Positions 1 through 64,000 of a stretch of DNA of 64,000 bases are shown piece after piece. Within the stretch, counting starts at the first letter, position 1; each line of letters begins with the position of its first letter. Made by a program: the position numbers and the translations under genes. Origin of the DNA: an uncultured archaeon (GTDB lineage: Archaea; Aenigmatarchaeota; Aenigmatarchaeia; QMZP01; JACQNV01); assembly GCA_964410585.1 (NCBI GenBank), contig CAYPFW010000001.1, positions 210,853 through 274,852 on the forward strand. The letters run 5' to 3'. The notes beneath the pieces were generated by a model. The model saw only the letters and a list, made by a program, of their open reading frames with translations, was not told where the DNA came from and did no database searches.

Positions 1-2740
1 CTTGAGATATCCATAACCACTGTCCTTTGCAAACAGGTGAACCATCTTCTGAATATTTTATATCAAAGACGTAATTTCCGTCTGGAAGATTAAAACTGGA
101 TATATCAAAAACAACTTGGTCGCCACTAATTGTTCCTATAATTGCCTGGTCATTTGACCAACCTTCAAAAGTACCAACCAATCTAAATTTCCCACTTCTT
201 TGCTCAAAAACTGTCCCTGATTTTTCAGAATAACTCCCCGATTTTGTATAGCAATCCTCGTTTGAATTTGAATTTATATCAGAAACAGTGAGTTTGCTGA
301 ACCCATCGATGACTAACTTTTCGTTTTGTATGAAAACATTCATTTGGTTCAAGTATGGTTGATCTAAAAGCTTTAAAGAAAGGGGCGCTGTATATGTTTT
401 TCCAGCAAAAACAACCGAACCTGATTTTAGTATATTGTCTTCTACAAGCGCGTTTCTAATTTCCATGTTTTTAATTGATGATCTTGTTATCGTAGAATCA
501 AAAACTTTTGAATCAATTATATCAGAACCAGTTACTGTAGACCTTTCAACAACAGATGGGTCGACAAAAGAGTCAATGACTTGGGAATTTGAAATTGTTG
601 ATTGAAGAATGTCCGAATTTTTTACAGTTGAATGTTGGATTACAGAATTTTCAGATGTTGATAATTCTAAATTTGCCTGTGTTAATGTTGATGTCCTGAC
701 ACTAGAAACAATAACAGAAGAATCTAAAGATATTTGAGAATCCTTTGATATTAGAGAGCCTTCTGTGTTTGATTTTGGATTTATCAATTCAATTGGTCCA
801 ACAACAACATCAACCCAATCATGTTCAGCAAAATACCAGTCTGATATTCCTCCTTCAGCCATAGGAGAAGGATCTGCTGTTGAACTTTTATAAAAATCAA
901 GCCCCCATTGCCAGGATGCATCTCCAGTTGCTTTCACCTTCGCTCTCATTTCTATTGTTTTAGATCCGGGAGGAATTACATCACGTGGGAATTTTGTTCC
1001 CCATGGATGCAAAACTTCATTTGGATATTTATATACAGGAGCAACAAGATTCCCGTTTTCAACATAAAAAATATCCTGACCTCTAAGTTTTGTGCCAAAC
1101 CAAGGATTTATTGTCCAAGAACCACCAAATGGTGTTGTTCCAGAATCAAATTTGTCCTCGGCAATTATCGTTTCTATTCCAAGCTCATCTTTCACAACAA
1201 GCTGCATATAATCGATAAGAACTTCGCCTGTTTTTCCGCCTGGAATTAGCACAGCATTTCCCATTGGTATAGCTGATGTTTGATCTGTGATTTCCAGTGA
1301 TTTTAGATAATAACCTTTTTTCCTGATTGATGAAGGATGAAGCCGTGTTTCATCTGATGGCTTTCCTATTGTACCAGAACAAAAATCAGAATTTGTCCAT
1401 GTCCTTGAATACTCACATTGATTATTACATGAAACTGTCCACTTTGTCGATTGCCAATTTGTTTGATCACATGTTTTTGTGTACACACAATCAACGTCTT
1501 TTATTTTTGTTTGATCTCCTAAACAGTTTCCTATTTTTGTATAAGTTTCTGTTTTCTTGTTATTTGATTGACAAGTTCCTAAAGAAGATAAAATATAATC
1601 AGAATCTGTACAAGTAGGGAGCTGTTGGTTTTGTATGCAAACACCATTTGAACATCCATTTGGACAAACATATCCGCCAATAGCCAATGATCCATCCGGA
1701 CTGCAATAGCCTTCCTGTACTTGGTTTTGATCTACACAAACATCTTCATGTGTTCTAAAAGCTTTTTGAGTATCACCTGAATATGGGCCACTGGATACTG
1801 ATTTTATAAAATAGTTCAGACCATCAGAATCTTCGCATTTTGGTGGAGTATAAATACACTGTTCTTTCAGCAAGAGCAAACTCTCATCCACTCTACAATT
1901 CACATCTGGATTTTTTGTATATGTTCTTGTTTTGAAATTATCTGATTGACATTCTGAAAAAGACGAAAATGTAAATGTTTCATCATTAATTGGGCAAACC
2001 GGAAGACTGAGATCTACTTGTTGATTAATTGGGGTTGATTGGATATTTGTATTTTGCTTGTCACTTGATTGTGGATTTGATGAGACAGAGTTTTGTTGAA
2101 TCAAGTCTGTTTGAGTTGGTGCATTATATATACAATCAATAAAAATATCTGCCGGTTTTTGAAGCATGCTATCGGTACAAAGTGGTCCCGGATTTGTATA
2201 TTTTCTTACCTGCTTACCATTTGATGGACAAACAGTAGGTTCTGGATCTCCAAGAATCCAATTAAATGAACAACCAGATGACTGACCTGTAGGCTGATTT
2301 TGATTGTTTGTGTGGTGGATTTCAGACTCAGATATACATCTTCCACTAGAGCATCCATAAACACAATCCTGAGCAATGCCTGCAACATTTTTGTTTTCAC
2401 AATAACGCTCTGAGAGAACTTCTACTTTTTTTCCACTATAATCGTATGCAATATAGCAAGAATCTTCTATCTTTTTTTGTGTACCATCTGAATATGAAAC
2501 AGTTACTTCTCCCTTTGTTTCATAAATTTTCCCACTATCAGAATCTGTACAGGATACAACATCAGGTATTTTCGGAATTGGCGCAGGAGGATCATCTTTT
2601 TTCTTTTTTTCCCAAAATTTCCAACCCTTTTCCCAATCTTCCCAAAACTTCCAACCCTTTGCCTGGGTTTGTGGAACATTTAGCAAGGAAGCTACAAATA
2701 TAACAAGAATTAATAGGGCTACTAGCTGTATCCCTTTCAT
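1..2740 (-). CDS. Large secreted Cys-rich protein, partial: the ATG is at 2740-2738 and the 3' end runs off the left edge of the window. It has a signal peptide (MKGIQLVALLILVIFVASLLNVPQTQA), a tandem KGWKFWE repeat, many Cys, and an N/S/T-rich repeat module near the C-terminus.
   Basis: Hand translation of the minus strand in frame with ATG 2740 stays open down to position 1, spot-checked around 1397-1441. No other ORF of 60 aa or more covers 1-2740, so the ORF track omitted it because its stop lies outside the window. Confidence 0.6.
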   Translation of the reverse strand, partial: MKGIQLVALLILVIFVASLLNVPQTQAKGWKFWEDWEKGWKFWEKKKKDDPPAPIPKIPDVVSCTDSDSGKIYETKGEVTVSYSDGTQKKIEDSCYIAYDYSGKKVEVLSERYCENKNVAGIAQDCVYGCSSGRCISESEIHHTNNQNQPTGQSSGCSFNWILGDPEPTVCPSNGKQVRKYTNPGPLCTDSMLQKPADIFIDCIYNAPTQTDLIQQNSVSSNPQSSDKQNTNIQSTPINQQVDLSLPVCPINDETFTFSSFSECQSDNFKTRTYTKNPDVNCRVDESLLLLKEQCIYTPPKCEDSDGLNYFIKSVSSGPYSGDTQKAFRTHEDVCVDQNQVQEGYCSPDGSLAIGGYVCPNGCSNGVCIQNQQLPTCTDSDYILSSLGTCQSNNKKTETYTKIGNCLGDQTKIKDVDCVYTKTCDQTNWQSTKWTVSCNNQCEYSRTWTNSDFCSGTIGKPSDETRLHPSSIRKKGYYLKSLEITDQTSAIPMGNAVLIPGGKTGEVLIDYMQLVVKDELGIETIIAEDKFDSGTTPFGGSWTINPWFGTKLRGQDIFYVENGNLVAPVYKYPNEVLHPWGTKFPRDVIPPGSKTIEMRAKVKATGDASWQWGLDFYKSSTADPSPMAEGGISDWYFAEHDWVDVVVGPIELINPKSNTEGSLISKDSQISLDSSVIVSSVRTSTLTQANLELSTSENSVIQHSTVKNSDILQSTISNSQVIDSFVDPSVVERSTVTGSDIIDSKVFDSTITRSSIKNMEIRNALVEDNILKSGSVVFAGKTYTAPLSLKLLDQPYLNQMNVFIQNEKLVIDGFSKLTVSDINSNSNEDCYTKSGSYSEKSGTVFEQRSGKFRLVGTFEGWSNDQAIIGTISGDQVVFDISSFNLPDGNYVFDIKYSEDGSPVCKGQWLWISQ

Positions 2741-2798
2741 TTTGAGAATTGATAGTAGGTTTTAAATAGGCATTTGTCCTAGTTGAGATTTACCTTGG

Positions 2799-3110
2799 TT
2801 ATTCAGAAGTTGAAGAGTTGGTGGGGACTGTTCCCTGTTGCTTTCTATATTTCTCAATCTCTGTGAGAAGTCTTCTTCCATGATTAGGAAAAATAAAAAG
2901 CAGATTTTCGTCCCTATCAACCAATTTCTCATCGGCGGCTATTATTTCACCAACCCACGAATTACATGTGCGGTGTTCACCAATTTCTTTATCATATATA
3001 AAATAACGAAGATCGGCTCTCGAAACATCAAAACGCCTCCTTTGTAGAAAATCTGCTACTTCTTCAACTTCCCTACTACTCAAAATGTAATCATTTCCAT
3101 CTTGTCGCAT
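2799..3110 (-). CDS. Hypothetical 103-aa protein upstream of the secreted protein gene.
   Basis: ORF track only; it sits on the same strand as the neighbouring gene. Confidence 0.3.
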   Translation of the reverse strand: MRQDGNDYILSSREVEEVADFLQRRRFDVSRADLRYFIYDKEIGEHRTCNSWVGEIIAADEKLVDRDENLLFIFPNHGRRLLTEIEKYRKQQGTVPTNSSTSE

Positions 3111-3216
3111 AGACTAAAATTAAACCAAAGTTTTAAATAACAAGCACACGGTGCCAAAGAAGCCATCGATTAACCCTCCAAGAGACTATAAATACCAGTT
3201 TAAACCAAATATAGTT

Positions 3217-5730
3217 ATGTCGTGTAAGAGGGGCAAAAACCAAACACATGATGTTCTGAGAGAGATTTCTGAGAAAATTTCAGTTTCTATATTTGTAATA
3301 ATAATAGCATTTGGTCTTATTTTTCCAACAGGTGTTTTAGGTGCAACTCGATTACAAGAGACCTCACAGGAATCTGTGCCTACTGAATCTTCGCCAGCAG
3401 AAACAACACCAACTGAAACTCCAACAACATCTGATTCTCCTTCTGATACAAAATCTGAGGAAACTCGAACTGAACCATCTGAACAACCAACGGAAACCTC
3501 TGCGAGTACTGAAGCAACTCAAACAGAAACAAAACCAGAAGATAGGCCTCCTATACAGTGTCCTCCAGAACAACACCCAGAGGGCCAATCATGTGTACCA
3601 AACAGGCCAACAGATGGACAGCCATTTGGACATCCAAGAATAGAGCCACCCCCAGGATGTAGGGTTGAGAGAAATGATGTGGGGATAGAAAGTGTAATTT
3701 GTGATCAACAAAAAATGGAACAGAAATGTCCTCAAGAAAATTTTGAAGAAATGGCAAACCAGTGTTCATCAAATGGTGGAAAACCTATTAGAGTCAATGA
3801 AGGCTTCTGCCCCTCTGTTAGATGCGAATTTTCTGATTTTTCAAAAAGGAGACAAGAACAAGTATTCAATAATTTCCAACCAACGTCTCGGCTTCAAAAC
3901 CAATTTGCAGGACAACCACAAAAACAATCATGTCCTTTAGAACAGGAAATAAGACAAACACTTGAAAGCTGCGGAAAAATTCAACAAGAACCACGTGTTA
4001 TCCAATCAGGTGGTTGTCCTGTTGCAATTTGTGTCCAACCACAGAGACCTGTTTGTGAACCTCAGCCATCTACTTGCACAAAGGGAAGACCTGTTTACGA
4101 GTTTGAAAATGGATGTCCTGTGACACGGTGTGTTGGGGAAAACGAATTTGCTTCTAGAAATGTTCAATTTGAACCACCTAAAGATGCTTATGAAAAATGT
4201 GCAGAACAGCATAATGGAAAAGGCGAATTAATTATAACAAGAGAACAGAATGGCCAAGTAGCTGATGTTAGATGTATAGGTCCAAGCTCAGATGAGGATG
4301 CTGCCTTTGAACTTCCAGAAGAAATTCCAGAATCAACTGAACTTCTTGGTATAGCGCTTAAACTAGAACAATTGAAACTAGAATTAGCAAAATTAGAACA
4401 GCAAACAAAACAAATGGCAGACAACTGGAGAGATTTGGGAAATACAGGCGAACAAGAAAGAATGAAAAGAGTTTCAAACATGTTTGGTACAGCTGATGGA
4501 AGGATAGAGGAGATAAAATCAAAAATAAGGGACAAACTCGATTCACTCACTAAAAATGATTTGCTCGATATTAAACAAGATATAAAACAAATAAAGGATG
4601 TTCTGCTAAAAGACGCTTTGTATTTGATGTTGAGCCAGAGTGATGAAGTGAAAGAAGGGTTTACAGTAAAACTAGACGACTCAAAAAAAGCACAACAATT
4701 TAGAGAAAAGAAAAGAGTTGAATTTGAAAGAAGAGGATTTGAAGGAGACGATGTTTTTGCAGAACAGATGAGAGAATTCAACAAATATTTCACAACATGC
4801 CAACCATACAGCTTCCAGCCTGGAGACGGACAAAGCCCACCAACAATTACAATAGTTGGCTTGGAGGGAGATACATGTATTGTAAAAGCTGAGCAAAACA
4901 GTCTAGAATTTGGTCCGCCAGAAGGAGCAAACATACCAGAGTCAGAGAAAATAAAGTTTGATGAATTGAAAACCAAAATCAAGCAACGGCTTGGTGATCC
5001 ACCATATGACATGACTTGCAAATTCGCAGACTATGCACTTGGCATGCCTGAAAAAGGACCAGGTGATGATAGGAAATCTCAATGTACTGGAAAAATGTTA
5101 GAGTTGGAGAAATTAATGGAAGAACAATTTGGTGGACCGGGAGGACCTGGAAAACGTGGACAAGAGCAGTTCCCTCAAGGATTTGAAGGACCAGGTGGAT
5201 GTTCAAGCCCACAGGAATGTGAAACATACTGCCAACAACCTGGAAAAGAACAAGAATGTAGGGAAGCATTTTCTAAACTTGGTGGTGTTCCAAAAGAGGC
5301 CTTCCAGAGAGGTGAAGGTATACAAAGAAGCGGACCTGGAGGATGTACATCACAAGAAGAGTGCCAAGCATACTGCAGCGATCCAAGAAATGCAGATGAG
5401 TGCGGTATAAGACCAGGAGGCTTCGGCGGACAGGGATTTGGTGGACCACAAGGTGGTTTCCGGCAAGGAGATTTCCAAAACAACTTTAATCCAGAAAATT
5501 TCAAAAATAATTTTGATCAACAAGGCGGATTCCCTCAGGGAGGTTTCCAACAAAAATGCCCAGATGGAATATGCGATGAGGCAGAACAAAGGGATCCAAA
5601 CCTCTGTCCTCAAGACTGTTTTAGACAGCCTGTTGAACCACAACAAACTCAACCAACAGAAGTTCCTCCTACTGATACAACACAAACTGAACCCAAACCA
5701 GGGGAACCAAGAACAGATCAACCAGCATAG
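3217..5730 (+). CDS. Secreted or membrane-anchored modular protein. It has an N-terminal signal anchor, a Thr/Pro/Glu/Ser-rich mucin-like stalk, a duplicated Cys-rich module (GGC[ST]S.QEC..YC), a central coiled coil, and a Gly/Gln/Phe-rich low-complexity tail.
   Basis: ORF track 3151..5730 uses a GTG. The first ATG at 3217 gives MSCKRGKNQ... followed by a hydrophobic stretch, and a TATAAATA box lies about 25 nt upstream. Confidence 0.6.
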   Translation: MSCKRGKNQTHDVLREISEKISVSIFVIIIAFGLIFPTGVLGATRLQETSQESVPTESSPAETTPTETPTTSDSPSDTKSEETRTEPSEQPTETSASTEATQTETKPEDRPPIQCPPEQHPEGQSCVPNRPTDGQPFGHPRIEPPPGCRVERNDVGIESVICDQQKMEQKCPQENFEEMANQCSSNGGKPIRVNEGFCPSVRCEFSDFSKRRQEQVFNNFQPTSRLQNQFAGQPQKQSCPLEQEIRQTLESCGKIQQEPRVIQSGGCPVAICVQPQRPVCEPQPSTCTKGRPVYEFENGCPVTRCVGENEFASRNVQFEPPKDAYEKCAEQHNGKGELIITREQNGQVADVRCIGPSSDEDAAFELPEEIPESTELLGIALKLEQLKLELAKLEQQTKQMADNWRDLGNTGEQERMKRVSNMFGTADGRIEEIKSKIRDKLDSLTKNDLLDIKQDIKQIKDVLLKDALYLMLSQSDEVKEGFTVKLDDSKKAQQFREKKRVEFERRGFEGDDVFAEQMREFNKYFTTCQPYSFQPGDGQSPPTITIVGLEGDTCIVKAEQNSLEFGPPEGANIPESEKIKFDELKTKIKQRLGDPPYDMTCKFADYALGMPEKGPGDDRKSQCTGKMLELEKLMEEQFGGPGGPGKRGQEQFPQGFEGPGGCSSPQECETYCQQPGKEQECREAFSKLGGVPKEAFQRGEGIQRSGPGGCTSQEECQAYCSDPRNADECGIRPGGFGGQGFGGPQGGFRQGDFQNNFNPENFKNNFDQQGGFPQGGFQQKCPDGICDEAEQRDPNLCPQDCFRQPVEPQQTQPTEVPPTDTTQTEPKPGEPRTDQPA

Positions 5731-5756
5731 GATAAAAATTGATCAAAAGTTTAAGC

Positions 5757-5812
5757 GTCGTGGAAGGCGTTTAAAAAATTTTGGAGTCGAGACGACAAAA
5801 TTTTTAGCCTCC
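5757..5812. repeat. Palindromic intergenic repeat, full copy (GGAAGGCGT-AAAAATTTT-spacer-AAAATTTTTAGCCTCC).
   Basis: Alignment with the other copies. Confidence 0.7.
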
Positions 5813-5843
5813 TGTTTTGCTTAAGCTTTTAGGATAAAAGCTT

Positions 5844-6035
5844 ATGAAAAATAAAAAAGTGGCCTTAGGCATATTGGTTTTATTGGTTCTAGCAATAGCT
5901 GTTTCCGGATGCACATCAAAACCACCAGAAGAAATTAAAAAAGAAGTTGCTAACCAAACAATAGATGTTGTAAAAAGCGTCGACAATGTGCAAAATATTT
6001 TAGACGACATTGACAAAAGTTTGAGTGGGAAATAG
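5844..6035 (+). CDS. Small secreted or lipoprotein-like 63-aa protein with a signal peptide ending in a lipobox-like AVSGC.
   Basis: ORF track; the N-terminal hydrophobic segment is followed by Cys. Confidence 0.35.
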   Translation: MKNKKVALGILVLLVLAIAVSGCTSKPPEEIKKEVANQTIDVVKSVDNVQNILDDIDKSLSGK

Positions 6036-6180
6036 TTTTTATTCGTTTTTTTAAAATTTTACTACTTAATATAATAAATACTTTTACTTTTTCCTGTTTT
6101 AAATGTAAAGTATTTAAGTATGTAAGTATAAAGATATAATACATATAAAAAAATTTTTATATTTTAATGAGTTGGGGGGT

Positions 6181-6939
6181 ATGGGTAGCTGGAAACTGAG
6201 ACCTAGCTATCCAGTGGGCATGGCAGCAAGATATACAGATAATCCAAGAGATCATCTTAGAAGTCTAAGGGGCGATTTGAATCTAAGCTCATATGATACT
6301 TATTCTAATGCAGAATTAGATAAGGCTCTTGAAACAACTGAAAGGGTTTTTGGCGTTCTGAGACTAATTAGCCAAAGAGAAAGGGAACCTAAACAAAGAA
6401 GCGGTTTTAAGGGATTTGTTGACAGAGCAGTAGACACTTATGATAGACTTCAATTAGCAATAAGAGGAGAGACACCTTCAACACCTGGACGCACAGGTAT
6501 ATTGGCAATAATTGGAAGAAAAAATCCAGCATATGAAATATCCGCACCAATGGATAGGCCAAGAGCAATACCAGTAAACGGCAGACCTTTTTTAGATCAT
6601 GGAGTAGAATACATAGTTTATCAATTACAGGGAATGGCCAGATCTGGACCAGGAGAAGTTGACGGTGCATACTGTTTTGATTTGAATGGAAACTTATTTG
6701 ATGTTGGGAGAAGAATAGTAACACCTGCTGAATTTGGATTAAATGGAACAAGCGAGGAAGTGAGAAAAATAAAAGGAACTTTAGGAACAAAACATGAGGC
6801 TGCCGCATTTGCATCTAAGCAGGGTTTGATATCTGTTGCCCTAAGCGAGGAAGTTGGAACAGTGATCACATTTATCGGTGGGAAAGTTATTCCAGACTAT
6901 GTATATAGACCAGAAGGACTAGTGATCCCAGAAAGATAA
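6181..6939 (+). CDS. Divergent DisA_N/DAC-domain (diadenylate cyclase-like) protein.
   Basis: The sequence carries DGA (VDGAYCF), GTKHEAA in the position of the GTRHRAA motif, and SEEVGTV (SEETGxIS). A GGGGGT ribosome-binding site precedes the ATG at 6181; the track start at 6172 is a TTG. Confidence 0.55.
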   Translation: MGSWKLRPSYPVGMAARYTDNPRDHLRSLRGDLNLSSYDTYSNAELDKALETTERVFGVLRLISQREREPKQRSGFKGFVDRAVDTYDRLQLAIRGETPSTPGRTGILAIIGRKNPAYEISAPMDRPRAIPVNGRPFLDHGVEYIVYQLQGMARSGPGEVDGAYCFDLNGNLFDVGRRIVTPAEFGLNGTSEEVRKIKGTLGTKHEAAAFASKQGLISVALSEEVGTVITFIGGKVIPDYVYRPEGLVIPER

Positions 6940-6951
6940 TAGGAGGAACAT

Positions 6952-7233
6952 ATGGGAATAGAACAATATCAGGAATTTCAAATGGAACCGACAGTAAAAA
7001 AGGCAACAATTACAATTTCAAGGGAGTCTTTTGAGAGATCAAATGATGTCGCAAGAATTTTATCAAAGGTCAGGAAAAAAGAAGTTGTGATTGCAAGCTT
7101 TACAAAAAATGATGAAGTAAAATATTCACTGCCTGCACTGAAAACAGAATCTGAAAAACTTGGGTCACAAATGTATGCAGTGGACAATCTGCTATTTATT
7201 GTTCCTAAGGAAATTTCTTTGAGAACTGGATAA
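6952..7233 (+). CDS. SepF-like (DUF552-like) small 93-aa protein, translationally coupled to the DAC gene.
   Basis: An AGGAGGA ribosome-binding site lies 5 nt upstream. The segments SRESFERSNDVARIL ... VVIASF ... YAVDNLLFIVPKEISL loosely follow the SepF core pattern. Confidence 0.35.
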   Translation: MGIEQYQEFQMEPTVKKATITISRESFERSNDVARILSKVRKKEVVIASFTKNDEVKYSLPALKTESEKLGSQMYAVDNLLFIVPKEISLRTG

Positions 7234-7315
7234 ATTGGTTTCTAACAAACATTGAGAAAATAGTAAAGTTTATATTAGGGAAAAAAGAATATCTATAATT
7301 CATTTGAGGCCCTAT

Positions 7316-7432
7316 ATGTGTGATGTTTGTGGATGTACTATTTGTGATGTTTGCAACAAAACTCCAGCTAAGTGCAAATGTGCTGGGGGTCCGAAAAGAA
7401 GGGCTCTAAAAAAGATGTGGCCATTTCCTTAA
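7316..7432 (+). CDS. Cys-rich 38-aa micro-ORF, MCDVCGCTICDVCNKTPAKCKCAGGPKRRALKKMWPFP (9 Cys).
   Basis: Hand translation from ATG at 7316 to TAA at 7430-7432. It is too short for the ORF track, and a TTTATATTA box lies about 40 nt upstream. Confidence 0.3.
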   Translation: MCDVCGCTICDVCNKTPAKCKCAGGPKRRALKKMWPFP

Positions 7433-7489
7433 GCTTTTTCTGTGAAAAAAGTCGTGTCTCCAAGTAACAACGCGAACCTCTAATAGTTC

Positions 7490-7612
7490 ACGAGATTGTG
7501 TGAGCATCAGCGAAACACAAGATGTGCTCACAGCTCATGTGCTGAGGCACATGACATCTCATCATCTTTCGCATTTGGCGAGATGCTGAAATTCTTCGCT
7601 GCTGCTCGAATT
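7490..7612 (+). ncRNA. Candidate structured RNA or terminator module. It is GC-rich with three hairpins (TGTGAGCA/TGCTCACA; TCATGTGC/GCACATGA; CATCTC/GAGATG) and ends in T7.
   Basis: The region sits in an AT-rich intergenic context between convergent genes, and the ORF here (7496..7735) is implausible. Confidence 0.25.
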
Positions 7613-7626
7613 TTTTTACGCCTTCC
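7598..7626. repeat. Palindromic intergenic repeat, half copy (TTTTTTTACGCCTTCCA).
   Basis: Alignment with the other copies. Confidence 0.5.
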
Positions 7627-7628
7627 AT

Positions 7629-8567
7629 CTAATCATTCCCCTGTTCTTTTGGTTCTTGGTCTGATTTTAAAATTGCAGAAGTGTCTTGTAAAACCTCTGC
7701 TGGTGTTATTGCTTGGTTTTGTAAAATGTTTGTAGGATTTTGAGAAACGTCTGTTGGCCTCGGGTCTTGTGTTATTTCAATTGGTTCAACAAAAGCCCTC
7801 ACATAGATCCAATGCAAAACTTCTGCAGATACATTTGCTTGTTTGTTTAACAGTGTTACTAGAGTCCTATCTATTTCAGAATCCCATTCCTCTGCCCCAA
7901 TAAATGCACCTGTTCCATCTTCGCCCATTGGAATTCTTCTCAAAAAATCTGCAGCTGGAAGTACAGTTCTGCTCCCATAATGAGCTAATCTAGCAACTTC
8001 AACTGTTCCTTTGTAAGGGTCTACGCCTCTTAATTTTCCATCAAACTTTAATGGATATTGTGATGAATTTAATCTCTCGCTTTCTTGGACATCCATGTTA
8101 ACTTCTAATTCAATTTCTCTATGAACATCTTGATCCTCACTTCGCTCTGTGTGAGCCGCATGCATATCGCATACTGGGTGGATAGCTTCCCCACATTTTT
8201 CTACAAACAATTTTAGATCCTCTTGTGTTACTTGACCTCTTTGTCTTGCCCTCTCTATTACTTCTATAGCCTCATATGCTTTAGTTTCAGCAAAAAGTGG
8301 TGCAGAATCATCAACAACTACTCGCCTTCCATTACGCAATTCGAAATATGTGTGATGTTCAACTGCAAACCTATCTGCACCTATAGCTCCACGGAAAAGT
8401 GCATCTCTATATCTTTCAAAAAAATCTTTTTCTTCCTCAGGCAAAAAACTAGCAGCTTCCTGTGCGAGCCATTTATGTGTTTTACCATACCAAGCATAAG
8501 AAGTAGAGGGAATCAAAGATAGGAAAACAAAAACACTTGAAACAAAATATCTAAAAGGTCTATACAC
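7629..8567 (-). CDS. Secreted zinc-dependent phospholipase C / S1-P1 nuclease superfamily hydrolase.
   Basis: A signal peptide is followed by a mature N-terminus AWYGKTHKW, matching the W1/H6 pattern, and by downstream His/Asp clusters (HPVCDMHAAH). Confidence 0.45.
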   Translation of the reverse strand: MYRPFRYFVSSVFVFLSLIPSTSYAWYGKTHKWLAQEAASFLPEEEKDFFERYRDALFRGAIGADRFAVEHHTYFELRNGRRVVVDDSAPLFAETKAYEAIEVIERARQRGQVTQEDLKLFVEKCGEAIHPVCDMHAAHTERSEDQDVHREIELEVNMDVQESERLNSSQYPLKFDGKLRGVDPYKGTVEVARLAHYGSRTVLPAADFLRRIPMGEDGTGAFIGAEEWDSEIDRTLVTLLNKQANVSAEVLHWIYVRAFVEPIEITQDPRPTDVSQNPTNILQNQAITPAEVLQDTSAILKSDQEPKEQGND

Positions 8568-8613
8568 GATTTTATATTTGGAAGAGGTTGTTTAAATATA
8601 ACGATGTTATAGA

Positions 8614-10623
8614 TCAAACCTTCTGCACATGTCCAGGACTTGGCTCGAAAAGCATGCCCTCCCTTTTCAGTTTGTCAATCAATTCATCAATAGATTCTAT
8701 GCCTTCTTTTTTTGCAGCTGTTTCTATATCTGAAATTGAAATCTCCTTTCTTATTTTTGACAAATCATTAATTATGTCCAAAACAATTCTAATGTTTGAT
8801 CTCTCAGATGATGTAGTCATTCCTTCACTTCTATCAACATCTATCATTCCAGTTGAAGGATCCATTCCCAACTCTTTCAACGAAAATTTCATCAATCGAA
8901 TAGCCCTCTGAGCATCCACTTTTCTCACTTCAGGTGAAAGCTGGACTTTTGCAGATGCCTCTGACAACCTGATCAAAGCCTCGAATTGCCTCAAGGTAAT
9001 AGGTATTGGTGCACTTCCGCCTTCTGCCTGTTTTCTTGTTTCAATGTAGAACTTTTTCAGCATCTTTGAAGCTTCTGTTGTCAAAGTAGGTTTGCAATGT
9101 TCTTTTGCGTAAGCAATATATTTTCTGATAAAATCTCTTTCAAAAAAAGGCTTTGCTCCTTCATAGTCTTCTTCTCTTGAAGAAACAATATGATCTATGA
9201 CTCTTTTGTCTTGCTCTGAATTTGGAACGTCTTTCAAAATAAATTTCAAATCAAACCTCGAGAGAAGTGTATCAGGTATAGTGATTTGTTTTGAAATAGG
9301 AAGATAAGGATCGAACCTAGAAAACTTTGGGTTTCCACCAGCTAAAACAGATGTCTGTGCAGGGAGTGTGGCCACTATAGATGCTTTTGCAATTGAAACA
9401 GAACCTTGCTCCAAAGCTTCGTGCATTGCAACTTGGTCTTCTTGTGCCATTTTTTCAAACTCGTCAACTGAAAGCAAACCCTTGTGAGCCAAAACCATTG
9501 CACCTGCTTCCAAAACCCAACCGCCCATGAACTGCTCATCTTTTGTGACAGTTGCAGTCAAACCTGCTGTCGATGTTCCCTTTCCAGAAACATATTTTCC
9601 TCTTGGAACAATTTGGGGAACAAGCTTCATCAATTGCGATTTTCCTGCAGCGGGATCTCCAACTAAAAGGACATGTATTTCTCCTCTCAGCCTAGTGCCG
9701 TCTTTTAGTTTTTGTGGCACACCACTAAACATTTGGAGAATAATAGATTCTTTTATCTCTTCCATCCCATACAAAGTTGGAGCAAGAGAAGCAACTAATT
9801 TTTTATAAACACTTTCATCCTTTGAAATTCTTTTTATTTCTTCCTCATCCTCTTTGCTGATTTCAATTCCCTGCCAACCAATTTCAGTTGGCTCAACATA
9901 ATTTGCATCCAAGTAAAAATCCAATTTCGCAGAATACATTTTCAATTTTGGAATATCTTTCAAAACACCTGTTATTTTTAGCCTGTTTCCTGGATCTGTT
10001 ATCCTTCTTCCTGTTTGATTGACCAAATCGCCTGTGAGCAAAATAGTAACTTGAGATGGCTTTTCGCCCTCTGTCAATTCAAACGGCTCTTCTATGACAA
10101 TCCATCTTGTGTCAACCATTTTTTTCTCTGCCTGTTTGAACCCTCTCTTGTTTCCACAATCACACCATCTTGGAGGAAAAACAAAACCGCCTTTTCTTTC
10201 TTCTGTTAAAATTGTCCCACATTCAGGGCATTCCCACAAAGTCTCCAGAATTTCAGGTCTTATTTCAGATGCTTTTCTGACTGTGCCTTCAACAGAAATA
10301 AATTTATCCAAATGAGCAGACCTCAAATCTCTGATGTTGACGGAGGATGCTAAATTTCTAACTCTTAGTTTTACTTTTGATTGAAGCTCGATCAAACCAA
10401 TTGACCTCTCAGCTATTTCAAAAAAATCATTCGGCTTGTTTAGCAAAACTTCTGCTAATTCTGCATTGTATTCATCTAAATCTTTGAAATCAATGGCCAG
10501 AATTTCACCTTTATTTGAAGCATCAACAAGCTGTTTATAATAAATTTTTCTTAGAAAACCCTCGAATTCTACAACTAGCCTTTGATCCACTTCTTTTATT
10601 TCTGCTTCTTTTGCCTCAACCAT
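8614..10623 (-). CDS. mcm: MCM replicative helicase.
   Basis: Walker A is GDPAAGKS, and Walker B and the arginine finger (SRFD) are present. A Zn finger CPECG...CDCG and a PS1 hairpin region are also present. Length is 669 aa. Confidence 0.95.
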   Translation of the reverse strand: MVEAKEAEIKEVDQRLVVEFEGFLRKIYYKQLVDASNKGEILAIDFKDLDEYNAELAEVLLNKPNDFFEIAERSIGLIELQSKVKLRVRNLASSVNIRDLRSAHLDKFISVEGTVRKASEIRPEILETLWECPECGTILTEERKGGFVFPPRWCDCGNKRGFKQAEKKMVDTRWIVIEEPFELTEGEKPSQVTILLTGDLVNQTGRRITDPGNRLKITGVLKDIPKLKMYSAKLDFYLDANYVEPTEIGWQGIEISKEDEEEIKRISKDESVYKKLVASLAPTLYGMEEIKESIILQMFSGVPQKLKDGTRLRGEIHVLLVGDPAAGKSQLMKLVPQIVPRGKYVSGKGTSTAGLTATVTKDEQFMGGWVLEAGAMVLAHKGLLSVDEFEKMAQEDQVAMHEALEQGSVSIAKASIVATLPAQTSVLAGGNPKFSRFDPYLPISKQITIPDTLLSRFDLKFILKDVPNSEQDKRVIDHIVSSREEDYEGAKPFFERDFIRKYIAYAKEHCKPTLTTEASKMLKKFYIETRKQAEGGSAPIPITLRQFEALIRLSEASAKVQLSPEVRKVDAQRAIRLMKFSLKELGMDPSTGMIDVDRSEGMTTSSERSNIRIVLDIINDLSKIRKEISISDIETAAKKEGIESIDELIDKLKREGMLFEPSPGHVQKV

Positions 10624-10655
10624 AAACCTTTTTGAAAAAAGGTTTAATCCAAAAA

Positions 10656-10704
10656 GGAGCCTATTTTTGCTTCACTGCTGTTCGCAAAAATTTACGGCTT
10701 CCAC
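10656..10704. repeat. Palindromic intergenic repeat, full copy, degenerate (GGAGCCTATTTTTG-spacer-AAAAATTTACGGCTTCCAC).
   Basis: Alignment with the other copies. Confidence 0.6.
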
Positions 10705-10791
10705 TAGATTACACCTTTGTTTCCCCCAGAAAAAATAAAATAGTGTTTATCAATTGGTTCTGGTTAATAAATACTTTGGTAGACAAAGAAA

Positions 10792-11511
10792 TTAATCCTT
10801 AGCAGGTTTAACATCTATTCCAATCTCTTCTAATTTTTCCTTGAACTTTTTCAAAGCTCTGTGTATGTCTTCGATGCTGTGCGCACCTGTACAAATTATT
10901 TTTCCAGAACTAAACAATAGGAAAGCTACTCTAGGTTCAGAAATTCTGTAAACTAAACCTGGAAATTGTTCTGGCTCGTATTCTGCATTTTCAAGCATGA
11001 AGGCTATTTCTTCCAAATTTATTTTTGCATCTATCTTGCTTGAAGCGACAATATTTTCAATTATTATATCGAATTTTTTTGGAGTTTTTATCCCAACTTC
11101 GCTTATTTTTTCAGCGACTTTTTGCATTGCTGCTTTTGAATTCTCTATACTTTTTGCGCCTGTGCATACGATTTTCCCAGATGAGAATATCAAAGCTGCA
11201 GCCCTTGGGTTTTGTGGCCTGTAAACTAAACCAGGAAACTGTTCTGGCTCGTATTCTGTGTTTTCTATCTCTTCGACGAGTTTTTCTAATGCTATTGTTA
11301 TTCCTAAAGAAGCAAACGAAACAACATTTTCAACATTAATTGTGAATTCGCTCAACCTTTTTCCGCTAGCTGAAAAATTAGAATCTGTTTGTATTGGTTT
11401 TGAATCTGACTTTGTCTCAACTTGAGGCTTGCTGACTTCTTTTTTAGCAACCTTTGCTGGCTTAGCCGATTTCTTAGCAGGCTTAGAAACTTTCTTAGAT
11501 TTTTTGACCAT
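10792..11511 (-). CDS. tbp: TATA-box binding protein with a Lys/Ala/Pro-rich N-terminal extension of about 55 aa.
   Basis: Two direct repeats each contain EYEPEQFPGLVYR...SSGKI(V/I)CTGA, and the N-terminus reads MVKKSKKVSKPAKKSAKPAKVAKK... Confidence 0.9.
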   Translation of the reverse strand: MVKKSKKVSKPAKKSAKPAKVAKKEVSKPQVETKSDSKPIQTDSNFSASGKRLSEFTINVENVVSFASLGITIALEKLVEEIENTEYEPEQFPGLVYRPQNPRAAALIFSSGKIVCTGAKSIENSKAAMQKVAEKISEVGIKTPKKFDIIIENIVASSKIDAKINLEEIAFMLENAEYEPEQFPGLVYRISEPRVAFLLFSSGKIICTGAHSIEDIHRALKKFKEKLEEIGIDVKPAKD

Positions 11512-11724
11512 TGATATCCCCCCATTAACGAAAAGGACTTATGTTATAAGCCCCAACTGGACGAAAAGCGACTATAATATAATCGTTTGCCCCTGACTGA
11601 TAACTGTTTTGAAAGCTAGACTAATAGAATAGTTTATATAATTAATGGAGGAGGTATTTAAATACTATATAAATAGCCAAAATGACCCGATCAGCATTAT
11701 TAATAGCTAAAACCAAATAATCGT

Positions 11725-11898
11725 ATGACAGGCGAACCATCTTTCACATTCAGAGGAAAGAAAGAGACACCAATTTGCCTCAACTGCAAAGGCAAGATGA
11801 GGTTTGTTAGTTCACACAAGCCAAAATATAGGGATGAACACGATGTGTACGAGTGCAAAAAGTGCAAGGTCAATTTCTTCGATTTTTGGTCGTATTAA
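11725..11898 (+). CDS. Small 57-aa zinc-ribbon protein (CLNC...CKKC).
   Basis: Hand translation (MTGEPSFTFRGKKETPICLNCKGKMRF...YECKKCKVNFFDFWSY). It lies between tbp and rpoN and is below the ORF-track size cutoff. Confidence 0.3.
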   Translation: MTGEPSFTFRGKKETPICLNCKGKMRFVSSHKPKYRDEHDVYECKKCKVNFFDFWSY

Positions 11899-11926
11899 AT
11901 TTAGAATTTGTAAAAATTTCACTTTT

Positions 11927-11976
11927 GGAAGGCGTAAAAATTTTCCGAGCAAGAGCGAGAGAAAATTTTAGCCCCC
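11927..11976. repeat. Palindromic intergenic repeat, full copy; the homology extends to 11995 (GGTTTATCAAAAACAGG flank).
   Basis: Alignment with the copy at 39311-39369. Confidence 0.7.
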
Positions 11977-12062
11977 TGTTTTTGATAAACCTTTTTAAGA
12001 AATTGTATAATAGTTTCTTTTGGGATACCTTACCACTTTTCTTTTCTAAAGAAAGGGGGGAG

Positions 12063-12263
12063 CTACTTTTGGAATTTCCCAACAGTTTCAACAAGCTCAA
12101 CGTGTCCTACAAATAGCGATCTGCAGCACAACCTTGTCAAGCCAAATGAATCCAAAACTTTTGCAGGGTCTTCTTTTGCAGCTACTCTTTCCTTAAATTT
12201 GCTGTAATACTGAGAAACAGGCTTGCCACATGTGAAGCATCTTACTGGTATGATCATAGGCAT
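12063..12263 (-). CDS. rpoN: DNA-directed RNA polymerase subunit N (Rpo10/RpoN).
   Basis: MIIPVRCFTCGK...CCR zinc-binding motif; length 66 aa. Confidence 0.8.
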   Translation of the reverse strand: MPMIIPVRCFTCGKPVSQYYSKFKERVAAKEDPAKVLDSFGLTRLCCRSLFVGHVELVETVGKFQK

Positions 12264-12420
12264 ATTTTAGGGTCTTGGGTTTATAAATTTGTTTTGTGCC
12301 AACTTCCAAAATCCATGTTTTCTCCTCTATATACTATATTACATATATCCGAAGACCGAAACATATTTAAAACTTGCTGTTTTTCTACATATGGGTTAAT
12401 AAAGCTTAGTTCAAAGTAAG

Positions 12421-12459
12421 TTGTAAATAGTTGTTATCCATCAGTGACGTTTAATATAA
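12421..12459 (+). promoter_or_regulatory. AT-rich promoter region with TATA-like boxes (TTGTAAATAG, TTTAATATAA) upstream of the giant gene.
   Basis: Sequence inspection only; the transcription start site is unknown. Confidence 0.3.
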
Positions 12460-12471
12460 GTTTTGGCACAT

Positions 12472-15400
12472 ATGTCTCAGAAATCAAACTCAAGTACTAG
12501 AGTTGCCTACATTTTTCTAGCTTTACTAGTATTCGGCCTTATCGCAGGAGCAGTTGCATATCCTGTTCAAATTAATATTTCTTCTAACCAAGCTGGCTTT
12601 ACCACAACAACAATAGTTTGTGGCGACCCTTCTTGTTCTTCATATACAAATTCAAGACAAGACATCCCAACATTAACAAATTCAAATGGCTATTCTATTT
12701 CAGGATCAGGAAAAGTAAACTACATGGAGCTTGACTATAAAGCGTGCTACTTACCACACATGTACAGGCTTCAAATGACAGATGCAACAACAAATGGCCC
12801 ATATTCTGTAACAAGGAATTTCAATCAAAAATCAGATTGTACTTCAACTGTGAATACAGTTCAAGCTTCAAATCCATCACCTTTTGAAAAAACGACAATT
12901 CAAATAAGTACAAATGTCCAAGGTGCTGTTAGTTTCCCAAAAGATGCTAACGGAAATCAATTTGATTTTTCAATGGTCAGTATTCCTAGCGATATAAAAG
13001 ATTTCTATGATACAAAAACAAAAGTTGTTTTAAAGATCAAAGATTCTCAAGGAAGTGTGATATACACTTCACCTGAAAAAGAAGCATATCCTTTAGTGAA
13101 TAAGTCAGAAACTGTTGTTTTTGATTATACACCTCAAATAGACGGACCGTTTACAGCTGAAATAGAGACACAAGTAACAGACTGTATGTGTACTTCTACA
13201 CAACCTATTACAAGTTCACCTGTTTCTTTTTCTGTCCAAGATACAGATCCTGTTGCTAGCTTTTCGTTTGGCACAGTAATCGAAGGACAAGACGCTCAAT
13301 TTACAGACACCTCAACAAGCAACGACGGTTTAACATGGGAATGGAATTTCGGTGACGGAACAGCACTTGATACTAGACAGAATCCTACACACCGATTTTC
13401 AAAAGGCGGAGCTCACCAAGTGACTTTGACTGTAAGAGAAGCAGATGGAGACTCTAATCCAAAAACACAGATAGTAGATGTGCAAAATGTAAATGACAAT
13501 CCTATAATAACTGCTACAATAAACCCAATAACGCTGAATGAAGATTTTGGGACACATGAAGTTGTTGATTTAACAACACTAGAATCAGACGAAGAAGATG
13601 GACCAGCATCTGATGCAAATAATTTGAGGTGGTCAGTTGTCTCTGTTTCAGATCCTTCTCTAATTGATGTTTCAATAGATGTAGGTTCAGAAAAACTTTC
13701 TTTAGTTTCCAAACAAGACAAATTTGGAACAGCTACTGTCACACTTAAACTTTCAGATTCACAAAGCGGAGAGACAACAACATCTTTCAATGTTCAGGTA
13801 AACCAACAAGCAGAGACACAGGGATCGACAACAACAAACACACAAGTATCAGCAGATTCTGTTTTCACAAACTCTCAGGGAACAAACTCAAACATACAGT
13901 CTTCTACAGTGACAGGCTCTACTATCATTGATTCTACTGTCACAAATTCAAACGTCCAAGACTCTTTCATCGACCCATCAACTGTTTCAGGATCAACAAT
14001 AATCAGGTCTAGGATAGTAAACTCTCAAGTTACAAATTCGAACATCACAGACTCCAACATTACAAACATGCAGGTTTCAAATGCGGTTGTTACAAACAAT
14101 GTTTTGCAGTCAGGTACAATTGTTTACAATGGTCAAACATATACAGGATCAATAAGTTTAGCTGAGATCCAAAACACAGCACCTGTTTCAACACAAACAG
14201 TGACACAAATAAGTTGGAACGAAGATTCTTCTGATTCAAGCCTTAATTTGAATACACAATTCTCTGATCCAGAAGGCCAGACACTTTCTTTCTCAAAAAC
14301 AGATCCTTCAAATATTCAAGTTTCAATTTCAGCAAATGGACAAGTGACTTTCACACCAGATACAAATTTCAATGGACAGAGATCAGCTCAATTCACTGCA
14401 ACAGACATATTTGGAAAAACAGTTTCTATTTCAGTTACTTTAAATGTTATTTCACAAAATGATCAACTCTCAATCACAACAACAGCGCCTACAACAGGAA
14501 GCCAAGGACTATTATATACATATGATATAGATGCATCAGATATAGATGGAGACCAACTTACATTTACTTTGCAAGCAGGTGCACCAACTGGAATGACAAT
14601 AAACCCATCAACTGGGCTAATCCAATGGACTCCAACAAACAATCAAGTTGGAAATAATCAAGTGACTGTTCTTGTTTCTGATGGATCAACACCTATCCAA
14701 CAACAATTCACAATATCTGTATCAAATGCAAACGATGCGCCTTCTCTTTCAGCAATTTCAAATCAAAATATAGCAGAAGACTCTACCCTTCAGTTCAATG
14801 TTTCTGCAGATGATCCTGATTTGGTATACGGCGATTCTTTGACATATTCAATAAATGATTCAAGATTCACAATCACAAAAATTTCAAACACTTTAGCTAC
14901 TGTAAGTTTCTCTCCAACAAATTCAGAGGTTGGCACAATATCAGTTTCAGTCACAGTAAAAGACTCTCAGGATTTGACAATCACAAAAACATTTTCAGTT
15001 TTAGTTTCAAATACAAATGATCTTCCTGTGTTGGCAGATGTTTCAAACCAAAATGTATTGGAAGACAGCACACTTCAATTTAATTTGACTGCGTCAGATG
15101 ATGATCTAATACACGGTGATTCTCTTACATATACAGTCAATGATTCTAGATTTACAGTAAATAAAATATCAAACACACTAGCTACTGTTAGCTTCTCTCC
15201 AATAAATTCAGATGTTGGAACTTTCTCTGTTCAAGCAACTGTAACAGATTCTTCAGGACAAACAAGTAAAAAAACTTTCACAGTTACTGTAGTAAATACA
15301 AATGATGCACCAACAGTCACTGTTTTGGAACCAAACGGAGGAGAATTGTGGAATGGAATAAGACAAATAAAATGGACTGCATCTGATGTTGATGTTGGCG

Positions 15401-18400
15401 ACATATTGCTTGTAGACATATTCACAAGTGTTGATGGACAGGTTTTCCAAGTATTAGCAGAAAATGAAACAAATGATGGTGAATTCGATTGGAACACCGA
15501 TCAATCATCAGATTCAACAAATCATAAAGTAAGAATTGAAATAAAAGACGGAACAACAACAGTTTCAGATGATTCAGATTCTGCCTTCAGCTTAGATAAC
15601 TCGGTCCCAAATACAGTTTTCGCTTCGCCTAATGCAGGAAATTATACATCACATCAAAACATAACAGTAACAGCAACAGATCCTAATTTGCAAACAATAA
15701 GCATTTATGTGAATGGTTTACTTGCCAGTTCATCTTCAACATCACCTCTTGTATATTTGCTCACAGACGGTAATCATTCAGTTTATGCAAAAGCAAATGA
15801 CACTTTAGGAAACTCTGTACAAACAGAAACTAGAAACATTTTCATCGACAGTGTCGTGCCTTCTGTATCTTTCATCTCACCGACACCTTCAACAGGATTA
15901 TTTGCAAACCAAAATCAAACAATAAACATCACAGGAACAGATAACAACCTGGCATCTGTTGGTATAACATTTGTTGGAGAAGGTTCAGGAGGATCTGGTG
16001 GAGGTAGTGGAGGAAGTGGGGCTTCTGTTGGTGTCTCTGTGAACCCTGGAGAAACAACAAAAACACTTTCAACTACTCTCAGTGATGGAAATTATACATA
16101 CTTTGGAACAGCAAGAGATATTTTAGAAAACAACGCTCAAACAGAAACAAGGACATTATTTATCGACACAATAAACCCAACAATACAGTTTGAAAACCCA
16201 ACTCCAGCAAATTTGGCGACTACTAATTCAAACCAAATAATAAATGTAAGCGGCTCAGACACAAATTTAGTTTCAATAGAAATATTTGTTGATGGCACCT
16301 TGAAGAACACATGTACATCTAACCTCTGTTCATATTCAATTGATGTTTCTCAACTTTCTGATGGACCTCACACATTCAATGCAACAATAATAGATATTGT
16401 TGGAAGCAAAACATCAACAGAAACAAGGACATTAGTTGTTGATAAAACAGCCCCATCAATACAATTTGTTTCCCCAACACCTTCAGATCTTTCTGGAGTA
16501 TCAGGAACGAAAATAATAAATGTAACAGCTTCTGATCTTAGTGCTTTTAATATAGTTATATACATAGATGGTCAAAACGTGACAACATGCTCATCATCTC
16601 TGTGTTCATTTGAGTGGAACACAACAACTTTTGCTGACGGTTCACATAGCATAAATGCAACATCTTCAGACAACGTTGGAAACCAAAATTCAACAGAAAC
16701 AAGGACATTTACAATTGATAACACTGCTCCATCAATTTCTCTTGTTTCCCCTGCAAATGATACTTTATCAAATAGCCAAACTCAAAACTTCATTTTTGCA
16801 GCAAGCGATGCTATATACACATCAGTAAGTTGTAATTTGTACATAAACAATAACTTAAGTGGTTCGAACTCATCTGTCCAATCAGGTGTAAACACAACAA
16901 TAACAAACACTTCTGTTCCAGAAGGCACAAACACATGGTATGTGCAGTGTGCAGATGCACTTGGAAATACAAACACATCTGAAATGCGGACTTTGAAAAC
17001 AGATTATACAAGCCCTCAAATTTCAAGCCACTCATTTTCTGGTCTCTTCCCTCTTACAGGAGTTAGTGATGGCGGATATTTCTCACCAGCAAACACAGAT
17101 GGACAATTCGATTCAGTATCGCTAACAGTCAATACATCTGAAGAGGTTATTTTCGGCCCTCAGTCTATTCAAATAGTTAATTCATCAGGACAAGTTGTAA
17201 ACTCCTTTGATGGCCCAGGAGAAACTTCAAGATCAATATTAAGAACATGGTTTGGAAATGATAGTGTAGGAAACATACTTCCAGATGGCGAATATACAAT
17301 AAATATCACATTCACAGATTTGGCAGGAAACACAAAAACAGAAATTCTGAAAAATTTGGAAGCTGTAAATGACTTATTTATTATTGATAATACACCCGTG
17401 AATGTTATTCTAGGAAATGACAGAACAGTAAACGAGGGAGCTCTGCAAACATTTGATGGTTCAAATTCAACAGACACAGGCTCTGAAATCAACACCTCAT
17501 CTTTCGTCTGGAACTTCGGCGATAGCCAATCAGCAACAGGACAAACAGCCAACCACACATACTCACAAAATGGAACCTATACAGTGAGATTGAATGTCAC
17601 AGACAATGTTGGAAACACAGGAACAAACACAATTGTTGTCACAGTAAATGATTTAGCTCCTACATCATCTTTCACATTTAGCCCTTCAACAGGAATATTT
17701 GAAAACACAACAACTGTACAGTTCAATTCAACATCAACAGGATATGATACACCTCTGACATATTTCTGGGACTTTGGTGATTTATCAACTTCAACACAGG
17801 AGAACCCAACACACGTTTTTGCAAACAATGGAACATACACAGTAAACTTAACTGTGACAGATGCAGATGGATCGACAAACACAAGTTCGCAGACTTTGAA
17901 TATCTTGGATAACTCGCCAACAGCAAACGCAGGACCAGACCAAACAGTGAATGAAGGCTCTATTGTTTTCTTTGATGGCTCAAACTCAACATCAAGCCCA
18001 GATTCAATATCTTCTTACTTCTGGGACTTTGGAGATGGAACAAATTCAACAGGACAATCAGTTAACCATACTTATGTAAATAATAATACATACACAGTCA
18101 CATTGACTGTCACAGATTCAGATGGAAGTACAAACTCAGATACACTTCAAGTTGCAGTGAATGACTTGGGTCCGACAGCTAACTTTACTTGGTCCCCAGA
18201 ACCGCAGGACGAAGACCTTCCAGTACAATTCAACGACACATCAACATTTGTTGCAGATAATATAGTTTCTTGGTCTTGGAACTTTGGAGACGGTTCTCCA
18301 ATAAACACAACGCAGAATCCAACACACGTTTATGGAAACCAAAACACAACAAGAATATTCCAAGTTACTCTTACAATAATAGATTCAGATGGAAGTATAA

Positions 18401-21400
18401 GCTCAAAATCAAGCAACATAACAATCAATGCAGTGAATGATCCTCCTGTTGTTTCAACAATACCAAGCATAATTTTCAATGAGGACAGTTTCAATGATAG
18501 TTTGGTTCTTTCAAGCTTTGTTTCAGATGTAGACAATTCAGTGAGCGAGATAAATTGGTCAAGTTCACCAACACAAAATTTGACAATTTCAATAGACAAC
18601 ACAACAAAGAGACTTAATGTTTCTGCTGCTCCAAACTGGTTTGGAAATGAAACGATTGTTTTGACGGCAACAGATGGACAGAACCAAACACAGAGCAACA
18701 CAATAACTGTTATTGCAAATTCAGTAAACGACGCCCCTGTTATTTCAACAACTGCACAAACATCTGCAACAGAAGATTCTTTGTATTCATATGATGTAAA
18801 TGCAACAGATGTTGAAAGCGATACACTTTTGTTCACTCTGGAATCGGCGCCTTCTGGAATGACAATTGATTCCTCAACTGGTATAATATCTTGGACTCCA
18901 AACAACACACAAGTTGGTTCAAACAATGTGTCTGTACAAGTATCTGATGGAAATAGTGGAATTGGTGAACAAAATTTCACAATTGTTGTTGCAAACAATG
19001 CACCAATAATTTCAAACCCAGGAACACAATCTGCAACAGAGGATTCTCAGTTTTCAATAGACATAAACAGCACAGATGAAAATGAAGGATTGGTTTTCAG
19101 TTTGATAAGCCCACCATCTGGAATGTCGATAAACTCAACAACAGGATTGATTTCTTGGACACCTACAAATACGCAAGTTGGCACAACAACATTAAATGTT
19201 TCGGTAGATGACGCTCATGGTGGAACAGCAACAACGACATTTGATATAAACGCTGGAAATAATCCAACAACAATCACAACAAATGCAACAACAACAGCAA
19301 CAGAAGATACTTTGTATACATATGATGTCAACTCAACAGATGAAGGTCAAGGAGACTTTTTCAATTTAACAACTTTCCCACAAGGAATGACAATAGACAA
19401 TTCAACTGGATTGATTTCTTGGACACCTCTAAACAATCAAGTTGGTTCAAACAATGTGGAAGTTGAAGTAGACGACGGAAAAGGAGGAAGCGATACACAA
19501 GCCTTCAGTATATCTGTTTCAAACAATCCCCCTTTGATCGCAACAACAGCTCTAACATCATCAACAGAAGATTCTTTGTATGAATATGATGTAAACTCAA
19601 CAGATGAAGGTCAAGGACTTGTGTATAGTTTAACAACTTCTCCATCTGGGATGACAATAAACCAAACAACAGGAATGATAACCTGGACACCAATCAATTC
19701 TCAGGTTGGAATAAATTCAGTCACTGTTCTGGCAAACGACACAAAAAGTGGAACAACAACACAATCCTATTCACTAATTGTTTCAAATAATCCCCCTGTT
19801 TTCACTTCAACGGCGCCTACAACAGCAACAGAAGATTCTGAATATTTGTACGATGCAAATTCAACAGATGAAGGAGATGGAGCGACATTCTCTTTGACAA
19901 CATCACCGGCAGGCATGACAATAAATTCAACAACAGGATTAGTTAATTGGACACCTCTGAACAACCAAGTTGGATCAAATTCAGTTGTCATAAGAGTAAA
20001 TGATGGAAAAGGTGGACAGAAAAGTCAGTCATTCAGTATTTCGGTTTCAAACAATCCGCCAACAATAACAAGTTCAGCTGCTCTAAATGCAACAGAGGAT
20101 TCTTTGTATACATATGATGTCAATTCAACAGATGATGGACAAGGAACAATAACATATAGCTTGGCTTTGAGTCCAAGTGGAATGACAATTGATTCTTCTA
20201 CTGGTTTAATTTCATGGACACCTTTGAATAATCAAGTTGGCACAAACAATGTGTCTGTGCAAGTATCAGACGGCAACAGCGGTGTCGGAGAACAGAACTT
20301 CACAATTACAGTTTCAAACACAAATCCAACAATTTCCTCAACTGCATCGACAACTGCTACTGAAAACATTCAATATACATACGATGTAAACTCAACAGAT
20401 GACGGACAAGGAACAATTTCTTACAGCCTGCTTTCATCTGTTTTTGGTATGTCAATAAACCAGTCAACAGGTCTAATATCTTGGACACCAATTAACACAC
20501 AAGTTGGTCCAAACAATGTTTCGATACAAGTATCTGATGGAAATGGTGGAACAGATACACAAAATTTCACAATTGTAGTTGCAAATTCAAATCCAACAAT
20601 CACATCATCTCCTGTTGTTTCAGTAACAGAAGATTCATTATACACATATGATGTAAACAGTGATGAAGATGGGGAAGGAGCAATAAGTTATCTTTTATTA
20701 CTCTTACCTTCAGGAATGTCAATTAACTCAACAACAGGCGTGATAACATGGACACCGACAAACGAGTATGTTGGTCCAAACAATGTGTCTGTACAAGTAT
20801 CTGATGGAAATGGTGGAGTTGGCGAACAAAATTTCACAATTGTTGTTGCAAACAATCCTCCAATAATTTCAGATCCTGGAATACAATCAGCAACAGAGGA
20901 CTCTCTTTTCACAATTGATATAAATTCAACAGATGAAGGTCAGGGATTGCTGTTCTATTTGGAAAGTGCACCAACTGGAATGACAATAAATGAAACAACT
21001 GGCTCGGTTTCTTGGACACCTCTAAACAATCAAGTTGGTTTGAACACTGTTAATGTGTCTGTAAACGATTGGCAAGGTGGTGTTTCAAGTCTTACATTCG
21101 ACATTAATGTTCTAAACAATGCACCATTGATAACAACAAATGCAACAATTTCTGGAGTAGAAGACTCATTGTATACATATGATGTTAATTCAACAGATGA
21201 GGGACAAGGAGCAACATACAATTTGACAACTTTCCCACAAGGAATGACAATAGACAATTCAACTGGATTGATTTCTTGGACACCTCTAAACAATCAAGTT
21301 GGTTCAAACAATGTGGAAGTTGAAGTAGATGATGGAAACGGTGGAACAAACACACAAACATTTAGCATAAGTGTTTCAAACACAAACGATAATCCTGTTC

Positions 21401-24400
21401 TCTCAACAATTCCAACACAAAACACAACAGAAGATGTCTTATACCAATTCAATGTCACAGCATCAGATGATGATTTGATACACGGCGATAGTCTTACATA
21501 TTCAGTAAACGATTCAAGATTCTCAATATCAAAGATAAACAACACTTTGGCATCTTTGAATTTTACTCCAACAAACTCTGACGTTGGCTCATTTGTTGTC
21601 CAAGTAAATGTGACAGACACACAAAGTGTAACAGACGCAAAAACTTTCATAGTTAATGTTGCAAATGTAAACGATGCACCTGAATTCAATTCATCTACCT
21701 CATTAGCAAATGTTACTTTCAACGAAGATGGCTCTACATCACTTTCTTTGTCTCAGAGCTTCTTTGACATAGATGCAGGCGACAGTTTAACATATTCTGC
21801 TTCTGCAGTAGACAACATATCAGTTTCTATAAATCAAACAACAGGAGTTGCAACACTTGTCCCTAACCAAGATTTCTTTGGAACAAGGACAGTTACATTC
21901 AAAGCAACAGATTCACAGGGTGCAAATTCAACAGATTCAAATACAGTGACAATAACGGTTAATCCAGTTAACGATGCACCTGTTTTATCAGCATCTGTCA
22001 CAGATGTTTCATTCAATGAAGACGGTTCAAACAGCAGTCTAGATTTATCTAACTTCTTCACTGATGTTGACAATACAACTCTGGTTTACACAGCAGATCC
22101 TGTTGCAAACTTAACTATGAATATAGTTGGTTCTCAGGTAAACATTTCAGCTGATCCAAATTTCAATGGCCAGAGAAATGTCACATTCACAGCATCTGAT
22201 GGTGAGTACAATGTTTCAGATACAGTTTTAGTGACAGTGAATCCAGTAAACGATGCTCCAACTTCAACAACAATCCCAGATCAGAATATTACAGAGGATA
22301 CAAACTTCACATTTGATATTTCTCAATACTTCTCTGATGTAGATGCAGATTCTCTTACATTCAGTATAATATTGAATTCAACAAACATCTCAGCTTCAAT
22401 AAATGGAAGTATTGTTACATTGGAACCAAATTCAAACTTCTTTGGAACAAACACAATACAATTTAGGGCAAGCGATTCTCAACTAAGTGTAGATTCTAAT
22501 ACTGTCACACTAAATGTATCAGCAGTAAATGATGCTCCAACTGTTTTAGTCACACAACCAAATGGCGGAGAAATTTGGAATCAAAACCAAAACATAACAT
22601 GGTCAGCTTCCGATGTTGAAAATGACCCACTTTCAGTAAGCATATTTGCTTCAAATGATTCAGGCTCAACATGGAACCAAATAGACACAGGCTTGGCTAA
22701 TAGCGGTTTGTATATATGGAACACAACAAGCATCGCAGACGGATCATATTTAATAAATGTGACTGTATCTGATGGTTCTCTTACAACATCTGATTTGTCT
22801 GATGGTTTGGTTACTGTAGATAATACAGCTCCAGATGTAAATGTTGCCTTGACAGGACACAACAACTTGTTCATTGCTACTCTATCCAATGGACCATATG
22901 ATATACTAAATATGACATTTACTTCTAGTGAACCTGTTATATGGAAAACACCTTCAGGGGGAAACGGAATAAACATATACACTTCAAATGGATCATTAGA
23001 AAAATCTTTCACTTCGAACTCTTTGAGCCAAACACTGTTCAAGCAAATAGATTCAAGCACATTCTCTGGAGATGACGATATATACACAATAAATGTCACA
23101 ACAACTGATCAGGCCGGTAATAGCCAAACACAAACTGTTGGGAATTTCACTATCGACAACACACCACCATCAGTTAGCATCAGCGCATCTTCAACAACAA
23201 TAAACGAAGGGGAATCAATTTTCTTCAATGGATCTTCAACAACAGATAGTTCAGCTGGTGTTGACGCATCTTCGTTTGTTTGGAACTTCGGCGATAGCCA
23301 ATCAGCAACAGGACAAACAACCAATCACACATACTCACAAAATGGAACCTATACAGTGAGATTGAATGTCACAGACAATGTTGGAAACACAGGAACAAAC
23401 ACAATTGTTGTCACAGTAAATGATTTAGCTCCTACATCATCTTTCACATTTAGCCCTTCAACAGGAATATTTGAAAACACAACAACTGTACAGTTCAATT
23501 CAACATCAACAGGATATGATACACCTCTGACATATTTCTGGGACTTTGGTGATTTATCAACTTCAACACAGGAGAACCCAACACACGTTTTTGCAAACAA
23601 TGGAACATACACAGTAAACCTAACTGTGACAGATGCAGATGGATCGACAAACACAAGTTCGCAAACTGTATCAGTGAGTGACACAGGTCCCTCAGTTTCA
23701 ATATCTGGAACAGCATCTACATTCGTAGCCTCAACAGCATCATACAGTGCTTCTGGTTCAACTGGTTCAGACCAGCCATTCACATATGAGTGGGATTTCA
23801 ACTACACAGGAAGCTTTGATTCAGAACAAAACACAGGAACAACATCTTCAGTTGATCACACATTCAGCTCAACAGGCACATTTACAATCGCAGTGCGTGT
23901 GACAGATTCAGACGGATCCCAAAACATATCTTCAATGTCAACAACTGTCCAACCTGAGCAAACACACGACATAGTTGTAAATTCAGTTACATACAACAAA
24001 GCAGATTCAACTGTTTACATAGGAGACCAAGTAACTGTGTCAGCAAGTGTATCAAACATAGGAAATTTCAATGAAAGCGTTACTCTAAGATTATTTAATG
24101 GTGGAACAATAGATACAGAAACAGTTTCAATAACAAAGGGAGAAACAAAAACAGTCAACTTTACTTGGACACCTAGCTCAGAAAGCGGCGGAACAATTTT
24201 GAGAGTCGAAGCTCTTCCAGTTTCAGGAGAAACACAGCTTGGCGACAATTTGGCTACAGTACAGGGCTCGCCTATACCTGTTAGATCTGTTGTGCAAAAT
24301 GTAAACTTAACATTTGTTTCGGCAACAAACTTCCCTAAACCAAGTTCTTCTGGAAGTGAGACACAAAATCCATTCTTCGTTTGGGTAAAAATAGAAAACT

Positions 24401-24633
24401 TAAATGGATTTGACTTGAATGATTTAGTTTTGACAATAGGAAATGAAACTCTAACTGTGAATACAAACCAAGACGGATCAACAAGCACAACAAAAACATA
24501 CGACCCACTTGCAGCTGGACAATCAACATCTTTCTGGTGGAAATTAAACGCCGCATCTGGAACACATAATATTACAGCAAGAATTGGCAATGTTGGTGAT
24601 AGAGTCGAGATTTCAAGAATAGTGACTGTCTAA
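12472..24633 (+). CDS. Giant surface adhesin-like protein of about 4,053 aa. It has a signal anchor, N/S/T-rich repeats, several PKD-like domains (WNFGDG...NPTH), about 15 cadherin-like (dystroglycan-type / putative Ig) ~95-aa repeats, and five Ig-like repeats ending TETRT(L/F)xID. It also has a GSGGSGGGSGGSG linker and a C-terminal CARDB-like domain.
   Basis: A single 12.2-kb ORF. The track start is TTG at 12463, and the first ATG is at 12472. The repeat architecture was read directly from the translation. Confidence 0.9.
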   Translation: MSQKSNSSTRVAYIFLALLVFGLIAGAVAYPVQINISSNQAGFTTTTIVCGDPSCSSYTNSRQDIPTLTNSNGYSISGSGKVNYMELDYKACYLPHMYRLQMTDATTNGPYSVTRNFNQKSDCTSTVNTVQASNPSPFEKTTIQISTNVQGAVSFPKDANGNQFDFSMVSIPSDIKDFYDTKTKVVLKIKDSQGSVIYTSPEKEAYPLVNKSETVVFDYTPQIDGPFTAEIETQVTDCMCTSTQPITSSPVSFSVQDTDPVASFSFGTVIEGQDAQFTDTSTSNDGLTWEWNFGDGTALDTRQNPTHRFSKGGAHQVTLTVREADGDSNPKTQIVDVQNVNDNPIITATINPITLNEDFGTHEVVDLTTLESDEEDGPASDANNLRWSVVSVSDPSLIDVSIDVGSEKLSLVSKQDKFGTATVTLKLSDSQSGETTTSFNVQVNQQAETQGSTTTNTQVSADSVFTNSQGTNSNIQSSTVTGSTIIDSTVTNSNVQDSFIDPSTVSGSTIIRSRIVNSQVTNSNITDSNITNMQVSNAVVTNNVLQSGTIVYNGQTYTGSISLAEIQNTAPVSTQTVTQISWNEDSSDSSLNLNTQFSDPEGQTLSFSKTDPSNIQVSISANGQVTFTPDTNFNGQRSAQFTATDIFGKTVSISVTLNVISQNDQLSITTTAPTTGSQGLLYTYDIDASDIDGDQLTFTLQAGAPTGMTINPSTGLIQWTPTNNQVGNNQVTVLVSDGSTPIQQQFTISVSNANDAPSLSAISNQNIAEDSTLQFNVSADDPDLVYGDSLTYSINDSRFTITKISNTLATVSFSPTNSEVGTISVSVTVKDSQDLTITKTFSVLVSNTNDLPVLADVSNQNVLEDSTLQFNLTASDDDLIHGDSLTYTVNDSRFTVNKISNTLATVSFSPINSDVGTFSVQATVTDSSGQTSKKTFTVTVVNTNDAPTVTVLEPNGGELWNGIRQIKWTASDVDVGDILLVDIFTSVDGQVFQVLAENETNDGEFDWNTDQSSDSTNHKVRIEIKDGTTTVSDDSDSAFSLDNSVPNTVFASPNAGNYTSHQNITVTATDPNLQTISIYVNGLLASSSSTSPLVYLLTDGNHSVYAKANDTLGNSVQTETRNIFIDSVVPSVSFISPTPSTGLFANQNQTINITGTDNNLASVGITFVGEGSGGSGGGSGGSGASVGVSVNPGETTKTLSTTLSDGNYTYFGTARDILENNAQTETRTLFIDTINPTIQFENPTPANLATTNSNQIINVSGSDTNLVSIEIFVDGTLKNTCTSNLCSYSIDVSQLSDGPHTFNATIIDIVGSKTSTETRTLVVDKTAPSIQFVSPTPSDLSGVSGTKIINVTASDLSAFNIVIYIDGQNVTTCSSSLCSFEWNTTTFADGSHSINATSSDNVGNQNSTETRTFTIDNTAPSISLVSPANDTLSNSQTQNFIFAASDAIYTSVSCNLYINNNLSGSNSSVQSGVNTTITNTSVPEGTNTWYVQCADALGNTNTSEMRTLKTDYTSPQISSHSFSGLFPLTGVSDGGYFSPANTDGQFDSVSLTVNTSEEVIFGPQSIQIVNSSGQVVNSFDGPGETSRSILRTWFGNDSVGNILPDGEYTINITFTDLAGNTKTEILKNLEAVNDLFIIDNTPVNVILGNDRTVNEGALQTFDGSNSTDTGSEINTSSFVWNFGDSQSATGQTANHTYSQNGTYTVRLNVTDNVGNTGTNTIVVTVNDLAPTSSFTFSPSTGIFENTTTVQFNSTSTGYDTPLTYFWDFGDLSTSTQENPTHVFANNGTYTVNLTVTDADGSTNTSSQTLNILDNSPTANAGPDQTVNEGSIVFFDGSNSTSSPDSISSYFWDFGDGTNSTGQSVNHTYVNNNTYTVTLTVTDSDGSTNSDTLQVAVNDLGPTANFTWSPEPQDEDLPVQFNDTSTFVADNIVSWSWNFGDGSPINTTQNPTHVYGNQNTTRIFQVTLTIIDSDGSISSKSSNITINAVNDPPVVSTIPSIIFNEDSFNDSLVLSSFVSDVDNSVSEINWSSSPTQNLTISIDNTTKRLNVSAAPNWFGNETIVLTATDGQNQTQSNTITVIANSVNDAPVISTTAQTSATEDSLYSYDVNATDVESDTLLFTLESAPSGMTIDSSTGIISWTPNNTQVGSNNVSVQVSDGNSGIGEQNFTIVVANNAPIISNPGTQSATEDSQFSIDINSTDENEGLVFSLISPPSGMSINSTTGLISWTPTNTQVGTTTLNVSVDDAHGGTATTTFDINAGNNPTTITTNATTTATEDTLYTYDVNSTDEGQGDFFNLTTFPQGMTIDNSTGLISWTPLNNQVGSNNVEVEVDDGKGGSDTQAFSISVSNNPPLIATTALTSSTEDSLYEYDVNSTDEGQGLVYSLTTSPSGMTINQTTGMITWTPINSQVGINSVTVLANDTKSGTTTQSYSLIVSNNPPVFTSTAPTTATEDSEYLYDANSTDEGDGATFSLTTSPAGMTINSTTGLVNWTPLNNQVGSNSVVIRVNDGKGGQKSQSFSISVSNNPPTITSSAALNATEDSLYTYDVNSTDDGQGTITYSLALSPSGMTIDSSTGLISWTPLNNQVGTNNVSVQVSDGNSGVGEQNFTITVSNTNPTISSTASTTATENIQYTYDVNSTDDGQGTISYSLLSSVFGMSINQSTGLISWTPINTQVGPNNVSIQVSDGNGGTDTQNFTIVVANSNPTITSSPVVSVTEDSLYTYDVNSDEDGEGAISYLLLLLPSGMSINSTTGVITWTPTNEYVGPNNVSVQVSDGNGGVGEQNFTIVVANNPPIISDPGIQSATEDSLFTIDINSTDEGQGLLFYLESAPTGMTINETTGSVSWTPLNNQVGLNTVNVSVNDWQGGVSSLTFDINVLNNAPLITTNATISGVEDSLYTYDVNSTDEGQGATYNLTTFPQGMTIDNSTGLISWTPLNNQVGSNNVEVEVDDGNGGTNTQTFSISVSNTNDNPVLSTIPTQNTTEDVLYQFNVTASDDDLIHGDSLTYSVNDSRFSISKINNTLASLNFTPTNSDVGSFVVQVNVTDTQSVTDAKTFIVNVANVNDAPEFNSSTSLANVTFNEDGSTSLSLSQSFFDIDAGDSLTYSASAVDNISVSINQTTGVATLVPNQDFFGTRTVTFKATDSQGANSTDSNTVTITVNPVNDAPVLSASVTDVSFNEDGSNSSLDLSNFFTDVDNTTLVYTADPVANLTMNIVGSQVNISADPNFNGQRNVTFTASDGEYNVSDTVLVTVNPVNDAPTSTTIPDQNITEDTNFTFDISQYFSDVDADSLTFSIILNSTNISASINGSIVTLEPNSNFFGTNTIQFRASDSQLSVDSNTVTLNVSAVNDAPTVLVTQPNGGEIWNQNQNITWSASDVENDPLSVSIFASNDSGSTWNQIDTGLANSGLYIWNTTSIADGSYLINVTVSDGSLTTSDLSDGLVTVDNTAPDVNVALTGHNNLFIATLSNGPYDILNMTFTSSEPVIWKTPSGGNGINIYTSNGSLEKSFTSNSLSQTLFKQIDSSTFSGDDDIYTINVTTTDQAGNSQTQTVGNFTIDNTPPSVSISASSTTINEGESIFFNGSSTTDSSAGVDASSFVWNFGDSQSATGQTTNHTYSQNGTYTVRLNVTDNVGNTGTNTIVVTVNDLAPTSSFTFSPSTGIFENTTTVQFNSTSTGYDTPLTYFWDFGDLSTSTQENPTHVFANNGTYTVNLTVTDADGSTNTSSQTVSVSDTGPSVSISGTASTFVASTASYSASGSTGSDQPFTYEWDFNYTGSFDSEQNTGTTSSVDHTFSSTGTFTIAVRVTDSDGSQNISSMSTTVQPEQTHDIVVNSVTYNKADSTVYIGDQVTVSASVSNIGNFNESVTLRLFNGGTIDTETVSITKGETKTVNFTWTPSSESGGTILRVEALPVSGETQLGDNLATVQGSPIPVRSVVQNVNLTFVSATNFPKPSSSGSETQNPFFVWVKIENLNGFDLNDLVLTIGNETLTVNTNQDGSTSTTKTYDPLAAGQSTSFWWKLNAASGTHNITARIGNVGDRVEISRIVTV
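17499..17893 (+). repeat. Intragenic near-identical ~395-nt repeat, copy 1 (PKD-like segment).
   Basis: About 99% identical to 23270..23668. Confidence 0.85.
19375..19480 (+). repeat. Intragenic ~105-nt near-identical repeat, copy 1 (cadherin-like unit, FPQGMTIDNSTGLISWTPLNNQVGSNNVEVEVDDG).
   Basis: Near-identical to 21235..21340. Confidence 0.8.
21235..21340 (+). repeat. Intragenic ~105-nt near-identical repeat, copy 2.
   Basis: See copy 1. Confidence 0.8.
23270..23668 (+). repeat. Intragenic near-identical ~395-nt repeat, copy 2.
   Basis: See copy 1. Confidence 0.85.
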
Positions 24634-24673
24634 TAGTATATTTAAGGCAGGTAAATAATAATATAAATTAAAT

Positions 24674-26596
24674 ATGAAAAATATTTTGAGTTTGGCAGTG
24701 GGCTTGATGCTCATATTATCTTTTGGTTTTGTTAGTGTAAACGCTCTTTCATGTTCAGATGTTACTTTTGATTATTCTCCATCAAATTTGGAAGCAAATT
24801 CAGCCTTTTCACTAAGGATAGCAAACAATAATCCTCCGGCACCTGATGATGCATGGGGAGATTTTGTAAGCGCAAATTTGACATTGTCTTCAGGCCTATC
24901 AACAACAAGCTCTCTAGACGTTGATTTAACACCTTCAATAGTTAGCACCCCATACAGCTGGACAAACATAGTAGCAAATTCAACTGGTTCATTTACCTCA
25001 ACGGTAACATTAACAAATGCAACAGGCTCTTGTTCAATAAATCAGAATCTTAATGTAGGTCCAGTTACAAATCCCAATTTAACTCTTTCTTCTACTCTTA
25101 GTAATTCAACGCCAGTAATAAACTCCCCATACACACTTACTGTAAATGTATCGAACACAGGAAATGAAAACGCAACATCAATAGTTATTACGGTTTCTGC
25201 TGGCGGAAATTCTACTATTACACCTTCTTCAAGATCTATTTCAAATCTACAAAATGGATCTAGTGAAAATGTAACATTTACTATCAACTCTCCTTCGTCT
25301 GGAACAAACATACAAATCACAACAACTGCAACATACAAAGATACTTCAAGTGTTTCAATGACAGACTCTACAACTTCCACAACAGTTAATGTGTCAGGAC
25401 ATCCTTTCACAGCAAACCAATCTAAAGTAATAGATGTTCAAGCTATTGCATCTGCTATTTTAACTATAACTACAAACACAACCACAGATCTAACAGAGTT
25501 TACAATAAGCAATTCGTCTTCAAATTCAGTTTCAGCACCTTCTGGAAAACTTGCCGCAGGAAGATATTTAACAGTAACTCTTCCTTCTTCATTTAGCTCA
25601 ACACTTGAAACAACATACCTAAAAATTTATTATCAACAATCAGAAATATCATCAAACAATATAAATGAAAATTCACTAGAAGTCAGAAAGCTTGTATCAG
25701 GCAATTGGGGAAGTCCTCTTACAGTTATTTCAAGAGATATAACAAACAACTTTATAGAAGTCAGCACATCAGGATTTTCAACATTTGGTCTATTCGGTGA
25801 TACAAATCCATCTTCTTCAAACAATAATCAGAATAGCGGAAGTGGAAATACAAACTCTGGAACAACATCTAGTGGAACTACACTTGCAAAACAATGTGCA
25901 GAGGCTGATTATTCTTGCTCATCTTGGACAGCGTGCACATCAGGTTCACAGACAAGAACATGTTCAAAGAAAACAGGCGTATCTTGTACAGGAGATGCGA
26001 CACCTGTAACAGCTCAAACATGCTCATTGACATGTACTCCTGACTGGGAGTGTACAGATTGGTCTGTTTGCTCTTCTTCAGGCTCTCAAACAAGATCATG
26101 TTCGGATAGAAAAGGTTGTGGTGTGAGCTCAGGAAAACCACACGAATCGCAAACATGTGGAGCCCCTAAATCGGAAGTGATAAGCTTCGATGGTGGTTTA
26201 ACAGGTTTCTTAGTTTCGCCTCCTATCCTACAATACAAAGCATCTGAAGGAGCATCTACTGTCTTTAAAGTAGATAACTCAGATCACACACTAACTGTTA
26301 AACAGGTCAAATCAGATTCAGTTATTTTGGTGATACAGTCAGATCCTGTTGAAATTGAAGTCAAAGCTGGAGAATCAAAATCAGTTAATATAGACGCTGA
26401 TCCTGAAAATGATATAACTGTCAGAATAAACTCAATTGAAAATGGTGTTGTCTTATTGACTGTTGATAAGGTATCTAACACAAACACAGAAACAGGAATT
26501 GGAGTTATTGTAATTGTTCTAGTCGCAGTTATTGGCTTTTATTTAACTAAAAGAAAAAAAGAAACATGGAAATTTGAAACTAAGCAAGCAAAATAA
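24674..26596 (+). CDS. Cell-surface protein with a signal peptide, duplicated Cys motif (CS[SD]W[TS].C[TS]SGSQTR[TS]CS), and a C-terminal transmembrane anchor with a basic tail.
   Basis: ORF track. The N-terminal hydrophobic segment and the C-terminal IGVIVIVLVAVIGFYLTKRKK support the anchoring call. Confidence 0.6.
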   Translation: MKNILSLAVGLMLILSFGFVSVNALSCSDVTFDYSPSNLEANSAFSLRIANNNPPAPDDAWGDFVSANLTLSSGLSTTSSLDVDLTPSIVSTPYSWTNIVANSTGSFTSTVTLTNATGSCSINQNLNVGPVTNPNLTLSSTLSNSTPVINSPYTLTVNVSNTGNENATSIVITVSAGGNSTITPSSRSISNLQNGSSENVTFTINSPSSGTNIQITTTATYKDTSSVSMTDSTTSTTVNVSGHPFTANQSKVIDVQAIASAILTITTNTTTDLTEFTISNSSSNSVSAPSGKLAAGRYLTVTLPSSFSSTLETTYLKIYYQQSEISSNNINENSLEVRKLVSGNWGSPLTVISRDITNNFIEVSTSGFSTFGLFGDTNPSSSNNNQNSGSGNTNSGTTSSGTTLAKQCAEADYSCSSWTACTSGSQTRTCSKKTGVSCTGDATPVTAQTCSLTCTPDWECTDWSVCSSSGSQTRSCSDRKGCGVSSGKPHESQTCGAPKSEVISFDGGLTGFLVSPPILQYKASEGASTVFKVDNSDHTLTVKQVKSDSVILVIQSDPVEIEVKAGESKSVNIDADPENDITVRINSIENGVVLLTVDKVSNTNTETGIGVIVIVLVAVIGFYLTKRKKETWKFETKQAK

Positions 26597-26653
26597 ATCT
26601 CTTTTCAATTTTCATTATGTTCTAAATTTCCCATTTTATCAAATATATAGGTT

Positions 26654-27133
26654 TCAAGGCAATCTAATCTCAGAAAGCAGACTTATGTATTTATGTAGCC
26701 TGTTCAATTCACTTTCTAGGATTTCCAAAGTTTTTTTTGTGTTTTCTGTCTGTTCGCCCTTCATTTTTGAAAGCTGGTCTTTTGCTGCCTCAAAATCTAT
26801 TAGAGACTCTTTTATACTTTTTTCAACTTTTAGAGTGATTGCATTTTTCAAGCATTCCAAAAGGTCACCTGCAAGAGAAATATACAATTGTCTATCGCCT
26901 TCTTTTTTAACCCTTTTTATCACACTAAGAAGTTCGAGAAGATCCAAGCTTAGAGAAACCATGCCAGCTGAATATCCTGTTTCTTTTGCAAGCTCCTGTA
27001 AGGACACTGGCTTTCCTTTGACCAGAAGGACACCTATTAGCTTCCCGTGCAAAGGTGAATAACCAATAGACCGCGCAACCTCTGCGAATGTGTTGAAAAT
27101 CTTCCTCTCTATATCTTTTTCAGGGCTTGTCAT
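26654..27133 (-). CDS. Winged-helix transcriptional regulator (MarR/TrmB-like).
   Basis: HTH segment LQELAKETGYSAGMVSLSLDLLE; C-terminal coiled coil. Confidence 0.5.
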   Translation of the reverse strand: MTSPEKDIERKIFNTFAEVARSIGYSPLHGKLIGVLLVKGKPVSLQELAKETGYSAGMVSLSLDLLELLSVIKRVKKEGDRQLYISLAGDLLECLKNAITLKVEKSIKESLIDFEAAKDQLSKMKGEQTENTKKTLEILESELNRLHKYISLLSEIRLP

Positions 27134-27948
27134 ATTTTAAATAATTGTTTGGCATTTGAATAGAAAACCTTTTCCCAATGTTGTTTTGGGACGACTTTTT
27201 TTATTATTTCTATATAGTCTTTCATTTTCACCAATGGCCAATCTGAACCGTAAATTATTTTGTTAAATGCACAAGAAAAATTAAAGACAAAATCCATATC
27301 TAATTTCAGATAGTCTATGTTCATTTTTTTCACGTCACCTATGACAAGTCCTGAAATATCTGTATAGACATTTTGATTTTTGTATATGATTTCTGCGGCA
27401 TCTCTTATCCACGGATTTCCTAAATGAGCAATTACAAAATTCACGCCAGGATTATCAACGGCTAATTCATCGATAATAAATGGGTGGGAATATTTTAATT
27501 TTGGTGGAGAAAGTTGTATAGAGGGCGACATCCAGACATCACCAGAATGTATAATTACAGGGGCCTTGTATTTTTCAGCCAACTTATAGAAAGGTTTGTA
27601 TATTTCATCAGTTGGATAATAGTGTGTATATCCTGGATAAATCTTCATTCCAATGGCTGTTCTTTCTGACAATGCTTTTTCAGTAAGTAAAATTTCTTTT
27701 TTTCCACATTTAACTGGGTTTAATCCAACTACTATTTCTAGACTATCTAATTCGTGTTTTTGTCTCAGTGCTAATTCAAGTTTCATTGGGGTTGGATCTC
27801 TAAATTTCTCGCTCGATGTTATAGAAATTGCTTTTACAACATTATTTAATTTTAGCTCCTGTCTAAAATCTTCTATAGAAAAGGGTTTATTTTCAGGACT
27901 TCCATCAGCCCCAAAGGTTGTATGCATATGAGCATCTATAATTTTCAT
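27130..27948 (-). CDS. Metal-dependent TIM-barrel amidohydrolase (amidohydrolase_2-like).
   Basis: N-terminal IDAHMH motif with His/Asp residues downstream; 4-nt overlap with the downstream regulator gene. Confidence 0.6.
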   Translation of the reverse strand: MKIIDAHMHTTFGADGSPENKPFSIEDFRQELKLNNVVKAISITSSEKFRDPTPMKLELALRQKHELDSLEIVVGLNPVKCGKKEILLTEKALSERTAIGMKIYPGYTHYYPTDEIYKPFYKLAEKYKAPVIIHSGDVWMSPSIQLSPPKLKYSHPFIIDELAVDNPGVNFVIAHLGNPWIRDAAEIIYKNQNVYTDISGLVIGDVKKMNIDYLKLDMDFVFNFSCAFNKIIYGSDWPLVKMKDYIEIIKKVVPKQHWEKVFYSNAKQLFKI

Positions 27949-27954
27949 AGTAGG

Positions 27955-28317
27955 TTATTGTTTCCTTATTTTATTAATTGCAGTATAGATTATGGCTCCG
28001 ATAAAAGAGCCTATTACGTCAAAAACTACATCAAAAATATCAGCAAATCTCCCCGGAACAAGCGATTGGTGAAATTCATCTGAGAGGCCGTATACAAAAC
28101 CAATGACTAGTGTGAATAGTATTAATTTTTTCCTCGAACTTATATTTGATTTGTTTAAACCAAACACCAAAAACAATCCAAGAACCAAGTAAATGGCAAC
28201 ATGTTTCCAATAGCCAAAAGGATCAAAACCAAAAGGATCTGTAACTTTAGGTAGGGAAGAAAAATAAAAAATCAAAGCCATCCAAAAAACAGCTGGGATC
28301 CAGTACTTTATTTTCAT
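27955..28317 (-). CDS. VanZ-like small membrane protein.
   Basis: Four predicted transmembrane segments; the N-terminus MKIKYWIPAVFWMALIFYFSSLP resembles the VanZ family start. Confidence 0.4.
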   Translation of the reverse strand: MKIKYWIPAVFWMALIFYFSSLPKVTDPFGFDPFGYWKHVAIYLVLGLFLVFGLNKSNISSRKKLILFTLVIGFVYGLSDEFHQSLVPGRFADIFDVVFDVIGSFIGAIIYTAINKIRKQ

Positions 28318-28727
28318 AGGGGCACAATTGCTACATCATTAGAGCAGTTTTCACATTTGTAATTATATAGTTTTATCTTGTGACCCCTTTCACATTTTTG
28401 TGTCTTCCTAAGATCGCCTTTTCTCTTGAGTGTAAGAGATTTTAGTTTTAGTTTGTTTTTGGATTCTTCTAAATCACTAAAACTTTTGAATTTTTTCTTC
28501 CAGAAATTTTTTGGAAATTCCCAATATTCGTCTTTTTCAATGTCCATGAAAAAGCTTTGGCACTTTTCACAAACTTTGAGTTCGGGGATTATAAAAGCTG
28601 ACCTCATTTTGCTTCCAACCCTAAAGGAAAAGCGGGGAGTGTTGATAAAATGGGATAATTTACATTGATAGCACCTAAGAATTGTTGGATTTGTCTTGTC
28701 TTTTCGCAAAACCAGAAGCTTGCCCAT
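28314..28727 (-). CDS. Zinc-ribbon-containing hypothetical protein of 137 aa.
   Basis: CxxC pairs (CYQC, CEKC, CENC); ATGA overlap with the VanZ-like gene. Confidence 0.4.
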   Translation of the reverse strand: MGKLLVLRKDKTNPTILRCYQCKLSHFINTPRFSFRVGSKMRSAFIIPELKVCEKCQSFFMDIEKDEYWEFPKNFWKKKFKSFSDLEESKNKLKLKSLTLKRKGDLRKTQKCERGHKIKLYNYKCENCSNDVAIVPL

Positions 28728-28750
28728 ATGGTAATATTGTTTTTGGATGG

Positions 28751-28758
28751 TTTAAATA
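28751..28758. promoter_or_regulatory. Quasi-palindromic TATA box TTTAAATA shared by two divergent genes, 22-24 nt from each ATG.
   Basis: ATG 28727 (minus) and ATG 28780 (plus) lie symmetrically around the box. Confidence 0.35.
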
Positions 28759-28779
28759 CATTTGACACAAAATATACTA

Positions 28780-31239
28780 ATGAAAGGTAGTGTGTTAGGA
28801 CTTGAGACAATTGTAAGTATAGTAGGTGTTTTAGTAGCTGCTGTGCTTTTGTTCTTATTTGTCAGCCCTGTTGCGTTTGATCAATTAAAAGATAGCTTTT
28901 GTTTGTCTACTGGATTTTGTGGAGAAAGAGTTTCTATCTATACTTCTGTTGCCAAACAATCTGTAGATGCATTGGCATGCGCTGTAAGCTCAACAGCAGA
29001 AGGACAAAAACTTCCTTGTGTTGAAAAATTCGAGGAAAACCAACCAGACGGGCCCTATGTTGCCTGCTCTACACAAGAACAGCTTGTTTGCTGCGATACA
29101 GGATGGTTTGGGGGAGAATATTGGATGACAAAAGACCTTTGTCAAGCAAGCAAATACTCTGTAGTTGGCGGCGACAAATGTGGGGATTTAGAGTGGTTTT
29201 CGGAAAAAAGAACAGAGGCGCCAAAGTTTTCTTGTGTTGTTAGGAATTTCAATTTGCCACAAACTTTGGGAGAAGCAACAATACCTTTGATTGGTGTGAA
29301 ATTTACTCCAGAAAAATGGATTGAAGGATATGGTGATCCCCAATACTTGGTTTACTATCAGCGGTTTCCAGCAGAAGAAGACACATGGTCTTTCAAAGCA
29401 GATTGGAAGGTTTACACACTTATAGTTGTCACCACTTTGCCTCCTGGAAAAATAGCAAAGTTTTTAGGCAAGGCATGGCAAGGTATTAGGACATCTAAAC
29501 TTTTTGGAACAGGCGCAGGAAAAGTTGGAGAACAACTTCTTCTTTTTGAATCCAAGCAAGGCGGAGTGCAAGCTATCAACAGAATAGCTGATCCTCGAAA
29601 CGCAATTAATTTTATTAAAGGAACTCTACAAGCTTTGAAAAAAGCTAGAATTGCTACAGAAGGTGGAATTAAAAGAGTCAAAAGGCTTGCAGTTATTTCT
29701 GGTGCTGTTGTAGCTGCTGATTGGTTAGAGGGGGAAGAATATGAAACAGAGTATGTAGAATCTGTTTTAGCTAAACTAAACCCTGAGGCTGGAAAATTAG
29801 TTTTGAAAATGCCATTAGCAAAACCAATTCCATTTGAATTGAGCAAAGAGTTAGAAGGGAAGCCTGTTTTGATTCAGTTCAGGCCCAAGATTGCAAAAAG
29901 GGAAAAACAACTTCATCTTGTTTCGCCTTGCAAACTTGATGTTCTCCCAGTTTTCAAAGAGGCAACAGAATGTCCTTCATACTTGTTCAATGGTGTGACA
30001 GGATATACAGAATGTTCTTTAAACAGAGTGTCTGGAAGTACACCAACATATCCAAATAGGTTATCAAAACTAAGCGACAGCGACCTTCCTCTATGTCAAG
30101 GAATAGTAGACGACTACAAGTTTACAGAAAACCCAGCCTCAAATACATTTATTGATTTTTTTAGAAGCCTAAAAGGCTCTAGCAGACCGTCAATTCTTGA
30201 AAACTATTTCGAGGATGGAATTTTCAAAATACCGTTTTTTAAAGATGTTGTATATGAAGCTACAAGTGGAGTTAATTTCAGCTCAGATAAAATACTCATA
30301 AGCGTCCCGAACAAAGAAGAACAAATTTCAATATCAACAGAAACAAACGGTTACTACCCGGATTCTTTCCCATTTTTGATGAGAGGAATAGCTGAAGGTA
30401 AAGTTAGCTATAAGGATAGTGACATCAAAGTTTACAAGTTTTGTTTTAGTTGGCTAAACAGAAAAGATACTGGAACAAGAGGAAAATATACAGATTTTGA
30501 AGCCACTCAAAAAGAAAATGAAGGAGAGCTTCCTAAATTTGATTGTCAAATTGGAATAAAGGTAGATAAGACATGTTCAGATACAAATGACCCAGTATGC
30601 CAGGTTTTTGACACAATAAAATCAGAACCAGAATACACAGAATATTTCAAGCCACCTGCACAAAGCAAGGGGATCGATGTAAATCATTTCACTAGATCGA
30701 TTTATTATAATGAATTAAAAGAAGATGGTAAGGTCGAGGATTCAAAAATAAATCAGAGAATAATGTTTATTAGCGGATCTGGATACTCAATTGGACTAAT
30801 AGACTCTGATTATGGAAATAATATTAATCAAATTGATTTCTATTCGAAATCCCTTTCCGAACCTGGAGAACTTGCTCCTACAAACCCAGCTACATTTATT
30901 GCAGATGTTGATTTTGATGGAACATTTGAAAGTTATGGCACAAGATTTGGATGCAAAAGTGAGGCTGTATTTGCTGATCTTGTAGATTCTGTAAAAGGTG
31001 GAGACACAAATTATTGTGTTTCAGAGAGTGGGTTAGGTTGGGGAATAGCTGAAGGTGTAGGGTATTATGGTGGTTGGACACTTGTTGCAGTGGGATCAAC
31101 AGCAGCAATTGTTGGAACAGGTGGGCTTGCAACACCTTTGGTTGGTGGACTGGCTGCTGGAACATTTATCACAGCAGGATTTACAGCAATTAGTTTGGAA
31201 GAAATTTCAGATCTTACTGGTGGATGGCCAGACAACTAG
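28780..31239 (+). CDS. Large membrane-anchored Cys-rich extracellular protein with a C-terminal Gly-rich hydrophobic segment.
   Basis: The track start is TTG at 28762. ATG 28780 gives MKGSVLGLETIVSIVGVLVAAVLLFLF. The C-terminus reads GGWTLVAVGSTAAIVGTGGLATPLVGGLAAGTFITAGF. Confidence 0.55.
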   Translation: MKGSVLGLETIVSIVGVLVAAVLLFLFVSPVAFDQLKDSFCLSTGFCGERVSIYTSVAKQSVDALACAVSSTAEGQKLPCVEKFEENQPDGPYVACSTQEQLVCCDTGWFGGEYWMTKDLCQASKYSVVGGDKCGDLEWFSEKRTEAPKFSCVVRNFNLPQTLGEATIPLIGVKFTPEKWIEGYGDPQYLVYYQRFPAEEDTWSFKADWKVYTLIVVTTLPPGKIAKFLGKAWQGIRTSKLFGTGAGKVGEQLLLFESKQGGVQAINRIADPRNAINFIKGTLQALKKARIATEGGIKRVKRLAVISGAVVAADWLEGEEYETEYVESVLAKLNPEAGKLVLKMPLAKPIPFELSKELEGKPVLIQFRPKIAKREKQLHLVSPCKLDVLPVFKEATECPSYLFNGVTGYTECSLNRVSGSTPTYPNRLSKLSDSDLPLCQGIVDDYKFTENPASNTFIDFFRSLKGSSRPSILENYFEDGIFKIPFFKDVVYEATSGVNFSSDKILISVPNKEEQISISTETNGYYPDSFPFLMRGIAEGKVSYKDSDIKVYKFCFSWLNRKDTGTRGKYTDFEATQKENEGELPKFDCQIGIKVDKTCSDTNDPVCQVFDTIKSEPEYTEYFKPPAQSKGIDVNHFTRSIYYNELKEDGKVEDSKINQRIMFISGSGYSIGLIDSDYGNNINQIDFYSKSLSEPGELAPTNPATFIADVDFDGTFESYGTRFGCKSEAVFADLVDSVKGGDTNYCVSESGLGWGIAEGVGYYGGWTLVAVGSTAAIVGTGGLATPLVGGLAAGTFITAGFTAISLEEISDLTGGWPDN

Positions 31240-31280
31240 ATAGCCTTTTCCGGGAGTTAACAACTTCCAATAGATACCGA

Positions 31281-31304
31281 AACTGGTCTGCAGACCAGTT
31301 TCCA
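31281..31304. terminator. Perfect 24-nt palindrome GAAACTGGTCTGCAGACCAGTTTC between convergent genes.
   Basis: Seen directly in the sequence. Confidence 0.4.
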
Positions 31305-31350
31305 GCCATTGACGGCTACCATACCCAAAAATCAAAAATTTACAACTTCT

Positions 31351-31425
31351 AAAAATTTACGCCTTCCACGGGTTTTAATTCTTCGTTTTTTAGAAATTAT
31401 AACTTCATCTTCGGAAAATTTTACT
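31351..31425. repeat. Palindromic intergenic repeat, rearranged or partial copy (AAAAATTTACGCCTTCCAC ... AAAATTTTACTCCTCC).
   Basis: Alignment with the other copies. Confidence 0.5.
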
Positions 31426-31459
31426 CCTCCTCAAAATTAAAAAATCAACACTACCAAAA

Positions 31460-33103
31460 CTATTCCTGGCGCCAAAGAGGGGAAGCCCGCTCGCCTGAAA
31501 AATATTCTGGACTTAGAGTATATCTCCAGCTTCTCTCATACTGGCCACCAACAAGCAATCTTTCAACTGCGGGGTGAAGACCTTTGAGTGTATCAAAATT
31601 GAAAGGCGTTCTGTCAAAACCTCTTCTTCTGACACCATCACAGTGTGCAACAAAGGCTGCGAAATCTTCTAGAAACTCATTTGGTTTTTGATCCATTGTG
31701 AACTCTTCTGTTCCATTTCCCATTCTTCCACCACCAAAAATCATATAGAACGGCTCTTCTCCTGGTCTCCAACTTGGGCCAACTGCGAAAACGGTTCTCG
31801 ATTCTCTTTCTGCTCCTTCTCTTCCACTGTATTTGGCTACTACAATAGGAATTTGGAAGCAATCGAAAACCTCCACGCCCGAAATAGTTCTCCTGTCTAT
31901 CCTGTATCCTATATCCTCGTATACAACATCATTAAAACTCGGACTAAAACGCAAGAAATAACCGCTGCCAAGATATCTCATGATGCTTCCTAAAAGCGCC
32001 TTTTCTCTTGTTGAATTGTCGAAAATAAGCTTTCTTTCTGATTTTAAGAAATCTTGTATACTAATTTCCCTTTTTGGACCGCTAACCACTCTAAGTCTGG
32101 AATGCACATACGCCTGTGGTTGCTGTTCAACATCAAAATCGCTTGTATAATTTCCAATAGACACTCTAATGTATTCTGAGGTAACTGTTCTTATTATAAC
32201 TTTCGGTAGTTCATTTTCTGGTATTGAATCTAGATTTTTTATATCTTTGGCAATTCTATTAAATTCTTCTTCTGTCATTTCAGGACTAAAACCCCACTTG
32301 TTCCTCTCACCTGTGTTTTTGACTACATTTTGTGGTGCAGAACTTTGGTTGAGATTATTCGTTGCCATAGTTTCTTGGGCTGTATCTGCTGGAGCACTTA
32401 CCGTGAACTGTGCTTCTCTTAGTTTTCTTGTGCCATCTACAAGGGGCCGCGCATCAAATTCAAATGCTCGAAGTTCTGTGGAATTTTGAACTACCACAGG
32501 GATTTCATATCTAGCATGTCTTGAGAGTCTTACATTTCCACCTGTTTGTGGAGATGCCGAAGTAAATAGAATGACTTGTTCTGTATCTCTTGATTTTGTC
32601 CAAGAGGGTCCAATATCTTTTAGCACAAAACTAACATCTTGAGAAGTGAGAGATTCGAAAATTGGGCGCGCTTGTTTTTCTAACTCTCTTGCTCTTCCAT
32701 CTATTTCTGGTAATAGGCTAAATCCGCTGATATATGAATCACTTGTGCTATCAGCTTGATATCCATACATCCTAAAACTTTTTATTCCTGCAGAATCGAT
32801 ATCTAAAGATTTATCTCTTCCACCAAAAACAAGTGTCCTGTTTGTTGATCCATCTACAACAAATACGTATCTTCTTCCTCTTTCCACTTCAGCAGGTCCT
32901 GCAATTTTCAAAAGGTTGTCCATTGGCTCTGCATAAGAATTTTTTCTTTCTCCGTTGGCCGATAACAATTCCTCTGTTGGTCTAGAACTAGAAGAATATC
33001 CTGTCGTATCTATTGGTTTGGATTTTGGACACCCTGGAACAACAAACAAAGAAGCAACTAAAAGAGCTCTCAAAGTTCTATCAAGAAAATCATATAGCAT
33101 CAT
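31460..33103 (-). CDS. Secreted or lipoprotein-like 547-aa protein of unknown function.
   Basis: Signal peptide with a VVPGC lipobox-like motif. Confidence 0.55.
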   Translation of the reverse strand: MMLYDFLDRTLRALLVASLFVVPGCPKSKPIDTTGYSSSSRPTEELLSANGERKNSYAEPMDNLLKIAGPAEVERGRRYVFVVDGSTNRTLVFGGRDKSLDIDSAGIKSFRMYGYQADSTSDSYISGFSLLPEIDGRARELEKQARPIFESLTSQDVSFVLKDIGPSWTKSRDTEQVILFTSASPQTGGNVRLSRHARYEIPVVVQNSTELRAFEFDARPLVDGTRKLREAQFTVSAPADTAQETMATNNLNQSSAPQNVVKNTGERNKWGFSPEMTEEEFNRIAKDIKNLDSIPENELPKVIIRTVTSEYIRVSIGNYTSDFDVEQQPQAYVHSRLRVVSGPKREISIQDFLKSERKLIFDNSTREKALLGSIMRYLGSGYFLRFSPSFNDVVYEDIGYRIDRRTISGVEVFDCFQIPIVVAKYSGREGAERESRTVFAVGPSWRPGEEPFYMIFGGGRMGNGTEEFTMDQKPNEFLEDFAAFVAHCDGVRRRGFDRTPFNFDTLKGLHPAVERLLVGGQYERSWRYTLSPEYFSGERASPLWRQE

Positions 33104-33139
33104 ACTAACAAATTAGAAGGAATTAATAATTAAAGATAA

Positions 33140-33373
33140 TTAAACGCTAGCTTCTTTTTTTGGCATGTGGCCTTTTTCAAATTTTAAAGTCCACTTCAAT
33201 CCTTTGCCTTCTCTTCCCTTTTTCCAGTTTGTCTGACACTTGGAATTGCAAAAATTGTAGATATCTCCACTTTTTTTGACAAACATTTTTCCTCTTCCCA
33301 ATTTCAATGTGTTTCCACACAAACTACACTTAGCCATAACCTTTTGTCCCAAAATAGGGAACCTGTTAGACAA
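33140..33373 (-). CDS. rpl24e: Ribosomal protein L24e.
   Basis: C-x2-C...C-x3-C zinc ribbon; length and sequence (FPILGQKVMAKCSLCGN...FCNSKC) match L24e. Confidence 0.85.
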   Translation of the reverse strand: MSNRFPILGQKVMAKCSLCGNTLKLGRGKMFVKKSGDIYNFCNSKCQTNWKKGREGKGLKWTLKFEKGHMPKKEASV

Positions 33374-33438
33374 TTGTTTCCGGTTCCTCTAACCCCCCAC
33401 TTGTAAACTTTTGCTCAAGCTTTTTCTAAAAGCTTGAC

Positions 33439-33490
33439 AGGAGCCTAAAAATTTCCTCACCGCGATTCGTAAATTTTTCACGGCTTCCAC
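33439..33490. repeat. Palindromic intergenic repeat, full copy (GGAGCCTAAAAATTT-spacer-AAATTTTTCACGGCTTCCAC).
   Basis: Alignment with the other copies. Confidence 0.7.
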
Positions 33491-33524
33491 GATTAACCTC
33501 TAATTGTTCCTAAAATTTAATCAA

Positions 33525-33716
33525 CTATCGTCCACCGACGTCCATTTCAATTTCTTTTAACATCAATATGTCGCCAAGCCTTACTGGACCAACAACATTT
33601 CTCATCAAAACTTTATCTCTTCCAGATTTTTCCTCTTTAATCCTACACCTAACTCTGGAAACTCCTTTTACACCCATTCTTCCCAAAACAGTTATTACTT
33701 CAGCTGCCACTGCCAT
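33525..33716 (-). CDS. rps28e: Ribosomal protein S28e.
   Basis: [22 protein letters not shown]...[13 protein letters not shown] pattern. Confidence 0.85.
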
Positions 33717-33724
33717 AAATTATC

Positions 33725-34090
33725 CTATTTAAGTAGTGCTCTTGTTTTTTCAGCCACTGTTGCTATTGCCCTTTTAGCGTCACCTTCTTCTGTTACTGCC
33801 AAAGAAGATGTTGGAACCTCGATTCCAGATGCTTTTCCTAGCTCTAGTTTAGATGGAACATAAGCAAAAGGGACTTTTTTCTCATTGCACAAAACAGGTA
33901 GATGCATCAAAATTTCTTCTGGTGTGACATCTTCAGCCATTACAACAAGTCTTGCGTGGCCTCTTTCTATTGCTTTTGTGGCCTCGTTCACGCCTCTTCT
34001 GATTTTTCCTGTTTTGCTAGCAACTTCTATAGCTTCGTATACCTTATCCAAAAGGTCTTTTGGTTGTTGAAATTTTACAAATGCTGGCAT
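33725..34090 (-). CDS. rpl7ae: Ribosomal protein L7Ae (also the C/D and H/ACA sRNP K-turn binding protein).
   Basis: KIRRGVNEATKAIERG...LVVMAEDV...VPSKLELG motifs. Confidence 0.9.
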   Translation of the reverse strand: MPAFVKFQQPKDLLDKVYEAIEVASKTGKIRRGVNEATKAIERGHARLVVMAEDVTPEEILMHLPVLCNEKKVPFAYVPSKLELGKASGIEVPTSSLAVTEEGDAKRAIATVAEKTRALLK

Positions 34091-34355
34091 ATTTATCCTC
34101 CAATCATCAGGGCATAAACCCCTTCTATCATAGATTTATTGGTATATTATAGACTCTATGCTTTTTAAGCATTATATATTCGCCCGGAAGGCTATGATAG
34201 GTATTTGCCCTTGTCAGGGACTTCTCCGCCTCTAGATAATCTATGTTGTTCGACTTTTTCTTCACAGAAAAAGGAAACTAAGATGCTTAATTGAAATTGT
34301 TCGGTGTCTTAAATTCACTTGAAGCTATAAAAGATTTATATAGAGTCAATAATAA

Positions 34356-34640
34356 GTGATGATTATGGGAATACTAGAATTTAATGAAGGGTGTCATAAC
34401 ATTCCAGGATGTTGGGGTCCAAGAGAAGATTTTTACACATTATTTGGAACTGAATTAAGATTTCTTGCAATCCCTATAATAATATCATTGATTCTCGGAT
34501 TTATCACATTTGGCATTCTTTACTTTTTCAAGAAAAAAGGAAAAATCAATCTCCCATTATATGTGATAATCATTATCTCTGTGATAGTTGCTATAATTTT
34601 TTTGATGTTATTAGCTCCATTTTTTCAAGTAGTTTATTGA
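34356..34640 (+). CDS. Small membrane protein with two transmembrane segments.
   Basis: ORF track; hydrophobicity. Confidence 0.3.
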   Translation: MMIMGILEFNEGCHNIPGCWGPREDFYTLFGTELRFLAIPIIISLILGFITFGILYFFKKKGKINLPLYVIIIISVIVAIIFLMLLAPFFQVVY

Positions 34641-35984
34641 TTATTGCAATTTTTCCACAGAAAGCAGAAGCTCCCACGTTTTCCCTTTATCAATAGATTT
34701 CCATAAGCGAGCCATGTCAGAGTTGATGTATATTGTATCTTTTTCTATAGGATCAAAAACTATGTTTGACACTCTGTGATCGTTTGTAATTTCTTCTGGC
34801 AATTTCCCAACTGAAATCCAAGTAGCTCCGCCGTCTATGCTTTCATACAGGTCATTTGGTTGCGCATATAAGCTCGCGCCTATCAATCTCATTCCTGTTT
34901 TGTCTTTTGGATCATATCGCGCAAAATTGACAGGTGAATTTGGATTTTTCAATGTTTTGCCATCAGTTGAATAATACACAACGTCGATGTTGTCTTTGCT
35001 AGCCATTATAAAAAACTTGTTTAAATCTGAAGGCGAAACATCTACATAGCGGATTCCTATTCCTAGTGTAGAGTCAAGTTTTGTCCACGTCTTGCCGCCA
35101 TCTTTTGTTTCTAAAAATCCCCACTGTTCATCTGTAGATTTTTTGTCTATGTTTGTTCCTGGGGGCAATCCAAGTGTAGCTATACGTAGGTTATTTGGAT
35201 TATTCTCATTCAAAAATAATCCAGTGACTCTAATGTGTTCATAGAAACCAGTGGGAAGTTCTTCCCAAGTTTTCCCACCATCAACCGATTTGTAGGCAAT
35301 ACCTTTTGTTACAAAAATTTTGCCTTTATCTGGACCATCCATTCCTTGTGGCAAGGCAGCTGTTGTTACATAAATTGTTTCAGGATTTCGCGGATCTGTG
35401 ACAACACCTTCTGTATAAGCACTCATTTCACTGCTAAACAATTGGTGCCATGTTTCACCGCCATCCAAACTTTCAGCGAGCCCACCCACACCTTTTCCTA
35501 CCTTTGATGGTGCTGCACCGCCTGGCAAAAGAATTCTTTGCGGGTTCTGTGGATCAATATAGAGTGAGAAACTAAGCTGATAACATGGTTGAGTTGGATC
35601 ATCTGATCTTGGCATGGCCTTTATTCCTTTTCCTGAAAAGGCCCACGTTTTTCCACCATCTATGGTTTTGTAAAATCCCTTGTATTCAACATTAATGTAC
35701 ATTTCCTTGTTGTTTTTTGGGTTTATTGCAAATGCTTGTTCTGTCCTATAATTGTCAAAGCCTAACCGAGGTTGGCAATTTATTGGATACTCATCAACAG
35801 CGTCGCTATCTCTTTGAATTTCTTTTTGAGTAATTTGATTTTGTTCTTCTTTGTTTGAGTTTACATCCTGAATTTGAGTTAAATTTTGAATCTGTTCATC
35901 TTTATCAGGATTTTTGCTAGAATCATTTTGCGTGCATCCTGCTATAAACACAATCAAAATAAGAGCGAAAATTAACTTTTTCAT
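34641..35984 (-). CDS. BNR/Asp-box repeat lipoprotein (sialidase/Ycf48-like beta-propeller).
   Basis: Signal peptide with lipobox (FIAGCTQ) and at least five D-G-G-K/E-T-W Asp-box repeats. Confidence 0.65.
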   Translation of the reverse strand: MKKLIFALILIVFIAGCTQNDSSKNPDKDEQIQNLTQIQDVNSNKEEQNQITQKEIQRDSDAVDEYPINCQPRLGFDNYRTEQAFAINPKNNKEMYINVEYKGFYKTIDGGKTWAFSGKGIKAMPRSDDPTQPCYQLSFSLYIDPQNPQRILLPGGAAPSKVGKGVGGLAESLDGGETWHQLFSSEMSAYTEGVVTDPRNPETIYVTTAALPQGMDGPDKGKIFVTKGIAYKSVDGGKTWEELPTGFYEHIRVTGLFLNENNPNNLRIATLGLPPGTNIDKKSTDEQWGFLETKDGGKTWTKLDSTLGIGIRYVDVSPSDLNKFFIMASKDNIDVVYYSTDGKTLKNPNSPVNFARYDPKDKTGMRLIGASLYAQPNDLYESIDGGATWISVGKLPEEITNDHRVSNIVFDPIEKDTIYINSDMARLWKSIDKGKTWELLLSVEKLQ

Positions 35985-36055
35985 ACTATATTATCTTTTG
36001 TTATAGATAAATATAGAAAACAAAGAGTTTATACCAAGCCAACGAAAATTAAATT

Positions 36056-36583
36056 TCACAACTCAGGCTGAACTTCTTTGACAGCTTGTACAATAATTGG
36101 CATATAGGTGCGTATTGGATCAAAGAAATTGGAAAGTCCACCCTGAAAACCACCGTCGTGATCGCCATCAAATTCTGAAATTAGCCTAAAATTAAAGTCA
36201 AAGTGTTGTTCTCCAATTATATCGCCTATAGCCTTTCTTATCCTAGGATCTGCTTCCTGATGTTTATTTGCTTTTCTTAAGGGAATTGTTGCTCCCTCTA
36301 CAAGCTTTTGAAATGGTATCTCTTCTCCGCGAAAACCTATGTATCCACTGTGCCTTACCCACTGCAGTCCATCTTTTGGTGTTTGAACCCACAACTCAAA
36401 TCTATCTTTGGTCATTTCTGGATGATCTTTTGGTGCAATCTCCAATCTAACCAAATACAAGCATCTACCATTGTCCACAGGGGCTTCAACAATACTAGAT
36501 CTTCCTTCTATCCCGTAGGCTGTTTCTATCCTTCCTTCGCCTCTTATATAGAAAAGTCTAGATTTGATTTCTTGAACTGCCAT
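36056..36583 (-). CDS. Hypothetical 175-aa protein.
   Basis: ORF track only. Confidence 0.4.
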   Translation of the reverse strand: MAVQEIKSRLFYIRGEGRIETAYGIEGRSSIVEAPVDNGRCLYLVRLEIAPKDHPEMTKDRFELWVQTPKDGLQWVRHSGYIGFRGEEIPFQKLVEGATIPLRKANKHQEADPRIRKAIGDIIGEQHFDFNFRLISEFDGDHDGGFQGGLSNFFDPIRTYMPIIVQAVKEVQPEL

Positions 36584-36663
36584 AACACTATAAAGAAGGA
36601 TAGTTTATAAAGCTTTTTATTTTGTGACTAGTTAATAGTTAAATGAAATTTATCAACAACAAA

Positions 36664-37860
36664 TTAGACAATATTTTTCAATTTCTCCAAAACCTCAAAA
36701 CCAATTTCCTCTGATTTTTCAGGGGTTCTAGCTTGAACCAAAAACCATCCAAGTGGTTTTGTCCCAATTGGCGATTTTTGGAAATTTTGTCCTGGTTTTC
36801 TGTTCAGGACAAATTTTTTGACTTCTTTTATTTGCTTTATCTCATCCAAATTTATCTTTTTTATTTTTCCGGATTTTTCTGGCCAGATTTCAACTGCTGT
36901 ACAAGCTTTTTTGAATTTTCTTTCTGTGTTTGGTTTTTGACCCAAACAAATGTCAAGAGCAAGTTCATCCAAATCTATTCCAGAGGAATATTTCTCCATT
37001 TCAGATCTATATCCACCAATCCTTGCTGCCATTTCTAATATTTTAGGGCCTTCTTTTGTATAGATGAGCTCAGGATGAACAGGAATATTGTCTAAACCCA
37101 GAGCTTTGATTCCTTGTGCTGAAACAGAAAGAATTTTTTCCTGATATTCTTTTGGTAGCCTTGTGGGTGTTGTCCTAGAAATAAGATGAAAACCTTCTCC
37201 TCCTAAATCTTGTGTTGAAACAATATCAGCTATCCCTAAATGAACAACCTTTCCATTAAAAACAAAAGAAGTTGTTGTGTACTGTTTTCCTTGCAAAAGC
37301 TCTTCTGCAAAAATTTCAGATTTTATCCCCAAAGCTTCTCTGAAAAGGTTTGTTTTCGAATTTTGTATTTTTCCCAAACAAAATTTGTATTTTTTTGAAA
37401 GATCTTTTTTGTTTTTTACCAACTGTATATATCTGCTTTTTGCACCTGTGTTTGGTTTTAACAAAAACGGGAAATCTAATTTTGTTCGGCTAGTTATTTT
37501 TTGGTATTTTGGGCAGGGAACAGATTTTTTTTGAAAACAGTTTCTCATTCTAATTTTGTCCCTGGCATCTAGGCAAGCTTCCAAAGAGGGTCCCGGAAGG
37601 TTTAAACTATCACAAATTGCACCCAAAACAGGTATATAGGGTTCGAATCTTGTTATTGCGCCGTCTATTCCAACTTTTTCCAAAAAAGAAAGAATTTTTG
37701 AAATTTCAAATGGATCGAAATCCAGGCATTTGTCAAAAATAAGTTTTTCTTTTTTGCTTGGATTTTTTTTCAGAAGAAAAATTTCATATCCTCTTTTCTT
37801 GGCTGGTTCAATGTGATTTATTTTGGACGAGTTATTTCCAATAAATAAAATTCTTTTCAT
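36664..37860 (-). CDS. ATP-grasp domain ligase of unknown specificity.
   Basis: Its length and the divergent pairing with a PurD-like ATP-grasp gene support the call; the assignment is moderate. Confidence 0.45.
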   Translation of the reverse strand: MKRILFIGNNSSKINHIEPAKKRGYEIFLLKKNPSKKEKLIFDKCLDFDPFEISKILSFLEKVGIDGAITRFEPYIPVLGAICDSLNLPGPSLEACLDARDKIRMRNCFQKKSVPCPKYQKITSRTKLDFPFLLKPNTGAKSRYIQLVKNKKDLSKKYKFCLGKIQNSKTNLFREALGIKSEIFAEELLQGKQYTTTSFVFNGKVVHLGIADIVSTQDLGGEGFHLISRTTPTRLPKEYQEKILSVSAQGIKALGLDNIPVHPELIYTKEGPKILEMAARIGGYRSEMEKYSSGIDLDELALDICLGQKPNTERKFKKACTAVEIWPEKSGKIKKINLDEIKQIKEVKKFVLNRKPGQNFQKSPIGTKPLGWFLVQARTPEKSEEIGFEVLEKLKNIV

Positions 37861-37986
37861 AATGTGGAAAAAATATTTTTGTAAATACTTAAATAACTTG
37901 AAGACAATATTATATTATCTTTTCATTTAAGAAAGCTTATACCGTTTTCTTTTGGGTACGGTATTTTTTTGAAAAGAAAGATATAT

Positions 37987-39294
37987 ATGAATGGCGAAAA
38001 TAAAATCTCACTTCCAAAAAAGAAGTTTTTGTTTGTATCACAAGAAAGTTTGAGCGGAGATTTAGCTTGGCAAGTGAAAAGGGAAGGGCATGAAGTAAAA
38101 ATATTTATAAAATCAGATGAAGATAAAGATGTTTACGACGGTTTTTTGGAAAAGGTTGATGATTGGCAAAAACACAAAGACTGGGCAGATGTTGTTGTCT
38201 TTGACGACACAGGTTTTGGAGAAATTGCGGATAAATTTAGAAAAGAAGGCAAGCTTGTTGTTGGCAGTAGCACTTATACAGATAAATTAGAAGAAAATAG
38301 GGAATTTGGGCAACAGGAAATGAAGGCTGTTGGAATGAGCACTTTGCCAAGTTTTAATTTTACAAACTTTGATGATGCGATTAAATTTCTAAAAGAAAAC
38401 CCTGGAAGATATGTTTTCAAGCCAAGCGGAAACATCACCTCAGAAAACAAAGACCTTCTTTTTATCAGCCGAGAGGAAGATGGAATAGATTTGCTTGAAG
38501 TTTTGCTCCACAATAGAAAGGCATGGTCTAAAAAAATTGCTTCTTTCCAACTTCAGAAATACGCATCTGGTGTTGAGGTTGCAGTTGGCGCTTTTTTTAA
38601 TGGAAAGGATTTCATAAAACCTGTTTGCATTAATTTTGAGCACAAAAGATTGTTTCCTGGGGAAACCGGACCAATGACAGGGGAAATGGGAACAAGCATG
38701 TATTTCACAAACGACAATATGATTTTCAGCAGCACGCTTGCGAAAATGAAAGATAAACTAGCAGAATCAAAATATGTTGGATACATTGACATCAATTGTA
38801 TTGCAAATGCAAAAGGAATTTATCCATTAGAATATACAGCGAGATTTGGCTACCCCACGATAAGCATACAAATGGAAGGCATTCAAACACCAATGGGCGA
38901 ACTGCTTTACAAAATGGCTGCTGGGGAAAATTTTGAGATGAAAGTGAAAAAAGGATTTATTGTTGGCGTTGTTGTTGCTGTTCCACCATTTCCTTTTGAT
39001 GACAAGAGGACATTTGCAATATACAAAGACTCTTCTATTCTTTTCAAGAAACCAACTTTGGATGGGATTCACATGGGCGATGTAAAATTAGTGGAAGACG
39101 ACTGGCATTTGGCTGGAAATTCTGGATATGCGCTTGTTGTGACTGGTTCTGGAAATACAATGGACGAAGCAAGAAAGCAGGCTTATAAGAGGATCGAAAA
39201 CATTATTTTGCAGAACATGTTCTATAGGACTGATATAGGTGTGAGATGGTTCAAAGACAGCGATCTTTTGCAGACTTGGGGCTACCTATATTGA
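37987..39294 (+). CDS. PurD-like ATP-grasp ligase (phosphoribosylamine-glycine ligase family, divergent).
   Basis: GETGPMTGEMGTSMYF matches the PurD GPNTGGMGA motif, and EYTARFGYP matches EFNCRFGDPE. The N-terminal GSGGREHA motif is replaced. The track start is TTG at 37969 and the ATG is at 37987. Confidence 0.5.
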   Translation: MNGENKISLPKKKFLFVSQESLSGDLAWQVKREGHEVKIFIKSDEDKDVYDGFLEKVDDWQKHKDWADVVVFDDTGFGEIADKFRKEGKLVVGSSTYTDKLEENREFGQQEMKAVGMSTLPSFNFTNFDDAIKFLKENPGRYVFKPSGNITSENKDLLFISREEDGIDLLEVLLHNRKAWSKKIASFQLQKYASGVEVAVGAFFNGKDFIKPVCINFEHKRLFPGETGPMTGEMGTSMYFTNDNMIFSSTLAKMKDKLAESKYVGYIDINCIANAKGIYPLEYTARFGYPTISIQMEGIQTPMGELLYKMAAGENFEMKVKKGFIVGVVVAVPPFPFDDKRTFAIYKDSSILFKKPTLDGIHMGDVKLVEDDWHLAGNSGYALVVTGSGNTMDEARKQAYKRIENIILQNMFYRTDIGVRWFKDSDLLQTWGYLY

Positions 39295-39310
39295 AACCTT
39301 TTAACATAAA

Positions 39311-39369
39311 AGGTTTATCAAAATAGGAGGCTAAAAATTTACTCGACTCGCAAATTTTTTACGCCTTCC
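39311..39369. repeat. Palindromic intergenic repeat, full copy with conserved flank (GGTTTATCAAAATAGGAGGCTAAAAATTT-ACTCGACTCGC-AAATTTTTTACGCCTTCCA).
   Basis: Alignment with the other copies. Confidence 0.7.
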
Positions 39370-39372
39370 AAA

Positions 39373-40131
39373 TTACAGAATTTTTTGACTTTTCTTAACC
39401 CAAACTATCCCATAGTGTGCAGACAAAACAACTTTTCCTTTTTGTGTTTTAGACTCAAAGTAGTCTTCTAATATGGAAACAATTTGCCTTGAATACTCTT
39501 TTACTGGCTTGTGAAAGAAGAATTCGCATAAGTCTACTGCTTCTTTGACAGAAGGTATTGTAATGGTAGCAGTTACTTTTTCCATTTTTGGAGCTTCGCC
39601 TAAATTTTGAATTATTTGAGAGACGTCTTCTATTTTTCCTCTCCTTTCTTCTTCTCTTCCTGAAATAGATTGCCTAAAGGTTGAAAGCAGTTCTCTGAGA
39701 TCTCCAGATTCCAAATGGTGGACAATAAACATATAGCCTTCTGGTTTTGTAAGGGAGAGAAGCTTTTCAATAACTTTGTTCCAATTGTCCATGTGCATGA
39801 GAACAAGCGACATCAAAGTCAGGTCGAATTTTCTAGCAAGAATCACGTATTCGAATTTTTTGTTGTAAATGTCTAAGAAACTGTTTTTCTTCAGAAGTTT
39901 GTCTACTTGGGCCTTTGACTCCTCCACAATTGTTGTTTTTCCAACAAGCTGGGAAAGTGGGATTGTTATTTCGCCTGTTCCTGCGCCAACGTCTAGAAAA
40001 GACCATTCCCTTTTTGGCTTTGCAACTTGGAGAATTTTGTCTAAGATCAACTGTTTTTCATTTGTGTAGGACAAATATTTTTCCCACTGGTCTGTTTCTG
40101 AGTAATTGCCTTTTAGGCTTTGGGTTTGCAT
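39373..40131 (-). CDS. Class I SAM-dependent methyltransferase.
   Basis: Motif I LDVGAGTGEITIPL; motif II and the post-I acidic residue are present. Confidence 0.7.
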   Translation of the reverse strand: MQTQSLKGNYSETDQWEKYLSYTNEKQLILDKILQVAKPKREWSFLDVGAGTGEITIPLSQLVGKTTIVEESKAQVDKLLKKNSFLDIYNKKFEYVILARKFDLTLMSLVLMHMDNWNKVIEKLLSLTKPEGYMFIVHHLESGDLRELLSTFRQSISGREEERRGKIEDVSQIIQNLGEAPKMEKVTATITIPSVKEAVDLCEFFFHKPVKEYSRQIVSILEDYFESKTQKGKVVLSAHYGIVWVKKSQKIL

Positions 40132-40211
40132 TCAACTATTTAGAAAAAACACCTTATATTTCTGAAAAATTGTATCTTTCTTTTAGTGCGTCTTTCATCT
40201 CATGTTCTTTC

Positions 40212-41012
40212 CTATTCTTTTACTTTCAAAGATTCTGGCATGTCTCTAAGTCTTCTATATTCTATTTTTAAACCTTGATTGTTTAAGTCAGCTACTACCT
40301 CATCAAAAGTTGCTGGAGGCACATTTGCAAATTTGAATGTTGTTGTCATATGCCTGATACCAATTGTCCAGTTTAAGTCTCCAAGACTTTGATCAGTTAA
40401 CTCGTCGATTTTCGGTATTTTAAGAGCTTCCTCACTTGTCCAAAATTCTGAATACCCTCTCACACCAACAACTCTTTCTGGGAGGATTTCTACGTCAGGC
40501 CTTTCCTTTCTTGCAATTACTCTTGTTTGTATATCTGCAATAAAATCCGTTTCACTTGGAAGTTCTTTTTGGTTTGTATAAGAAGCTAAATCATCATCAC
40601 CAATTGGGTGTATATGATAAAATCTAACTTTTGATCCCGGAGGAAGGCCTAAAATAGTGTTCCACATTTTTTCCCTATCGGGTTCTATTCTTTTTCTAGG
40701 AATTTCAACAACAACTTTATTTGTTTTAGAATCCCTAAACTGCATCATATATGTTCCTGCATCTTTTCCAATGTCAACAAAATAGGTCCTTCCATTTGGC
40801 TCATGTACTTCCATCCAGGCATCTTCATCTGGTGATGTGAGGGCAGCGTCCATCATTCTTTGGATAGCCACATCTTCTGGTCCAACATAAGTTTTTGAAG
40901 ATGTGTGGTCCACCCGAAGATTTGAAACAGGATATTCTCTTTGGAAAGATGCACAACCTACTAGCTTGAGAGCTAAAAGTGCTGAACCTAAATACAAACC
41001 TACCTTTCTCAT
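40212..41012 (-). CDS. Lipoprotein-like secreted 266-aa protein of unknown function.
   Basis: Signal peptide with LVGCAS lipobox. Confidence 0.5.
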   Translation of the reverse strand: MRKVGLYLGSALLALKLVGCASFQREYPVSNLRVDHTSSKTYVGPEDVAIQRMMDAALTSPDEDAWMEVHEPNGRTYFVDIGKDAGTYMMQFRDSKTNKVVVEIPRKRIEPDREKMWNTILGLPPGSKVRFYHIHPIGDDDLASYTNQKELPSETDFIADIQTRVIARKERPDVEILPERVVGVRGYSEFWTSEEALKIPKIDELTDQSLGDLNWTIGIRHMTTTFKFANVPPATFDEVVADLNNQGLKIEYRRLRDMPESLKVKE

Positions 41013-41123
41013 GTGACGTAATTGTCGTAGGAGTTTATAAAGCTTTTCTTATTTGTTACTTTAGGATAGTAAATTGAATAACCTTTATAAACCCCTAAGC
41101 TATAGAATAATTAGGTGATTTTT

Positions 41124-41282
41124 ATGTGGAAGGAAATACCATTTTGGAAAAAGGCACTTTGGGCTAGTATTTTAATAGGCGGAATTGAAGAGTGCCAAAA
41201 GGAAGATAGATATAGATTAGATCCTAACAACGGTGCTATTATAGATACACAATACAAACCAAATCCAGTTTATAGGAAGTAA
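41124..41282 (+). CDS. Possible 52-aa small membrane protein (MWKEIPFWKKALWASILIGGIEE...).
   Basis: Hand translation; AGGTGA ribosome-binding site 6 nt upstream. It is below the ORF-track cutoff. Confidence 0.25.
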   Translation: MWKEIPFWKKALWASILIGGIEECQKEDRYRLDPNNGAIIDTQYKPNPVYRK

Positions 41283-41356
41283 TAGAAGCAAGTTTTCAGT
41301 TTCTGAATTTTTACAGAAATTGAATAAACAGGCTTGCATTTAAAGGTGAGATAGAT

Positions 41357-41800
41357 ATGACAAATAGATTTTCAGGGATTAGAGGAGCTTTGGGTGCATT
41401 AGTAGTGTACACATCAGGTTTTTTAGGCGGATGTACTTCGCCACAAGTTGTTTCAGAGACGCCTAGACCAACACAACCGCCTGCACAAACAATACAAAGA
41501 AACCCTTTGCCGAAATATAATTTTGAGATTGCAGACAGATATACAAGAATGAATTTATCGTACAGAAAATCTGAAAATGGAAGAAGCAAAACATTTGATG
41601 CAGAAATGTTTGATACAGATTCAAACCCAAAAACAGTGGAACAAGCTGTTGTAACAAGTAGAGAGGGACATGATTCTAACACAGTGATGTTTGTTAGACA
41701 AGGAGCAAAGGTTGCAACAACACCTGGATACAGAACAGAAGTCAGGATAATGACACCAGAAGATGAACAGCGTTTTGATAGATTGTTTGGTGGGGATTGA
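41357..41800 (+). CDS. Lipoprotein (lipobox FLGGCT), first gene of a six-gene operon.
   Basis: Signal peptide plus Cys; GGTGAGA ribosome-binding site. Confidence 0.5.
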   Translation: MTNRFSGIRGALGALVVYTSGFLGGCTSPQVVSETPRPTQPPAQTIQRNPLPKYNFEIADRYTRMNLSYRKSENGRSKTFDAEMFDTDSNPKTVEQAVVTSREGHDSNTVMFVRQGAKVATTPGYRTEVRIMTPEDEQRFDRLFGGD

Positions 41801-42380
41801 TATGAATAAAGTAAGCGAAACTTTAACTAGAGTATTTTTGAGTGCAGCTTTGGCAACTGGTGGATGTACTTTGCCAGAAACACAAATACAGCAACCAAAT
41901 CAACCGAGGCCAACTAGAAATGCAGGTCCTGGATATTTGGGGAATTTTGAAAGGACAATACCTCCAGATGATGGACAAGAATATTCAAGTTCAGATATTC
42001 CAAGCGGATGGAAAATATATGAAAGAAGGTCAACAAGACCAGAGGGTCATGTAGATGAAAAGAGAGGAATCTATATTGAGGATGGAACACTTTACATTGT
42101 TGGACAAAGCAGGTTGTGGGATCCCAACAGCGAATCAAGCGCAATAGATGATGCAAACAGGGACGCAGAAAGAAAATTTGGTGAATTGGTTTTAGATTCA
42201 GATGGTGATGGAAGTTTTTCAGGGTTCATATCAGGGCTTTATAGTGAAGCAATAGAATCCGTCATAGTTAAGAGAGGAGGCGAAGTTGCTTTGGTTGTTG
42301 AAACAAGAAACTCAATTCCTTTGCAAGGCTTGCCAAGAGATACAAGAAGAAGAATAGAAAGCAGATATAGTGGAAGGTAA
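41801..42380 (+). CDS. Lipoprotein (lipobox ATGGCT), second gene of the operon.
   Basis: The track start at 41763 is upstream; ATG 41801 gives MNKVSETLTRVFLSAALATGGC. Confidence 0.5.
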
Positions 42381-42382
42381 AC

Positions 42383-43753
42383 ATGGAATACGCTTCAAGA
42401 GATTCAGAAAGCTGGGAACATCCAGACATCAAAAGATTTAGGGATGTTTTTTCTGATGGATTCATGCATACTGTTGTTCCTATTTTTGTTGGTGATAATA
42501 GTTATTTTGTAATAGAAAGATGGGAACACAAAAATGAACAGGTTGATGTTCTAGAAGCTATTGGTTTTGAAAATACTTTGGGTACAGCAACTGCAACAGA
42601 GGAAGATAAAAGGTGCTATCAGGCAGATCAAAGCAAAAATCCTGCATCTGTTAAGAGAAATCTTCAAGGCGCAGTTGAGGGGCTTAGAAAATTAGCCAGT
42701 ACAAGCAGTGGAAGGCTGAAGTATGTTGCAGAGGGCCTTATTGGATATTATGAAAGGGATGCAAGACCTTTATTAGATAATCTTGAAGATGTTTTAGAAA
42801 TCCATAGAAGGGCGACCTATATTTTGGATGACCTTCAGAAAGCCAAATCAGCAAAAGAATACGGGGATTTGAAAGAAGAACTTAATTCACTTGTACAAAG
42901 TGCATATGGAACACCGTGCTGGTCTTATTTTTGGAATGCTGTTCAACACCACAATCTTTGGATTGATGGAAAAACTTCCCAACTTCAGGCAGATTTGGGT
43001 TTGATAAGATTGGCTCCACAGACACCGGAATATAGACAAGCAATGGACAGGCTTGCACAGCTAGCTTTTATGGCAACAAACAGGATATGTTGGAGAAAAA
43101 AAGAGCCACAAGATGATATACTGAATTATGATAGGATGTTTGAAAAAGAGCAAGGAACAATTGGAGATCCAACAGACAGAAGCCCTATTCCAGAAGACTT
43201 TTCTATGATTCCAGATATGTTAGTTGGTGGAGACGGTTTTATTTTAGAAAGGGTTCAGGAGAGAAAAGTTCTAAGGGACAAATGGTTTTGGGAATTTGAC
43301 GCACTTGCACGAAGGTTTGAAAATCCGCTGGAAGTTGTCCAAGAATCTATAAGATACTTAGAAAGGGCAACAGATGTGATGTTGAAGGTTCGACCTGGAA
43401 CAGTCTATGCTTTTGATGGAAAAACATGTTTGTGGTTTTATGCAACAGATGCACTGCATACAGCAGATCCTATACAAGCATTCAAAAGGAGAACGGCAAA
43501 GATAGACAAAGATACAATTATGCCAGAATCTCTTTTGGGTGAAGTTGATTGGAATGGTATGACTTTTACAGAAGCATTTGGTGAGGAGCCATTTAGGACT
43601 ATGAGAGAAGAAACAGAAAGAGCACACAACAAAAGGCATTATTTTGATCTTGGTGGAGAAATGAGCGATTTTGTTTTTAACCATGAACAGCCCCAACAAG
43701 AACCAGCTCCAAAAAAATGGAATCCATTTGGGTGGTTGAAAATCAGAAGATGA
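42383..43753 (+). CDS. Hypothetical 456-aa protein with no signal peptide.
   Basis: ORF track; tightly linked to its neighbours. Confidence 0.5.
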   Translation: MEYASRDSESWEHPDIKRFRDVFSDGFMHTVVPIFVGDNSYFVIERWEHKNEQVDVLEAIGFENTLGTATATEEDKRCYQADQSKNPASVKRNLQGAVEGLRKLASTSSGRLKYVAEGLIGYYERDARPLLDNLEDVLEIHRRATYILDDLQKAKSAKEYGDLKEELNSLVQSAYGTPCWSYFWNAVQHHNLWIDGKTSQLQADLGLIRLAPQTPEYRQAMDRLAQLAFMATNRICWRKKEPQDDILNYDRMFEKEQGTIGDPTDRSPIPEDFSMIPDMLVGGDGFILERVQERKVLRDKWFWEFDALARRFENPLEVVQESIRYLERATDVMLKVRPGTVYAFDGKTCLWFYATDALHTADPIQAFKRRTAKIDKDTIMPESLLGEVDWNGMTFTEAFGEEPFRTMREETERAHNKRHYFDLGGEMSDFVFNHEQPQQEPAPKKWNPFGWLKIRR

Positions 43754-43766
43754 TGGAGAGAAGCAT

Positions 43767-44399
43767 ATGGGAATATATAGATGGATGAAAGAAGCACCAA
43801 CTTGGAAAGTTGTGACAGGACTCATTGTAGCAAAAGCAGTTTTATTGGGTACTTTGGCTGCACCAAAAGTTCATGTTGGTAAGGAAAACGCAGGAATGGA
43901 TATCAGAAGATATACAACTTGGATGTTTTCCACACCAGAACCAGTAACAGCAGAAGTCAGAAAAGGGGAATATTTTGGAAGGCCCCTGCTTGGCCAATAT
44001 TCTTTTGAACCATCCATAAATGAGACAGTGACTTCTTCTAGAGTTTACAGAGGAGAAAATGGAGAGTTAATACACGTGGCTACAGATGATTGGGGAAGAG
44101 ATGGAGAACAAGACACTCTGAGTGTGGTTGCAACAACAGGAGAATGGAGAAGTGGAAATAGAAAACTATTGTATGCACAAGGTTGGACAAGGGAAAGAAT
44201 TGGTGGAAAGTTGGTTTTATTTTCAGATGGTTATCAAGGCCCTTTGACACCTCAAGAGGCTGCTGGTCTATCACCTGATTTGCAAAAATTCGCAGGCGCA
44301 GAAGGAGATATAGATCCTGAAAGACTTTCCATAAACGTGAGAGAAGAAGCATACAGGATGACAAAAGCAGGAGAAGATAAGAGATTTGAGATAAAGTAG
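43767..44399 (+). CDS. Membrane-anchored 210-aa protein (N-terminal transmembrane segment).
   Basis: ORF track; GGAGAG ribosome-binding site. Confidence 0.5.
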   Translation: MGIYRWMKEAPTWKVVTGLIVAKAVLLGTLAAPKVHVGKENAGMDIRRYTTWMFSTPEPVTAEVRKGEYFGRPLLGQYSFEPSINETVTSSRVYRGENGELIHVATDDWGRDGEQDTLSVVATTGEWRSGNRKLLYAQGWTRERIGGKLVLFSDGYQGPLTPQEAAGLSPDLQKFAGAEGDIDPERLSINVREEAYRMTKAGEDKRFEIK

Positions 44400-44405
44400 G
44401 TGCAT

Positions 44406-45848
44406 ATGATAAGAACATTCAGAAACTACGCGAGAAGTTTTGGAGCTGCAGTAGCTATAGGAGCAGCAGCTCTTGGTTTAAGTTGGTTTTTGGATTCAGC
44501 TGAGCCGACGGTCATCAAAAGATACACAGAAAATGGAAGGGAAGTCACGCTTTTTGATTATGACGGGAATTTGTCGACAGTAGAGGAAAGAGTGACGAGA
44601 GGAAGATTTCCAGCTTTTGGATCTGAACCTCCTTTTGGTGGATATACAGAAAAAAAAGAATTTGAACCTCCAGTAGAAAGAGATGGAAAAAAAGTGAATA
44701 CAGAAGTCAGTTTTTATGATCCAAGTGGCAGACGAGTTGAAGGCCCAATAAGGACTTTGGAACCGAGAGAAGGCGGGCTTGAAACACCTGAAGAAAAACA
44801 AGAGGCTGCAGAAGAGCCAGCATATTTGGCAGAAATAAGAAGCTATTTTGAAGTAATAGAAAGGCTCACAGAGACTGGAGTTGTGGATGATGTCAGTCAT
44901 CTGTATCACTATGTAAGCAACCAAAAACATTTTCCAGATGTGAAAGACATGGATATAGAAGTGGATCAGATACCTTCCTTTTATCCAGTAGGACTTTTTG
45001 GATCTAGAAGTAGTTATGTTGTATTCAAGTATAGAAATAGTTCAACTACGCAGGAAGCTGGTCTACCTGAAGAAGTTGAAATAACTGTCAGTACATCAGA
45101 TACAATTAAACCTAAAAATGAGGTCAGCTTTAGCTTGTTAATTGGAGGCAAGAAATTGGTCTCTTTCAGTGATGGATTTGATATTAATGATAATAGATAC
45201 AAGACAGTTTTCATAGCAACTGACACAATACAAACTTCTTCTTTCGACATAGACGGAGAAGATCTTATATGCAAAAATAGCAGCAATGATTTTGATCTCC
45301 GTGGTGAAAAAATTCCAATAGGCACAAGGATAGATGGAAGTAAAGTTTTGAGAGCAGTTGAGCATTTCGGGGAACAGGCAACAAAAGTAGAGGATATGTT
45401 TTATGCTAGCCTTGCAAGGAAAGTAAGGGACTATGTGGTTAGAAAGAATAATAGGAATTTCAGTCCTGAATACTATATGGATAGTTTCGAAGATGGTTAT
45501 ATACTCTTAAGCGTTCACACAACATCAGGAGTGTTACTTTTACAAGATCGTCGTGGAATTTTTGACACTGATGAACTACATGGAAAACCAACTTATCTAG
45601 AAGGTGGAAGAAAAATGATTATAGAAGGAAAAACAGTCAATAAAAATGATGGAATGACGCAATTTAATAGAGACGGAACAGTAACTTTTACACCTATTAA
45701 GAAACCTTTGGTAGCTCCGGACAATGATGTAGATGGGAGAATAACTGGTGTAGATGAAAAAGTAGAAGGTGATCATATTCTTAACATGAATACAGAGCAA
45801 TACAGAAAATTGCTGCTCGAGTTAGACGAAAAGATAGGAGATGAATGA
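44406..45848 (+). CDS. Signal-anchored 481-aa protein with an N-terminus M-IRTFRNYARSFGAAVAIGAAALGLS.
   Basis: The track start is GTG at 44400 and the ATG is at 44406. Confidence 0.55.
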   Translation: MIRTFRNYARSFGAAVAIGAAALGLSWFLDSAEPTVIKRYTENGREVTLFDYDGNLSTVEERVTRGRFPAFGSEPPFGGYTEKKEFEPPVERDGKKVNTEVSFYDPSGRRVEGPIRTLEPREGGLETPEEKQEAAEEPAYLAEIRSYFEVIERLTETGVVDDVSHLYHYVSNQKHFPDVKDMDIEVDQIPSFYPVGLFGSRSSYVVFKYRNSSTTQEAGLPEEVEITVSTSDTIKPKNEVSFSLLIGGKKLVSFSDGFDINDNRYKTVFIATDTIQTSSFDIDGEDLICKNSSNDFDLRGEKIPIGTRIDGSKVLRAVEHFGEQATKVEDMFYASLARKVRDYVVRKNNRNFSPEYYMDSFEDGYILLSVHTTSGVLLLQDRRGIFDTDELHGKPTYLEGGRKMIIEGKTVNKNDGMTQFNRDGTVTFTPIKKPLVAPDNDVDGRITGVDEKVEGDHILNMNTEQYRKLLLELDEKIGDE

Positions 45849-46648
45849 CAAGAAAATTCATGGACTACGCGAGAAGTTTAGGCGGTAGATTATTTTTAGG
45901 TTCAGCTGCACTGTGTTTAGGGCTAGCTGTAGCCCAACCAATCAGAAACGCTGTAAGAAATTGGGGATCAGAAGATTTTGTAGGAAACATCATAGAATAT
46001 GTTTCCAGCAAGTTCCATGAGAGGAGAGACGGAACATTTTATCTGCATTGTGATTTTCCAGGAAAACGTGTTGACATTTCTATTAAAATTGAAAATGGAA
46101 GACCACTAAGATATCTCAATATAGAAAACAGTGATTTTGTTAGCCAAAACGGAACAAGTACTTTGTACAATAAAAGACCTGGTTTTGAGGACGTCAATGG
46201 AAATGGAAGACTAGAGAATGGAGACAACGTAACATGGGTTTATTACCAAGAAAATGGTTATGATAAAGTGCTTGAGGAAGCAGATAAAGCATACAGAGAC
46301 CAATTGAAAGACTTGAATACAAGGGTACAAGAACTTAAACATTTGGACAAGTTGACAGAGGCCATACAAGAGGATGTTATTGAAACAGGAAAACCTGAAT
46401 TTGTTTCAGATGTTTCAGTATTTCCCAAAGTTCCTTTGCTTTCATTTTTTACAAAAAGGTCTGGGAACAATTTCCACAAAACATACACCCTAGGAGACGG
46501 TTCACGAGCGTCTTTTTTTGTTAGTCTTTATGATAACATCCCAAAACTGTTAATTGATGATTCACAAAACACTTCAATCCTCCCAAGATACCAAGATATG
46601 GAAATTATGGAAAGAGTGGTAAAAGAAGCTGGTCTAAAAATTGATTAG
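45845..46648 (+). CDS. Signal-anchored 267-aa protein with an N-terminus paralogous to the previous gene (MTRKFMDYARSLGG...).
   Basis: ATGA overlap with the upstream stop. The 5' ends of the two genes are about 80% identical over 34 nt. Confidence 0.55.
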   Translation: MTRKFMDYARSLGGRLFLGSAALCLGLAVAQPIRNAVRNWGSEDFVGNIIEYVSSKFHERRDGTFYLHCDFPGKRVDISIKIENGRPLRYLNIENSDFVSQNGTSTLYNKRPGFEDVNGNGRLENGDNVTWVYYQENGYDKVLEEADKAYRDQLKDLNTRVQELKHLDKLTEAIQEDVIETGKPEFVSDVSVFPKVPLLSFFTKRSGNNFHKTYTLGDGSRASFFVSLYDNIPKLLIDDSQNTSILPRYQDMEIMERVVKEAGLKID

Positions 46649-46696
46649 GAGTCAACTTGCTATTAGCTATTTATATCTACACTCTATTGATTAAAT

Positions 46697-47728
46697 ATGA
46701 CCAGTGAGAAAATACTTGTTCTGTCTATCGATAGAGACGATGATTTAGGAAGAAAAGCAGGAGTCAAAGGGCCTGTTCTAGGGCCTGAAAAAGTAAAAGA
46801 AGCTGCACACAAGCTGGGTTTGGCAGATCCTGAAGATTCTGATTTTAATGCAATGTTCGAAGCGATGAGGGTATACGAGGAAGTTAAACAAGGATCAGAG
46901 GCACAGGTTGCTGTTTTGACTGGACACAAAAATGTCGGTTTTACTTCAGATAAGATTGTCTCAGAACAGTTCAACCAGATTTTGAAAAAATTCCCTGCAA
47001 CTGGGATTGTTTTTGTGACAGATGGTGTGGAAGATGAGCACACCTTACCTATAATTCAATCTAAAGTACCTGTTATCTCTGTGAGAAGGGTTTTGGTTAA
47101 ACAAGCTCCGCAGCTTGAATCTTCATACTACAAGGCAAAAGACTTTTTAGAAGAATCTTTGAAAGACCCTAAATTGGCAAGGGTTGTTTTTGGGCTCCCA
47201 GCTTTGACCTTGCTGTTGCTTGGTTTATTTGGCTTGCAGGGATTTAGGTTTGTTCTAGCCATACTTGGAATTTACTTGCTTGTGAAAGGATTCAAGCTTG
47301 AAAAATCAGTCACCGGCGGATTTGAAGAATTGAGAATAGCATTTGCTGAGAAAAGGCTGGCATTCTTTACATATACACTAGCAATAGTTATTGGGGGATT
47401 ATCTGTATATAGGGGTTATGGCGCACTTTCTGAATGGGCAAGTGTAGGTATATTTGAATCAGTTGCTGCATTCTTCTTTTCATCTGCATACTTCTTTTGG
47501 ATTGCAGTATCAGCGGGCTGGTTTGCAAGACTATTTAGCCATTCACACAAACACACAAAGGGAACACTCGCAGCTGGGCCTATTTTTGGATTTGCAATAG
47601 CTTTGGTTATTTCAAATGCCAGTGAAATGGTTCTAAAGCCTGTCATTGGGCTTACTAACTTTTTGATTGCTATTGTGCTTGGCTTTGCTTTGATTGGAGT
47701 AGCTGTTTATTTGGAGAAGAGAAGATAG
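46697..47728 (+). CDS. DUF373-like archaeal membrane protein with an N-terminal cytoplasmic domain and at least six transmembrane segments.
   Basis: N-terminus MTSEKILVLSIDRDDDLGRKAG typical of DUF373, as I recall it. Confidence 0.45.
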   Translation: MTSEKILVLSIDRDDDLGRKAGVKGPVLGPEKVKEAAHKLGLADPEDSDFNAMFEAMRVYEEVKQGSEAQVAVLTGHKNVGFTSDKIVSEQFNQILKKFPATGIVFVTDGVEDEHTLPIIQSKVPVISVRRVLVKQAPQLESSYYKAKDFLEESLKDPKLARVVFGLPALTLLLLGLFGLQGFRFVLAILGIYLLVKGFKLEKSVTGGFEELRIAFAEKRLAFFTYTLAIVIGGLSVYRGYGALSEWASVGIFESVAAFFFSSAYFFWIAVSAGWFARLFSHSHKHTKGTLAAGPIFGFAIALVISNASEMVLKPVIGLTNFLIAIVLGFALIGVAVYLEKRR

Positions 47729-47771
47729 ATTGATTCTATAACATATTAAAGTCTTACTCTACACATTTTCT

Positions 47772-48842
47772 ATGAACCAAAATCAGTGGATAGATGTTGA
47801 AAAAGAACCCGAGACATTTTTTAAAACATATTTTGGAGGGGAAACAGTAGAAGACGCTGCAAGAAACCTTCAAGTTTTAGACTCAAGACCTAAAGATTGG
47901 TTGAGCTATCTTCTCGAGTTTAGAGTAAGATTTAGAAGATCTCCACAAGACAGAGAGGAAGTTTACAGGGCTTTAGAATTGTCAGAAGAACAAATCAGAC
48001 AAGCAGAGGTGGATCTAAAAAATAGTAAGAGAAGATGGAAAAATAAAGAAAAGATGTATGTTCAAGAACCACCGAAACAGGAAGAGAGTGAACCTCAAAA
48101 TCAAAAAAGATATACTAAAGAACTGAGAAAGAGAAGAGTGGGAAGAAAATCCATTTATTCCCAAAACGATATAAGGCAGGCTGTTTTAGATAATTTTGTT
48201 CTAACCCAAAAAGAAATTGCAGAAATAGTTGGATGCGATCAACCATTAATAGGTAAGCGCATGGTTGAAATGCCTGAAATATCCCAAGTTATTGCTAAGA
48301 GAAAAAAAGCATTCCGAGAACTTAGGGATAATCCATATGTCTACCTCGTGATTGCAGATGAAGAAAAAATGTTTGGGAGCCTAGCTGATTCTGGAAAGTA
48401 TATGATTGAGAAAATTAAAGAGGGTGTCAGCTTTGAAGATATTAGAATCAAGCGGAGGAAAACTGATTTAGTTGTGAAATTAAGAAGGCAAGATGTTTTA
48501 GTTGAAGATGTTAGAAAAGCAATATATAGTCAACCTGTTGTAACACAGGCTGAAGTTGGCAAAACTCTTGGAATAACAAGATATGATGTGATTTATAGAT
48601 TTAGGGGTCAAGATGCATTGAGAATGCTTCTAAAAATCCGAACTCAGGAAGCAAAAGGGGCAAAAAAAGAAGGAAAGCCTCTCTATATAGTGAGATCAAA
48701 TGGAGACGAATACTGTACATCAAGTCTTAGAGAGCTAGGGGAATATATGCTCAGATATAGGAATGCAAACAAGGGGATTTTAAATGTTGATATATATAGG
48801 CGGTCATCTAGATCTATACCCACAATAAGAAGCGTGAGATAG
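47772..48842 (+). CDS. Putative DNA-binding protein with two HTH-like segments.
   Basis: LTQKEIAEIVGCDQPLIGKR and VTQAEVGKTLGITRYDVIYR. Confidence 0.4.
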   Translation: MNQNQWIDVEKEPETFFKTYFGGETVEDAARNLQVLDSRPKDWLSYLLEFRVRFRRSPQDREEVYRALELSEEQIRQAEVDLKNSKRRWKNKEKMYVQEPPKQEESEPQNQKRYTKELRKRRVGRKSIYSQNDIRQAVLDNFVLTQKEIAEIVGCDQPLIGKRMVEMPEISQVIAKRKKAFRELRDNPYVYLVIADEEKMFGSLADSGKYMIEKIKEGVSFEDIRIKRRKTDLVVKLRRQDVLVEDVRKAIYSQPVVTQAEVGKTLGITRYDVIYRFRGQDALRMLLKIRTQEAKGAKKEGKPLYIVRSNGDEYCTSSLRELGEYMLRYRNANKGILNVDIYRRSSRSIPTIRSVR

Positions 48843-48846
48843 ATTT

Positions 48847-49617
48847 ATGATAAACATCAAACCAATATACGTCGGCATAGATTTGCACGGCACTTTGCTG
48901 AACAAAAATGAAGAAATAGAAGAAAGATTTCATAGGCCTCTTGAGGATGCCTTGAAAAAACTGAAAACAAAAGCCAAAATCTATGTTTGTTCTGGGAATG
49001 ATTTGCCTTTTGTGAAAGAGGTTTTACCGAAAGATATATTTGAGCTGTTTGATGGTTTTGTGTTGGAAACTGGATGTGTTTTTTCTGATGGGAAAACCGA
49101 GGTTGTAAAAACTCCAGAAAGCGTGCAACAGAAAGCCCATGAATTAAGGAAGGAATTGGAACAGAAGGGGTTCTCAGAAGTCAACGAGTTTAGACGAAGG
49201 CTGACAACTGTTTCTTTGTTTTGTTCAAGCCCAAAAGAGTTTGTTAAAAAAGTAGAAGGGTTTGTGCAAAAATCAGTATACAGAAACGATTTTTCTGTAA
49301 CATATTCAAGCGTGGCTGTTGATGTGATTCCAAAAGGATGGGACAAGTTCATGGGTATGCAAAAACTGGCAGGAGAAAACACCATAATTGGGATTGCAGA
49401 TTCGATGAATGATTTTGAATTTTTGGCTAAATCGGATTTTTCGTTTGTTCCAGCCAACGCGCCGAAAGAGGTTTTGGAGAAGTTGGAAAAGGAAAGGAAG
49501 AGTATTGTTAATTTGGAAAAAATGAATCAATTAGAAAAAAACATTATCGGAAAGGCCAAAAACCAAGAGACTGAAGGAGTGTTGGAGATATTGGATTTTA
49601 TCCAAACAGCGATTTAA
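48847..49617 (+). CDS. HAD-superfamily hydrolase, Cof/IIB-like.
   Basis: Motif I GIDLHGTLL, with the second Asp replaced by His; motif IV GIADSMND. Confidence 0.55.
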   Translation: MINIKPIYVGIDLHGTLLNKNEEIEERFHRPLEDALKKLKTKAKIYVCSGNDLPFVKEVLPKDIFELFDGFVLETGCVFSDGKTEVVKTPESVQQKAHELRKELEQKGFSEVNEFRRRLTTVSLFCSSPKEFVKKVEGFVQKSVYRNDFSVTYSSVAVDVIPKGWDKFMGMQKLAGENTIIGIADSMNDFEFLAKSDFSFVPANAPKEVLEKLEKERKSIVNLEKMNQLEKNIIGKAKNQETEGVLEILDFIQTAI

Positions 49618-51070
49618 AAATTCCTCTGGCTATTAGGCCTGCTGTTGTTGGTGTAACATCTTCACCATTTACATAAATTTTAGAACCTTCTCTACATGCC
49701 CCTATTGTATCTATACCACTTCTAACATACACAACAGCGCGCCTGATGCCACCAACTGTACCATAAACATGTCCGTCAACTCTTAGCTCACTTTTTGGAT
49801 CTGAATCAGTTGAGTGAAATGGACCAACTCCAAGTATATTTCCTCTAAGATCTCCACCTATTTCACAAGTAAAATGTCCTTGATGATGATGTTTTGCAAC
49901 ATCTCCCCTAACACTTCCTCTAACTATAATTTTTGTTCCATAACTGCCCTGACTACTAACAACATCGCCTACAACATCGCCATCAACTATAATTTGACAG
50001 TTTCTACAATCATACTCTACAAGACCTTCCACATTTCCCCTAACTCTTGTTGTGCCTCCCTGTTGCCCAAATCCCACCAATGCTCTTTCTGATGCACTTC
50101 CTATAACTATGTCTCCACCTTTCATTCCAGTTCCAACTTGACTATTCAAAACGCGGCCTCTGACATCTACAAGACCTCCTGATTTTCCATATCCTATTAA
50201 AGTGTGTGAAACATCTTTGTGAAATATGGTTTCCCCTCCAGATTGGTGAGCGGCTAACCCCTCTTCAGAAAGGCTCGGGAAATCACAAAAAACTTCTATC
50301 TTCCCCCCTTCCTGCCAACCACCGAAAGTGTTTTGGAAACCATCACATGCATACGTTGAATAGAGGCTATCTTTAAACCGATAGACAACGGCATGCCCGT
50401 CTTTCATGCGGTGTAGTATTAACAAAGGTACAGGTCCTTTGAACTCTATTGTGCCGCCTTCCAAATGACCTCCAGACCAATTACCTACTTCTCCTTCGAA
50501 AATAACTTTGGCTCCTTTTTTAAGATGCTGTGCACAGCCATCGCCAACATTACCCTTTACAATAACTGTGCTGTTCCTCAAAAAAGAGCAAACATTTGAC
50601 GGGCGTCCATATTCTCTGGCTCCATTCCAATCAGTATCATAAAGAAGTTCATATCCACATTCTTTTTCTGAAAGTATTCCAGATGAAATATCGGCATCAA
50701 AAGACTGCTTACTAGGTGTTGCATCTAAAACTATTTCTTGTCCTGGCTTAAGTTTGCTATCTAGAAGAGCAGAAAACTGAACACCCAATGCACTCTTGCC
50801 GCCAAGCCAATATCTTCTTCTAAAGTATCTTGAAAGATGTTCAGGAGAACATCTTATGTCCGAAACAGCATCTTTTGTTTCCCTATATACTTCTTCAGGG
50901 TCTTCTCCAGACGATTTTTCGAAAGCTTGATTTATTTGGTCTTCTACATAAGCAAAATGTGAATCCTCTGTTACAGGAACAACCACTCGACCAGAATCTT
51001 TTCTTCTTTGGCGCGCTTTTTCCTCAACTTTTTTTATTTCGTCTTCACTTACATCAAAATCATTTTTCAT
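49598..51070 (-). CDS. GXGXG-motif beta-helix protein, paralogue 1 (GltB C-terminal domain / FwdC-like repeats), with a ~170-aa N-terminal domain.
   Basis: Repeats GNVGDGCAQHLKKGAKVIFEGEVGNWSGGHLEGGTIEF fit the GxGD..G...M.GG.I.V.G.AG pattern. Confidence 0.6.
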   Translation of the reverse strand: MKNDFDVSEDEIKKVEEKARQRRKDSGRVVVPVTEDSHFAYVEDQINQAFEKSSGEDPEEVYRETKDAVSDIRCSPEHLSRYFRRRYWLGGKSALGVQFSALLDSKLKPGQEIVLDATPSKQSFDADISSGILSEKECGYELLYDTDWNGAREYGRPSNVCSFLRNSTVIVKGNVGDGCAQHLKKGAKVIFEGEVGNWSGGHLEGGTIEFKGPVPLLILHRMKDGHAVVYRFKDSLYSTYACDGFQNTFGGWQEGGKIEVFCDFPSLSEEGLAAHQSGGETIFHKDVSHTLIGYGKSGGLVDVRGRVLNSQVGTGMKGGDIVIGSASERALVGFGQQGGTTRVRGNVEGLVEYDCRNCQIIVDGDVVGDVVSSQGSYGTKIIVRGSVRGDVAKHHHQGHFTCEIGGDLRGNILGVGPFHSTDSDPKSELRVDGHVYGTVGGIRRAVVYVRSGIDTIGACREGSKIYVNGEDVTPTTAGLIARGIFKSLFG

Positions 51071-51080
51071 ATTTATAGCA

Positions 51081-52469
51081 TCAGTCTCCCAATAATTTTT
51101 TAAAAATTCCTCTGGCTATTAGGTTTGCAGTTGTTGGTGTAACATCTCCTCCGTTTTCATAAACTCTACAACCTTCGCTACATTTTTCTAGCCTCTCTAT
51201 TTTTCTCCCAACATGGACATCGGCCCAATTCAAATAGCCAACTGTTCCATAAACAGATTTGTGAACTGTTATCTGGCTTTTTGGACCAGATGAACTACCA
51301 TATCCTACATATTGTATGTTTCCTGTTACATTGCCTTCGATTGTACATGTTATATATTTCGAACCGCGACCGACATCGCCTTTAACATTTCCGTGGACAG
51401 TTATATCCACACCATTGTCCCCTCTTCCACCAACATTTCCAGTTACATCACCACCAACAATTATTGTACAACCAGAGCTGCCTTCGCTTATATTAGCTCT
51501 TGCACTGCCTTTAACATGAATTGTTCCACCAAGTGTTCTTTCTCCAACAATTCCTTCTTGAACACTTCCCAAAACTATTTCTCCACCAGTCATTTTATAA
51601 CCTATTTTACATCTAATAGCTCTTTTCACACTGATGTCTCCATACTCCTTGTTAGGCCCTATACTACAGTCAGTTACCGTCCCATGAAAATTAATTTCTC
51701 CTCCTTTCTGACATGCTCCGATAGAACTACTCTGGGTTAACATAGAAACATCGCACATGACATCTATTTTACCTTCTTCCTGATTTGCACCAAATGAGGA
51801 ATATGGATATGGTTCATTCTTAAATTGATGAACTATTGCGTGACCATCTTTCATGCCTTTAAGTATATCGGTTTCTGCAGGGCCCCTAAATTCTATTTCT
51901 CCTCCATCTAAAAAATTGCCGGAATCCTTTTCAGATTCACCTTCAAAAATAACTTTTGCTCCTCGTTTGACGTGTTGGGCTGCACACTCTCCAGAATTTC
52001 CTTTTATTGTCACTGTTCCTCTTTCTAAAAAAGAGCAGACGTATTTGAGGCTATAAGGATCATTAATTGTCCTTGCATCTAAAAATATTTCTTCCCCCTC
52101 TCTAAGCATTCTATTAAGAAGAGATGAGAAAAAAATACCCAATTGACGAGAATCTGGGCCAGCGTCTGCTTTTCTTTTGAAATATCTTGACAATTCTTGA
52201 GATGGGAAATGTGGCAATGTAGAAACACATCTTCTTGCTCTTTCATACACGTCTTGTGATCCCCAATCACCAGATATTCTATCATCTAAACTATCTCTGC
52301 CTTCTATAAATCTTTTGAATGCTGAATCTATTTGATCTTCAATATAATCTAAGTGAGAATCGTCTGTTACTGGTTTGACAATTCGACCAGATTGTGTCCT
52401 TTTATCACGTGCTTTTCCAATAACATCTTCTATTTCATCCTTTGTGACATCAAAATCAGAATTCGTCAT
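51081..52469 (-). CDS. GXGXG-motif beta-helix protein, paralogue 2.
   Basis: Start at MTNSDFDV (52469), which makes an ATGA overlap with the upstream stop. The track ORF extends to 52553 (MENKCATCGG...). Confidence 0.6.
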   Translation of the reverse strand: MTNSDFDVTKDEIEDVIGKARDKRTQSGRIVKPVTDDSHLDYIEDQIDSAFKRFIEGRDSLDDRISGDWGSQDVYERARRCVSTLPHFPSQELSRYFKRKADAGPDSRQLGIFFSSLLNRMLREGEEIFLDARTINDPYSLKYVCSFLERGTVTIKGNSGECAAQHVKRGAKVIFEGESEKDSGNFLDGGEIEFRGPAETDILKGMKDGHAIVHQFKNEPYPYSSFGANQEEGKIDVMCDVSMLTQSSSIGACQKGGEINFHGTVTDCSIGPNKEYGDISVKRAIRCKIGYKMTGGEIVLGSVQEGIVGERTLGGTIHVKGSARANISEGSSGCTIIVGGDVTGNVGGRGDNGVDITVHGNVKGDVGRGSKYITCTIEGNVTGNIQYVGYGSSSGPKSQITVHKSVYGTVGYLNWADVHVGRKIERLEKCSEGCRVYENGGDVTPTTANLIARGIFKKLLGD

Positions 52470-53422
52470 CCTTGGAGTTTCCAGACGACCTTGCCGCCTG
52501 CCTTTGTTATAGCCTCTGTTATTTCCCCCGCACGTTGCACACTTATTTTCCATTTAATTTCATCATAAGCAGACCTATACGAAGATGGGCTCAAAACAGG
52601 ATGAGCCTTCCTCAAAAACAAGCGCACCTCATCTTGATTAACGTCTGAAAAAGCGGCTTCTTCTCTTCTAGATGCTTCAAGTTCTCCAGATGTTTGTGCA
52701 AGTTGTGCGGCCACCCTTGGTTGTAAATCTCTTTCTAGAAGAACATACACTTTTGCAAGTGTAATTTTTGCAACATGTTTTTCTGGAAGCGATAAATTGT
52801 GTGGTTCTTTTGCCTTATCTAAAATAGCTGGGAGAAGGGTTCTTGTTCTATCGATTCTTGCAGGCAAAGTTATGCCTTCTTGAACTAATCTTTGAACTTC
52901 AACACTAGCTGTCATGTCTGCCGAATAATCATTTTTAAGCCTTGCAACTTCATGTGGTGAATGGCTTCTGTCAGATTGTATGTTGGCATCCAAATCACCG
53001 ATTAAATCCAACATTGCTTCTTTGTTGTCTGCAATGTATTGTTTAGCATCTAACCAATGCTGTCTTTTGTCTTCTAATTCTTTAGCTTTTTTGCCTGCTC
53101 TAAAACAACCATAAAATCTTCTAATTTTTCCTGGATCAAAGTAAGAAGCTATGCGATTTATTTCAGGGTTCGAAGAAAATTGTGCAATCGCTGCAAAACC
53201 TCCGACTATTTGAACTGTGAGCTCTAGATATCTTTCCATATCTCTTTCTGGATCTAATCGATCTGCTTCATCGATATACACTTGAATATGCGCGTGGCAG
53301 TGTTCATTTAGAAGGGCGAAAAACCCGTTGCCGTCGACACCACCGGCTGTTCTTGCTTGCTCTAATCTTTTCCTCAATGCCTCTCCTTCATTTCTGACTC
53401 TTCTGTATACATCTTCTTCCAT
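52466..53422 (-). CDS. Hypothetical alpha-helical protein of about 318 aa.
   Basis: The track ORF runs to 53494. The start MEEDVYRRV at 53422 avoids overlapping the upstream gene. Confidence 0.45.
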   Translation of the reverse strand: MEEDVYRRVRNEGEALRKRLEQARTAGGVDGNGFFALLNEHCHAHIQVYIDEADRLDPERDMERYLELTVQIVGGFAAIAQFSSNPEINRIASYFDPGKIRRFYGCFRAGKKAKELEDKRQHWLDAKQYIADNKEAMLDLIGDLDANIQSDRSHSPHEVARLKNDYSADMTASVEVQRLVQEGITLPARIDRTRTLLPAILDKAKEPHNLSLPEKHVAKITLAKVYVLLERDLQPRVAAQLAQTSGELEASRREEAAFSDVNQDEVRLFLRKAHPVLSPSSYRSAYDEIKWKISVQRAGEITEAITKAGGKVVWKLQG

Positions 53423-53423
53423 C

Positions 53424-54143
53424 TTATTCTCCCGCCACTTTTCTAAATTTAGGTGGATCATCAAGGTATGGACAAACATCTTTTGGGTGGACACCTATTA
53501 CTCGGGTTTTAATAAGATACCAGCTTGTATAAGCAGGACATCCTGTGTCTTTCAAATCTTCCCAACTGACAAATTTGAAAGGAAACCATCTATCTTTCCT
53601 TCTCTTATCTGCTATCATTGCCGTTCTACACCTGCTTTTTGTCGAATCGTCTTGAAGCGTTCTGATTTCTAATACATTAGCTGGGCCGCCGCTTCTAAAT
53701 GTACAATTACCTAATGTTTGATATTGTAGATGTGACTGTGGTGCGCTATCAGCTGGTTTTGATGACTGCTGGCCTTTTACAAACTCAAGATCTTTTGATA
53801 AATCTGCAAGCTTTCTCTGCATATCAGACATTTGTCCATCGTATTGTCCAGATCTTTCTCGCATTGCATCCTTAAGACCAGAAAATTCTTGCCTTAAACC
53901 TTCAATGGAAGCATATAATCTTTCTTCAAACGCCCTTTGTCTAGCTTCTCTTTTTGCTTCTGCTACTGCATCTTCTCTTGATCGGCAATACTCAATAACA
54001 ACATCAACACGAACGTAAACATTAACTCTTTCGTCTTCAACATCTAATCCAGCACCTCTCATTTCAGATGTTAAATCAGCAGGCAATCTATTAATCCACT
54101 CCCTTGCTTCGCCTTCAGACTTTATTTCACGATAGTTTACCAT
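53424..54143 (-). CDS. Hypothetical 239-aa protein with a central coiled coil.
   Basis: ORF track; first gene of the GC-richer operon. Confidence 0.45.
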   Translation of the reverse strand: MVNYREIKSEGEAREWINRLPADLTSEMRGAGLDVEDERVNVYVRVDVVIEYCRSREDAVAEAKREARQRAFEERLYASIEGLRQEFSGLKDAMRERSGQYDGQMSDMQRKLADLSKDLEFVKGQQSSKPADSAPQSHLQYQTLGNCTFRSGGPANVLEIRTLQDDSTKSRCRTAMIADKRRKDRWFPFKFVSWEDLKDTGCPAYTSWYLIKTRVIGVHPKDVCPYLDDPPKFRKVAGE

Positions 54144-54461
54144 AGAAACAATAAACTATTTATCTTCAAGATTTATAAGAACAATTGGTATCCTAAACAT
54201 AAGGTTTGTTAAGTCTCTTTTTTTTTGCCATGTTCGATAGAAAATATCGAATTTTGTATCTTTTTTAGAATCTGCTTTACTAAAACAAGTAAATATTCAA
54301 ACATATACTCTAAAATATGTTTTCTAGATTTTATGCTTTGTTGAAAACCAATATATAGAAGACCAAATTCTTGTGAAATTCTCTATTCAAGAGAATCAAA
54401 CTAATTTATTTTAGAAAATATATTGAAACAAGTATAATAGAAAATATTTAATTTGATAGTT

Positions 54462-54492
54462 CTTTTTTAATATATATTATATAGAATATATC
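54462..54492 (+). repeat. Left copy of an imperfect direct repeat, TTTTAATATATATTATATAGAATATA.
   Basis: Matches 59284..59312 at about 26 of 28 positions. Confidence 0.45.
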
Positions 54493-54604
54493 ATCTAAAA
54501 ATTTGTCAGACATTTCCAAAACACTAAAAATAAATTCACTCCAAGTAGATTCTGAATAGAATAGACAATTGAACATAGAAAATTTCAGAACATTTACTGG
54601 GTAA

Positions 54605-54931
54605 TTAAAGAGAACAAGAATATTTACCTATTAATTCGCTTGGACAATCTCCTCTTCTAAGAACATCAAGCAATTCATCCATCTCACTTTGTTCAAGCAC
54701 GTATCCTGGAGAAATATTACGCAATTCTGTGCCTATTTGCACGATTACACTATAACATCTTATCGGAAAACCACTTTCGTTTTTTGCGAAATAAACACTT
54801 GCTCTCACTCTTCTTCCACAAATATTACTTGAAAAAGGACCTGCTTCAGCGAAAAAATCTTCTCGACTAAATCTCCTTACCATCCCAGAATTTGGGGAAG
54901 CTCTTTTATTAAGTTTTAGCCTGTCTTGCAA
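54605..54931 (-). CDS. Hypothetical 108-aa protein.
   Basis: ORF track only. Confidence 0.3.
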   Translation of the reverse strand: MQDRLKLNKRASPNSGMVRRFSREDFFAEAGPFSSNICGRRVRASVYFAKNESGFPIRCYSVIVQIGTELRNISPGYVLEQSEMDELLDVLRRGDCPSELIGKYSCSL

Positions 54932-55403
54932 TCTCAGCAGCTATTTGATCATCGAAGTCCTTGGCTATTCTTTTTGTGCGCCGCACATGTGCATTAATTT
55001 GTGACTGGGCTCTGTCGACTAGTTGGTTAATCGTCGGAGAGGCAAGGGAATAGCCTTTCATAAATTGGTCTGGAGTATCTCTGACTGGGATTTTGATAAA
55101 CTCTAGAAGCCCCAAAGTCCGCCATTTGCGGATTTCCTCGTATGATTGGGAAACAGAGACTTCGAGGATTTTGGCTATTGTTTCGATTGTCAAGGGTGTA
55201 TTTGTTTTTCTAGAATGCAAAAGGAACTTCAAAAGCGCAGCATGATTTGCTCGACTTTGCTTTCTTTGGAGACCTAGCCTTTGCACAATTACCTCAGCCA
55301 TGTCGTCTATTGAAAGAGAGAGCTTGTAGTCTGGAGGATTGACCTCTTTTAAGACGATGTCTGCCAACTTTTTATACATATAGAGAACCAATGTCTCTCT
55401 CAA
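54909..55403 (-). CDS. Putative HTH DNA-binding protein of 164 aa.
   Basis: TIETIAKILEVSVSQSYEEIRKW segment. Confidence 0.4.
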   Translation of the reverse strand: MRETLVLYMYKKLADIVLKEVNPPDYKLSLSIDDMAEVIVQRLGLQRKQSRANHAALLKFLLHSRKTNTPLTIETIAKILEVSVSQSYEEIRKWRTLGLLEFIKIPVRDTPDQFMKGYSLASPTINQLVDRAQSQINAHVRRTKRIAKDFDDQIAAEIARQAKT

Positions 55404-55873
55404 CCTCCTTTCCTTTCATCATATTTCCTCCTGATGTTTACCCATATAGGAACAGCAAAAAGCATAGTAAGTATTATCATCGGCACATAGAATACAGGCT
55501 CATTAAACCTGTTCAAAGAGAAAGGTATCAATATTAAAACAAGTGCAATGTAAATGACTATCCACAATAATATTTCATATAGAGGGTTTCCTTTAAGTTT
55601 CTTTCTATTAGAAGAATACCTTCCTATAACCCCTGCTAAAAACAGGAAAACAATGGCCAGTAAGAACATTGAAACACTTGGATATTTGGATACATAATCA
55701 TATATCCTGGGAGCTGATTTGTATATAATCCCCAATATAAGGATTATAAAAATTGCCAACATAAGGTTTGGTCTACGGGTTTTCCAACTTTTATACAAGG
55801 AAAATTTTCGCATTAAATTTCCCCGTTTTTTATAGAAAGAGGCCTCTTTTTTTGATAAACCTTTTTTTTTCAT
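55400..55873 (-). CDS. Membrane protein with four transmembrane segments.
   Basis: Hydrophobicity; ATGA overlap with the neighbouring gene. Confidence 0.45.
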   Translation of the reverse strand: MKKKGLSKKEASFYKKRGNLMRKFSLYKSWKTRRPNLMLAIFIILILGIIYKSAPRIYDYVSKYPSVSMFLLAIVFLFLAGVIGRYSSNRKKLKGNPLYEILLWIVIYIALVLILIPFSLNRFNEPVFYVPMIILTMLFAVPIWVNIRRKYDERKGG

Positions 55874-55879
55874 ATAATC

Positions 55880-56932
55880 TCACACTATTGAAGTTTTCAA
55901 AAACTCCACAAGATCGGGTTGTATATAATTGTTTACTGTTACTGCTATATGCTCTTTCCAAATGTTTTCTTTTTTCACAAATTTTTTATGACCCAAATCA
56001 GAAGCAATTGAAAGAAAAAGAGAATTCACTTGCTCTTTTGTTGGTTTTTTTGTCCTTTTTATAAAATCCTTGACTTGAGAAGTTGCGTAGTGAGACCTTA
56101 CTATATGTGGATAGAACTCTTTTCCACAATACTTTTTGAAGGCTTTTTTGAAATGAGACTCTTTCATCGGATGACCATTTTCGCCGACAAAAACAAAAGA
56201 GTCTCTGTTGAGCGGTTTTAGTAGGGAATTCAGCCTTTTAGCATAAACTTCAGGAAATTGTTTTGTCGTTTTTATTGGGACCCCATCTTTCCCTATAAAA
56301 TCAAAAGTGACATTGTTCCCATTTATTGAAATGTCTTTTTTCTTGAGAGTTGTCAAGCCTTTGTGACCATGTGCCTTATAGTAAATTTCATTTCCAACTC
56401 TTATGTGTGTTTGGAGGAGAGTATACATTGGCAAAGCAAATCTGTCTTTCTCATCTTTAAGTGCTTTTTCGACTCTTTTTTTCAACCTTGGATATTCCTT
56501 TTCAAACTCCTCAACTTTTTTGTATTTTTTGTCTTTGTTTGCTTTTCTTTTTTCTAAAGTGTATACATAGGAAAATGTACCGCCTTTGTTTTGATATAGG
56601 ACATCCCAGTGATCGTGTGTTTGCTGATCGTGGATTGTCAAGTGAGGGGCAAAAAGGGAGAAAGCCTTGTCTAAAACACTTCCGTCAGGGAGTATGTTTA
56701 TTCTAGCCCCTTGAGGAAGACCTTCTGGGGAAAGTTGGCCCTTTAGAAAGAAGGAATCTTTTTTGTCTACTAAATCCTTAAACCTGCCATTTTTTTGGAA
56801 GAGATGAATTACAATCATCGCTTCTGGGAGGGGTTTATTTGATCCTTTCCATCCTGTTAGTGTTTTTTCTACAACTGACATATCTTTCCTTATTCTGATT
56901 GTGCCAACTGGTATTGGTTTTTCTTTTTTCAT
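55880..56932 (-). CDS. Type IB DNA topoisomerase (poxvirus/bacterial-size, 350 aa).
   Basis: The sequence carries RVGNE, GLTTLKKKDI...FDFIGKDGV, HIVRSHYAT, DLGHKK and VNNYIQP. These match the TopIB catalytic pentad R-K-R-H-Y and vaccinia GLLTLKNKHI...FVGKDKV. Confidence 0.75.
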   Translation of the reverse strand: MKKEKPIPVGTIRIRKDMSVVEKTLTGWKGSNKPLPEAMIVIHLFQKNGRFKDLVDKKDSFFLKGQLSPEGLPQGARINILPDGSVLDKAFSLFAPHLTIHDQQTHDHWDVLYQNKGGTFSYVYTLEKRKANKDKKYKKVEEFEKEYPRLKKRVEKALKDEKDRFALPMYTLLQTHIRVGNEIYYKAHGHKGLTTLKKKDISINGNNVTFDFIGKDGVPIKTTKQFPEVYAKRLNSLLKPLNRDSFVFVGENGHPMKESHFKKAFKKYCGKEFYPHIVRSHYATSQVKDFIKRTKKPTKEQVNSLFLSIASDLGHKKFVKKENIWKEHIAVTVNNYIQPDLVEFLKTSIV

Positions 56933-56956
56933 CTAAAACCCTTCTTACAATTGAGT

Positions 56957-57130
56957 TTAACAGTCAAATTTTTCACCACATTTTACGCATTCTATTTCTA
57001 CTGGCCCTCTGCGTAAACCAAAAATATAATTAATTTCTTTTTTCTTTGCTCTCTTCTCCAATTCTTCATTTCGAAAGCACCCTGAATCTATTACTGGTAT
57101 TTTACACTTTGGACAATTTTTGTTTTTCAT
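56957..57130 (-). CDS. Zinc-ribbon protein of about 57 aa (CPKC...CVKC); coordinates approximate.
   Basis: Hand translation MKNKNCPKCKIPVID...ECVKCGEKFDC. The ATG directly abuts the stop of the upstream zinc-ribbon gene. Confidence 0.35.
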   Translation of the reverse strand: MKNKNCPKCKIPVIDSGCFRNEELEKRAKKKEINYIFGLRRGPVEIECVKCGEKFDC

Positions 57131-57469
57131 CTAAAACTCCTTTTCACAGCTTTTACAGTGCCATTTTGGGTAGTACTCTACAACTTTACAACCCCCAAAT
57201 TCCACTTTTCCTTCTTTTTTTAGTAATTCGGCTTCTTTTGAAGGCAAACCATATAGTATTGGAATCACATCAAAGGATTCGCACTTTGGACACTTTTCAT
57301 GTGGCTCATAATAGCCTTCTTTTCCAACAGGTGTTCTAAACTCCTTAAAACACCTCCAACACATCCACCAATTGTAGTTATAAAAATCTTCTTTGAAAGT
57401 ATTTTTTGGTACGTTGTCTGTTTTTACTTTATCTGTCTTTTTACATTCAGGGCAAGCCTCTTTTTTCAT
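57131..57469 (-). CDS. Double zinc-ribbon protein of 112 aa with four CxxC pairs.
   Basis: ORF track; CPEC, CWRC, CPKC, CKSC. Confidence 0.45.
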   Translation of the reverse strand: MKKEACPECKKTDKVKTDNVPKNTFKEDFYNYNWWMCWRCFKEFRTPVGKEGYYEPHEKCPKCESFDVIPILYGLPSKEAELLKKEGKVEFGGCKVVEYYPKWHCKSCEKEF

Positions 57470-57777
57470 CAGACAAACTCGCCCTCCTTTATGCGTTTTT
57501 CCAATTGAGCCAAAACCTTTTCATATTCTTTTTCCAAGTCGACTTTGTAGTGTTCAGAAAGCATGTAAAAATCAAATAAAATATCACAAAGGGAATCGAC
57601 TAAATCTGCTTTTTGGCGCCCTTTGTTTTTGAAGCCTTCTTTGACTAGAACTGCATTTGAGAGCTCGCCTACTTCTTCTGCGAGGTCAACAACCATTGCT
57701 TCTGGTGTCCATTTTCTAAGTCTCACCTTTTCAAACTGCTTCAAAAGTTCCTTTGTTTTTAGTTGCATTTTGTCCAT
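57469..57777 (-). CDS. MazG-like nucleoside triphosphate pyrophosphohydrolase domain protein.
   Basis: LAEEVGEL motif; helical, about 100 aa. Confidence 0.5.
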   Translation of the reverse strand: MDKMQLKTKELLKQFEKVRLRKWTPEAMVVDLAEEVGELSNAVLVKEGFKNKGRQKADLVDSLCDILFDFYMLSEHYKVDLEKEYEKVLAQLEKRIKEGEFV

Positions 57778-58116
57778 ATTTTAGTGGTTCCCCAACATCC
57801 CGTTTTGCTCCAAAAGATAAATATAAAAGATGTGTTCCTTAGCTAATCTTGATGTTTTTAGCCTGTATTTTTTGAGCTGTTTTTCGTCCAAAAAGTCCAT
57901 TTCAGAATTCGATTGTAGTAAGAGCATAGTTTGCCTCCTTCCAATAGTCGATGGTGAATAAGGGTGATTCCCCAAAACACCCCTTTGCCCAGACAATATT
58001 CTATTATTCGAGGTAGTATATATAATTATTGGTTTTAGTTGGAGTGGACAGATATTCTAGGAGTTTGAGATGAAAATTGGAAAAATAGTTTCAGAATTAA
58101 TGGAGAGTGGAGGAAA

Positions 58117-58335
58117 TTAGACTAAAATATATCTTAAAGAACCCACTGTTATGTCTGTGGAACTTGTTGCACGGATTCTCACAGAACAGTTTGGATCATC
58201 GACATAGATTCCTATATCATCTCTAGACAATTTGCCAGTTGCTCCAAAGCGTAAAGAGTAATCGAAAATGCAAGCCTCTCTTCCTACAAACTGATCCAAC
58301 TTATCAATAGATATTTGAATAGGGTTTGTGGTCAT
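58117..58335 (-). CDS. Hypothetical 72-aa protein.
   Basis: ORF track only. Confidence 0.3.
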   Translation of the reverse strand: MTTNPIQISIDKLDQFVGREACIFDYSLRFGATGKLSRDDIGIYVDDPNCSVRIRATSSTDITVGSLRYILV

Positions 58336-58367
58336 ATGTTTTCACTTTAACTTATTTTGGGGCTCGG

Positions 58368-58712
58368 TTAACTTGTTCCTGCTCTCAGTCCCCACATACC
58401 TTCGTTTATGATGTCCATTAATGCAAAACTAACCTTATATCTTCGCATTGATGTTCGGCACGATGGATGACTCACAGGCAATTTTATTTCATCGGCTTCT
58501 CTGATTATTTTTCTACATTTACCATCTAGTGCCCCCTCAACATAATAGCCCCGCCTTTCATCATAGGCTAGCTTGCCAACATGTCTAGGGTTATCCACAT
58601 AAACAATGGATTCTCCAAGATTTCTTTTTAAGCCCTCTGCTCCTATTCTCGCACGCATTTTTGGTTTGGAATCGTCTAATATGAAAGGTGTTACATGATA
58701 TTCTTCTGGCAT
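58368..58712 (-). CDS. Hypothetical 114-aa protein.
   Basis: ORF track; the CTACTACAAGTAAA motif lies upstream. Confidence 0.4.
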   Translation of the reverse strand: MPEEYHVTPFILDDSKPKMRARIGAEGLKRNLGESIVYVDNPRHVGKLAYDERRGYYVEGALDGKCRKIIREADEIKLPVSHPSCRTSMRRYKVSFALMDIINEGMWGLRAGTS

Positions 58713-58749
58713 ATTTCACTCCAACTTTTACTTGTAGTAGATTGATTCC

Positions 58750-59079
58750 CTAAGAAGGCTGAGTTTCCTTTCCAGCTTTCTTTTTTTGCTTTTCTAAATT
58801 GTCCTCAAGTTGCTGGAATTTTTTCATGATTGCTTCGAGGTTGTGGGCGACGTCCCAACCATCGTCTGTAAGTCTCACTTTTTTGATCCTACCTGTTTTT
58901 TCGAACTCAACAAGACCCAATTTTTTCAAAGTATTGAGGATTTTTATTGTATGAGAATAGGTGCAGTCTGCTTCTTTTGAAAGAATTGTCGCGTAAATGG
59001 CTTCTTCTTTTCGCGTTTTTAGGCCTAAGAAAATCTTCGCCGGCTTTTCTCTCAAAAACAATTCGTCCAATAATGTCAT
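58750..59079 (-). CDS. Winged-helix transcriptional regulator of 109 aa.
   Basis: CTYSHTIKILNTLKKLGLVE HTH followed by a wing; GGGAGG ribosome-binding site. Confidence 0.5.
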   Translation of the reverse strand: MTLLDELFLREKPAKIFLGLKTRKEEAIYATILSKEADCTYSHTIKILNTLKKLGLVEFEKTGRIKKVRLTDDGWDVAHNLEAIMKKFQQLEDNLEKQKKKAGKETQPS

Positions 59080-59283
59080 TTTGAGCCTCCCTATCTCGAT
59101 TAAGAATTTACTTGTAGTAGAGTGTCAACTCTCACTTTCTGTAAAACTATTGGTTCGTTGGTTTAAATACTTTATTGTATGTTTCTTGATAGGTACTTTC
59201 TATTATATGTTTTTAATTATATTTGTTTATTTAGTCATATTAGATAATAGCTTATCTATTATATTTTTTATAATATATTTGTT

Positions 59284-59312
59284 TTAATATATATTCTTTA
59301 GAATATAATAAT
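59284..59312 (+). repeat. Right copy of the imperfect direct repeat, TTTTAATATATATTCTTTAGAATATA.
   Basis: See the left copy at 54462..54492. Confidence 0.45.
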
Positions 59313-59794
59313 TTTAAAATTTTTGAAAGTGAGGGTTCTATGTGTATATAACAGTGTTATATATATGACCAATAGGTTTGGGGTGAAAAGTGAGAGTAAA
59401 AGGGAGAGTAAATTTGAGCATTTCAAATGACAAAAAGTAGCACCGATAATCCCCACGATAAAAGTGAGTATATTTTTCAAAGGTGAGAGTTAAAACAAAT
59501 AAAGACGATCTAGATACTAAACAAAACCAACAATATATATGAAAGGGAATATTAGTTTGAAGTGAGAATTGTATTTAAACTTGATCGCAAAACTAGAATG
59601 TCGGTTTTTAAGGTCTTGAAAGTATACAGAGGAAAAGTGGAGTTTAGCAAAAATAGTTAGGAAATTGAACCAGTATACAATAAATGTACATAGATTCCCT
59701 CCCTAAAGTGAGGGAACAGTTAGTATGCACTCATCCTTAATGCGATACAAAAATTAAAATCAACAAATACCTATTATTAAAAACAAATAATAGT

Positions 59795-60958
59795 ATGCAA
59801 AGCCACCAAATTTTTCTCTTGCACCAATTAAGACATCTTAAAAACGAACTAAGCGAAATCTATCTCAATCAAATAATAAGAAAGATAGCTATATCTCTTA
59901 TAGGCATATTTGTCCCTGTATATCTATTCTCTCTTGGTTTTCCAATTCAGGTTTCGTTGATTTTCATGTTTTTTGAATATCTTGGAATAGGTCTTTTTTC
60001 ACCACTCGCAGGATATCTATCATCGAAATTTGGTATAAAGCATGTCATAGGCGCAAGCAGCTTACTTTACCTAATATATTTCTATGGGCTCGCATTGGTT
60101 GATGTGTCCACATCACTTTATTCAATTTATGGTCTCTCACTATTTTTTGGTTTCGCAAATAGTCTTTATTGGATAGGCATTCACAGCGATTTTGTTAAAC
60201 ATTCAAACAAGCTTCATGAAGGGTCTGATAGCGGAAAGCTAATAGGTCTACCTGAAATTGCAGGTGTGATAGCCCCCTTCATAGGTGGGTTTGTTTTAGC
60301 GTACCTAGGCTATTTATCCCTTTCGGTAATAGTTATTTTTTTAACTATACTTTCAATAGTTCCACTGTTTTTTACGCCAGATTCCAAAAAACCATTCAAA
60401 ATGAAAATAAGCAATTTAAAAATTTTTGCTGAAAAGAGTTTATGTCCCACATACTTTCTCTGGGGAGCTGCACATGTTTTTCTAGCTGTTTTTTGGCCAC
60501 TATTCATTTTTTTCTCAATAAGAGACTTCACTCAGTTAGGTATAACAACAACAATAGCAGGTGCAGGCTCTGCTTTCCTAATACTTTTTATTGGAAATTT
60601 ATCTGATAGATACAATAGATCAAAAATTATAAAGATGGGCGCTCTTCTATCTGCTTTAGTTTGGTTCCATAGAATTTTTATAACAAATGTATACGAAATT
60701 GCTATAAGTTCCTTTTTAACAGGCTTACTTTTTATTTTGATAAATGTGCCCCTATATGCCAATTTTTGTGATTTTTCAAAGAAGGGTAACATTGTAGGGG
60801 GAGTTATTTTTAGAGAACTATGGTTCACGATAGGCAGACTTTTGGTTCTAAGCGTTCTGCTTATATTTTCCCTTTTTTCACCCGAAGCTTTTTTTGATAT
60901 GGGGTTTGTTTTTGCAGGCATTCTTTCTCTCATGTTTTTAGCCTTTAGAACAAAGTAA
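59795..60958 (+). CDS. MFS-type transporter with about 12 transmembrane segments.
   Basis: Hydrophobicity pattern; length 387 aa. Confidence 0.5.
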   Translation: MQSHQIFLLHQLRHLKNELSEIYLNQIIRKIAISLIGIFVPVYLFSLGFPIQVSLIFMFFEYLGIGLFSPLAGYLSSKFGIKHVIGASSLLYLIYFYGLALVDVSTSLYSIYGLSLFFGFANSLYWIGIHSDFVKHSNKLHEGSDSGKLIGLPEIAGVIAPFIGGFVLAYLGYLSLSVIVIFLTILSIVPLFFTPDSKKPFKMKISNLKIFAEKSLCPTYFLWGAAHVFLAVFWPLFIFFSIRDFTQLGITTTIAGAGSAFLILFIGNLSDRYNRSKIIKMGALLSALVWFHRIFITNVYEIAISSFLTGLLFILINVPLYANFCDFSKKGNIVGGVIFRELWFTIGRLLVLSVLLIFSLFSPEAFFDMGFVFAGILSLMFLAFRTK

Positions 60959-61134
60959 AACAAGGGAAACTTTTATATTCGAAATTAGCCTCTTCTTTTC
61001 ATTAGCTATCCTTTTCTTTAGAAAAGAAAAGTATACCGTACACAAAAGAAACTAATATACACTTGAATTAATCTGTTTCAATACTAGTTTTGTTTGGTAT
61101 ACTTACTATCTTTTTCTAAAGAGAAGGGGGAAAT

Positions 61135-62886
61135 ATGTGCGGAATTGTCGGCTATTGGTCAAAAAATGAAAGCAATGTAGGCAATATCCTTTTAAACAGC
61201 CTAAAGAATCTAGAATATAGGGGGTATGATTCTTGGGGAATTGTTGTTTTGGGTAATAAACTAAACCTAATAAAAAAAGTAGGCAAAATAGGACAAATTG
61301 AAAACCTGAATTTCAAAGGCAAAATAGGTATAGGTCATACTCGATGGGCCACACATGGGGGTGTTTCTGAGAAAAACTCTCACCCGCATTCAGATTGCAC
61401 AGAAAACATATTTGTTGCACACAATGGAATAGTTGAAAATTTTCAAGAATTAAAAGCAAAACTAGTGGAAAAGGGTCATGCATTCAAATCAGAAACAGAT
61501 ACAGAAGTTATCCCACACTTAATTGAGGAGTATAGCAAAAAATCAGACTTCAAGGAAGCTGTTTTGAAGACACTAAAGGACCTAAAAGGCTCATATGCTT
61601 TGGTCATTTTGAACAAAAACCTAAATCAGCTTGTTGCGGCAAAAAAAGACTCCCCGCTTGTCTTAGGTGTTGGAAAACACGAATACTTTATTGCATCCGA
61701 CGTACCTGCTTTTTTAGAACATACAAAAAAAGTTGTTTATTTGGAAGATGGGGATGTTGTTTTTTTAGACGAAGCTTATCATATAGAAAACTTAAAAAAG
61801 GGGGAAATAAAAAGGCCGATAGAAACAATAAGTTGGTCGATTGAACAGGCCCAAAAAGGAAACTATCCACACTTTATGCTAAAGGAAATAACAGAACAGA
61901 AAAACACAATAAAAAGAGCTATTGAGCAAGACTCCTTGGTTTTTGAAAGAGCTGTAAAGTCGATAAAAGACGCATACGGAGTCTTTTTTGTTGGATGTGG
62001 AACAAGCTATCATGCATGTATATCTGCATCATATATTTTTTCAAAAGTTTCCAAAAAACACGTTAATGTCGTCCTAGCATCTGAATTTAGAAACTATGAA
62101 CATTTTTTAACAGATAAAACTTTAGTTGTTTGCGTTTCCCAATCCGGAGAAACAGCAGATGTTTTAGATGCAATAAAATTTGCCAAAAAACATGGATGCA
62201 AAACTCTGTCTATTTGTAATGTTGTCGGCTCGACACTAACACGCTTATCTGATCTTAGTATAATGATGAATTCAGGACCTGAAATTTGCGTGCTATCTAC
62301 AAAAAGTTATACAAGTCAATTGACTATTTTGCTTTTGCTTTCATACGCAATTTCAGGAAAAATTGAAGAGGGAAAGAAGCTAATTGAAAAAACATCAAAA
62401 GAAGCTTCAGGATTAATAGATTATTCTATAAAAAACCTGAAACAACTTGCTGAAAAAATAAAATCAGCACATGATATTTTTTTGATTGGAAGAGACTTAG
62501 CCTTCCCTTCTGCCTTGGAAGGTGCTTTAAAAATAAAAGAAGTCAGCTATATTCATGCAGAAGGCTTTGCTGGAGGCGAATTAAAGCACGGTACAATAGC
62601 CTTAATTGATAAAGGCGTTCCATGTATTGTTTTGGTTACAAAAGATACAAAAGATTTGATACTCAGCAATGCAATGGAAATCAAATCAAGGGGTGGCTAT
62701 ATTATCGGAATAGGAGAAGATAATAATAGCATTTTTGATTATCATATACCAGTTTCCTCTTTAGGCGATTCTGATCCAATTGCTATGATTATACCAATCC
62801 AAATTCTTGCATATTACTTAGCTGTTTCAAGAGGATGTGATCCTGATAAACCAAGAAATTTGGCCAAAAGCGTCACCGTGAGATAA
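61135..62886 (+). CDS. glmS: Glutamine-fructose-6-phosphate aminotransferase.
   Basis: N-terminal MCGIVGY (Ntn Cys) followed by two SIS domains. GGGGGA ribosome-binding site. Confidence 0.9.
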   Translation: MCGIVGYWSKNESNVGNILLNSLKNLEYRGYDSWGIVVLGNKLNLIKKVGKIGQIENLNFKGKIGIGHTRWATHGGVSEKNSHPHSDCTENIFVAHNGIVENFQELKAKLVEKGHAFKSETDTEVIPHLIEEYSKKSDFKEAVLKTLKDLKGSYALVILNKNLNQLVAAKKDSPLVLGVGKHEYFIASDVPAFLEHTKKVVYLEDGDVVFLDEAYHIENLKKGEIKRPIETISWSIEQAQKGNYPHFMLKEITEQKNTIKRAIEQDSLVFERAVKSIKDAYGVFFVGCGTSYHACISASYIFSKVSKKHVNVVLASEFRNYEHFLTDKTLVVCVSQSGETADVLDAIKFAKKHGCKTLSICNVVGSTLTRLSDLSIMMNSGPEICVLSTKSYTSQLTILLLLSYAISGKIEEGKKLIEKTSKEASGLIDYSIKNLKQLAEKIKSAHDIFLIGRDLAFPSALEGALKIKEVSYIHAEGFAGGELKHGTIALIDKGVPCIVLVTKDTKDLILSNAMEIKSRGGYIIGIGEDNNSIFDYHIPVSSLGDSDPIAMIIPIQILAYYLAVSRGCDPDKPRNLAKSVTVR

Positions 62887-62887
62887 T

Positions 62888-63541
62888 ATGATAGAAGCTG
62901 TTATTTTCGACATGGATGGAGTGATTGCTAATTCTGAACCAATACACGATAAAGCCTCAGATATTGTTTTGAAAAGATATGGAATAAAACTTGACAAAAG
63001 CATGGACAGTAAAATCAATGATGAGTTTAGAGGTTGCACAGAAGAGTTTTTCTGGAAAACATTTTGTAAAAGATTTAGGCTTAAACAAAATTATAAAAAG
63101 CTGATGAAAGAAAAACAGATAGTATATTTAGAACTTATCAAAGAACATTTAGAACCAATCCCTGGTTCTGTTGAATTAATAAAAAATTTGAAAACAAAAT
63201 ACAAGATTGGACTCGCGTCTAGTTCTTCGTCCAAAGAAATAGGTTTTATACTCAAAAAACTCAAAATAAAAAAATATTTTGATGTAATTACTTCTGGTGA
63301 ATTTGTGAAAAATTCAAAGCCGGCTCCTGACATTTATCTAGAAACAGCCAGAAAACTTGGAATAAAACCAGAAAATTGTCTAGTTTTCGAAGATGCTGTT
63401 AACGGTGTGAAAGCAGCAAAAGCAGCTGGAATGAAATGCATAGCAATAACAACTTCTTTTGGCAAAAAAGACTTAAAAGGGACTGACTTAATAATTGATA
63501 GTTTTGAAGGGTTTAATTTGGAAATTATTGATAAATTATGA
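62888..63541 (+). CDS. HAD-superfamily hydrolase (beta-phosphoglucomutase / phosphatase-like).
   Basis: Motif I FDMDGVI and motif IV DAVNGV. Confidence 0.7.
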   Translation: MIEAVIFDMDGVIANSEPIHDKASDIVLKRYGIKLDKSMDSKINDEFRGCTEEFFWKTFCKRFRLKQNYKKLMKEKQIVYLELIKEHLEPIPGSVELIKNLKTKYKIGLASSSSSKEIGFILKKLKIKKYFDVITSGEFVKNSKPAPDIYLETARKLGIKPENCLVFEDAVNGVKAAKAAGMKCIAITTSFGKKDLKGTDLIIDSFEGFNLEIIDKL

Positions 63542-64000
63542 CAGAAAAAGTTGTTGCAATAACAGGCGCATACAAAGGTTTAGGCGCAGAGCTTTCAGAA
63601 TTGTTAGCTAAAAAAGGATACAAACTGATTATTGGCGGAAGGGACAAAAAAGGATTAAAAAGCTTTTCAGAAAAAATTGGAAAACTGACTCCAGTCGAGC
63701 CTATTGTTGTTGACGTGAGAAACAAAAAGCAGTGTGAAGAGTTTGTTCAAGCTGCTGTAAAAAAATTTGGAAGATTGGATATTTTGATAAACAATGCTGG
63801 ATTTTTGGGAAAGAAAATAGATTTTGAAAATATAGAGGAAAACGAATTGAGGGAAACATTTGAAACAAATTTTTTCGGCGCTTTCTTTTGCTCTCAAGAA
63901 GCTGTTAGGCTAATGAAAAAACAAAACAGTGGACTTATTTTGAATATTGGGTCAACTGCTTCTGTGGATTACACAACAAACAATATTGGATATGCGGCTT
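63538..64000 (+). CDS. Short-chain dehydrogenase/reductase, 5' portion; the gene continues past the window.
   Basis: TGAYKGLG Rossmann motif; NNAG; ATGA overlap with the upstream gene. Confidence 0.75.
   Translation, partial: MTEKVVAITGAYKGLGAELSELLAKKGYKLIIGGRDKKGLKSFSEKIGKLTPVEPIVVDVRNKKQCEEFVQAAVKKFGRLDILINNAGFLGKKIDFENIEENELRETFETNFFGAFFCSQEAVRLMKKQNSGLILNIGSTASVDYTTNNIGYAA

Follow-up and report, generated by a model that had tools for sequence, protein, structure and literature searches.

The intergenic DNA of the 64,000-nt archaeal stretch analysed here (the window) repeatedly carries a short hairpin-forming sequence near the 3' ends of genes, and the question is whether this sequence is a fixed signal of gene boundaries or an element that spreads. 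The MCM, TBP, L7Ae, S28e, L24e and RpoN genes, together with Aenigmarchaeota homologues, identify the host as a DPANN (Aenigmarchaeota) archaeon, so the bacterial frame of the preliminary description (rho-independent terminator, Shine-Dalgarno) is a misfit. The sequence is a lineage-specific, non-coding, dispersed repeat of ~85 nt, and it appears reasonably likely that it is a small non-autonomous hairpin cassette, mobile or spreading by recombination. In close relatives it also accounts for most of the intron in several tRNA genes, a link between an inconspicuous intergenic repeat and the puzzling spread of introns among archaeal tRNA genes.

Detection and anatomy of the repeat

The strict pattern TGGAAGSCGTNWWWWWWWN{6,28}WWWWWTAGSCYCCT was run on the window and on 100 shuffles, giving five matches in the former versus none in the latter, and the arm motif TTTACGCCTTCCA, allowing up to two mismatches, matched 11 times in the window versus 1.4 expected. 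Metagenomes yielded 34 further distinct copies, and a covariance model (CM) was built from 39 copies. By both pattern and CM (56-71 bits, E 3e-14 to 8e-11), the five full copies first described are all in place, and the CM adds two window copies, one decayed and one marginal. Both correspond to supposed partial copies. The one at 7598-7626 is present, but belongs to a decayed full-length copy, whose 5' part it forms. At 31351-31425 the arm (31351-31370) is real, whereas the rest looks like a decayed long variant beside a different hairpin (~31278-31312).

The repeated unit is larger than first reported. In an all-against-all comparison of copies, similarity extends from within 0-3 nt of TGGAAG to 30-36 nt past ...CCT, the end of a second hairpin (HP2) that was overlooked earlier. 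The unit has a definite polarity (read 5'-TGGAAGSCGT...) and comprises an irregular 50-nt first hairpin (HP1), a U-rich 8-nt linker of consensus (G)TTTTGNT and HP2, a perfect palindrome of 9-11 bp (for example TAAGCTTTTG-nnn-CAAAAGCTTA) that within the window was found only beside HP1. The extended flank noted for the copies at 11927 and 39311 is real and corresponds to this linker and second palindrome. The base of HP1 is 6 bp of G+C interrupted by a bulged A; above it come an asymmetric internal loop, an 8-10-bp A/U helix and an apex, in which a tandem G.A/A.G is followed by a 2-bp helix closed by a tetraloop. The apex is reduced to GCGAAGC in one relative's copy (L147, 8976) and shortened in window copy 5. 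Its arms are inverted complements as claimed, but imperfect ones (fold -12 to -17 kcal/mol), and the spacer holds a nearly invariant tandem GA...GA, whereas CGACTC is not general. The window copies are as follows.

5761..5813, + strand: copy 1, HP1 of G-C type (pattern; CM 70.7 bits, E 2.8e-14; fold -14.8 kcal/mol), 30 nt past the stop of an 859-aa gene (3151-5730)
5814..5844, + strand: copy 1, linker GTTTTGCT and palindrome HP2 (TAAGCTTTTA-gga-TAAAAGCTTA), whose final A doubles as the first base of the start codon (ATG) in a 63-aa lipoprotein-like ORF (5844-6035)
10655..10703, - strand: copy 2, HP1 of C-G type (pattern; CM 55.8 bits), 88 nt past the TBP stop codon (gene 10792-11511)
10623..10654, - strand: copy 2, linker TTTTGGAT and HP2 (TAAACCTTTTT-tc-AAAAAGGTTTA), whose terminus coincides with the first base, A, of the MCM start codon (10623)
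11926..11977, + strand: copy 3, HP1 of G-C type with one A.C mismatch in the base (pattern; CM 63.1 bits), 28 nt past the stop of a 57-aa Zn-ribbon ORF (11725-11898) and convergent with RpoN (12063-12263, - strand)
11978..11999, + strand: copy 3, linker and half HP2 (GTTTTTGAT AAACCTTTTTAAG), the right palindrome half being absent; a hairpin search here found none
33439..33489, - strand: copy 4, HP1 of C-G type (pattern; CM 68.6 bits), 35 nt past the S28e stop, interrupting the L7Ae-S28e / L24e gene cluster
33415..33438, - strand: copy 4, HP2 (TCAAGCTTTT-aga-AAAAGCTTGA) after a 1-nt linker, followed by an L24e promoter-like box and a leader hairpin
39325..39370, - strand: copy 5, HP1 of G-C type with a short apex (pattern; CM 61 bits; fold z -3.1), 2 nt past the stop of a methyltransferase gene (39373-40131)
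39294..39324, - strand: copy 5, linker ATTTTGAT and HP2 (AAACCTTTTA-tgt-TAAAAGGTTT), whose outer base coincides with the third position of the TGA stop codon in a converging purD-like gene (37969-39294, + strand)
7579..7629, - strand: copy 6, decayed (CM 23.7 bits, E 0.0026), 5' arm intact and 3' arm degenerate, beginning 1 nt past the stop of gene 7629-8567
31326..31370, - strand: copy 7, marginal remnant (CM 12.5 bits, E ~1) with the 5' arm GTGGAAGGCGTAAATTTTT only; the different hairpin that it adjoins resembles the apical insert of relatives' 'long-form' copies

Position at gene boundaries

All seven window copies lie <90 nt past a same-strand stop codon, within the ~100 nt first proposed, once the small genes of the window (the Zn-ribbon ORF, S28e and RpoN) are recognised. 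Gene ends account for 44 of the 67 gene boundaries that face a copy, which upholds the suggested preference for gene 3' ends. The HP1 side faces 25 gene ends versus 9 starts and the HP2 side 19 versus 14 (Fisher p 0.2); orientation relative to neighbouring genes is thus a bias only. Junctions at HP2 are frequently exact, being flush with a same-strand ATG in ~10 copies, with an opposite-strand stop in ~6 and, in relatives, also with a tRNA 5' exon. The preliminary description had noted neither these flush junctions nor the TATA-like box and the tRNA-intron copies treated below. Copies run with or against their flanking genes; one relative (L140) has an antisense copy between the tandem genes FtsZ and NUDIX. 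By the CM, most window genes are without the repeat, and 40-64 kb of the window contains no copies. A shared Shine-Dalgarno or promoter consensus was excluded as an artefactual source of the copies.

Oligo-T flanks had been claimed for both strands; runs of 4-6 U do occur on both strands of the unit, just past coding sequences, but a consistent T-run after the hairpin is confined to one strand, on which most copies have T4-T5 after the G+C base of HP1. A terminator function is plausible from these U-tracts, and a bacterial-type terminator scan did not flag the units. Ordinary window genes have (A)TTTAAAC or CTTTATAAAC at 19-22 nt before the ATG, and the unit has GATTAAAC or GCTTAAGC at 17-20 nt before its own end. 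In forward orientation this TATA-like box reads TTTTGNTTAAR and lies 17-20 nt before the unit 3' end, so a leaderless gene whose ATG is flush with HP2 would keep a promoter. Judged by its sequence, the unit probably supplies both U-tract terminator and TATA-like promoter signals.

Lineage restriction and turnover

Only a narrow lineage has the repeat family, and close relatives differ in their copies. No copies were found in 59 kb from relatives at ~69% MCM identity. Among relatives at 89-90% protein identity, represented by contigs from different assemblies, L148 is without the repeat upstream of MCM and L152 and L153 are without it at the purD/methyltransferase site, and L153 has one copy downstream of L7Ae. 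In L129, a 126-nt insert holding the unit lies inside an operon, between two genes that in the window overlap by ATGA. The proposed presence/absence polymorphism of a small non-autonomous repeat is therefore seen at the MCM, purD/methyltransferase and L129 operon sites, the L148 and L152 differences being no clean empty sites because they coincide with local gene rearrangement. A search for an outgroup that would polarise the L129/window indel found no usable one. Near-identical subfamily members adjoin unrelated genes in different genomes. We infer both the mobility of the unit and the direction of the indel.

It is possible, though unlikely, that the repeat is instead a fixed cis-acting gene-boundary signal. 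HP1 and the U-tract would then terminate transcription with the help of the hairpin, or protect the 3' end, and linker and HP2 would form a promoter module; selection for a shared factor-binding structure would have multiplied the copies, with ordinary indels as the sole route of gain or loss. The position of all seven window copies past same-strand stops, the 25:9 excess of gene ends on the HP1 side, the T4-T5 run, the TATA-like box at the usual distance from abutting ATGs and the maintained pairing (see below) are all consistent with such a signal. It is at odds, however, with the two orientations, including the antisense FtsZ/NUDIX copy, with the many genes and the whole of 40-64 kb that do without the repeat, with its absence at ~69% MCM identity, with the copies on the opposite strand in tRNA introns, and with nearly identical units at unrelated loci.

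A mobile cassette, by comparison, would persist where it is harmless: at the 3' ends of genes, in the DNA between them and within tRNA genes. At intergenic sites its U-tracts could offer an archaeal termination signal on both strands, and in forward orientation its TATA-like box could give an abutting leaderless gene a promoter. Against mobility, no transposase or RAYT-like gene was found within the window, the ends of the unit do not form an inverted repeat, and no target-site duplication is clear, the one candidate being an AT at the L129 junction.

Copies in tRNA introns

In at least four tRNA genes of relatives, at three positions, the unit constitutes most of a ~100-nt intron; none of these copies comes from the window, where no tRNA gene was found. 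Removal of 100-101 nt from the first HP2 base leaves a perfect cloverleaf for tRNA-Gly(CCC) (L116, position 37/38) and for tRNA-Gly(UCC) (L132, D-loop), and splice scans also recover tRNA-Arg(CCT) (L121, T-loop) and tRNA-Leu(CAA) (L147, D-loop). The copies are on the same relative strand throughout, HP2-first and flush with the 5' exon. A bulge-helix-bulge motif is readable in three of the genes, with the HP2 stem as outer helix, a role open to it because the stem begins directly after the 5' splice-site bulge; in L116 the motif is TTCC/GGAA with bulges CA|T and AC|A, and in L132 it is GTCT/GGAC with bulges AG|T and AA|T. Pairing with the exon falls to intron segments (GGAA, GGAC, AGAC) that are tRNA-specific and do not belong to the repeated unit. 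We infer a splicing role for the unit in these genes, in which the cassette would be transcribed HP2-first and excised as the bulk of the intron.

That the element arose in tRNA introns, with HP2 as a splice-motif part and the intergenic copies either escaped or RNA-processed, the tRNA splicing endonuclease excising them from longer transcripts, seems improbable. The recurrent HP2-first, flush arrangement and the three readable bulge-helix-bulge cores would suit such an origin, and in Thermoproteales, different tRNAs are known to have introns that resemble one another in sequence (PMC4090602). Flank complementarity for a bulge-helix-bulge, however, is found in 16 of 39 intergenic copies versus 13.5 +/- 2.4 in controls, which is no excess; moreover, the exon-pairing parts are not in the unit, the ORFs flanking the L137 and L140 copies are separate complete genes rather than exons, and the window has no tRNA gene.

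Pairing and covariation

At the S:S pair, 21 copies have C-G and 18 have G-C, and none has a mismatch, even though neither position was constrained in the search pattern. RNAalifold reports compensatory changes at 9 of 15 pairs. The structured element proposed earlier, with pairing conserved over sequence, is borne out by strong covariation in HP1: in the named structure 95.0% of cells are paired, versus 79.5% in shuffles and 38-62% with the partner slid, and 11 of 18 pairs changed on both sides. HP2 has at least eight different stem sequences, each perfectly complementary over the 9-11 bp counted, and in imperfect stems the mismatch is G.G, C.C or C.A, never G.T. Two points tell against the preferred reading of a mobile cassette. 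Template switching within quasi-palindromes, and not selection, could have produced the compensatory changes (PMC8794818). In addition, the tandem G.A and the fact that G.U pairs outnumber A.C pairs suggest that the forward strand is the one that folds, whereas the tRNA genes transcribe the opposite strand.

The G.T-free HP2 palindromes, which overlap the TATA-to-start region of abutting genes, might also be read as double-stranded DNA sites for a dimeric regulator, nucleoid or boundary protein, but this is very improbable: the half-sites co-change (AAGC/GCTT to AACC/GGTT, GGC/GCC to GCC/GGC), as strand pairing predicts and one protein on two half-sites does not, and HP1 retains asymmetric bulges and non-palindromic G.A pairs. 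Hardly credible is a K-turn or K-loop for L7Ae, a small protein-binding RNA motif atop a stable hairpin, as suggested by the D'/C' box-like tandem GA...GA (often CUGA...CGAGG or GCGA...UGAGC) and by the copy within the L7Ae-S28e-L24e cluster, since covariation supports Watson-Crick pairs flanking the G.A pairs (columns 29-36 and 30-35), leaving neither a 3-nt bulge nor an open loop, the apex is dispensable (L147, window copy 5), and no Rfam match was obtained even at lax thresholds.

Comparison with known systems

The transposing tRNA introns of Thermoproteales are short. According to PMC4090602 (after Fujishima et al. 2010), they are spliced in a bulge-helix-bulge-dependent manner, as is predicted here, and their spread is thought to be at the DNA level by an unknown mechanism. 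Here, by contrast, the host is a DPANN archaeon and the shared part is a ~85-nt two-hairpin unit, which occurs in intergenic DNA more often than in introns and does not include the intron segments that pair with exons; no report was found in the literature of a Thermoproteales tRNA-intron sequence also present in intergenic DNA.

The earlier label REP/MITE-like holds for the behaviour of a small dispersed repeat, but not for the defining features of either class. Like bacterial REP/BIME sequences, the units are short, imperfect extragenic hairpins with structure conserved above sequence, mostly downstream of genes and between convergent genes, and occasionally in head-to-head pairs (in L122, two units have one common HP2). 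Unlike these 20-40-nt, G+C-rich repeats, the main hairpin is 50 nt long and A/U-rich and is joined by a second obligatory palindrome, the host is archaeal, and neither the GTAG tetranucleotide nor a RAYT gene was seen. With its runs of 4-6 U on both strands just past coding sequences, the unit also resembles archaeal U-tract terminators, which are aCPSF1/FttA-assisted; the known ones, however, do not depend on a conserved hairpin and form no family of repeated sequences (PMC8716108). The unit differs from MITEs in having no terminal inverted repeats, clear target-site duplication or identified parent insertion sequence. Prokaryotic MITEs such as the Neisseria Correia elements carry expression signals (reviewed in PMC10969869), and the unit resembles them in being non-coding, ~100 nt, intergenic and polymorphic for presence, and in its predicted capacity to bring promoter- and terminator-like signals to its neighbours.

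Structure and copies of the repeat unit

All five full copies of the palindromic intergenic repeat family proposed in the preliminary description were recovered at their places by pattern search, folding and a covariance model. A pattern derived from these copies, TGGAAGSCGTNWWWWWWWN{6,28}WWWWWTAGSCYCCT, matched exactly those five sites in the window and none in 100 dinucleotide-preserving shuffles, and the arm motif alone, with up to two mismatches allowed, gave 11 matches versus 1.4 expected. In folding, every full copy gave one long and irregular hairpin, at -12 to -17 kcal/mol. With filters off, the covariance model scored the five at 56-71 bits, added a decayed sixth copy and a marginal remnant, and detected no unit in the 40-64 kb part of the window. 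The copies are the following:

5761, plus strand: copy 1, full
10655, minus strand: copy 2, full
11926, plus strand: copy 3, full
33439, minus strand: copy 4, full
39325, minus strand: copy 5, full
7579-7629, minus strand: copy 6, decayed (E 0.0026)
31326-31370, minus strand: copy 7, marginal remnant

With all copies turned to read 5'-TGGAAGSCGT, the unit opens with a hairpin (HP1) whose base helix, GGA(A)GSC/GSCUCC, has one bulged A. Above the base lie an asymmetric loop with an extra GU or GUUU on the 5' side, an 8-10-bp A/U helix and two pairs, and the apex consists of a tandem G.A/A.G that is nearly invariant and, above it, two pairs closed by a tetraloop (for example CGAA or GGGA). On the 3' side a linker, (G)TTTTGNT, leads to a second element (HP2), a palindrome of 9-11 perfect base pairs (for example TAAGCTTTTG-nnn-CAAAAGCTTA or TAAACCTTTT-nnnn-AAAAGGTTTA), so the one-hairpin architecture originally described was incomplete. 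In the window HP2 occurs solely beside HP1, in four of the five full copies, with half of it retained in copy 3. When all copies were compared with one another including 150-nt flanks, similarity began 0-3 nt from TGGAAG and stopped 30-36 nt past ...CCT, and the unit is therefore about 85 nt long with sharp edges. Runs of 4-6 T are present on both of its strands. A mini-ORF (V/M-E-G-V...) read from GTGGAAGG was discarded, as spacer lengths are not multiples of three and stop codons vary in place.

Covariation within the family

A strict-pattern scan of metagenomes identified 36 matches at 32 loci, which with those of the window make up an alignment of 39 distinct copies; the covariance model recovered further copies inside the same loci. 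Under the full structure 95.0% of the cells are paired, compared with 79.5 ± 1.0% in shuffles (0 of 500 reached the observed value), and sliding the partners lowers the paired share to 38-62%. Changes on both sides were found at 11 of the 18 HP1 pairs, and the hairpin is also predicted by RNAalifold, 9 of whose 15 pairs show compensatory changes, so that the pairing of the arms, conjectured from the window alone, is strongly supported. Within the A/U helix the point of switching from A to U shifts in step on both arms, and HP2 exists in at least eight distinct stem sequences, each perfectly complementary over the 9-11 bp counted.

One pair of the HP1 base helix, S:S (alignment columns 9 and 52), is C-G in 21 copies, G-C in 18 and mismatched in none of the 39, even though both positions were left free in the search pattern. 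Window copies 1, 3 and 5 have G-C, and copies 2 and 4 have C-G. The state of this pair is uncoupled from the remaining sequence: among copy pairs with at most five other differences, 17 share it and 17 do not. The flip is unusually frequent and has no intermediates among the 39 copies; it may have arisen by recurrent compensatory substitution, conversion or template switching (PMC8794818). The tandem G.A and a modest excess of G.U over A.C favor the forward strand as the folding strand, in tension with the unit-bearing tRNA genes described below, which transcribe the reverse strand. No Rfam family matched the window at the gathering score, and nothing relevant appeared at E values up to 5-10 in eight copy-bearing loci and window 11500-12500.

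Taxonomic distribution and turnover

The archaeal proteins encoded in the window include MCM, TBP, L7Ae, S28e, L24e and RNA polymerase subunit N; named MCM homologues belong nearly all to Candidatus Aenigmarchaeota, and the G+C content is about 37%. Copies of the unit are confined to a narrow lineage. In relatives at approximately 69% MCM identity no copy was found (59 kb, filters off), and there was none in a collection of viral contigs. A looser pattern, TGGAAGSCGTN{22,48}TAGSCYCCT, yielded 112 loci, almost all of them chance matches in bacteria; the only real ones, L081 and L084, both come from the GTDB metagenome-assembled genome CAZVWU01 of an uncultured archaeon.

At 89-90% protein identity, contigs of different assemblies differ from the window site by site. 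No unit lies upstream of MCM in L148, an extra 224-aa gene takes the place of the unit at the purD/methyltransferase site in L152 and L153, and L153 has one unit directly downstream of L7Ae that is of a different subfamily from window copy 4. The locus L129 is syntenic with window 26188-27610 and carries a 126-nt insert with a unit precisely at the boundary of two genes whose window counterparts share an overlapping ATGA (27130); the upstream protein is extended by two residues and ends at a new stop codon, and HP2 adjoins the ATG of the downstream gene. The junction AAAAT^...GGTTTAT^ATGAC would permit a 2-bp AT target-site duplication, in a single filled/empty comparison whose 126-nt insert is longer than the unit. 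As outgroup for this difference, the nearest amidohydrolase homologue is only 52% identical and has a different neighbor. The copies are polymorphic for presence and absence between relatives, which may reflect gain or loss. The closest relative of every window copy is found in another genome rather than in the window, next to unrelated genes.

Variants and other hairpin families

A minimal form of the unit, with the apex cut down to GCGAAGC, is seen at position 8976 of L147, while three long forms (L146, L133 and L139) carry at the apex an extra hairpin of about 40 nt, TTGGAAAnnnn...nnnnTTTCGGTATC. Only some subfamilies have a conserved extension on the 5' side that looks like the right half of HP2, and it is not position-specific. 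Two additional hairpin families were noted, and several small hairpin families seem to coexist and nest within one another.

Occurrences of the second and third hairpin families
Second family, (T)TGGAAA-stem-loop-stem-TTTCGGTATC:
window ~31278-31312: alone, between convergent genes, beside copy 7
L146 2194-2282, L133 1545-1634 and L139 421-521: nested in the HP1 apex of the long forms
L147 c6325-6483: in a tRNA-Glu intron (intron called by ARAGORN, hairpin by eye)
Third family, CGTGTCTCG-CAGAGTGCGTTG-GACACGAG and variants:
L145 1813-1850; L153 (reverse complement) ~1-60; L125; L135 13950-14000

The third hairpin follows units with a truncated HP2 and looks inserted into HP2 or as if replacing it.

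Position relative to genes

All seven window copies lie 1-90 nt past a stop codon on the same strand, a pattern that is evident because a 57-aa Zn-ribbon ORF, S28e and RpoN were recognized as genes. Copies 3, 5, 6 and 7 are placed between convergent genes and copies 1, 2 and 4 between tandem genes, with copy 4 splitting the conserved L7Ae-S28e-L24e cluster. Among all copies, gene ends account for 44 of the 67 boundaries facing a unit, in ORF-based counts that are approximate, as small genes are easily missed.

Gene boundaries facing the unit (all copies, crude ORF calls)
HP1 side: 25 gene ends, 9 gene starts
HP2 side: 19 gene ends, 14 gene starts

Orientation relative to genes is a tendency and no rule; the L140 unit, for example, is antisense to the FtsZ and NUDIX genes on either side of it. 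Very often a functional boundary coincides with the outer end of HP2. About 10 copies have a same-strand ATG directly at this end, and for MCM and a 63-aa lipoprotein-like ORF the start codon takes its A from the final A of ...GCTTA. In about six copies the end abuts an opposite-strand stop, and in several of these the TAA forms the first three bases of HP2.

In archaea, the BRE/TATA element of leaderless mRNAs is an A/T-rich box centered about 26 nt upstream of the start. In ordinary window genes without a unit, a TATA-like box (ATTTAAAC or CTTTATAAAC) ends 19-22 nt upstream of the ATG, and most window mRNAs are therefore probably leaderless. Within the unit, TTTTG(A/C/G)TTAA(A/G)C ends 17-20 nt before the 3' end, and the stretch formed by the linker and the left HP2 half (TTTTGATTAAAC, TTTTGCTTAAGC) is similar to the local TATA box, its end lying 17-20 nt ahead of the ATG that adjoins the unit; this promoter likeness is a matter of resemblance only.

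A run of four or five U follows the HP1 base. The bidirectional terminator suggested in the preliminary description is not of the bacterial intrinsic type, given that the host is archaeal and that a scan for the bacterial-type consensus flagged no unit. An archaeal host makes Shine-Dalgarno and rho-independent terminator concepts the wrong frame altogether, and Shine-Dalgarno or anti-Shine-Dalgarno pairing was likewise rejected, the genes being mostly leaderless.

Units within tRNA introns of relatives

With default settings, neither the window nor 22 loci (~190 kb) gave a tRNA in ARAGORN, which is odd for that amount of archaeal DNA. When introns were allowed, the window still had no tRNA gene, and a tRNA-Gly(CCC) was called in L116 with a whole unit inside its intron, on the strand opposite to the unit orientation. 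The interrupted tRNA genes are listed below (^ marks a junction).

Interrupted tRNA genes
L116: Gly(CCC), intron at 37/38; with 100 nt taken out, counted from the first HP2 base, no-intron mode yields a perfect cloverleaf
L132: Gly(UCC), intron in the D-loop, GTCTAG^...GGGACAA^TGGTA; taking out 101 nt gives a perfect cloverleaf
L121: Arg(CCT), intron in the T-loop, from a splice-variant scan
L147: Leu(CAA), intron in the D-loop, from a splice-variant scan
L123: Gly(CCC), two introns, one at 37/38 and one in the D-loop without a unit, by eye and by similarity to L116

The cloverleaf was restored in relatives only (L116, L132, L121, L147) and for no window copy. All unit-bearing tRNAs are on the same relative strand, none on the other, and HP2 always starts immediately at the end of the exon. 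A bulge-helix-bulge motif, in its standard form a 4-bp helix with a 3-nt bulge at each junction, is readable by eye in L116 (helix TTCC/GGAA, bulges CA^T and AC^A), L132 (helix GTCT/GGAC, bulges AG^T and AA^T), L147 (helix GTCT/AGAC) and L123; it is not clear in L121. Because the HP2 stem starts right after the 5' bulge, it stands where the outer helix would be, a position that would account for the flush junction. Outside the repeated unit lies the part of the intron that pairs with the exon, and this part is particular to each tRNA. Splice-type complementarity of the flanks is in no excess at intergenic copies (16 of 39, against 13.5 ± 2.4 in controls). An mRNA intron was rejected as the identity of the unit, since in L137 and L140 the ORFs on both sides of antisense copies are complete genes in their own right.

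In three genomes an exon-like sequence, TTGCCGAGGTGGCAGAGTGG, abuts HP2 (L084 ~5900-6260, minus strand; L147, reverse complement, ~3300; L122). About 100 nt past it are GCGCTCGCCTTGAGTTCGATG... and a region with weak box C/D matches (E 0.04), and the L147 version has extra small palindromes. The flank TTGCCGAGGTGGCAGAGTGG^HP2 matched no tRNA or Rfam family in L084, L147 and L122; the locus is probably another interrupted non-coding RNA gene.

Comparison with known element classes

Among bacterial elements, REPs and signal-carrying MITEs come closest (a REP/MITE-like nature had been suggested for this family), and each has defining features that the unit lacks. REPs are short (20-40 nt) imperfect palindromes with many extragenic copies and GTAG/CTAC at the foot of the hairpin, and RAYTs are Y1 HUH transposase genes that are usually flanked by REPs. 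The copies here are multiple, extragenic and imperfect hairpins; however, HP1 alone is about 50 nt within an ~85-nt unit that has a second hairpin, and its foot, (C/A)GTGGAAGSCGT ... TAGSCTCCT, lacks the tetranucleotide. No transposase-like or RAYT domain was detected by Pfam among 44 window ORFs. Unlike a MITE, the unit has no terminal inverted repeats, as its left end TGGAAGSCGT and right end ...CAAAAGCTTA are not reverse complements, and each of its hairpins is internal to one end. Presence/absence polymorphism among related genomes, another trait of MITEs, is seen for the unit.

A K-turn or K-loop as an L7Ae site, which has tandem sheared G.A pairs beside a 3-nt bulge or an open loop, was suggested by the tandem GA found in about 37 of the 39 copies. 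Covariation of the two pairs above it (A-U/G-C and U-A/G-C/C-G) places the G.A pairs inside a continuous helix, and this identity was rejected. From the aligned sequences only, three more identities were dismissed: group II intron domain 5, as 18 copies have AGG in place of the AGC triad; an origin-recognition box, as the copies are dispersed; and a CRISPR repeat, as there is no array. The closest phenomenon described comes from Thermoproteales, in which similar introns in different tRNAs led to the inference of 'tRNA intron transposition' by an unknown mechanism (PMC4090602).

Possible origin and significance

Sharp edges, a narrow lineage, turnover between close relatives, near-identical copies at unrelated loci, nesting with other hairpins and confinement to places where an interruption does no damage (gene ends, intergenic gaps, spliced introns) are as expected of a small mobile or spreading element filtered by selection. 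On balance, and judging from sequence comparison, we favor the view that the unit is a mobile, non-autonomous hairpin cassette whose roles as terminator, promoter or splice helix would be incidental or co-opted. The flush junctions agree with this view: a unit beside a leaderless start would persist only if it supplied a promoter at the right distance, and one in a tRNA gene only if it could be spliced. Its exact ends on starts, stops and exons, together with the apparent U-tracts and TATA-like box, suggest a portable gene-boundary cassette in a leaderless, highly compact genome.

A further proposal, possible but doubtful, is that the unit has been a vehicle of tRNA-intron gain in this archaeal lineage, as a mobile cassette with an intergenic reservoir. 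Insertion where the tRNA flanks can form a 4-bp helix, with the HP2 stem supplying the helix next to the 5' splice-site bulge, would be rescued by the splicing endonuclease and leave a new intron. If true, this would provide a concrete, sequence-defined agent for the transposition inferred in Thermoproteales. A single unit in intergenic DNA and in introns at three tRNA positions is a testable candidate for how archaeal tRNA genes acquire introns, a question that has stood since similar introns were reported from different tRNAs of Thermoproteales. To our knowledge, small hairpin repeats are familiar in bacteria and poorly described in archaea, and none was found described for DPANN lineages. 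As the affected tRNA genes are missed by standard tRNA finders, gene calls in these genomes are probably incomplete.

Other conserved features

A conserved non-coding stretch of 72-79 nt (window 7489-7567, minus strand; L145 1837-1907; L125 3292-3365) is 81-90% identical between genomes and adjoins units, whose relative orientation varies. Its minus strand, ...AUGAUGA-12 nt-CUCA...CUGA, looks like a candidate box C/D sRNA, and the stretch overlaps a probably spurious 46-aa ORF (7488-7628). The L24e gene has a conserved upstream leader (window 33338-33414, minus strand; L133 1747-1793; L145 2487-2544) composed of a promoter-like box AAAAGTTTACAAG, a hairpin GAGGAACC...GGTTCCCT and then ATTTTGGGACAAAAGGTT-ATG, the last part of which resembles the HP1 3' end with half of HP2. 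The 3' flank of RpoN (window 12004-12066) is 87-93% identical to stretches in L146 and L127, an unusually high value among these genomes for non-coding DNA.

A 4056-aa ORF (12463-24633, plus strand) with many tandem repeat units of ~264 nt and ~285 nt is probably a giant surface protein, and its counterpart in the relative L150 has PKD and He_PIG domains. The region 40212-58712, a long run of ORFs without Pfam matches or any unit copy, may be an integrated element; inside it are two paralogous 490-aa genes (49598-52553) and a topoisomerase-IB/integrase-like gene (55880-56932).

Follow-up and report, generated by a model that had tools for sequence, protein, structure and literature searches.

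An archaeal four-gene operon with two beta-helical paralogues remotely related to FwdC: a possible non-enzymatic scaffold at the membrane

Glycine-rich beta-helices are known from several described systems. The GXGXG family (PF01493) is the C-terminal domain of the glutamate synthase large subunit, and TIGR03122 describes subunit C of formylmethanofuran dehydrogenase (FwdC); in both enzymes the GXGXG/FwdC domain is structural, not catalytic. Bactofilins (PF04519) are polymer-forming, beta-helical cytoskeletal proteins that carry a membrane-targeting peptide. MinD- and FtsA-type tails are short terminal helices that are hydrophobic on one face and basic on the other, and the tail of E. coli MinD reads ...KGFLKRLFGG. 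Here we describe four genes in a window of 64,000 nt, the whole stretch of DNA analysed, from an uncultured archaeon. Two of them encode orphan proteins, g4 and g3, and two encode beta-helical paralogues, B and A.

Gene organisation of the operon

All four genes lie on the minus strand, in the order g4 (53424..54143, 239 aa), g3 (52466..53422, 318 aa), B (51081..52469, 462 aa) and A (49598..51070, 490 aa). The products of the first two belong to orphan families, and those of the last two each consist of an N-terminal domain, a beta-helix and a C-terminal tail. Independent gene calls on three other assemblies agreed with all four open reading frames (ORFs) except for one g3 start, where one assembly has 13 additional codons (331 aa). 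Inspection of the sequence itself showed the junctions to be TAA-G-ATG between g4 and g3 (a 1-nt gap at 53423), an ATGA overlap between the g3 stop and the B start (52466-52469) and a spacing of 10 nt between B and A; the B start at 52469 also fits the family alignment and the gene calls. An earlier note on this DNA had described the four co-oriented genes as a tightly coupled operon, and the ORFs and junctions support that reading. Genes coupled as closely as these, with gaps of 1 nt and 10 nt and an overlap of 4 nt, typically encode subunits that are produced in a constant ratio.

The final 20 nt of A overlap a convergent HAD hydrolase gene (48847-49617), and the next ORF upstream of g4 lies 460 nt away. 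The AT-rich intergenic region 5' of g4 (54144..54604, minus strand) is, from its sequence, probably the promoter region of the operon; GC is 0.307 over 54001-55000, and a repeat search found the AT-rich boxes of this region again in the intergenic region 59240-59321. The operon adjoins a small TopoIB/tyrosine-recombinase-like gene, genes for wHTH proteins and a zinc-ribbon protein, and a MazG gene. As the earlier note had remarked, there are no Fwd or glutamate synthase partners nearby: neither FwdA/B/D nor glutamate synthase catalytic domains were found among 28 neighbouring or large ORFs of the window or in the related loci described below. None of the four proteins contains a transmembrane segment or signal peptide, and family and profile searches detected no catalytic domain or cofactor motif in any of them.

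The beta-helical paralogues A and B

A and B can be aligned from end to end (42% identity, E 4e-108), and the N-terminal motif that had been quoted for them is present in both, confirming that they are tandem paralogues with a common N-terminal domain. This domain is conserved as claimed but measures ~115 aa, not ~170 aa. In A it covers residues 1-118 (50717..51070, minus strand), for which AF2 predicts five helices (9-25, 35-51, 58-68, 76-87 and 93-106). It aligns across the family, with R..VT.(E/D)(E/S)H..YV and LG(I/V).FSAL as its motifs, and part of it aligns with the N-terminal region of the FwdC-like protein P0056 (hhalign, 98.6% probability); no PDB or Pfam match was obtained for the N-domain. 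Residues 121-153 of A (50612..50710, minus strand) form an insertion that is predicted to be disordered (pLDDT <50) and is missing from B and all other family members.

The AF2 model of A is confident (pLDDT 84.4, pTM 0.81) and shows the helical N-domain followed by a long beta-helix and, predicted less confidently, a terminal helix. The beta-helix (residues ~160-470; 49661..50593, minus strand) extends over ~300 aa with a period of ~19-20 residues, its strands mostly having pLDDT >90. The invariant columns of the family are nearly all Gly, Val or Ile, together with two Gln, one Cys and one Thr, which suggests constraint by the fold and not by an active site. The repeats had been described as of the GXGXG type. 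The literal G-x-G-x-G motif has no copy in either A or B, in which the recurring unit is h-x-G-x-h-x-G-x-h (five copies in A and three in B), but homology to GXGXG and FwdC proteins was indeed detected by profile searches of the kind the note had recommended. TIGR03122 matched A (E 1.6e-13, 50.5 bits) and B (E 1.1e-12, 47.8 bits) below its cutoff of 130.65, and PF01493 matched B with 18.4 bits against a cutoff of 32.5, gave no match for A and matched three of 15 family members (best E 7e-5). A PDB profile search with A and B returned FwdC (7bkb_I, E 5e-8; 5t5i_C, E 2.6e-6), and the family aligned with P0056 at 98.6% probability and E 5.9e-16 (hhalign). The weaker matches from the exhaustive search are genuine PF01493 proteins, passing the PF01493 or TIGR03122 thresholds. 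In a Foldseek search with the A model, FwdC chains ranked high (prob 1.0, TMt 0.44-0.45), but their E-values exceeded 0.01. Judged from these profiles, the beta-helix of A and B is a remote relative of FwdC/GXGXG, the profile evidence being solid although every curated threshold is missed.

A repeat search and alignment identified a 48-nt tract near the 3' end of A (49613..49660, minus strand) and, in register with it, a partner tract in B (51099..51146, minus strand), with 45 of 48 nt identical (94%); it is the top-scoring 48-nt window of the A/B codon alignment (mean 0.58, s.d. 0.11). The earlier note had reported ~90% identity running through the stop codon into the 3' flank. The high identity stands but its coordinates and extent do not, the identity ending 4-5 codons before the stops, which are TAA in one gene and TGA in the other, and the 3' flanks being unrelated. 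Within the tract, 13 of 14 codons are identical against ~6.4 expected, a marginal synonymous excess that, after correction for codon bias and multiple windows, gives P 0.067 by a scan statistic and P 0.034 by a codon-specific likelihood scan. The tract encodes a DVT motif and an amphipathic helix, an outline that recurs across the family, and no conserved RNA fold was predicted in it. Among the identical residues of A and B, 112 of 212 use the same codon, near the 101.6 expected from codon bias alone, so that synonymous sites are saturated and the duplication is old. Recent gene conversion or duplication, as had been proposed, is not supported in view of this saturation, the marginal excess and the absence of identity in the flanks.

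The tails themselves are DVTPTTAGLIARGIFKSLFG in A (49601..49660, minus strand), made up of the DVT motif and the amphipathic helix, and, by sequence and alignment, DVTPTTANLIARGIFKKLLGD in B (51084..51146, minus strand). AF2 places the terminal helix of A at residues 476-489 (pLDDT 64-72). Across 16 family members the tails are amphipathic and basic in most cases (muH 0.46-1.08, net charge 0 to +6), with muH reaching at least the 86th percentile among the 11-mers of the respective protein. The A tail is the most hydrophobic 19-mer of A, still below the transmembrane threshold, and it has the combination of hydrophobic and basic faces seen in the MinD/FtsA type. The tail helix could also simply cap the end of the beta-helix. 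The N-domain and the C-terminal helix may cap both ends of the rod, and since the ends appear to be capped in this way, end-to-end polymerisation like that of bactofilins is doubtful. Membership of the bactofilin family was considered and rejected, as neither A nor B has a Pfam match to it and one of 15 family members matched at E 0.0043; the earlier note had named this family and a characterised enzyme family for the N-domain as competing assignments, and the searches favoured neither.

Companion proteins, recurrence and possible roles

Little in g4 and g3 resembles described proteins: g4 has no match in curated families and g3 none in Pfam or the PDB. AF2 predicts long helices in g4 at 42-98 and 102-119, within a first ~119 residues of pLDDT 50-78, in a model that is poor overall (pLDDT 50, C-terminal domain <50), and the N-terminal half of g4 is predicted to be helical and coiled-coil-like. 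Both upstream proteins had been described as helical; this is predicted for the first part of g4, the protein whose helical content was checked. The C-terminal domain of g4 (53460..53705, minus strand) contains four cysteines, C147, C172, C202 (followed by P203) and C224, whose alignment columns show no or almost no variation across the family; C147 does not vary in an alignment of three sequences and, in one of seven, is misaligned in a single row. From this pattern, the domain may bind metal.

The beta-helix family is rare, with ~18 cluster representatives among 1.84 billion, and conservation statistics are thin because only 15-20 members are known. A search for conserved operons elsewhere, which the earlier note had advised, found the same set of genes in a small number of related archaea. 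The order of a g4-like gene, a g3-like gene and at least one downstream gene was observed in at least five other lineages, one labelled Woesearchaeota (L004, a Woesearchaeota MAG; L005/L009; L006-8; L010/11; L012; L013; and one Logan contig). Homologues of g4 precede g3-like genes in L004, L009, L006-8, L010/11, L012 and L013, and a three-member profile detected a g3-like protein after the g4-like one in every locus (E 3.5e-81 in L006-8 and 3.6e-15 in L010/11). The surrounding genes differ in each locus and point to no consistent function (Mur ligase/MraY, Pelota, HerA, HAD hydrolase). One protein encoded at the same downstream position in L009 is not a beta-helix and ends in a transmembrane segment, which fits action at the membrane. 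The host genome of the window appears strongly reduced, its longest contig being 600 kb.

As a tentative explanation, we propose that the four proteins could be subunits of one non-enzymatic assembly, a membrane-peripheral scaffold of a narrow group of small-genome (DPANN-type) archaea. With its coiled coil and 4-Cys domain, g4 would join g3 as the module's invariant core. A and B would be rigid beta-helical rods, ~7 nm long, that share their origin with the structural FwdC subunit and the glutamate synthase C-terminal domain. The helical N-domain of each rod probably docks onto the g3/g4 core, and the basic amphipathic C-terminal helix probably makes the rod lie along the inner surface of the cell membrane. 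Such a scaffold would function in the manner of a bactofilin or of a protein with a MinD-type tail, but would belong to neither family.

A different division of labour, which we regard as unlikely but the best of the alternatives, is that g4 and g3 serve as an adaptor, chaperone or sorting pair for variable downstream clients, which the pair would recognise by an N-terminal region common to them; the commonest of these clients would be the beta-helix proteins, as in polymorphic effector loci with dedicated helical partners. The downstream bodies do vary, being beta-helices in the window, L004 and L009, a pure TPR protein in L010 and a 448-aa transmembrane-anchored protein in L009. An N-terminal TPR-like leader of ~55 aa is common to the non-beta-helix proteins of L010 and L009 and to some beta-helix members (E 2e-17 and 1e-6), but A and B of the window have the family N-domain only. 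The three tandem genes of L009 are near-identical in DNA around their starts, and the third gene of L006-8 is broken after ~24 codons, where three independent assemblies end. Polymorphic clients are disfavoured, however, by the conservation of the C-terminal tail, by the lack of any visible toxin, enzyme or immunity-like domain and by a scan of neighbouring genes that revealed no recognisable secretion machinery.

The homology of the beta-helix to FwdC would also fit an unrecognised enzyme complex, in which the beta-helix proteins brace a catalytic g3 and/or g4 and the g4 cysteines hold a metal or Fe-S cluster. The four conserved cysteines could equally mean a redox cofactor, and His is also conserved in most family members. 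We nevertheless consider such a complex improbable: the cysteine spacing (x24, x29, x21) does not follow the common ferredoxin or zinc-ribbon patterns, neither g3 nor g4 matched a catalytic or cofactor-binding family, no Fwd or glutamate synthase (GltS) partner occurs among the neighbouring genes scanned, and the host genome appears strongly reduced.

At 0.394, the GC content of the block exceeds that of every other 4.5-kb stretch of the window (mean 0.367-0.368, s.d. 0.013). The elevation had been noticed by eye, but horizontal acquisition, which had been suggested on this basis, does not follow from it. The genes have GC1 of 0.49-0.56, GC2 of 0.39-0.43 and GC3 of 0.22-0.27; the richness of the proteins in glycine (13-14% Gly in A and B) raises GC at codon positions 1 and 2, where the excess is located, so that it reflects amino-acid composition. 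GC3 is at or below that of 12 neighbouring genes (0.23-0.42) and, being low, gives no signal of transfer. Searches for tRNA genes and att-like repeats found none, the flanking direct repeats being AT-rich promoter-like boxes only. No relative was found in IMG/VR with the beta-helix or g4 profile, and there were no matches in GenBank phages, PLSDB plasmids or PHROG and no significant fold match in BFVD. The most improbable reading of all is that the operon is horizontally acquired cargo of an integrated virus or other mobile element, with A and B as structural proteins resembling tailspikes or fibres: beta-helices are common in viral fibres, the block is GC-rich and recombinase-like, wHTH, zinc-ribbon and MazG genes adjoin it, but its GC3 is native-like or lower, 460 nt separate it from the recombinase-side genes, the mobile-element searches were negative, and the module occurs in unrelated contexts of other genomes without the recombinase.

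Comparison with known systems

A and B share with FwdC/GXGXG proteins a coil period of ~20 residues, glycine-rich coils and the lack of evident catalytic residues. They differ in the length of the beta-helix (~300 aa, against 190 positions in the GXGXG Pfam model) and in the extra helical N-domain of ~115 aa and the conserved amphipathic C-terminal tail. Unlike FwdC and GltS, A and B are linked to two orphan proteins without Fwd or GltS partners, and their hosts, unlike those of FwdC, are non-methanogenic small-genome archaea.

With MinD/FtsA-type helices, the extreme C-termini of A and B (GLIARGIFKSLFG and NLIARGIFKKLLGD) have in common that they are short, basic and amphipathic, and they resemble the MinD tail by eye. 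Their hydrophobic moments are 0.54-0.59, compared with 0.38 for the MinD peptide in the form quoted above, but A and B have no ATPase domain and no homology to MinD or FtsA. With bactofilins, the proposed likeness would be that of a soluble, non-enzymatic beta-helical rod with a short terminal amphipathic peptide at the membrane; A and B are not homologous to bactofilins, are much larger and carry the amphipathic peptide at the C-terminus.

Operon structure and architecture of the paralogues

Four closely spaced ORFs lie on the minus strand and encode the two orphan-family proteins g4 (53424-54143, 239 aa) and g3 (52466-53422, 318 aa), followed by the beta-helix proteins B (51081-52469, 462 aa) and A (49598-51070, 490 aa). 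Direct reading of the sequence gave a TAA-G-ATG junction with a 1-nt gap between g4 and g3, an ATGA overlap at 52466-52469 between g3 and B, and a 10-nt spacing between B and A; the ORFs and these junctions bear out the coupled minus-strand arrangement described in the earlier note, an observation that is largely real as a whole. Independent gene calls from three further assemblies of this organism recover the same four genes, with g3 called as 331 aa (13 codons longer) in one of them. A 460-nt AT-rich gap lies 5' of g4 (GC 0.307 over 54001-55000), and a convergent HAD hydrolase gene 3' of the operon shares 20 nt with the end of A, indicating a self-contained four-gene operon.

A and B align over their full lengths with 42% identity (E 4e-108), confirming their description as tandem paralogues. 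An AlphaFold2 model of A, built from a 15-sequence family alignment (mean pLDDT 84.4, pTM 0.81), comprises a five-helix N-terminal domain (residues ~9-106), a disordered insert (121-153) that is missing from B and every relative, a long beta-helix (~160-470, mostly with pLDDT above 90) and a terminal helix (476-489, pLDDT 64-72). Profile searches of Pfam and PDB with the N-terminal domain returned no match, so that no characterised enzyme family explains the operon through this domain. Neither transmembrane segments nor signal peptides were found in A, B, g3 or g4, in which the 19-residue Kyte-Doolittle mean peaks at 1.18, compared to 2.86 for a neighbouring membrane protein. Most of the 16 family members examined have an amphipathic, basic C-terminal tail; across the 16, the hydrophobic moment of the tail is 0.46-1.08, ranking at the 86th percentile or higher among the 11-mers of its own protein, and the net charge is 0 to +6. 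By eye, the tails of A and B, GLIARGIFKSLFG and NLIARGIFKKLLGD, resemble MinD-type membrane-targeting tails. Almost every invariant column of the family is Gly, Val or Ile, the others being Q253, Q276, C402 and T473, a pattern that indicates probable maintenance of the fold rather than an active site.

Elsewhere in the window, an MCM helicase and the archaeal membrane protein DUF373 are encoded, as is a single 4056-aa ORF (12463-24633, plus strand); giant proteins are common in DPANN/CPR genomes. The helicase and DUF373 mark the host as an archaeon, and with the giant ORF and a longest known contig of 600 kb they suggest an organism of DPANN type. Samples ERR4904390, ERR4904391 and ERR3478686 carry this genome. 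The AT-rich intergenic regions 54237-54490, 5' of the operon, and 59240-59321, 5' of a wHTH gene (58750-59079), have repeat boxes in common, including a pair with 79% identity (54444-54490 and 59261-59307) and an inverted pair (54416-54446 and 59194-59224); these boxes are perhaps promoter or regulator sites common to both regions. Another pair of tandem paralogues, the adjacent 482-aa and 267-aa genes, share 73% DNA identity at their 5' ends (44406-44480 and 45845-45919, plus strand) and encode alike N-terminal peptides of signal- or anchor-like appearance.

Family placement and distribution of the beta-helix proteins

The earlier note had read the repeats of A and B as GXGXG-type, the type of the glutamate synthase C-terminal domain (PF01493) and of formylmethanofuran dehydrogenase subunit C (FwdC, TIGR03122). 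Scores fell far short of the curated thresholds: PF01493 did not match A and gave 18.4 bits for B against the Pfam cutoff of 32.5, and TIGR03122 gave 50.5 and 47.8 bits against the NCBIfam cutoff of 130.65. The literal G-x-G-x-G motif has no occurrence in either protein, the repeat unit being h-x-G-x-h-x-G-x-h with a period of ~19-20 residues. Homology, at superfamily level only, is nonetheless well supported by profile comparison: TIGR03122 matched at E 1e-13, an A+B profile retrieved solved FwdC chains from the PDB at E 5e-8, and when 1.84 billion cluster representatives were searched exhaustively by profile, the weaker matches proved to be genuine PF01493/TIGR03122 proteins. In a Foldseek search of the PDB, FwdC chains ranked among the first matches (prob ~1.0, TMt 0.41-0.45), but no match reached E 0.001. 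Bactofilins were ruled out as the family of A and B, neither of which matched, one of 15 relatives doing so at E 0.004.

Some proteins from the exhaustive search, such as P0056, pass the NCBI FwdC threshold and carry an extra N-terminal helical region. In hhalign, the family aligned with P0056 over residues 44-336 at 98.6% probability, including part of that region, which appears related to the N-terminal domain of A and B. Such proteins may be mis-named as FwdC and could form an intermediate family.

A word-indexed search of 5.8 billion clusters, queried with A or the 15-member alignment, recovered little beyond A and B themselves, the likely reason being candidate lists crowded with Gly-rich words. 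The exhaustive search was needed, and gave 175 matches at E below 1e-3, 18 of them below 1e-10. The best full-length matches (P0009-P0021, 407-585 aa, 24-33% identity to A) share the N-terminal domain with its motifs R..VT.EEH..YV and LGIF.SAL.N, the beta-helix, and a C-terminal "G.DVT" with a short tail. Closer still is P0008, about 85% identical to A, which is encoded by a relative of the window's species. Searching for loci with a five-member alignment yielded one genome locus and one metagenome locus, the sole match among GTDB genomes being L004 in a Candidatus Woesearchaeota MAG. Our literature search found nothing on GXGXG proteins in DPANN, on Woesearchaeota beta-helix proteins or on the sample accessions.

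Base composition and the 3' ends of A and B

The operon block is the most GC-rich 4.5-kb stretch of the window (0.394, compared to a mean of 0.368, sd 0.013), as the earlier note had judged by eye. This excess lies at codon positions 1 and 2 (GC1 0.49-0.56, GC2 0.39-0.43), and A and B contain 13-14% Gly. The operon genes have a GC3 of 0.22-0.27, no higher than in 12 neighbouring genes (0.23-0.42), and contigs with related modules elsewhere have the same GC as here (0.361 and 0.365). No att-like repeats were found around the operon in the window, no tRNA gene was detected in its 64 kb by ARAGORN, and no relatives were found in IMG/VR, GenBank phages or PLSDB plasmids. Given the low GC3 and these negative searches, the proposed horizontal acquisition is unsupported.

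A 350-aa protein encoded at 55880-56932 (minus strand) matches the catalytic core of eukaryotic/poxvirus-type topoisomerase IB at Pfam E 7.8e-18, with a weak match to phage integrase as well. It is flanked, within 54605-57777, by genes for a wHTH protein (Csa3-like, E 5e-6), a small membrane protein, a zinc-ribbon protein and a MazG pyrophosphohydrolase; the region could be an integrated-element remnant, but neither att repeats nor a tRNA were found.

The near-identical DNA at the 3' ends of A and B (49613-49660 and 51099-51146) matches at 45 of 48 nt and scores highest among windows of that length in their codon alignment (mean 0.58, sd 0.11). The tract does not run through the stop codons and ~8 nt of flank as first described; it ends 4-5 codons short of the stops, which differ (TAA and TGA) and are followed by unrelated sequence. 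It encodes DVTPTTA.LIARGIFK, the outline of which (DVT plus amphipathic helix) recurs across the family. At the 212 identical A/B residues, the same codon is used 112 times, compared to 101.6 predicted by codon bias alone, which points to saturated synonymous sites and hence an old duplication. The tract itself has 13 identical codons out of 14 where about 6.4 are expected, giving P 0.067, or 0.034 by a codon-specific likelihood scan, with codon bias and all windows allowed for; the synonymous excess is therefore suggestive, not established. An RNA element was rejected as an explanation: no conserved fold was predicted (z -1.4 and +0.6) and no Rfam family matched in the 64-kb window at gathering threshold. 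A short conversion event is possible, and protein constraint with codon bias is a sufficient explanation; with saturated synonymous sites and these P values, the recent gene conversion or duplication proposed for the pair is unsupported.

The module in other genomes and its possible role

In L004, genes for a 256-aa protein, a 306-aa protein and a 494-aa beta-helix protein follow one another with overlapping ends. The first is a g4 homologue (pairwise E 9e-7), and the second matches g3 weakly in pairwise comparison (E 0.5), a relationship that was settled by profiles. A g4-family alignment search identified five further g4-like proteins, and on all of their contigs the g4-like gene is directly followed by a g3-like gene: L005/L009 (ENA metagenome), L006-8 (JGI), L010/11 (NCBI GCA_004196315.1, where an archaeal-type Pelota gene adjoins), L012, L013 and one Logan contig without DNA. 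The surroundings differ at each locus (Mur ligase/MraY, Pelota, HerA-like ATPase, antitoxin-like gene), so the conserved unit is the module itself. The g4 family shares four cysteines (C147, C172, C202-P and C224, window numbering) in a C-terminal domain after long helices; the AlphaFold2 model of g4 has a pLDDT of 50, and its Cys domain, below 50, is unreliable. Neither g3 nor g4 had a meaningful match in Pfam, NCBIfam, PHROGs, PADLOC or PDB. Pfam VPS28 was matched weakly by two of five g3-family members, at E 0.011 in the better case, which may be chance.

The operon product may be a stoichiometric, non-enzymatic assembly, a reading we prefer tentatively. In such an assembly, g4 and g3 would form a core, and A and B would be rigid rods docking through their N-terminal domains and lying on the membrane through putative membrane-binding amphipathic tails. 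Three considerations jointly favour this reading: the only characterised relatives of the beta-helix, FwdC and the C-terminal domain of glutamate synthase, serve larger enzymes as structural and not catalytic components; A, B, g3 and g4 carry no catalytic signature; and the module is translationally coupled and conserved.

The genes in third position give some ground for a cassette in which a g4/g3 core serves variable clients, which we regard as unlikely. In L009, three tandem ORFs (1669-4828) come after the g4/g3 pair: one of 72 aa, by its appearance a truncated copy, one of 521 aa for the beta-helix protein P0010, and one of 448 aa for a protein that is not a beta-helix and has a C-terminal transmembrane segment. 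A TPR-like N-terminal leader of ~55 aa (E 1e-6) is common to all three, as is near-identical DNA at their start codons. The third gene of L010 encodes a pure TPR protein, whose leader matches some beta-helix members (E 2e-17 with P0018). In L006-8, the third gene (L006 11560-11766, L007 9519-9729, L008 7925-8160) departs from the L009 leader after ~24 codons and stops after ~34. Three independent assemblies end within 100-190 nt of this interrupted gene, and most contigs with a g4-like protein of this type are 2-5 kb, suggesting a repeat, insertion or hypervariable stretch at the breakpoint. A and B of the window lack the extra TPR-like leader.

An unrecognised enzyme complex with g4 as a putative metal-binding subunit is improbable; the four shared cysteines of g4 would fit it. 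That the operon is cargo of a virus or other mobile element is very improbable indeed: the GC excess that had invited such an origin stands beside searches of viral, phage and plasmid collections that held no relatives, the absence of any PHROG or PADLOC family, and no significant fold match in BFVD. The remaining probability falls to something else.

What is new here is a rare, conserved archaeal module with three protein families (the extended beta-helix, the four-cysteine g4 and g3) for which Pfam, NCBIfam, PHROGs and PADLOC offer no curated model, and two misreadings are corrected, namely the GC excess as horizontal transfer and the conserved 3' end as recent gene conversion. DPANN archaea have tiny genomes with a large share of genes of no known function; a conserved, translationally coupled module that fills 4.5 kb is probably not dispensable where the longest contig of the genome measures 600 kb. 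Returning to the preferred assembly, a more speculative extension, to which we give little weight, is that DPANN-type archaea possess an unrecognised cytoskeleton-like or membrane-scaffold system, composed of beta-helical rods recruited from the FwdC lineage, the structural subunit of a C1-metabolism enzyme, two lineage-specific assembly partners and a MinD-like amphipathic tail that anchors it to the membrane. Such a scaffold would be a new type of archaeal structural system, in which an enzyme's structural subunit had been turned into a free-standing architectural protein, and the A/B system would then be a functional analogue of the bactofilins that arose independently of them.

Follow-up and report, generated by a model that had tools for sequence, protein, structure and literature searches.

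Reviews of archaeal DNA topoisomerases give no type IB enzyme (TopIB) for DPANN archaea (PMC8185306), and according to a 2025 paper (PMC12395588), Topo IB is absent from archaea beyond the BAT clade, with few exceptions, e.g., some Asgard archaea. In 2021, Badel, Da Cunha and Oberto (PMC8371274) described an archaeal family denoted TopoIb_2, in which only the central domain, PF01028, is recognized, as being of viral or bacterial relationship, and "IB-type topoisomerases" are mentioned in MAGs of thermal Aenigmarchaeota (PMC8407114). Compared by description only, these enzymes probably belong to the clade analyzed here; the two papers contain no account of the breadth of this clade among DPANN, its N-terminal domain, its hairpin, or its H-x-x-R motif. 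The DPANN TopIB clade is barely described: the searched literature mentions such enzymes in passing only, and no biochemical reports on them were found there.

The described enzymes available for comparison differ substantially in size and domain architecture. The bacterial short TopIBs (DraTopIB, PDB entries 2F4Q and 3M4A, and the proteins from Shinella, Burkholderia, and Sphingobacterium) consist of about 340–360 amino acids and have no coiled-coil linker. The poxvirus enzymes (vaccinia and variola; 2H7F and 1A41) possess an N-terminal domain of 80 amino acids, and the long TOP1 proteins of eukaryotes and BAT archaea (520–770 amino acids; e.g., CsTOP1 from Caldiarchaeum, 6Z01) contain a PF02919 cap, a coiled-coil linker, and the PF14370 domain (Topo_C_assoc). 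The catalytic fold of this superfamily is common also to the tyrosine recombinases (XerA, 5HXY; XerH, 5JK0; PF00589), which have a SAM-like N-terminal domain.

The window analyzed here, a stretch of 64,000 nucleotides from an uncultured archaeon, encodes on the minus strand (55880..56932; all features of this gene given below are on the same strand) a complete ATG-to-stop ORF of 350 codons plus the stop codon. A Pfam profile search started with the predicted protein identifies PF01028 (Topoisom_I) over residues 129–322 with a score of 65.1 bits (cutoff 23.7, E = 7.8e-18), which is far beyond chance. A protein search detects 690 homologues at E ≤ 0.001; the best 120 of these 690 are all about 350 amino acids long, and PF01028 matches each of the 120. 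A phmmer search of the PDB retrieves the TopIBs of D. radiodurans (3e-8), Caldiarchaeum (7e-8), and variola (4e-5). Three independent sequencing runs produced contigs that encode the identical 350-aa protein in an unchanged local gene order. Profile, alignment, and structure agree in identifying the product of this gene as a true TopIB, as the sequence-only reading had proposed: the 350-aa ORF and every motif it quoted are present, and its assignment of the catalytic motifs of a small TopIB is correct throughout. Overall, we consider it probable, at roughly 85%, that the gene codes for an active TopIB that resides on the chromosome and belongs to a distinct clade conserved across DPANN, and that the host is Aenigmatarchaeota-like.

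The motifs in question are RVGNE (residues 178–182), GLTTLKKKDI (192–201), FDFIGKDGV (210–218), HIVRSHYAT (276–284), DLGHKK (312–317), and VNNYIQP (333–339). In a MAFFT alignment, R178, K215, R279, H315, and Y336 occupy the same columns as R130, K167, R223, H265, and Y274 of the vaccinia enzyme; the vaccinia sequence used has all five of these residues where they have been published. The same five residues are in register with R/K/R/N/Y of annotated bacterial TopIBs and are unchanged in all of the best 120 of the 690 homologues. The first catalytic arginine, R178 in RVGNE, is encoded at 56399..56401, and the catalytic lysine, K215 in FIGKDGV, at 56288..56290; the segment H276-I-V-R279 (56096..56107) includes the second catalytic arginine along with a clade-specific histidine, and it is followed by the catalytic histidine, H315 in LGHKK (55988..55990), and by the active-site nucleophile, Y336 in NNYIQP (55925..55927). 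The codons of R178, K215, and Y336 were verified individually. At the position of H315, many bacterial TopIBs have asparagine, whereas the poxvirus enzymes retain histidine as in the DPANN clade. A profile of the family finds the Caldiarchaeum enzyme (6z01) as its best PDB match, with 57 bits and with R, K, R, and H aligned, so that H315 corresponds to the histidine in the LNHKR motif of that protein (LGHK in the DPANN clade versus LNHK). The clade departs from its relatives at residue 276, where histidine is kept in 117 of the 120 members; lysine is found there in 64 of 69 other TopIBs, including K220 of vaccinia and the bacterial enzymes. The resulting H-x-x-R motif at 276–279 is recombinase-like.

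Structure prediction yields a confident AF2 model of the window protein (pLDDT 95.3, pTM 0.86), and in a Foldseek search started with this model, the top 21 PDB matches are all TopIBs (E from 1e-12 to 5e-8). The model superimposes on human TOP1 (1k4t) with an rmsd of 3.1 Å over 233 columns, and the comparison with a poxvirus TopIB that the sequence-only reading had suggested as a check gives an E of 1.2e-12 and an rmsd of 4.3 Å over 266 columns. The catalytic domain comprises residues 126–350 (55883..56557) and matches TopIB structures with E from 1e-12 to 1e-9.

This domain is preceded by a clade-specific, cap-like N-terminal domain (residues 1–125; 56558..56932), which is beta-rich with two short helices in the model and reaches a pLDDT of 91 when modelled alone. 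A search of PDB folds started with this domain produces no match (best E 0.43), and none of the N-terminal TopIB models in Pfam matches any of the 120 clade members; this includes PF09266 (VirDNA-topo-I_N) of the poxvirus enzymes, the N-terminal domain of which is 45 residues shorter than that of the DPANN protein, and PF21338 (Top1B_N_bact), which does match the nearest bacterial-type relatives. Within the domain, a segment of about 46 residues (residues ~35–80; 56693..56830), with helices predicted at 36–47 and 51–54, is an insertion with respect to the Shinella, Burkholderia, Sphingobacterium, and vaccinia proteins in the MAFFT alignment. W28, W109, and Y124 are invariant across the 120 members. 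The last of these belongs to the Y122-x-Y124 motif at the domain junction (56561..56569), which aligns with Y70 and Y72 of vaccinia, the DNA-contacting hinge tyrosines; Y122 is present in 118 of the 120 members. A role of the equivalent hinge tyrosine in short TopIBs has been reported (PMC8748870). From the architecture alone, we infer that the N-terminal domain would clamp DNA.

Another distinctive feature of the clade is a basic beta-hairpin (residues 316–330; 55943..55987) between the catalytic histidine and tyrosine, with predicted strands at 316–319 and 324–327, lysines at positions 316, 317, 320, and 321, and a tryptophan, W325, that is present in 120 of 120 members. The hairpin represents a 12-residue clade-specific insertion: the window protein has a His-to-Tyr spacing of 21, and all 24 clade members examined have 20–21, as opposed to a His/Asn-to-Tyr spacing of 9 in the vaccinia and bacterial references and 9–10 in most other representatives. 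The exceptions outside the clade are two proteins, P0230 and P0235, with spacings of 15 and 23, respectively, and the long-linker forms, with 51–83. The window protein contains 35 residues after the histidine and 14 after the tyrosine, compared to a tail of 40–60 residues after the tyrosine in bacterial TopIBs.

Thus, the DPANN enzyme combines features that are distributed differently among the described TopIBs. It resembles the bacterial short enzymes in length, lack of a coiled-coil linker, and catalytic fold (Foldseek E 1e-12), with R, K, R, and Y in register and with the RxGNE, GLTTL, and GK motifs and the Y-x-Y hinge in common, but is only 23–26% identical to them. The poxvirus enzyme, in which the catalytic pentad is exactly aligned, lacks the 12-residue hairpin and, with a mean distance of 3.1, lies farther away than any other sequence in the tree. 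The long TOP1 proteins of eukaryotes and BAT archaea carry their linker at the topological position of the DPANN insertion, between His and Tyr, but the DPANN protein lacks the PF02919 cap, the coiled-coil linker, and PF14370. It is conceivable, albeit speculative, that the DPANN enzyme represents a third structural class of TopIB, next to the short bacterial and viral form and the long form of eukaryotes and BAT archaea, that was already present in an early DPANN ancestor, with a cap domain of its own, a proto-linker hairpin, and an H-x-x-R motif intermediate between recombinases and TopIB. In that case, a second large radiation of archaea would have TopIB among its core enzymes, and TopIB-based scenarios for the archaeal root and for the origin of eukaryotic TOP1 would need revision.

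The gene is widespread. According to searches with two peptide patterns (80 loci listed), it is carried by at least 197 genomes of GTDB species labelled as Woesearchaeota, Nanoarchaeota, Aenigmatarchaeota, and Iainarchaeum, and two complete chromosomes (OY970338.1 and CP070804.1) are among the carriers. The expectation of the sequence-only reading that archaea outside Thaumarchaeota would not encode a TopIB agrees with the published view (PMC4824112, PMC12395588) but is contradicted by this DPANN-wide distribution. Among the best 120 of the 690 homologues, 118 are 55–64% identical to the window protein, and more than 100 protein clusters fall in this range. In an NJ tree with 100 bootstraps, which leaves the deep branching order unresolved, the clade is monophyletic in 100 of 100 replicates, and its stem is the longest internal branch (0.59 versus a median of 0.05). 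The clade HMM separates its members (at least 220 bits) from all other sequences (at most 85 bits). TopIBs labelled as Aenigmatarchaeota group together (permutation p 0.0065). The distribution of TopIB in DPANN chromosomes is wide and mostly lineage-coherent.

The window also encodes an archaeal MCM, for which all named best matches are from Aenigmatarchaeota, so that the host appears to be Aenigmatarchaeota-like; the DPANN-like archaeal context noticed from the sequence alone is borne out by these matches. The identity ladders of the two proteins are parallel (79, 64, 63, and ~58% for TopIB; 90, 72, 71, and ~65% for MCM). The window TopIB, however, is equidistant from its homologues labelled as Aenigmatarchaeota (identity 0.565) and as Woesearchaeota or Nanoarchaeota (0.57), and because MCM points to Aenigmatarchaeota, transfer within DPANN is possible.

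With H276, the window protein carries the complete hexad of tyrosine recombinases (R178-K215-H276-x-x-R279-H315-Y336), so that it could function as a site-specific recombinase or resolvase on a TopIB-like scaffold rather than as a general swivelase. Such a function is compatible with the sequence specificity of poxvirus TopIB and with its ability to resolve junctions in vitro; furthermore, PF00589 matches 31 of the 120 members at E ≤ 0.01 (all below threshold, the best at 1.3e-6), and one database homologue is named "tyrosine-type recombinase". In the profile comparison that the sequence-only reading had called for, however, PF00589 gives 19 bits with the window protein, below its cutoff of 27.1, whereas PF01028 is well above its own; the fold matches to XerH and XerA (E from 7e-5 to 3e-3) are at least 7 orders of magnitude weaker than those to TopIBs; and the sequence follows the TopIB pattern (RVGNE, GKDG, S/T-x-x-Y-I-x-P, and the Y-x-Y hinge). 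No SAM-like core-binding domain (PF02899 or PF13495) is detected in the 120 members, and no conserved recombination site or element was found beside the gene. Moreover, Woesearchaeota and Pacearchaeota have separate XerA/XerC-type recombinases, as documented in the supplement of PMC8371274. Of the signs of a recombinase named in the sequence-only reading, the hexad is fully present, but the best profile and fold matches are TopIBs; being common to the clade and the recombinases, the hexad is insufficient to place the protein among the latter. A recombinase function is accordingly very unlikely, even if the replacement of lysine by histidine at position 276 and the PF00589 matches leave room for some recombinase-like chemistry or site specificity in what is otherwise predicted to be a topoisomerase.

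The sequence-only reading also interpreted the gene as mobile-element cargo, i.e., as part of an integrated virus or plasmid, that was recently acquired by horizontal transfer. The gene indeed lies inside a run of co-directional, lineage-specific ORFans without Pfam matches (49.6 to 59.1 kb); an imperfect, AT-rich direct repeat of 47 nucleotides (54444-54490 and 59261-59307, 79% identity) together with an inverted repeat brackets a 4.8-kb block that contains it; and short TopIBs are known in viruses and also on bacterial megaplasmids. The repeats are weak and located within AT-rich intergenic DNA, though; no tRNA genes were found in the window, and among the ORFs scanned between 45.8 and 63.5 kb, there is no integrase or transposase, the sole PF00589 signal being the sub-threshold match of the TopIB itself. 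The flanking ORFs have no PHROG matches, and the only PADLOC match is a weak, Csa3-like wHTH hit to orf164, a small ORF next to the gene. The composition of the gene (GC 0.354, GC3 0.316, codon distance 0.205) is within the range of the housekeeping genes of the window. The neighbors in the window are absent beside TopIB in 77 other loci and in the closest large contigs (L004 and L087); in other genomes, the gene is adjacent to housekeeping genes, e.g., those for RNase HII, ArgRS, ribosomal proteins, eIF5A, and PyrB, and any one neighbor family recurs in 7 of the 77 loci at most. A recent transfer should leave near-identity to the donor, and it is disfavored because the nearest homologue is only 79% identical, followed by others at 64% or less, a ladder like that of MCM. 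A pattern scan of IMG/VR contigs reveals no relatives; a tblastn search of 50,697 phage genomes yields nothing at E ≤ 1e-3 and, with the threshold relaxed to E 10, only weak matches with E of 0.1 or higher; and plasmids contain only bacterial TopIBs, 23–26% identical to the window protein. With at least 197 carrier genomes, typical composition, and variable housekeeping neighbors, the mobile-element and recent-transfer interpretation is not supported and appears highly improbable. An older event is a different matter: an early ancestor of DPANN might have obtained this TopIB from a virus or another mobile element, with mostly vertical inheritance afterwards, which would be compatible with a chromosomal enzyme today. 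In the NJ tree, the clade sits on its long stem in isolation, none of the cellular TopIBs being resolved as its sister, and the best full-length viral structural matches, to the TopIBs of Achromobacter phage Motura and Pseudomonas phage PaBG (BFVD models; 541–606 amino acids), reach an E of 6e-16 and a TMq of 0.63-0.65 over about 340 columns (~330–350 aligned). P0235, the only distant relative with both H-x-x-R and a His-to-Tyr insertion (hhalign probability 98.5%), is encoded on a virus-like looking contig of 26 kb (SRR20069395) that consists entirely of co-directional ORFans. This contig, however, contains no PHROG or Pfam viral hallmark, and P0235 is not a sister to the DPANN clade in the NJ tree; phage TopIBs are only 18–25% identical to the DPANN enzyme (18–20% for Motura and PaBG), and their tblastn E values are 0.1 or worse. 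An ancient viral source can thus be entertained but is doubtful.

As a chromosomal TopIB, the window protein would be expected, by homology, to act as a monomer that clamps duplex DNA. Y336 would attack one strand, yielding a covalent 3'-phosphotyrosyl intermediate, with R178, K215, R279, and H315 stabilizing the transition state and the lysine protonating the leaving 5'-O. The strand end with the free 5'-OH could then swivel, so that positive and negative supercoils would be relaxed without ATP or Mg2+ before the nick is resealed. Both this enzymatic activity of the DPANN TopIBs and the retention of catalytic function with H276 in place of the usual lysine are predictions from sequence. By analogy, the basic hairpin between His and Tyr may touch DNA on the downstream side of the nick and thereby act as a small version of the linker in eukaryotic enzymes. 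The likely role of these enzymes would be the relief of torsional stress caused by replication and transcription in small genomes.

The topology toolkit of the reduced, energy-poor DPANN symbionts, many of which also have gyrase (PMC9348778), hence gains a predicted ATP-independent relaxase that acts on both positive and negative supercoils. The new cap domain, the mini-insertion at the linker site, and the Lys-to-His replacement provide handles on the control of strand rotation and on the divergence of TopIB and tyrosine recombinases. A practical gain is the correction of annotation for hundreds of genomes: none of the NCBIfam models matches the window protein, and because NCBIfam has no model that recognizes this clade, its members are annotated almost everywhere as "hypothetical protein" at NCBI. 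With regard to database labels, only one of the clusters of other TopIBs has an informative name, Sphingobacterium, and among the carrier MAGs labelled as bacterial, only one (L077) has a clear archaeal-type neighbor next to the TopIB gene, an RFC-like protein.

The 350-codon ORF with an ATG start at 55880-56932 of the window (minus strand) encodes a type IB topoisomerase (TopIB), and all the motifs quoted for this assignment in the sequence-only reading are found in it where they had been placed. A Pfam search aligns PF01028 (Topoisom_I) with residues 129-322 (E = 7.8e-18, 65.1 bits, the curated cutoff being 23.7), whereas the Phage_integrase model scores 19 bits, under its cutoff of 27.1; none of the NCBIfam models scanned matches the protein. 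A phmmer search against PDB sequences identifies TopIBs only (Deinococcus, D. radiodurans 2f4q, 3e-8; Caldiarchaeum 6z01, 7e-8; variola 2h7f, 4e-5). The observation is confirmed. In NCBI records, the members of this family (P0001-P0120) appear as “hypothetical protein”, with a single nr entry named “tyrosine-type recombinase”, and “DNA topoisomerase IB” is used as the family name only by JGI, for one member. This naming is an annotation gap that extends across hundreds of genomes.

The active site was aligned with those of two bacterial proteins annotated “DNA topoisomerase IB” (from Shinella and Burkholderia replicons), a Sphingobacterium TopIB and vaccinia TopIB, a 314-aa sequence with R/K/R/H/Y at the published positions 130/167/223/265/274. 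Residues R178, K215, R279, H315 and Y336 occupy the catalytic columns of all reference sequences; at the position of H315, the bacterial reference enzymes have Asn. All five residues are invariant in a 120-sequence alignment, made up of the window protein and 119 homologues. The best match of the profile built from this alignment is the Caldiarchaeum enzyme (57 bits), which is aligned via R, K and R as well as the histidine of LGHK/LNHK. An AlphaFold2 model of the window protein, computed from the same alignment (pLDDT 95.3, pTM 0.86), has a TopIB-like fold: the top 21 Foldseek matches in PDB are all TopIBs (bacterial 3m4a, 1e-12; variola 2h7f, 1.2e-12), including Caldiarchaeum 6z01 and many human TOP1 entries, and the tyrosine recombinases XerH and XerA rank below them (7e-5 to 3e-3). 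Human TOP1 (1k4t) superimposes on the model with an rmsd of 3.1 Å over 233 columns. Among viral structure models, the best full-length matches are TopIBs of the phages Motura and PaBG (TMq 0.63-0.65), and those of giant viruses and poxviruses come next. The reading with the best support is that this protein is an active swivelase. By homology and given the invariant active site, it would clamp around duplex DNA, and Y336, helped by R178, K215, R279 and H315, would form a transient 3'-phosphotyrosyl bond; strand rotation would then remove both positive and negative supercoils with no need for ATP, after which the nick would be resealed.

Several features set this clade apart from other TopIBs. 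The N-terminal domain comprises 125 residues, compared with about 80 in the poxviral and bacterial counterparts, and the Pfam N-terminal TopIB models match none of the 120 members; PF21338 matches the nearest bacterial-type relatives but not the members of the DPANN clade. Modelled alone, this domain is predicted with confidence (pLDDT 91), and a fold search against PDB yields no match (best E 0.43). Only its last hairpin and the motif Y122-x-Y124 can be aligned, the latter with the poxviral and bacterial hinge tyrosines (for the hinge tyrosine in short TopIBs, see PMC8748870). Between the catalytic His and Tyr, there are 12 extra residues, with a spacing of 20-21 in all 24 clade members examined, in contrast to 9-10 in most other representatives and 51-83 in long-linker forms; two representatives are intermediate (P0230, 15; P0235, 23). 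In the predicted model, this insertion is a basic beta-hairpin with an invariant Trp, located where the eukaryotic enzymes and those of BAT, the archaeal group with a long eukaryote-like TopIB, insert their linker. Contacts with DNA are predicted for the hairpin as well as for the new cap domain. Residue 276 is His in 117 of the 120 members, whereas 64 of 69 other TopIBs have Lys at this position (vaccinia K220). With H276, the clade has an H-x-x-R like that of tyrosine recombinases and thereby their full hexad, which accounts for the sub-threshold PF00589 matches of 31 of the 120 members and for the recombinase name. The C-terminus is short, with 14 residues past the Tyr. The window protein is a distinct structural variant of TopIB, ordinary in kind but unusual in lineage and detail.

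Searched exhaustively with HMMER, 1.84 billion cluster representatives yield 23 clusters below 1e-30, followed by a sharp drop: the next matches appear only at about 1e-13 and align over residues 115-320 only. The family HMM assigns at least 220 bits to clade members and at most 85 bits to all other proteins. In a neighbor-joining tree built from 90 catalytic domains (225 columns), all 100 bootstraps (of 100) support the clade, and its stem is the longest internal branch (0.59 vs a median of 0.05). The clade is about equidistant from bacterial-type and other TopIBs; therefore, no donor lineage is apparent. P0235 (384 aa; locus L090, 10001-11155, Logan SRR20069395) is a distant TopIB that has both the H-x-x-R and a His-to-Tyr insertion, and it offers a lead on where the clade may ultimately come from; hhalign aligns it with the family profile through the insertion with a probability of 98.5% and 26% identity, and it is not the sister of the clade in the tree. 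Its 26-kb metagenomic contig carries co-directional ORFans only, for which Pfam and PHROG scans give no matches, and could represent a virus or some other mobile element.

Archaeal TopIB has been described as a long form confined to Thaumarchaeota and their relatives (Dahmane et al. 2016, PMC4824112), and no TopIB is listed for DPANN in a 2021 review of archaeal topoisomerases (PMC8185306). According to Forterre (2025, PMC12395588), Topo IB is missing from non-BAT archaea with a few exceptions, e.g., some Asgard, and the short form is known from bacteria and Nucleocytoviricota only. Badel et al. (2021, PMC8371274) list an archaeal “TopoIb_2” family, with the PF01028 domain only, as “related to viral/bacterial origin”, and Li et al. 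(2021, PMC8407114) refer in a single sentence to IB-type topoisomerases of Aenigmarchaeota MAGs from thermal sites. In the literature searched, there are only two passing mentions, and the breadth, structure and biochemistry of the clade are undescribed. A protein search at E<=0.001 identifies 690 homologues, of which the best 120 are all about 350 aa long (118 at 55-64% identity, one at 79%, one at 46%). The named sources among the matches listed are Woesearchaeota, Aenigmatarchaeota, Nanoarchaeota and “archaeon”, nearly always with the name “hypothetical protein”. When one genome for each GTDB species was scanned, using two peptide patterns only, relatives turned up in at least 197 genomes; the 80 of these that are listed include two complete chromosomes, a 1.84-Mb one from Woesearchaeota and a 742-kb one from Aenigmatarchaeota. 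Genes of this type (53-59% identity) are present also in GTDB-representative MAGs labelled Campylobacterales, Omnitrophota, Planctomycetia/Planctomycetales, Ratteibacteria or Paceibacterota (loci L016, L017, L039, L044, L047, L048, L049, L071, L077 and L083). The label of L077 (Paceibacterota) is doubtful because the TopIB gene there adjoins one for an RFC-like clamp loader, which suggests that the bacterial labels are wrong or the MAGs mis-binned. The window itself is archaeal as judged by its MCM helicase (8614-10623, minus strand), the named best homologues of which are all from Aenigmatarchaeota (63-72% identity). In DPANN archaea, the TopIB gene is chromosomal and core-like. Many close MCM homologues (about 1100 aa) contain intein-type Hint and LAGLIDADG domains that the window MCM lacks.

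The sequence-only reading had placed the gene in a putative mobile element, recently acquired from a virus or plasmid. The TopIB gene indeed belongs to a group of tightly spaced, co-directional ORFs, in which a MazG-like ORF and two zinc-ribbon ORFs precede it and a membrane ORF and two small ORFs follow it. The group lies inside a longer ORFan stretch (49.6-59.1 kb), which is probably what prompted this idea. The ORFs for the MazG-like pyrophosphohydrolase (102 aa) and the zinc-ribbon proteins (112 and 57 aa) are located immediately upstream of TopIB (56957-57777, minus strand); the stop and start codons of these genes overlap or abut, suggesting co-transcription, and the arrangement is unconserved in other genomes. 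However, the window contains no tRNA, the ORFs scanned in 45.8-63.5 kb include no integrase or transposase, PHROG gives no matches and PADLOC only a weak Csa3-like one (orf164, 5e-6), and in GC, GC3 and codon usage the TopIB gene resembles the housekeeping genes of the window. The intergenic repeats that bracket a 4.8-kb block with TopIB (54416-54490 and 59194-59321) are weak and AT-rich (a 47-nt direct repeat with 79% identity and a 31-nt inverted repeat with 81%); most likely, they are not att sites but promoter-rich AT tracts that resemble each other. The neighbours do not travel with the gene either: those in the window, including the genes of the 4.8-kb block, adjoin TopIB in none of 77 other loci, nor in the closest large contigs. 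No neighbour family occurs in more than 7 of the 77 loci, where the neighbours are housekeeping genes, e.g., RNase HII, HIT, SET, ArgRS, PyrBI and ribosomal L16/L10e in one inspected contig, and diphthamide synthase, eIF5A, deoxyhypusine synthase, ribosomal proteins and RpoK in another. Thus, the mobile element is not borne out.

Recent acquisition from a virus or plasmid fares no better: no relatives were found in IMG/VR contigs nor, with a cutoff of E<=1e-3, among 50,697 phage genomes, and plasmids encode only bacterial TopIBs that are 23-26% identical. The TopIBs labelled Aenigmatarchaeota group together (nearest-neighbour test, p 0.0065), and the TopIB and MCM identity ladders run in parallel; in these sequence comparisons, both may be taken as signs of vertical descent. 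The window TopIB is equidistant from the Aenigmatarchaeota-labelled and the Woesearchaeota/Nanoarchaeota-labelled sequences, and transfer within DPANN is therefore a possibility.

The TopIB block is flanked by genes for two small putative winged-helix proteins (54909-55403 and 58750-59079, both minus strand): orf164, with its weak Csa3-like PADLOC match, and a 109-aa ORF, with weak wHTH matches in Pfam and a DnaD-like match in PHROGs. The 490-aa tandem paralogues at 49598-51070 and 51081-52553 (both minus strand) share nucleotide blocks with 71-77% identity and have no match in Pfam, PHROG or PADLOC; together with the downstream 342-aa and 239-aa ORFs, they are slightly GC-richer (0.39-0.40), with a strong negative GC skew. 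A 4056-aa ORF (12463-24633, plus strand) is directly followed by one of 640 aa that contains a CARDB domain (24674-26596, plus strand); the codon usage of both is unlike that of the housekeeping set (distance 0.31-0.33), and they probably encode large surface proteins of a kind common in DPANN genomes.
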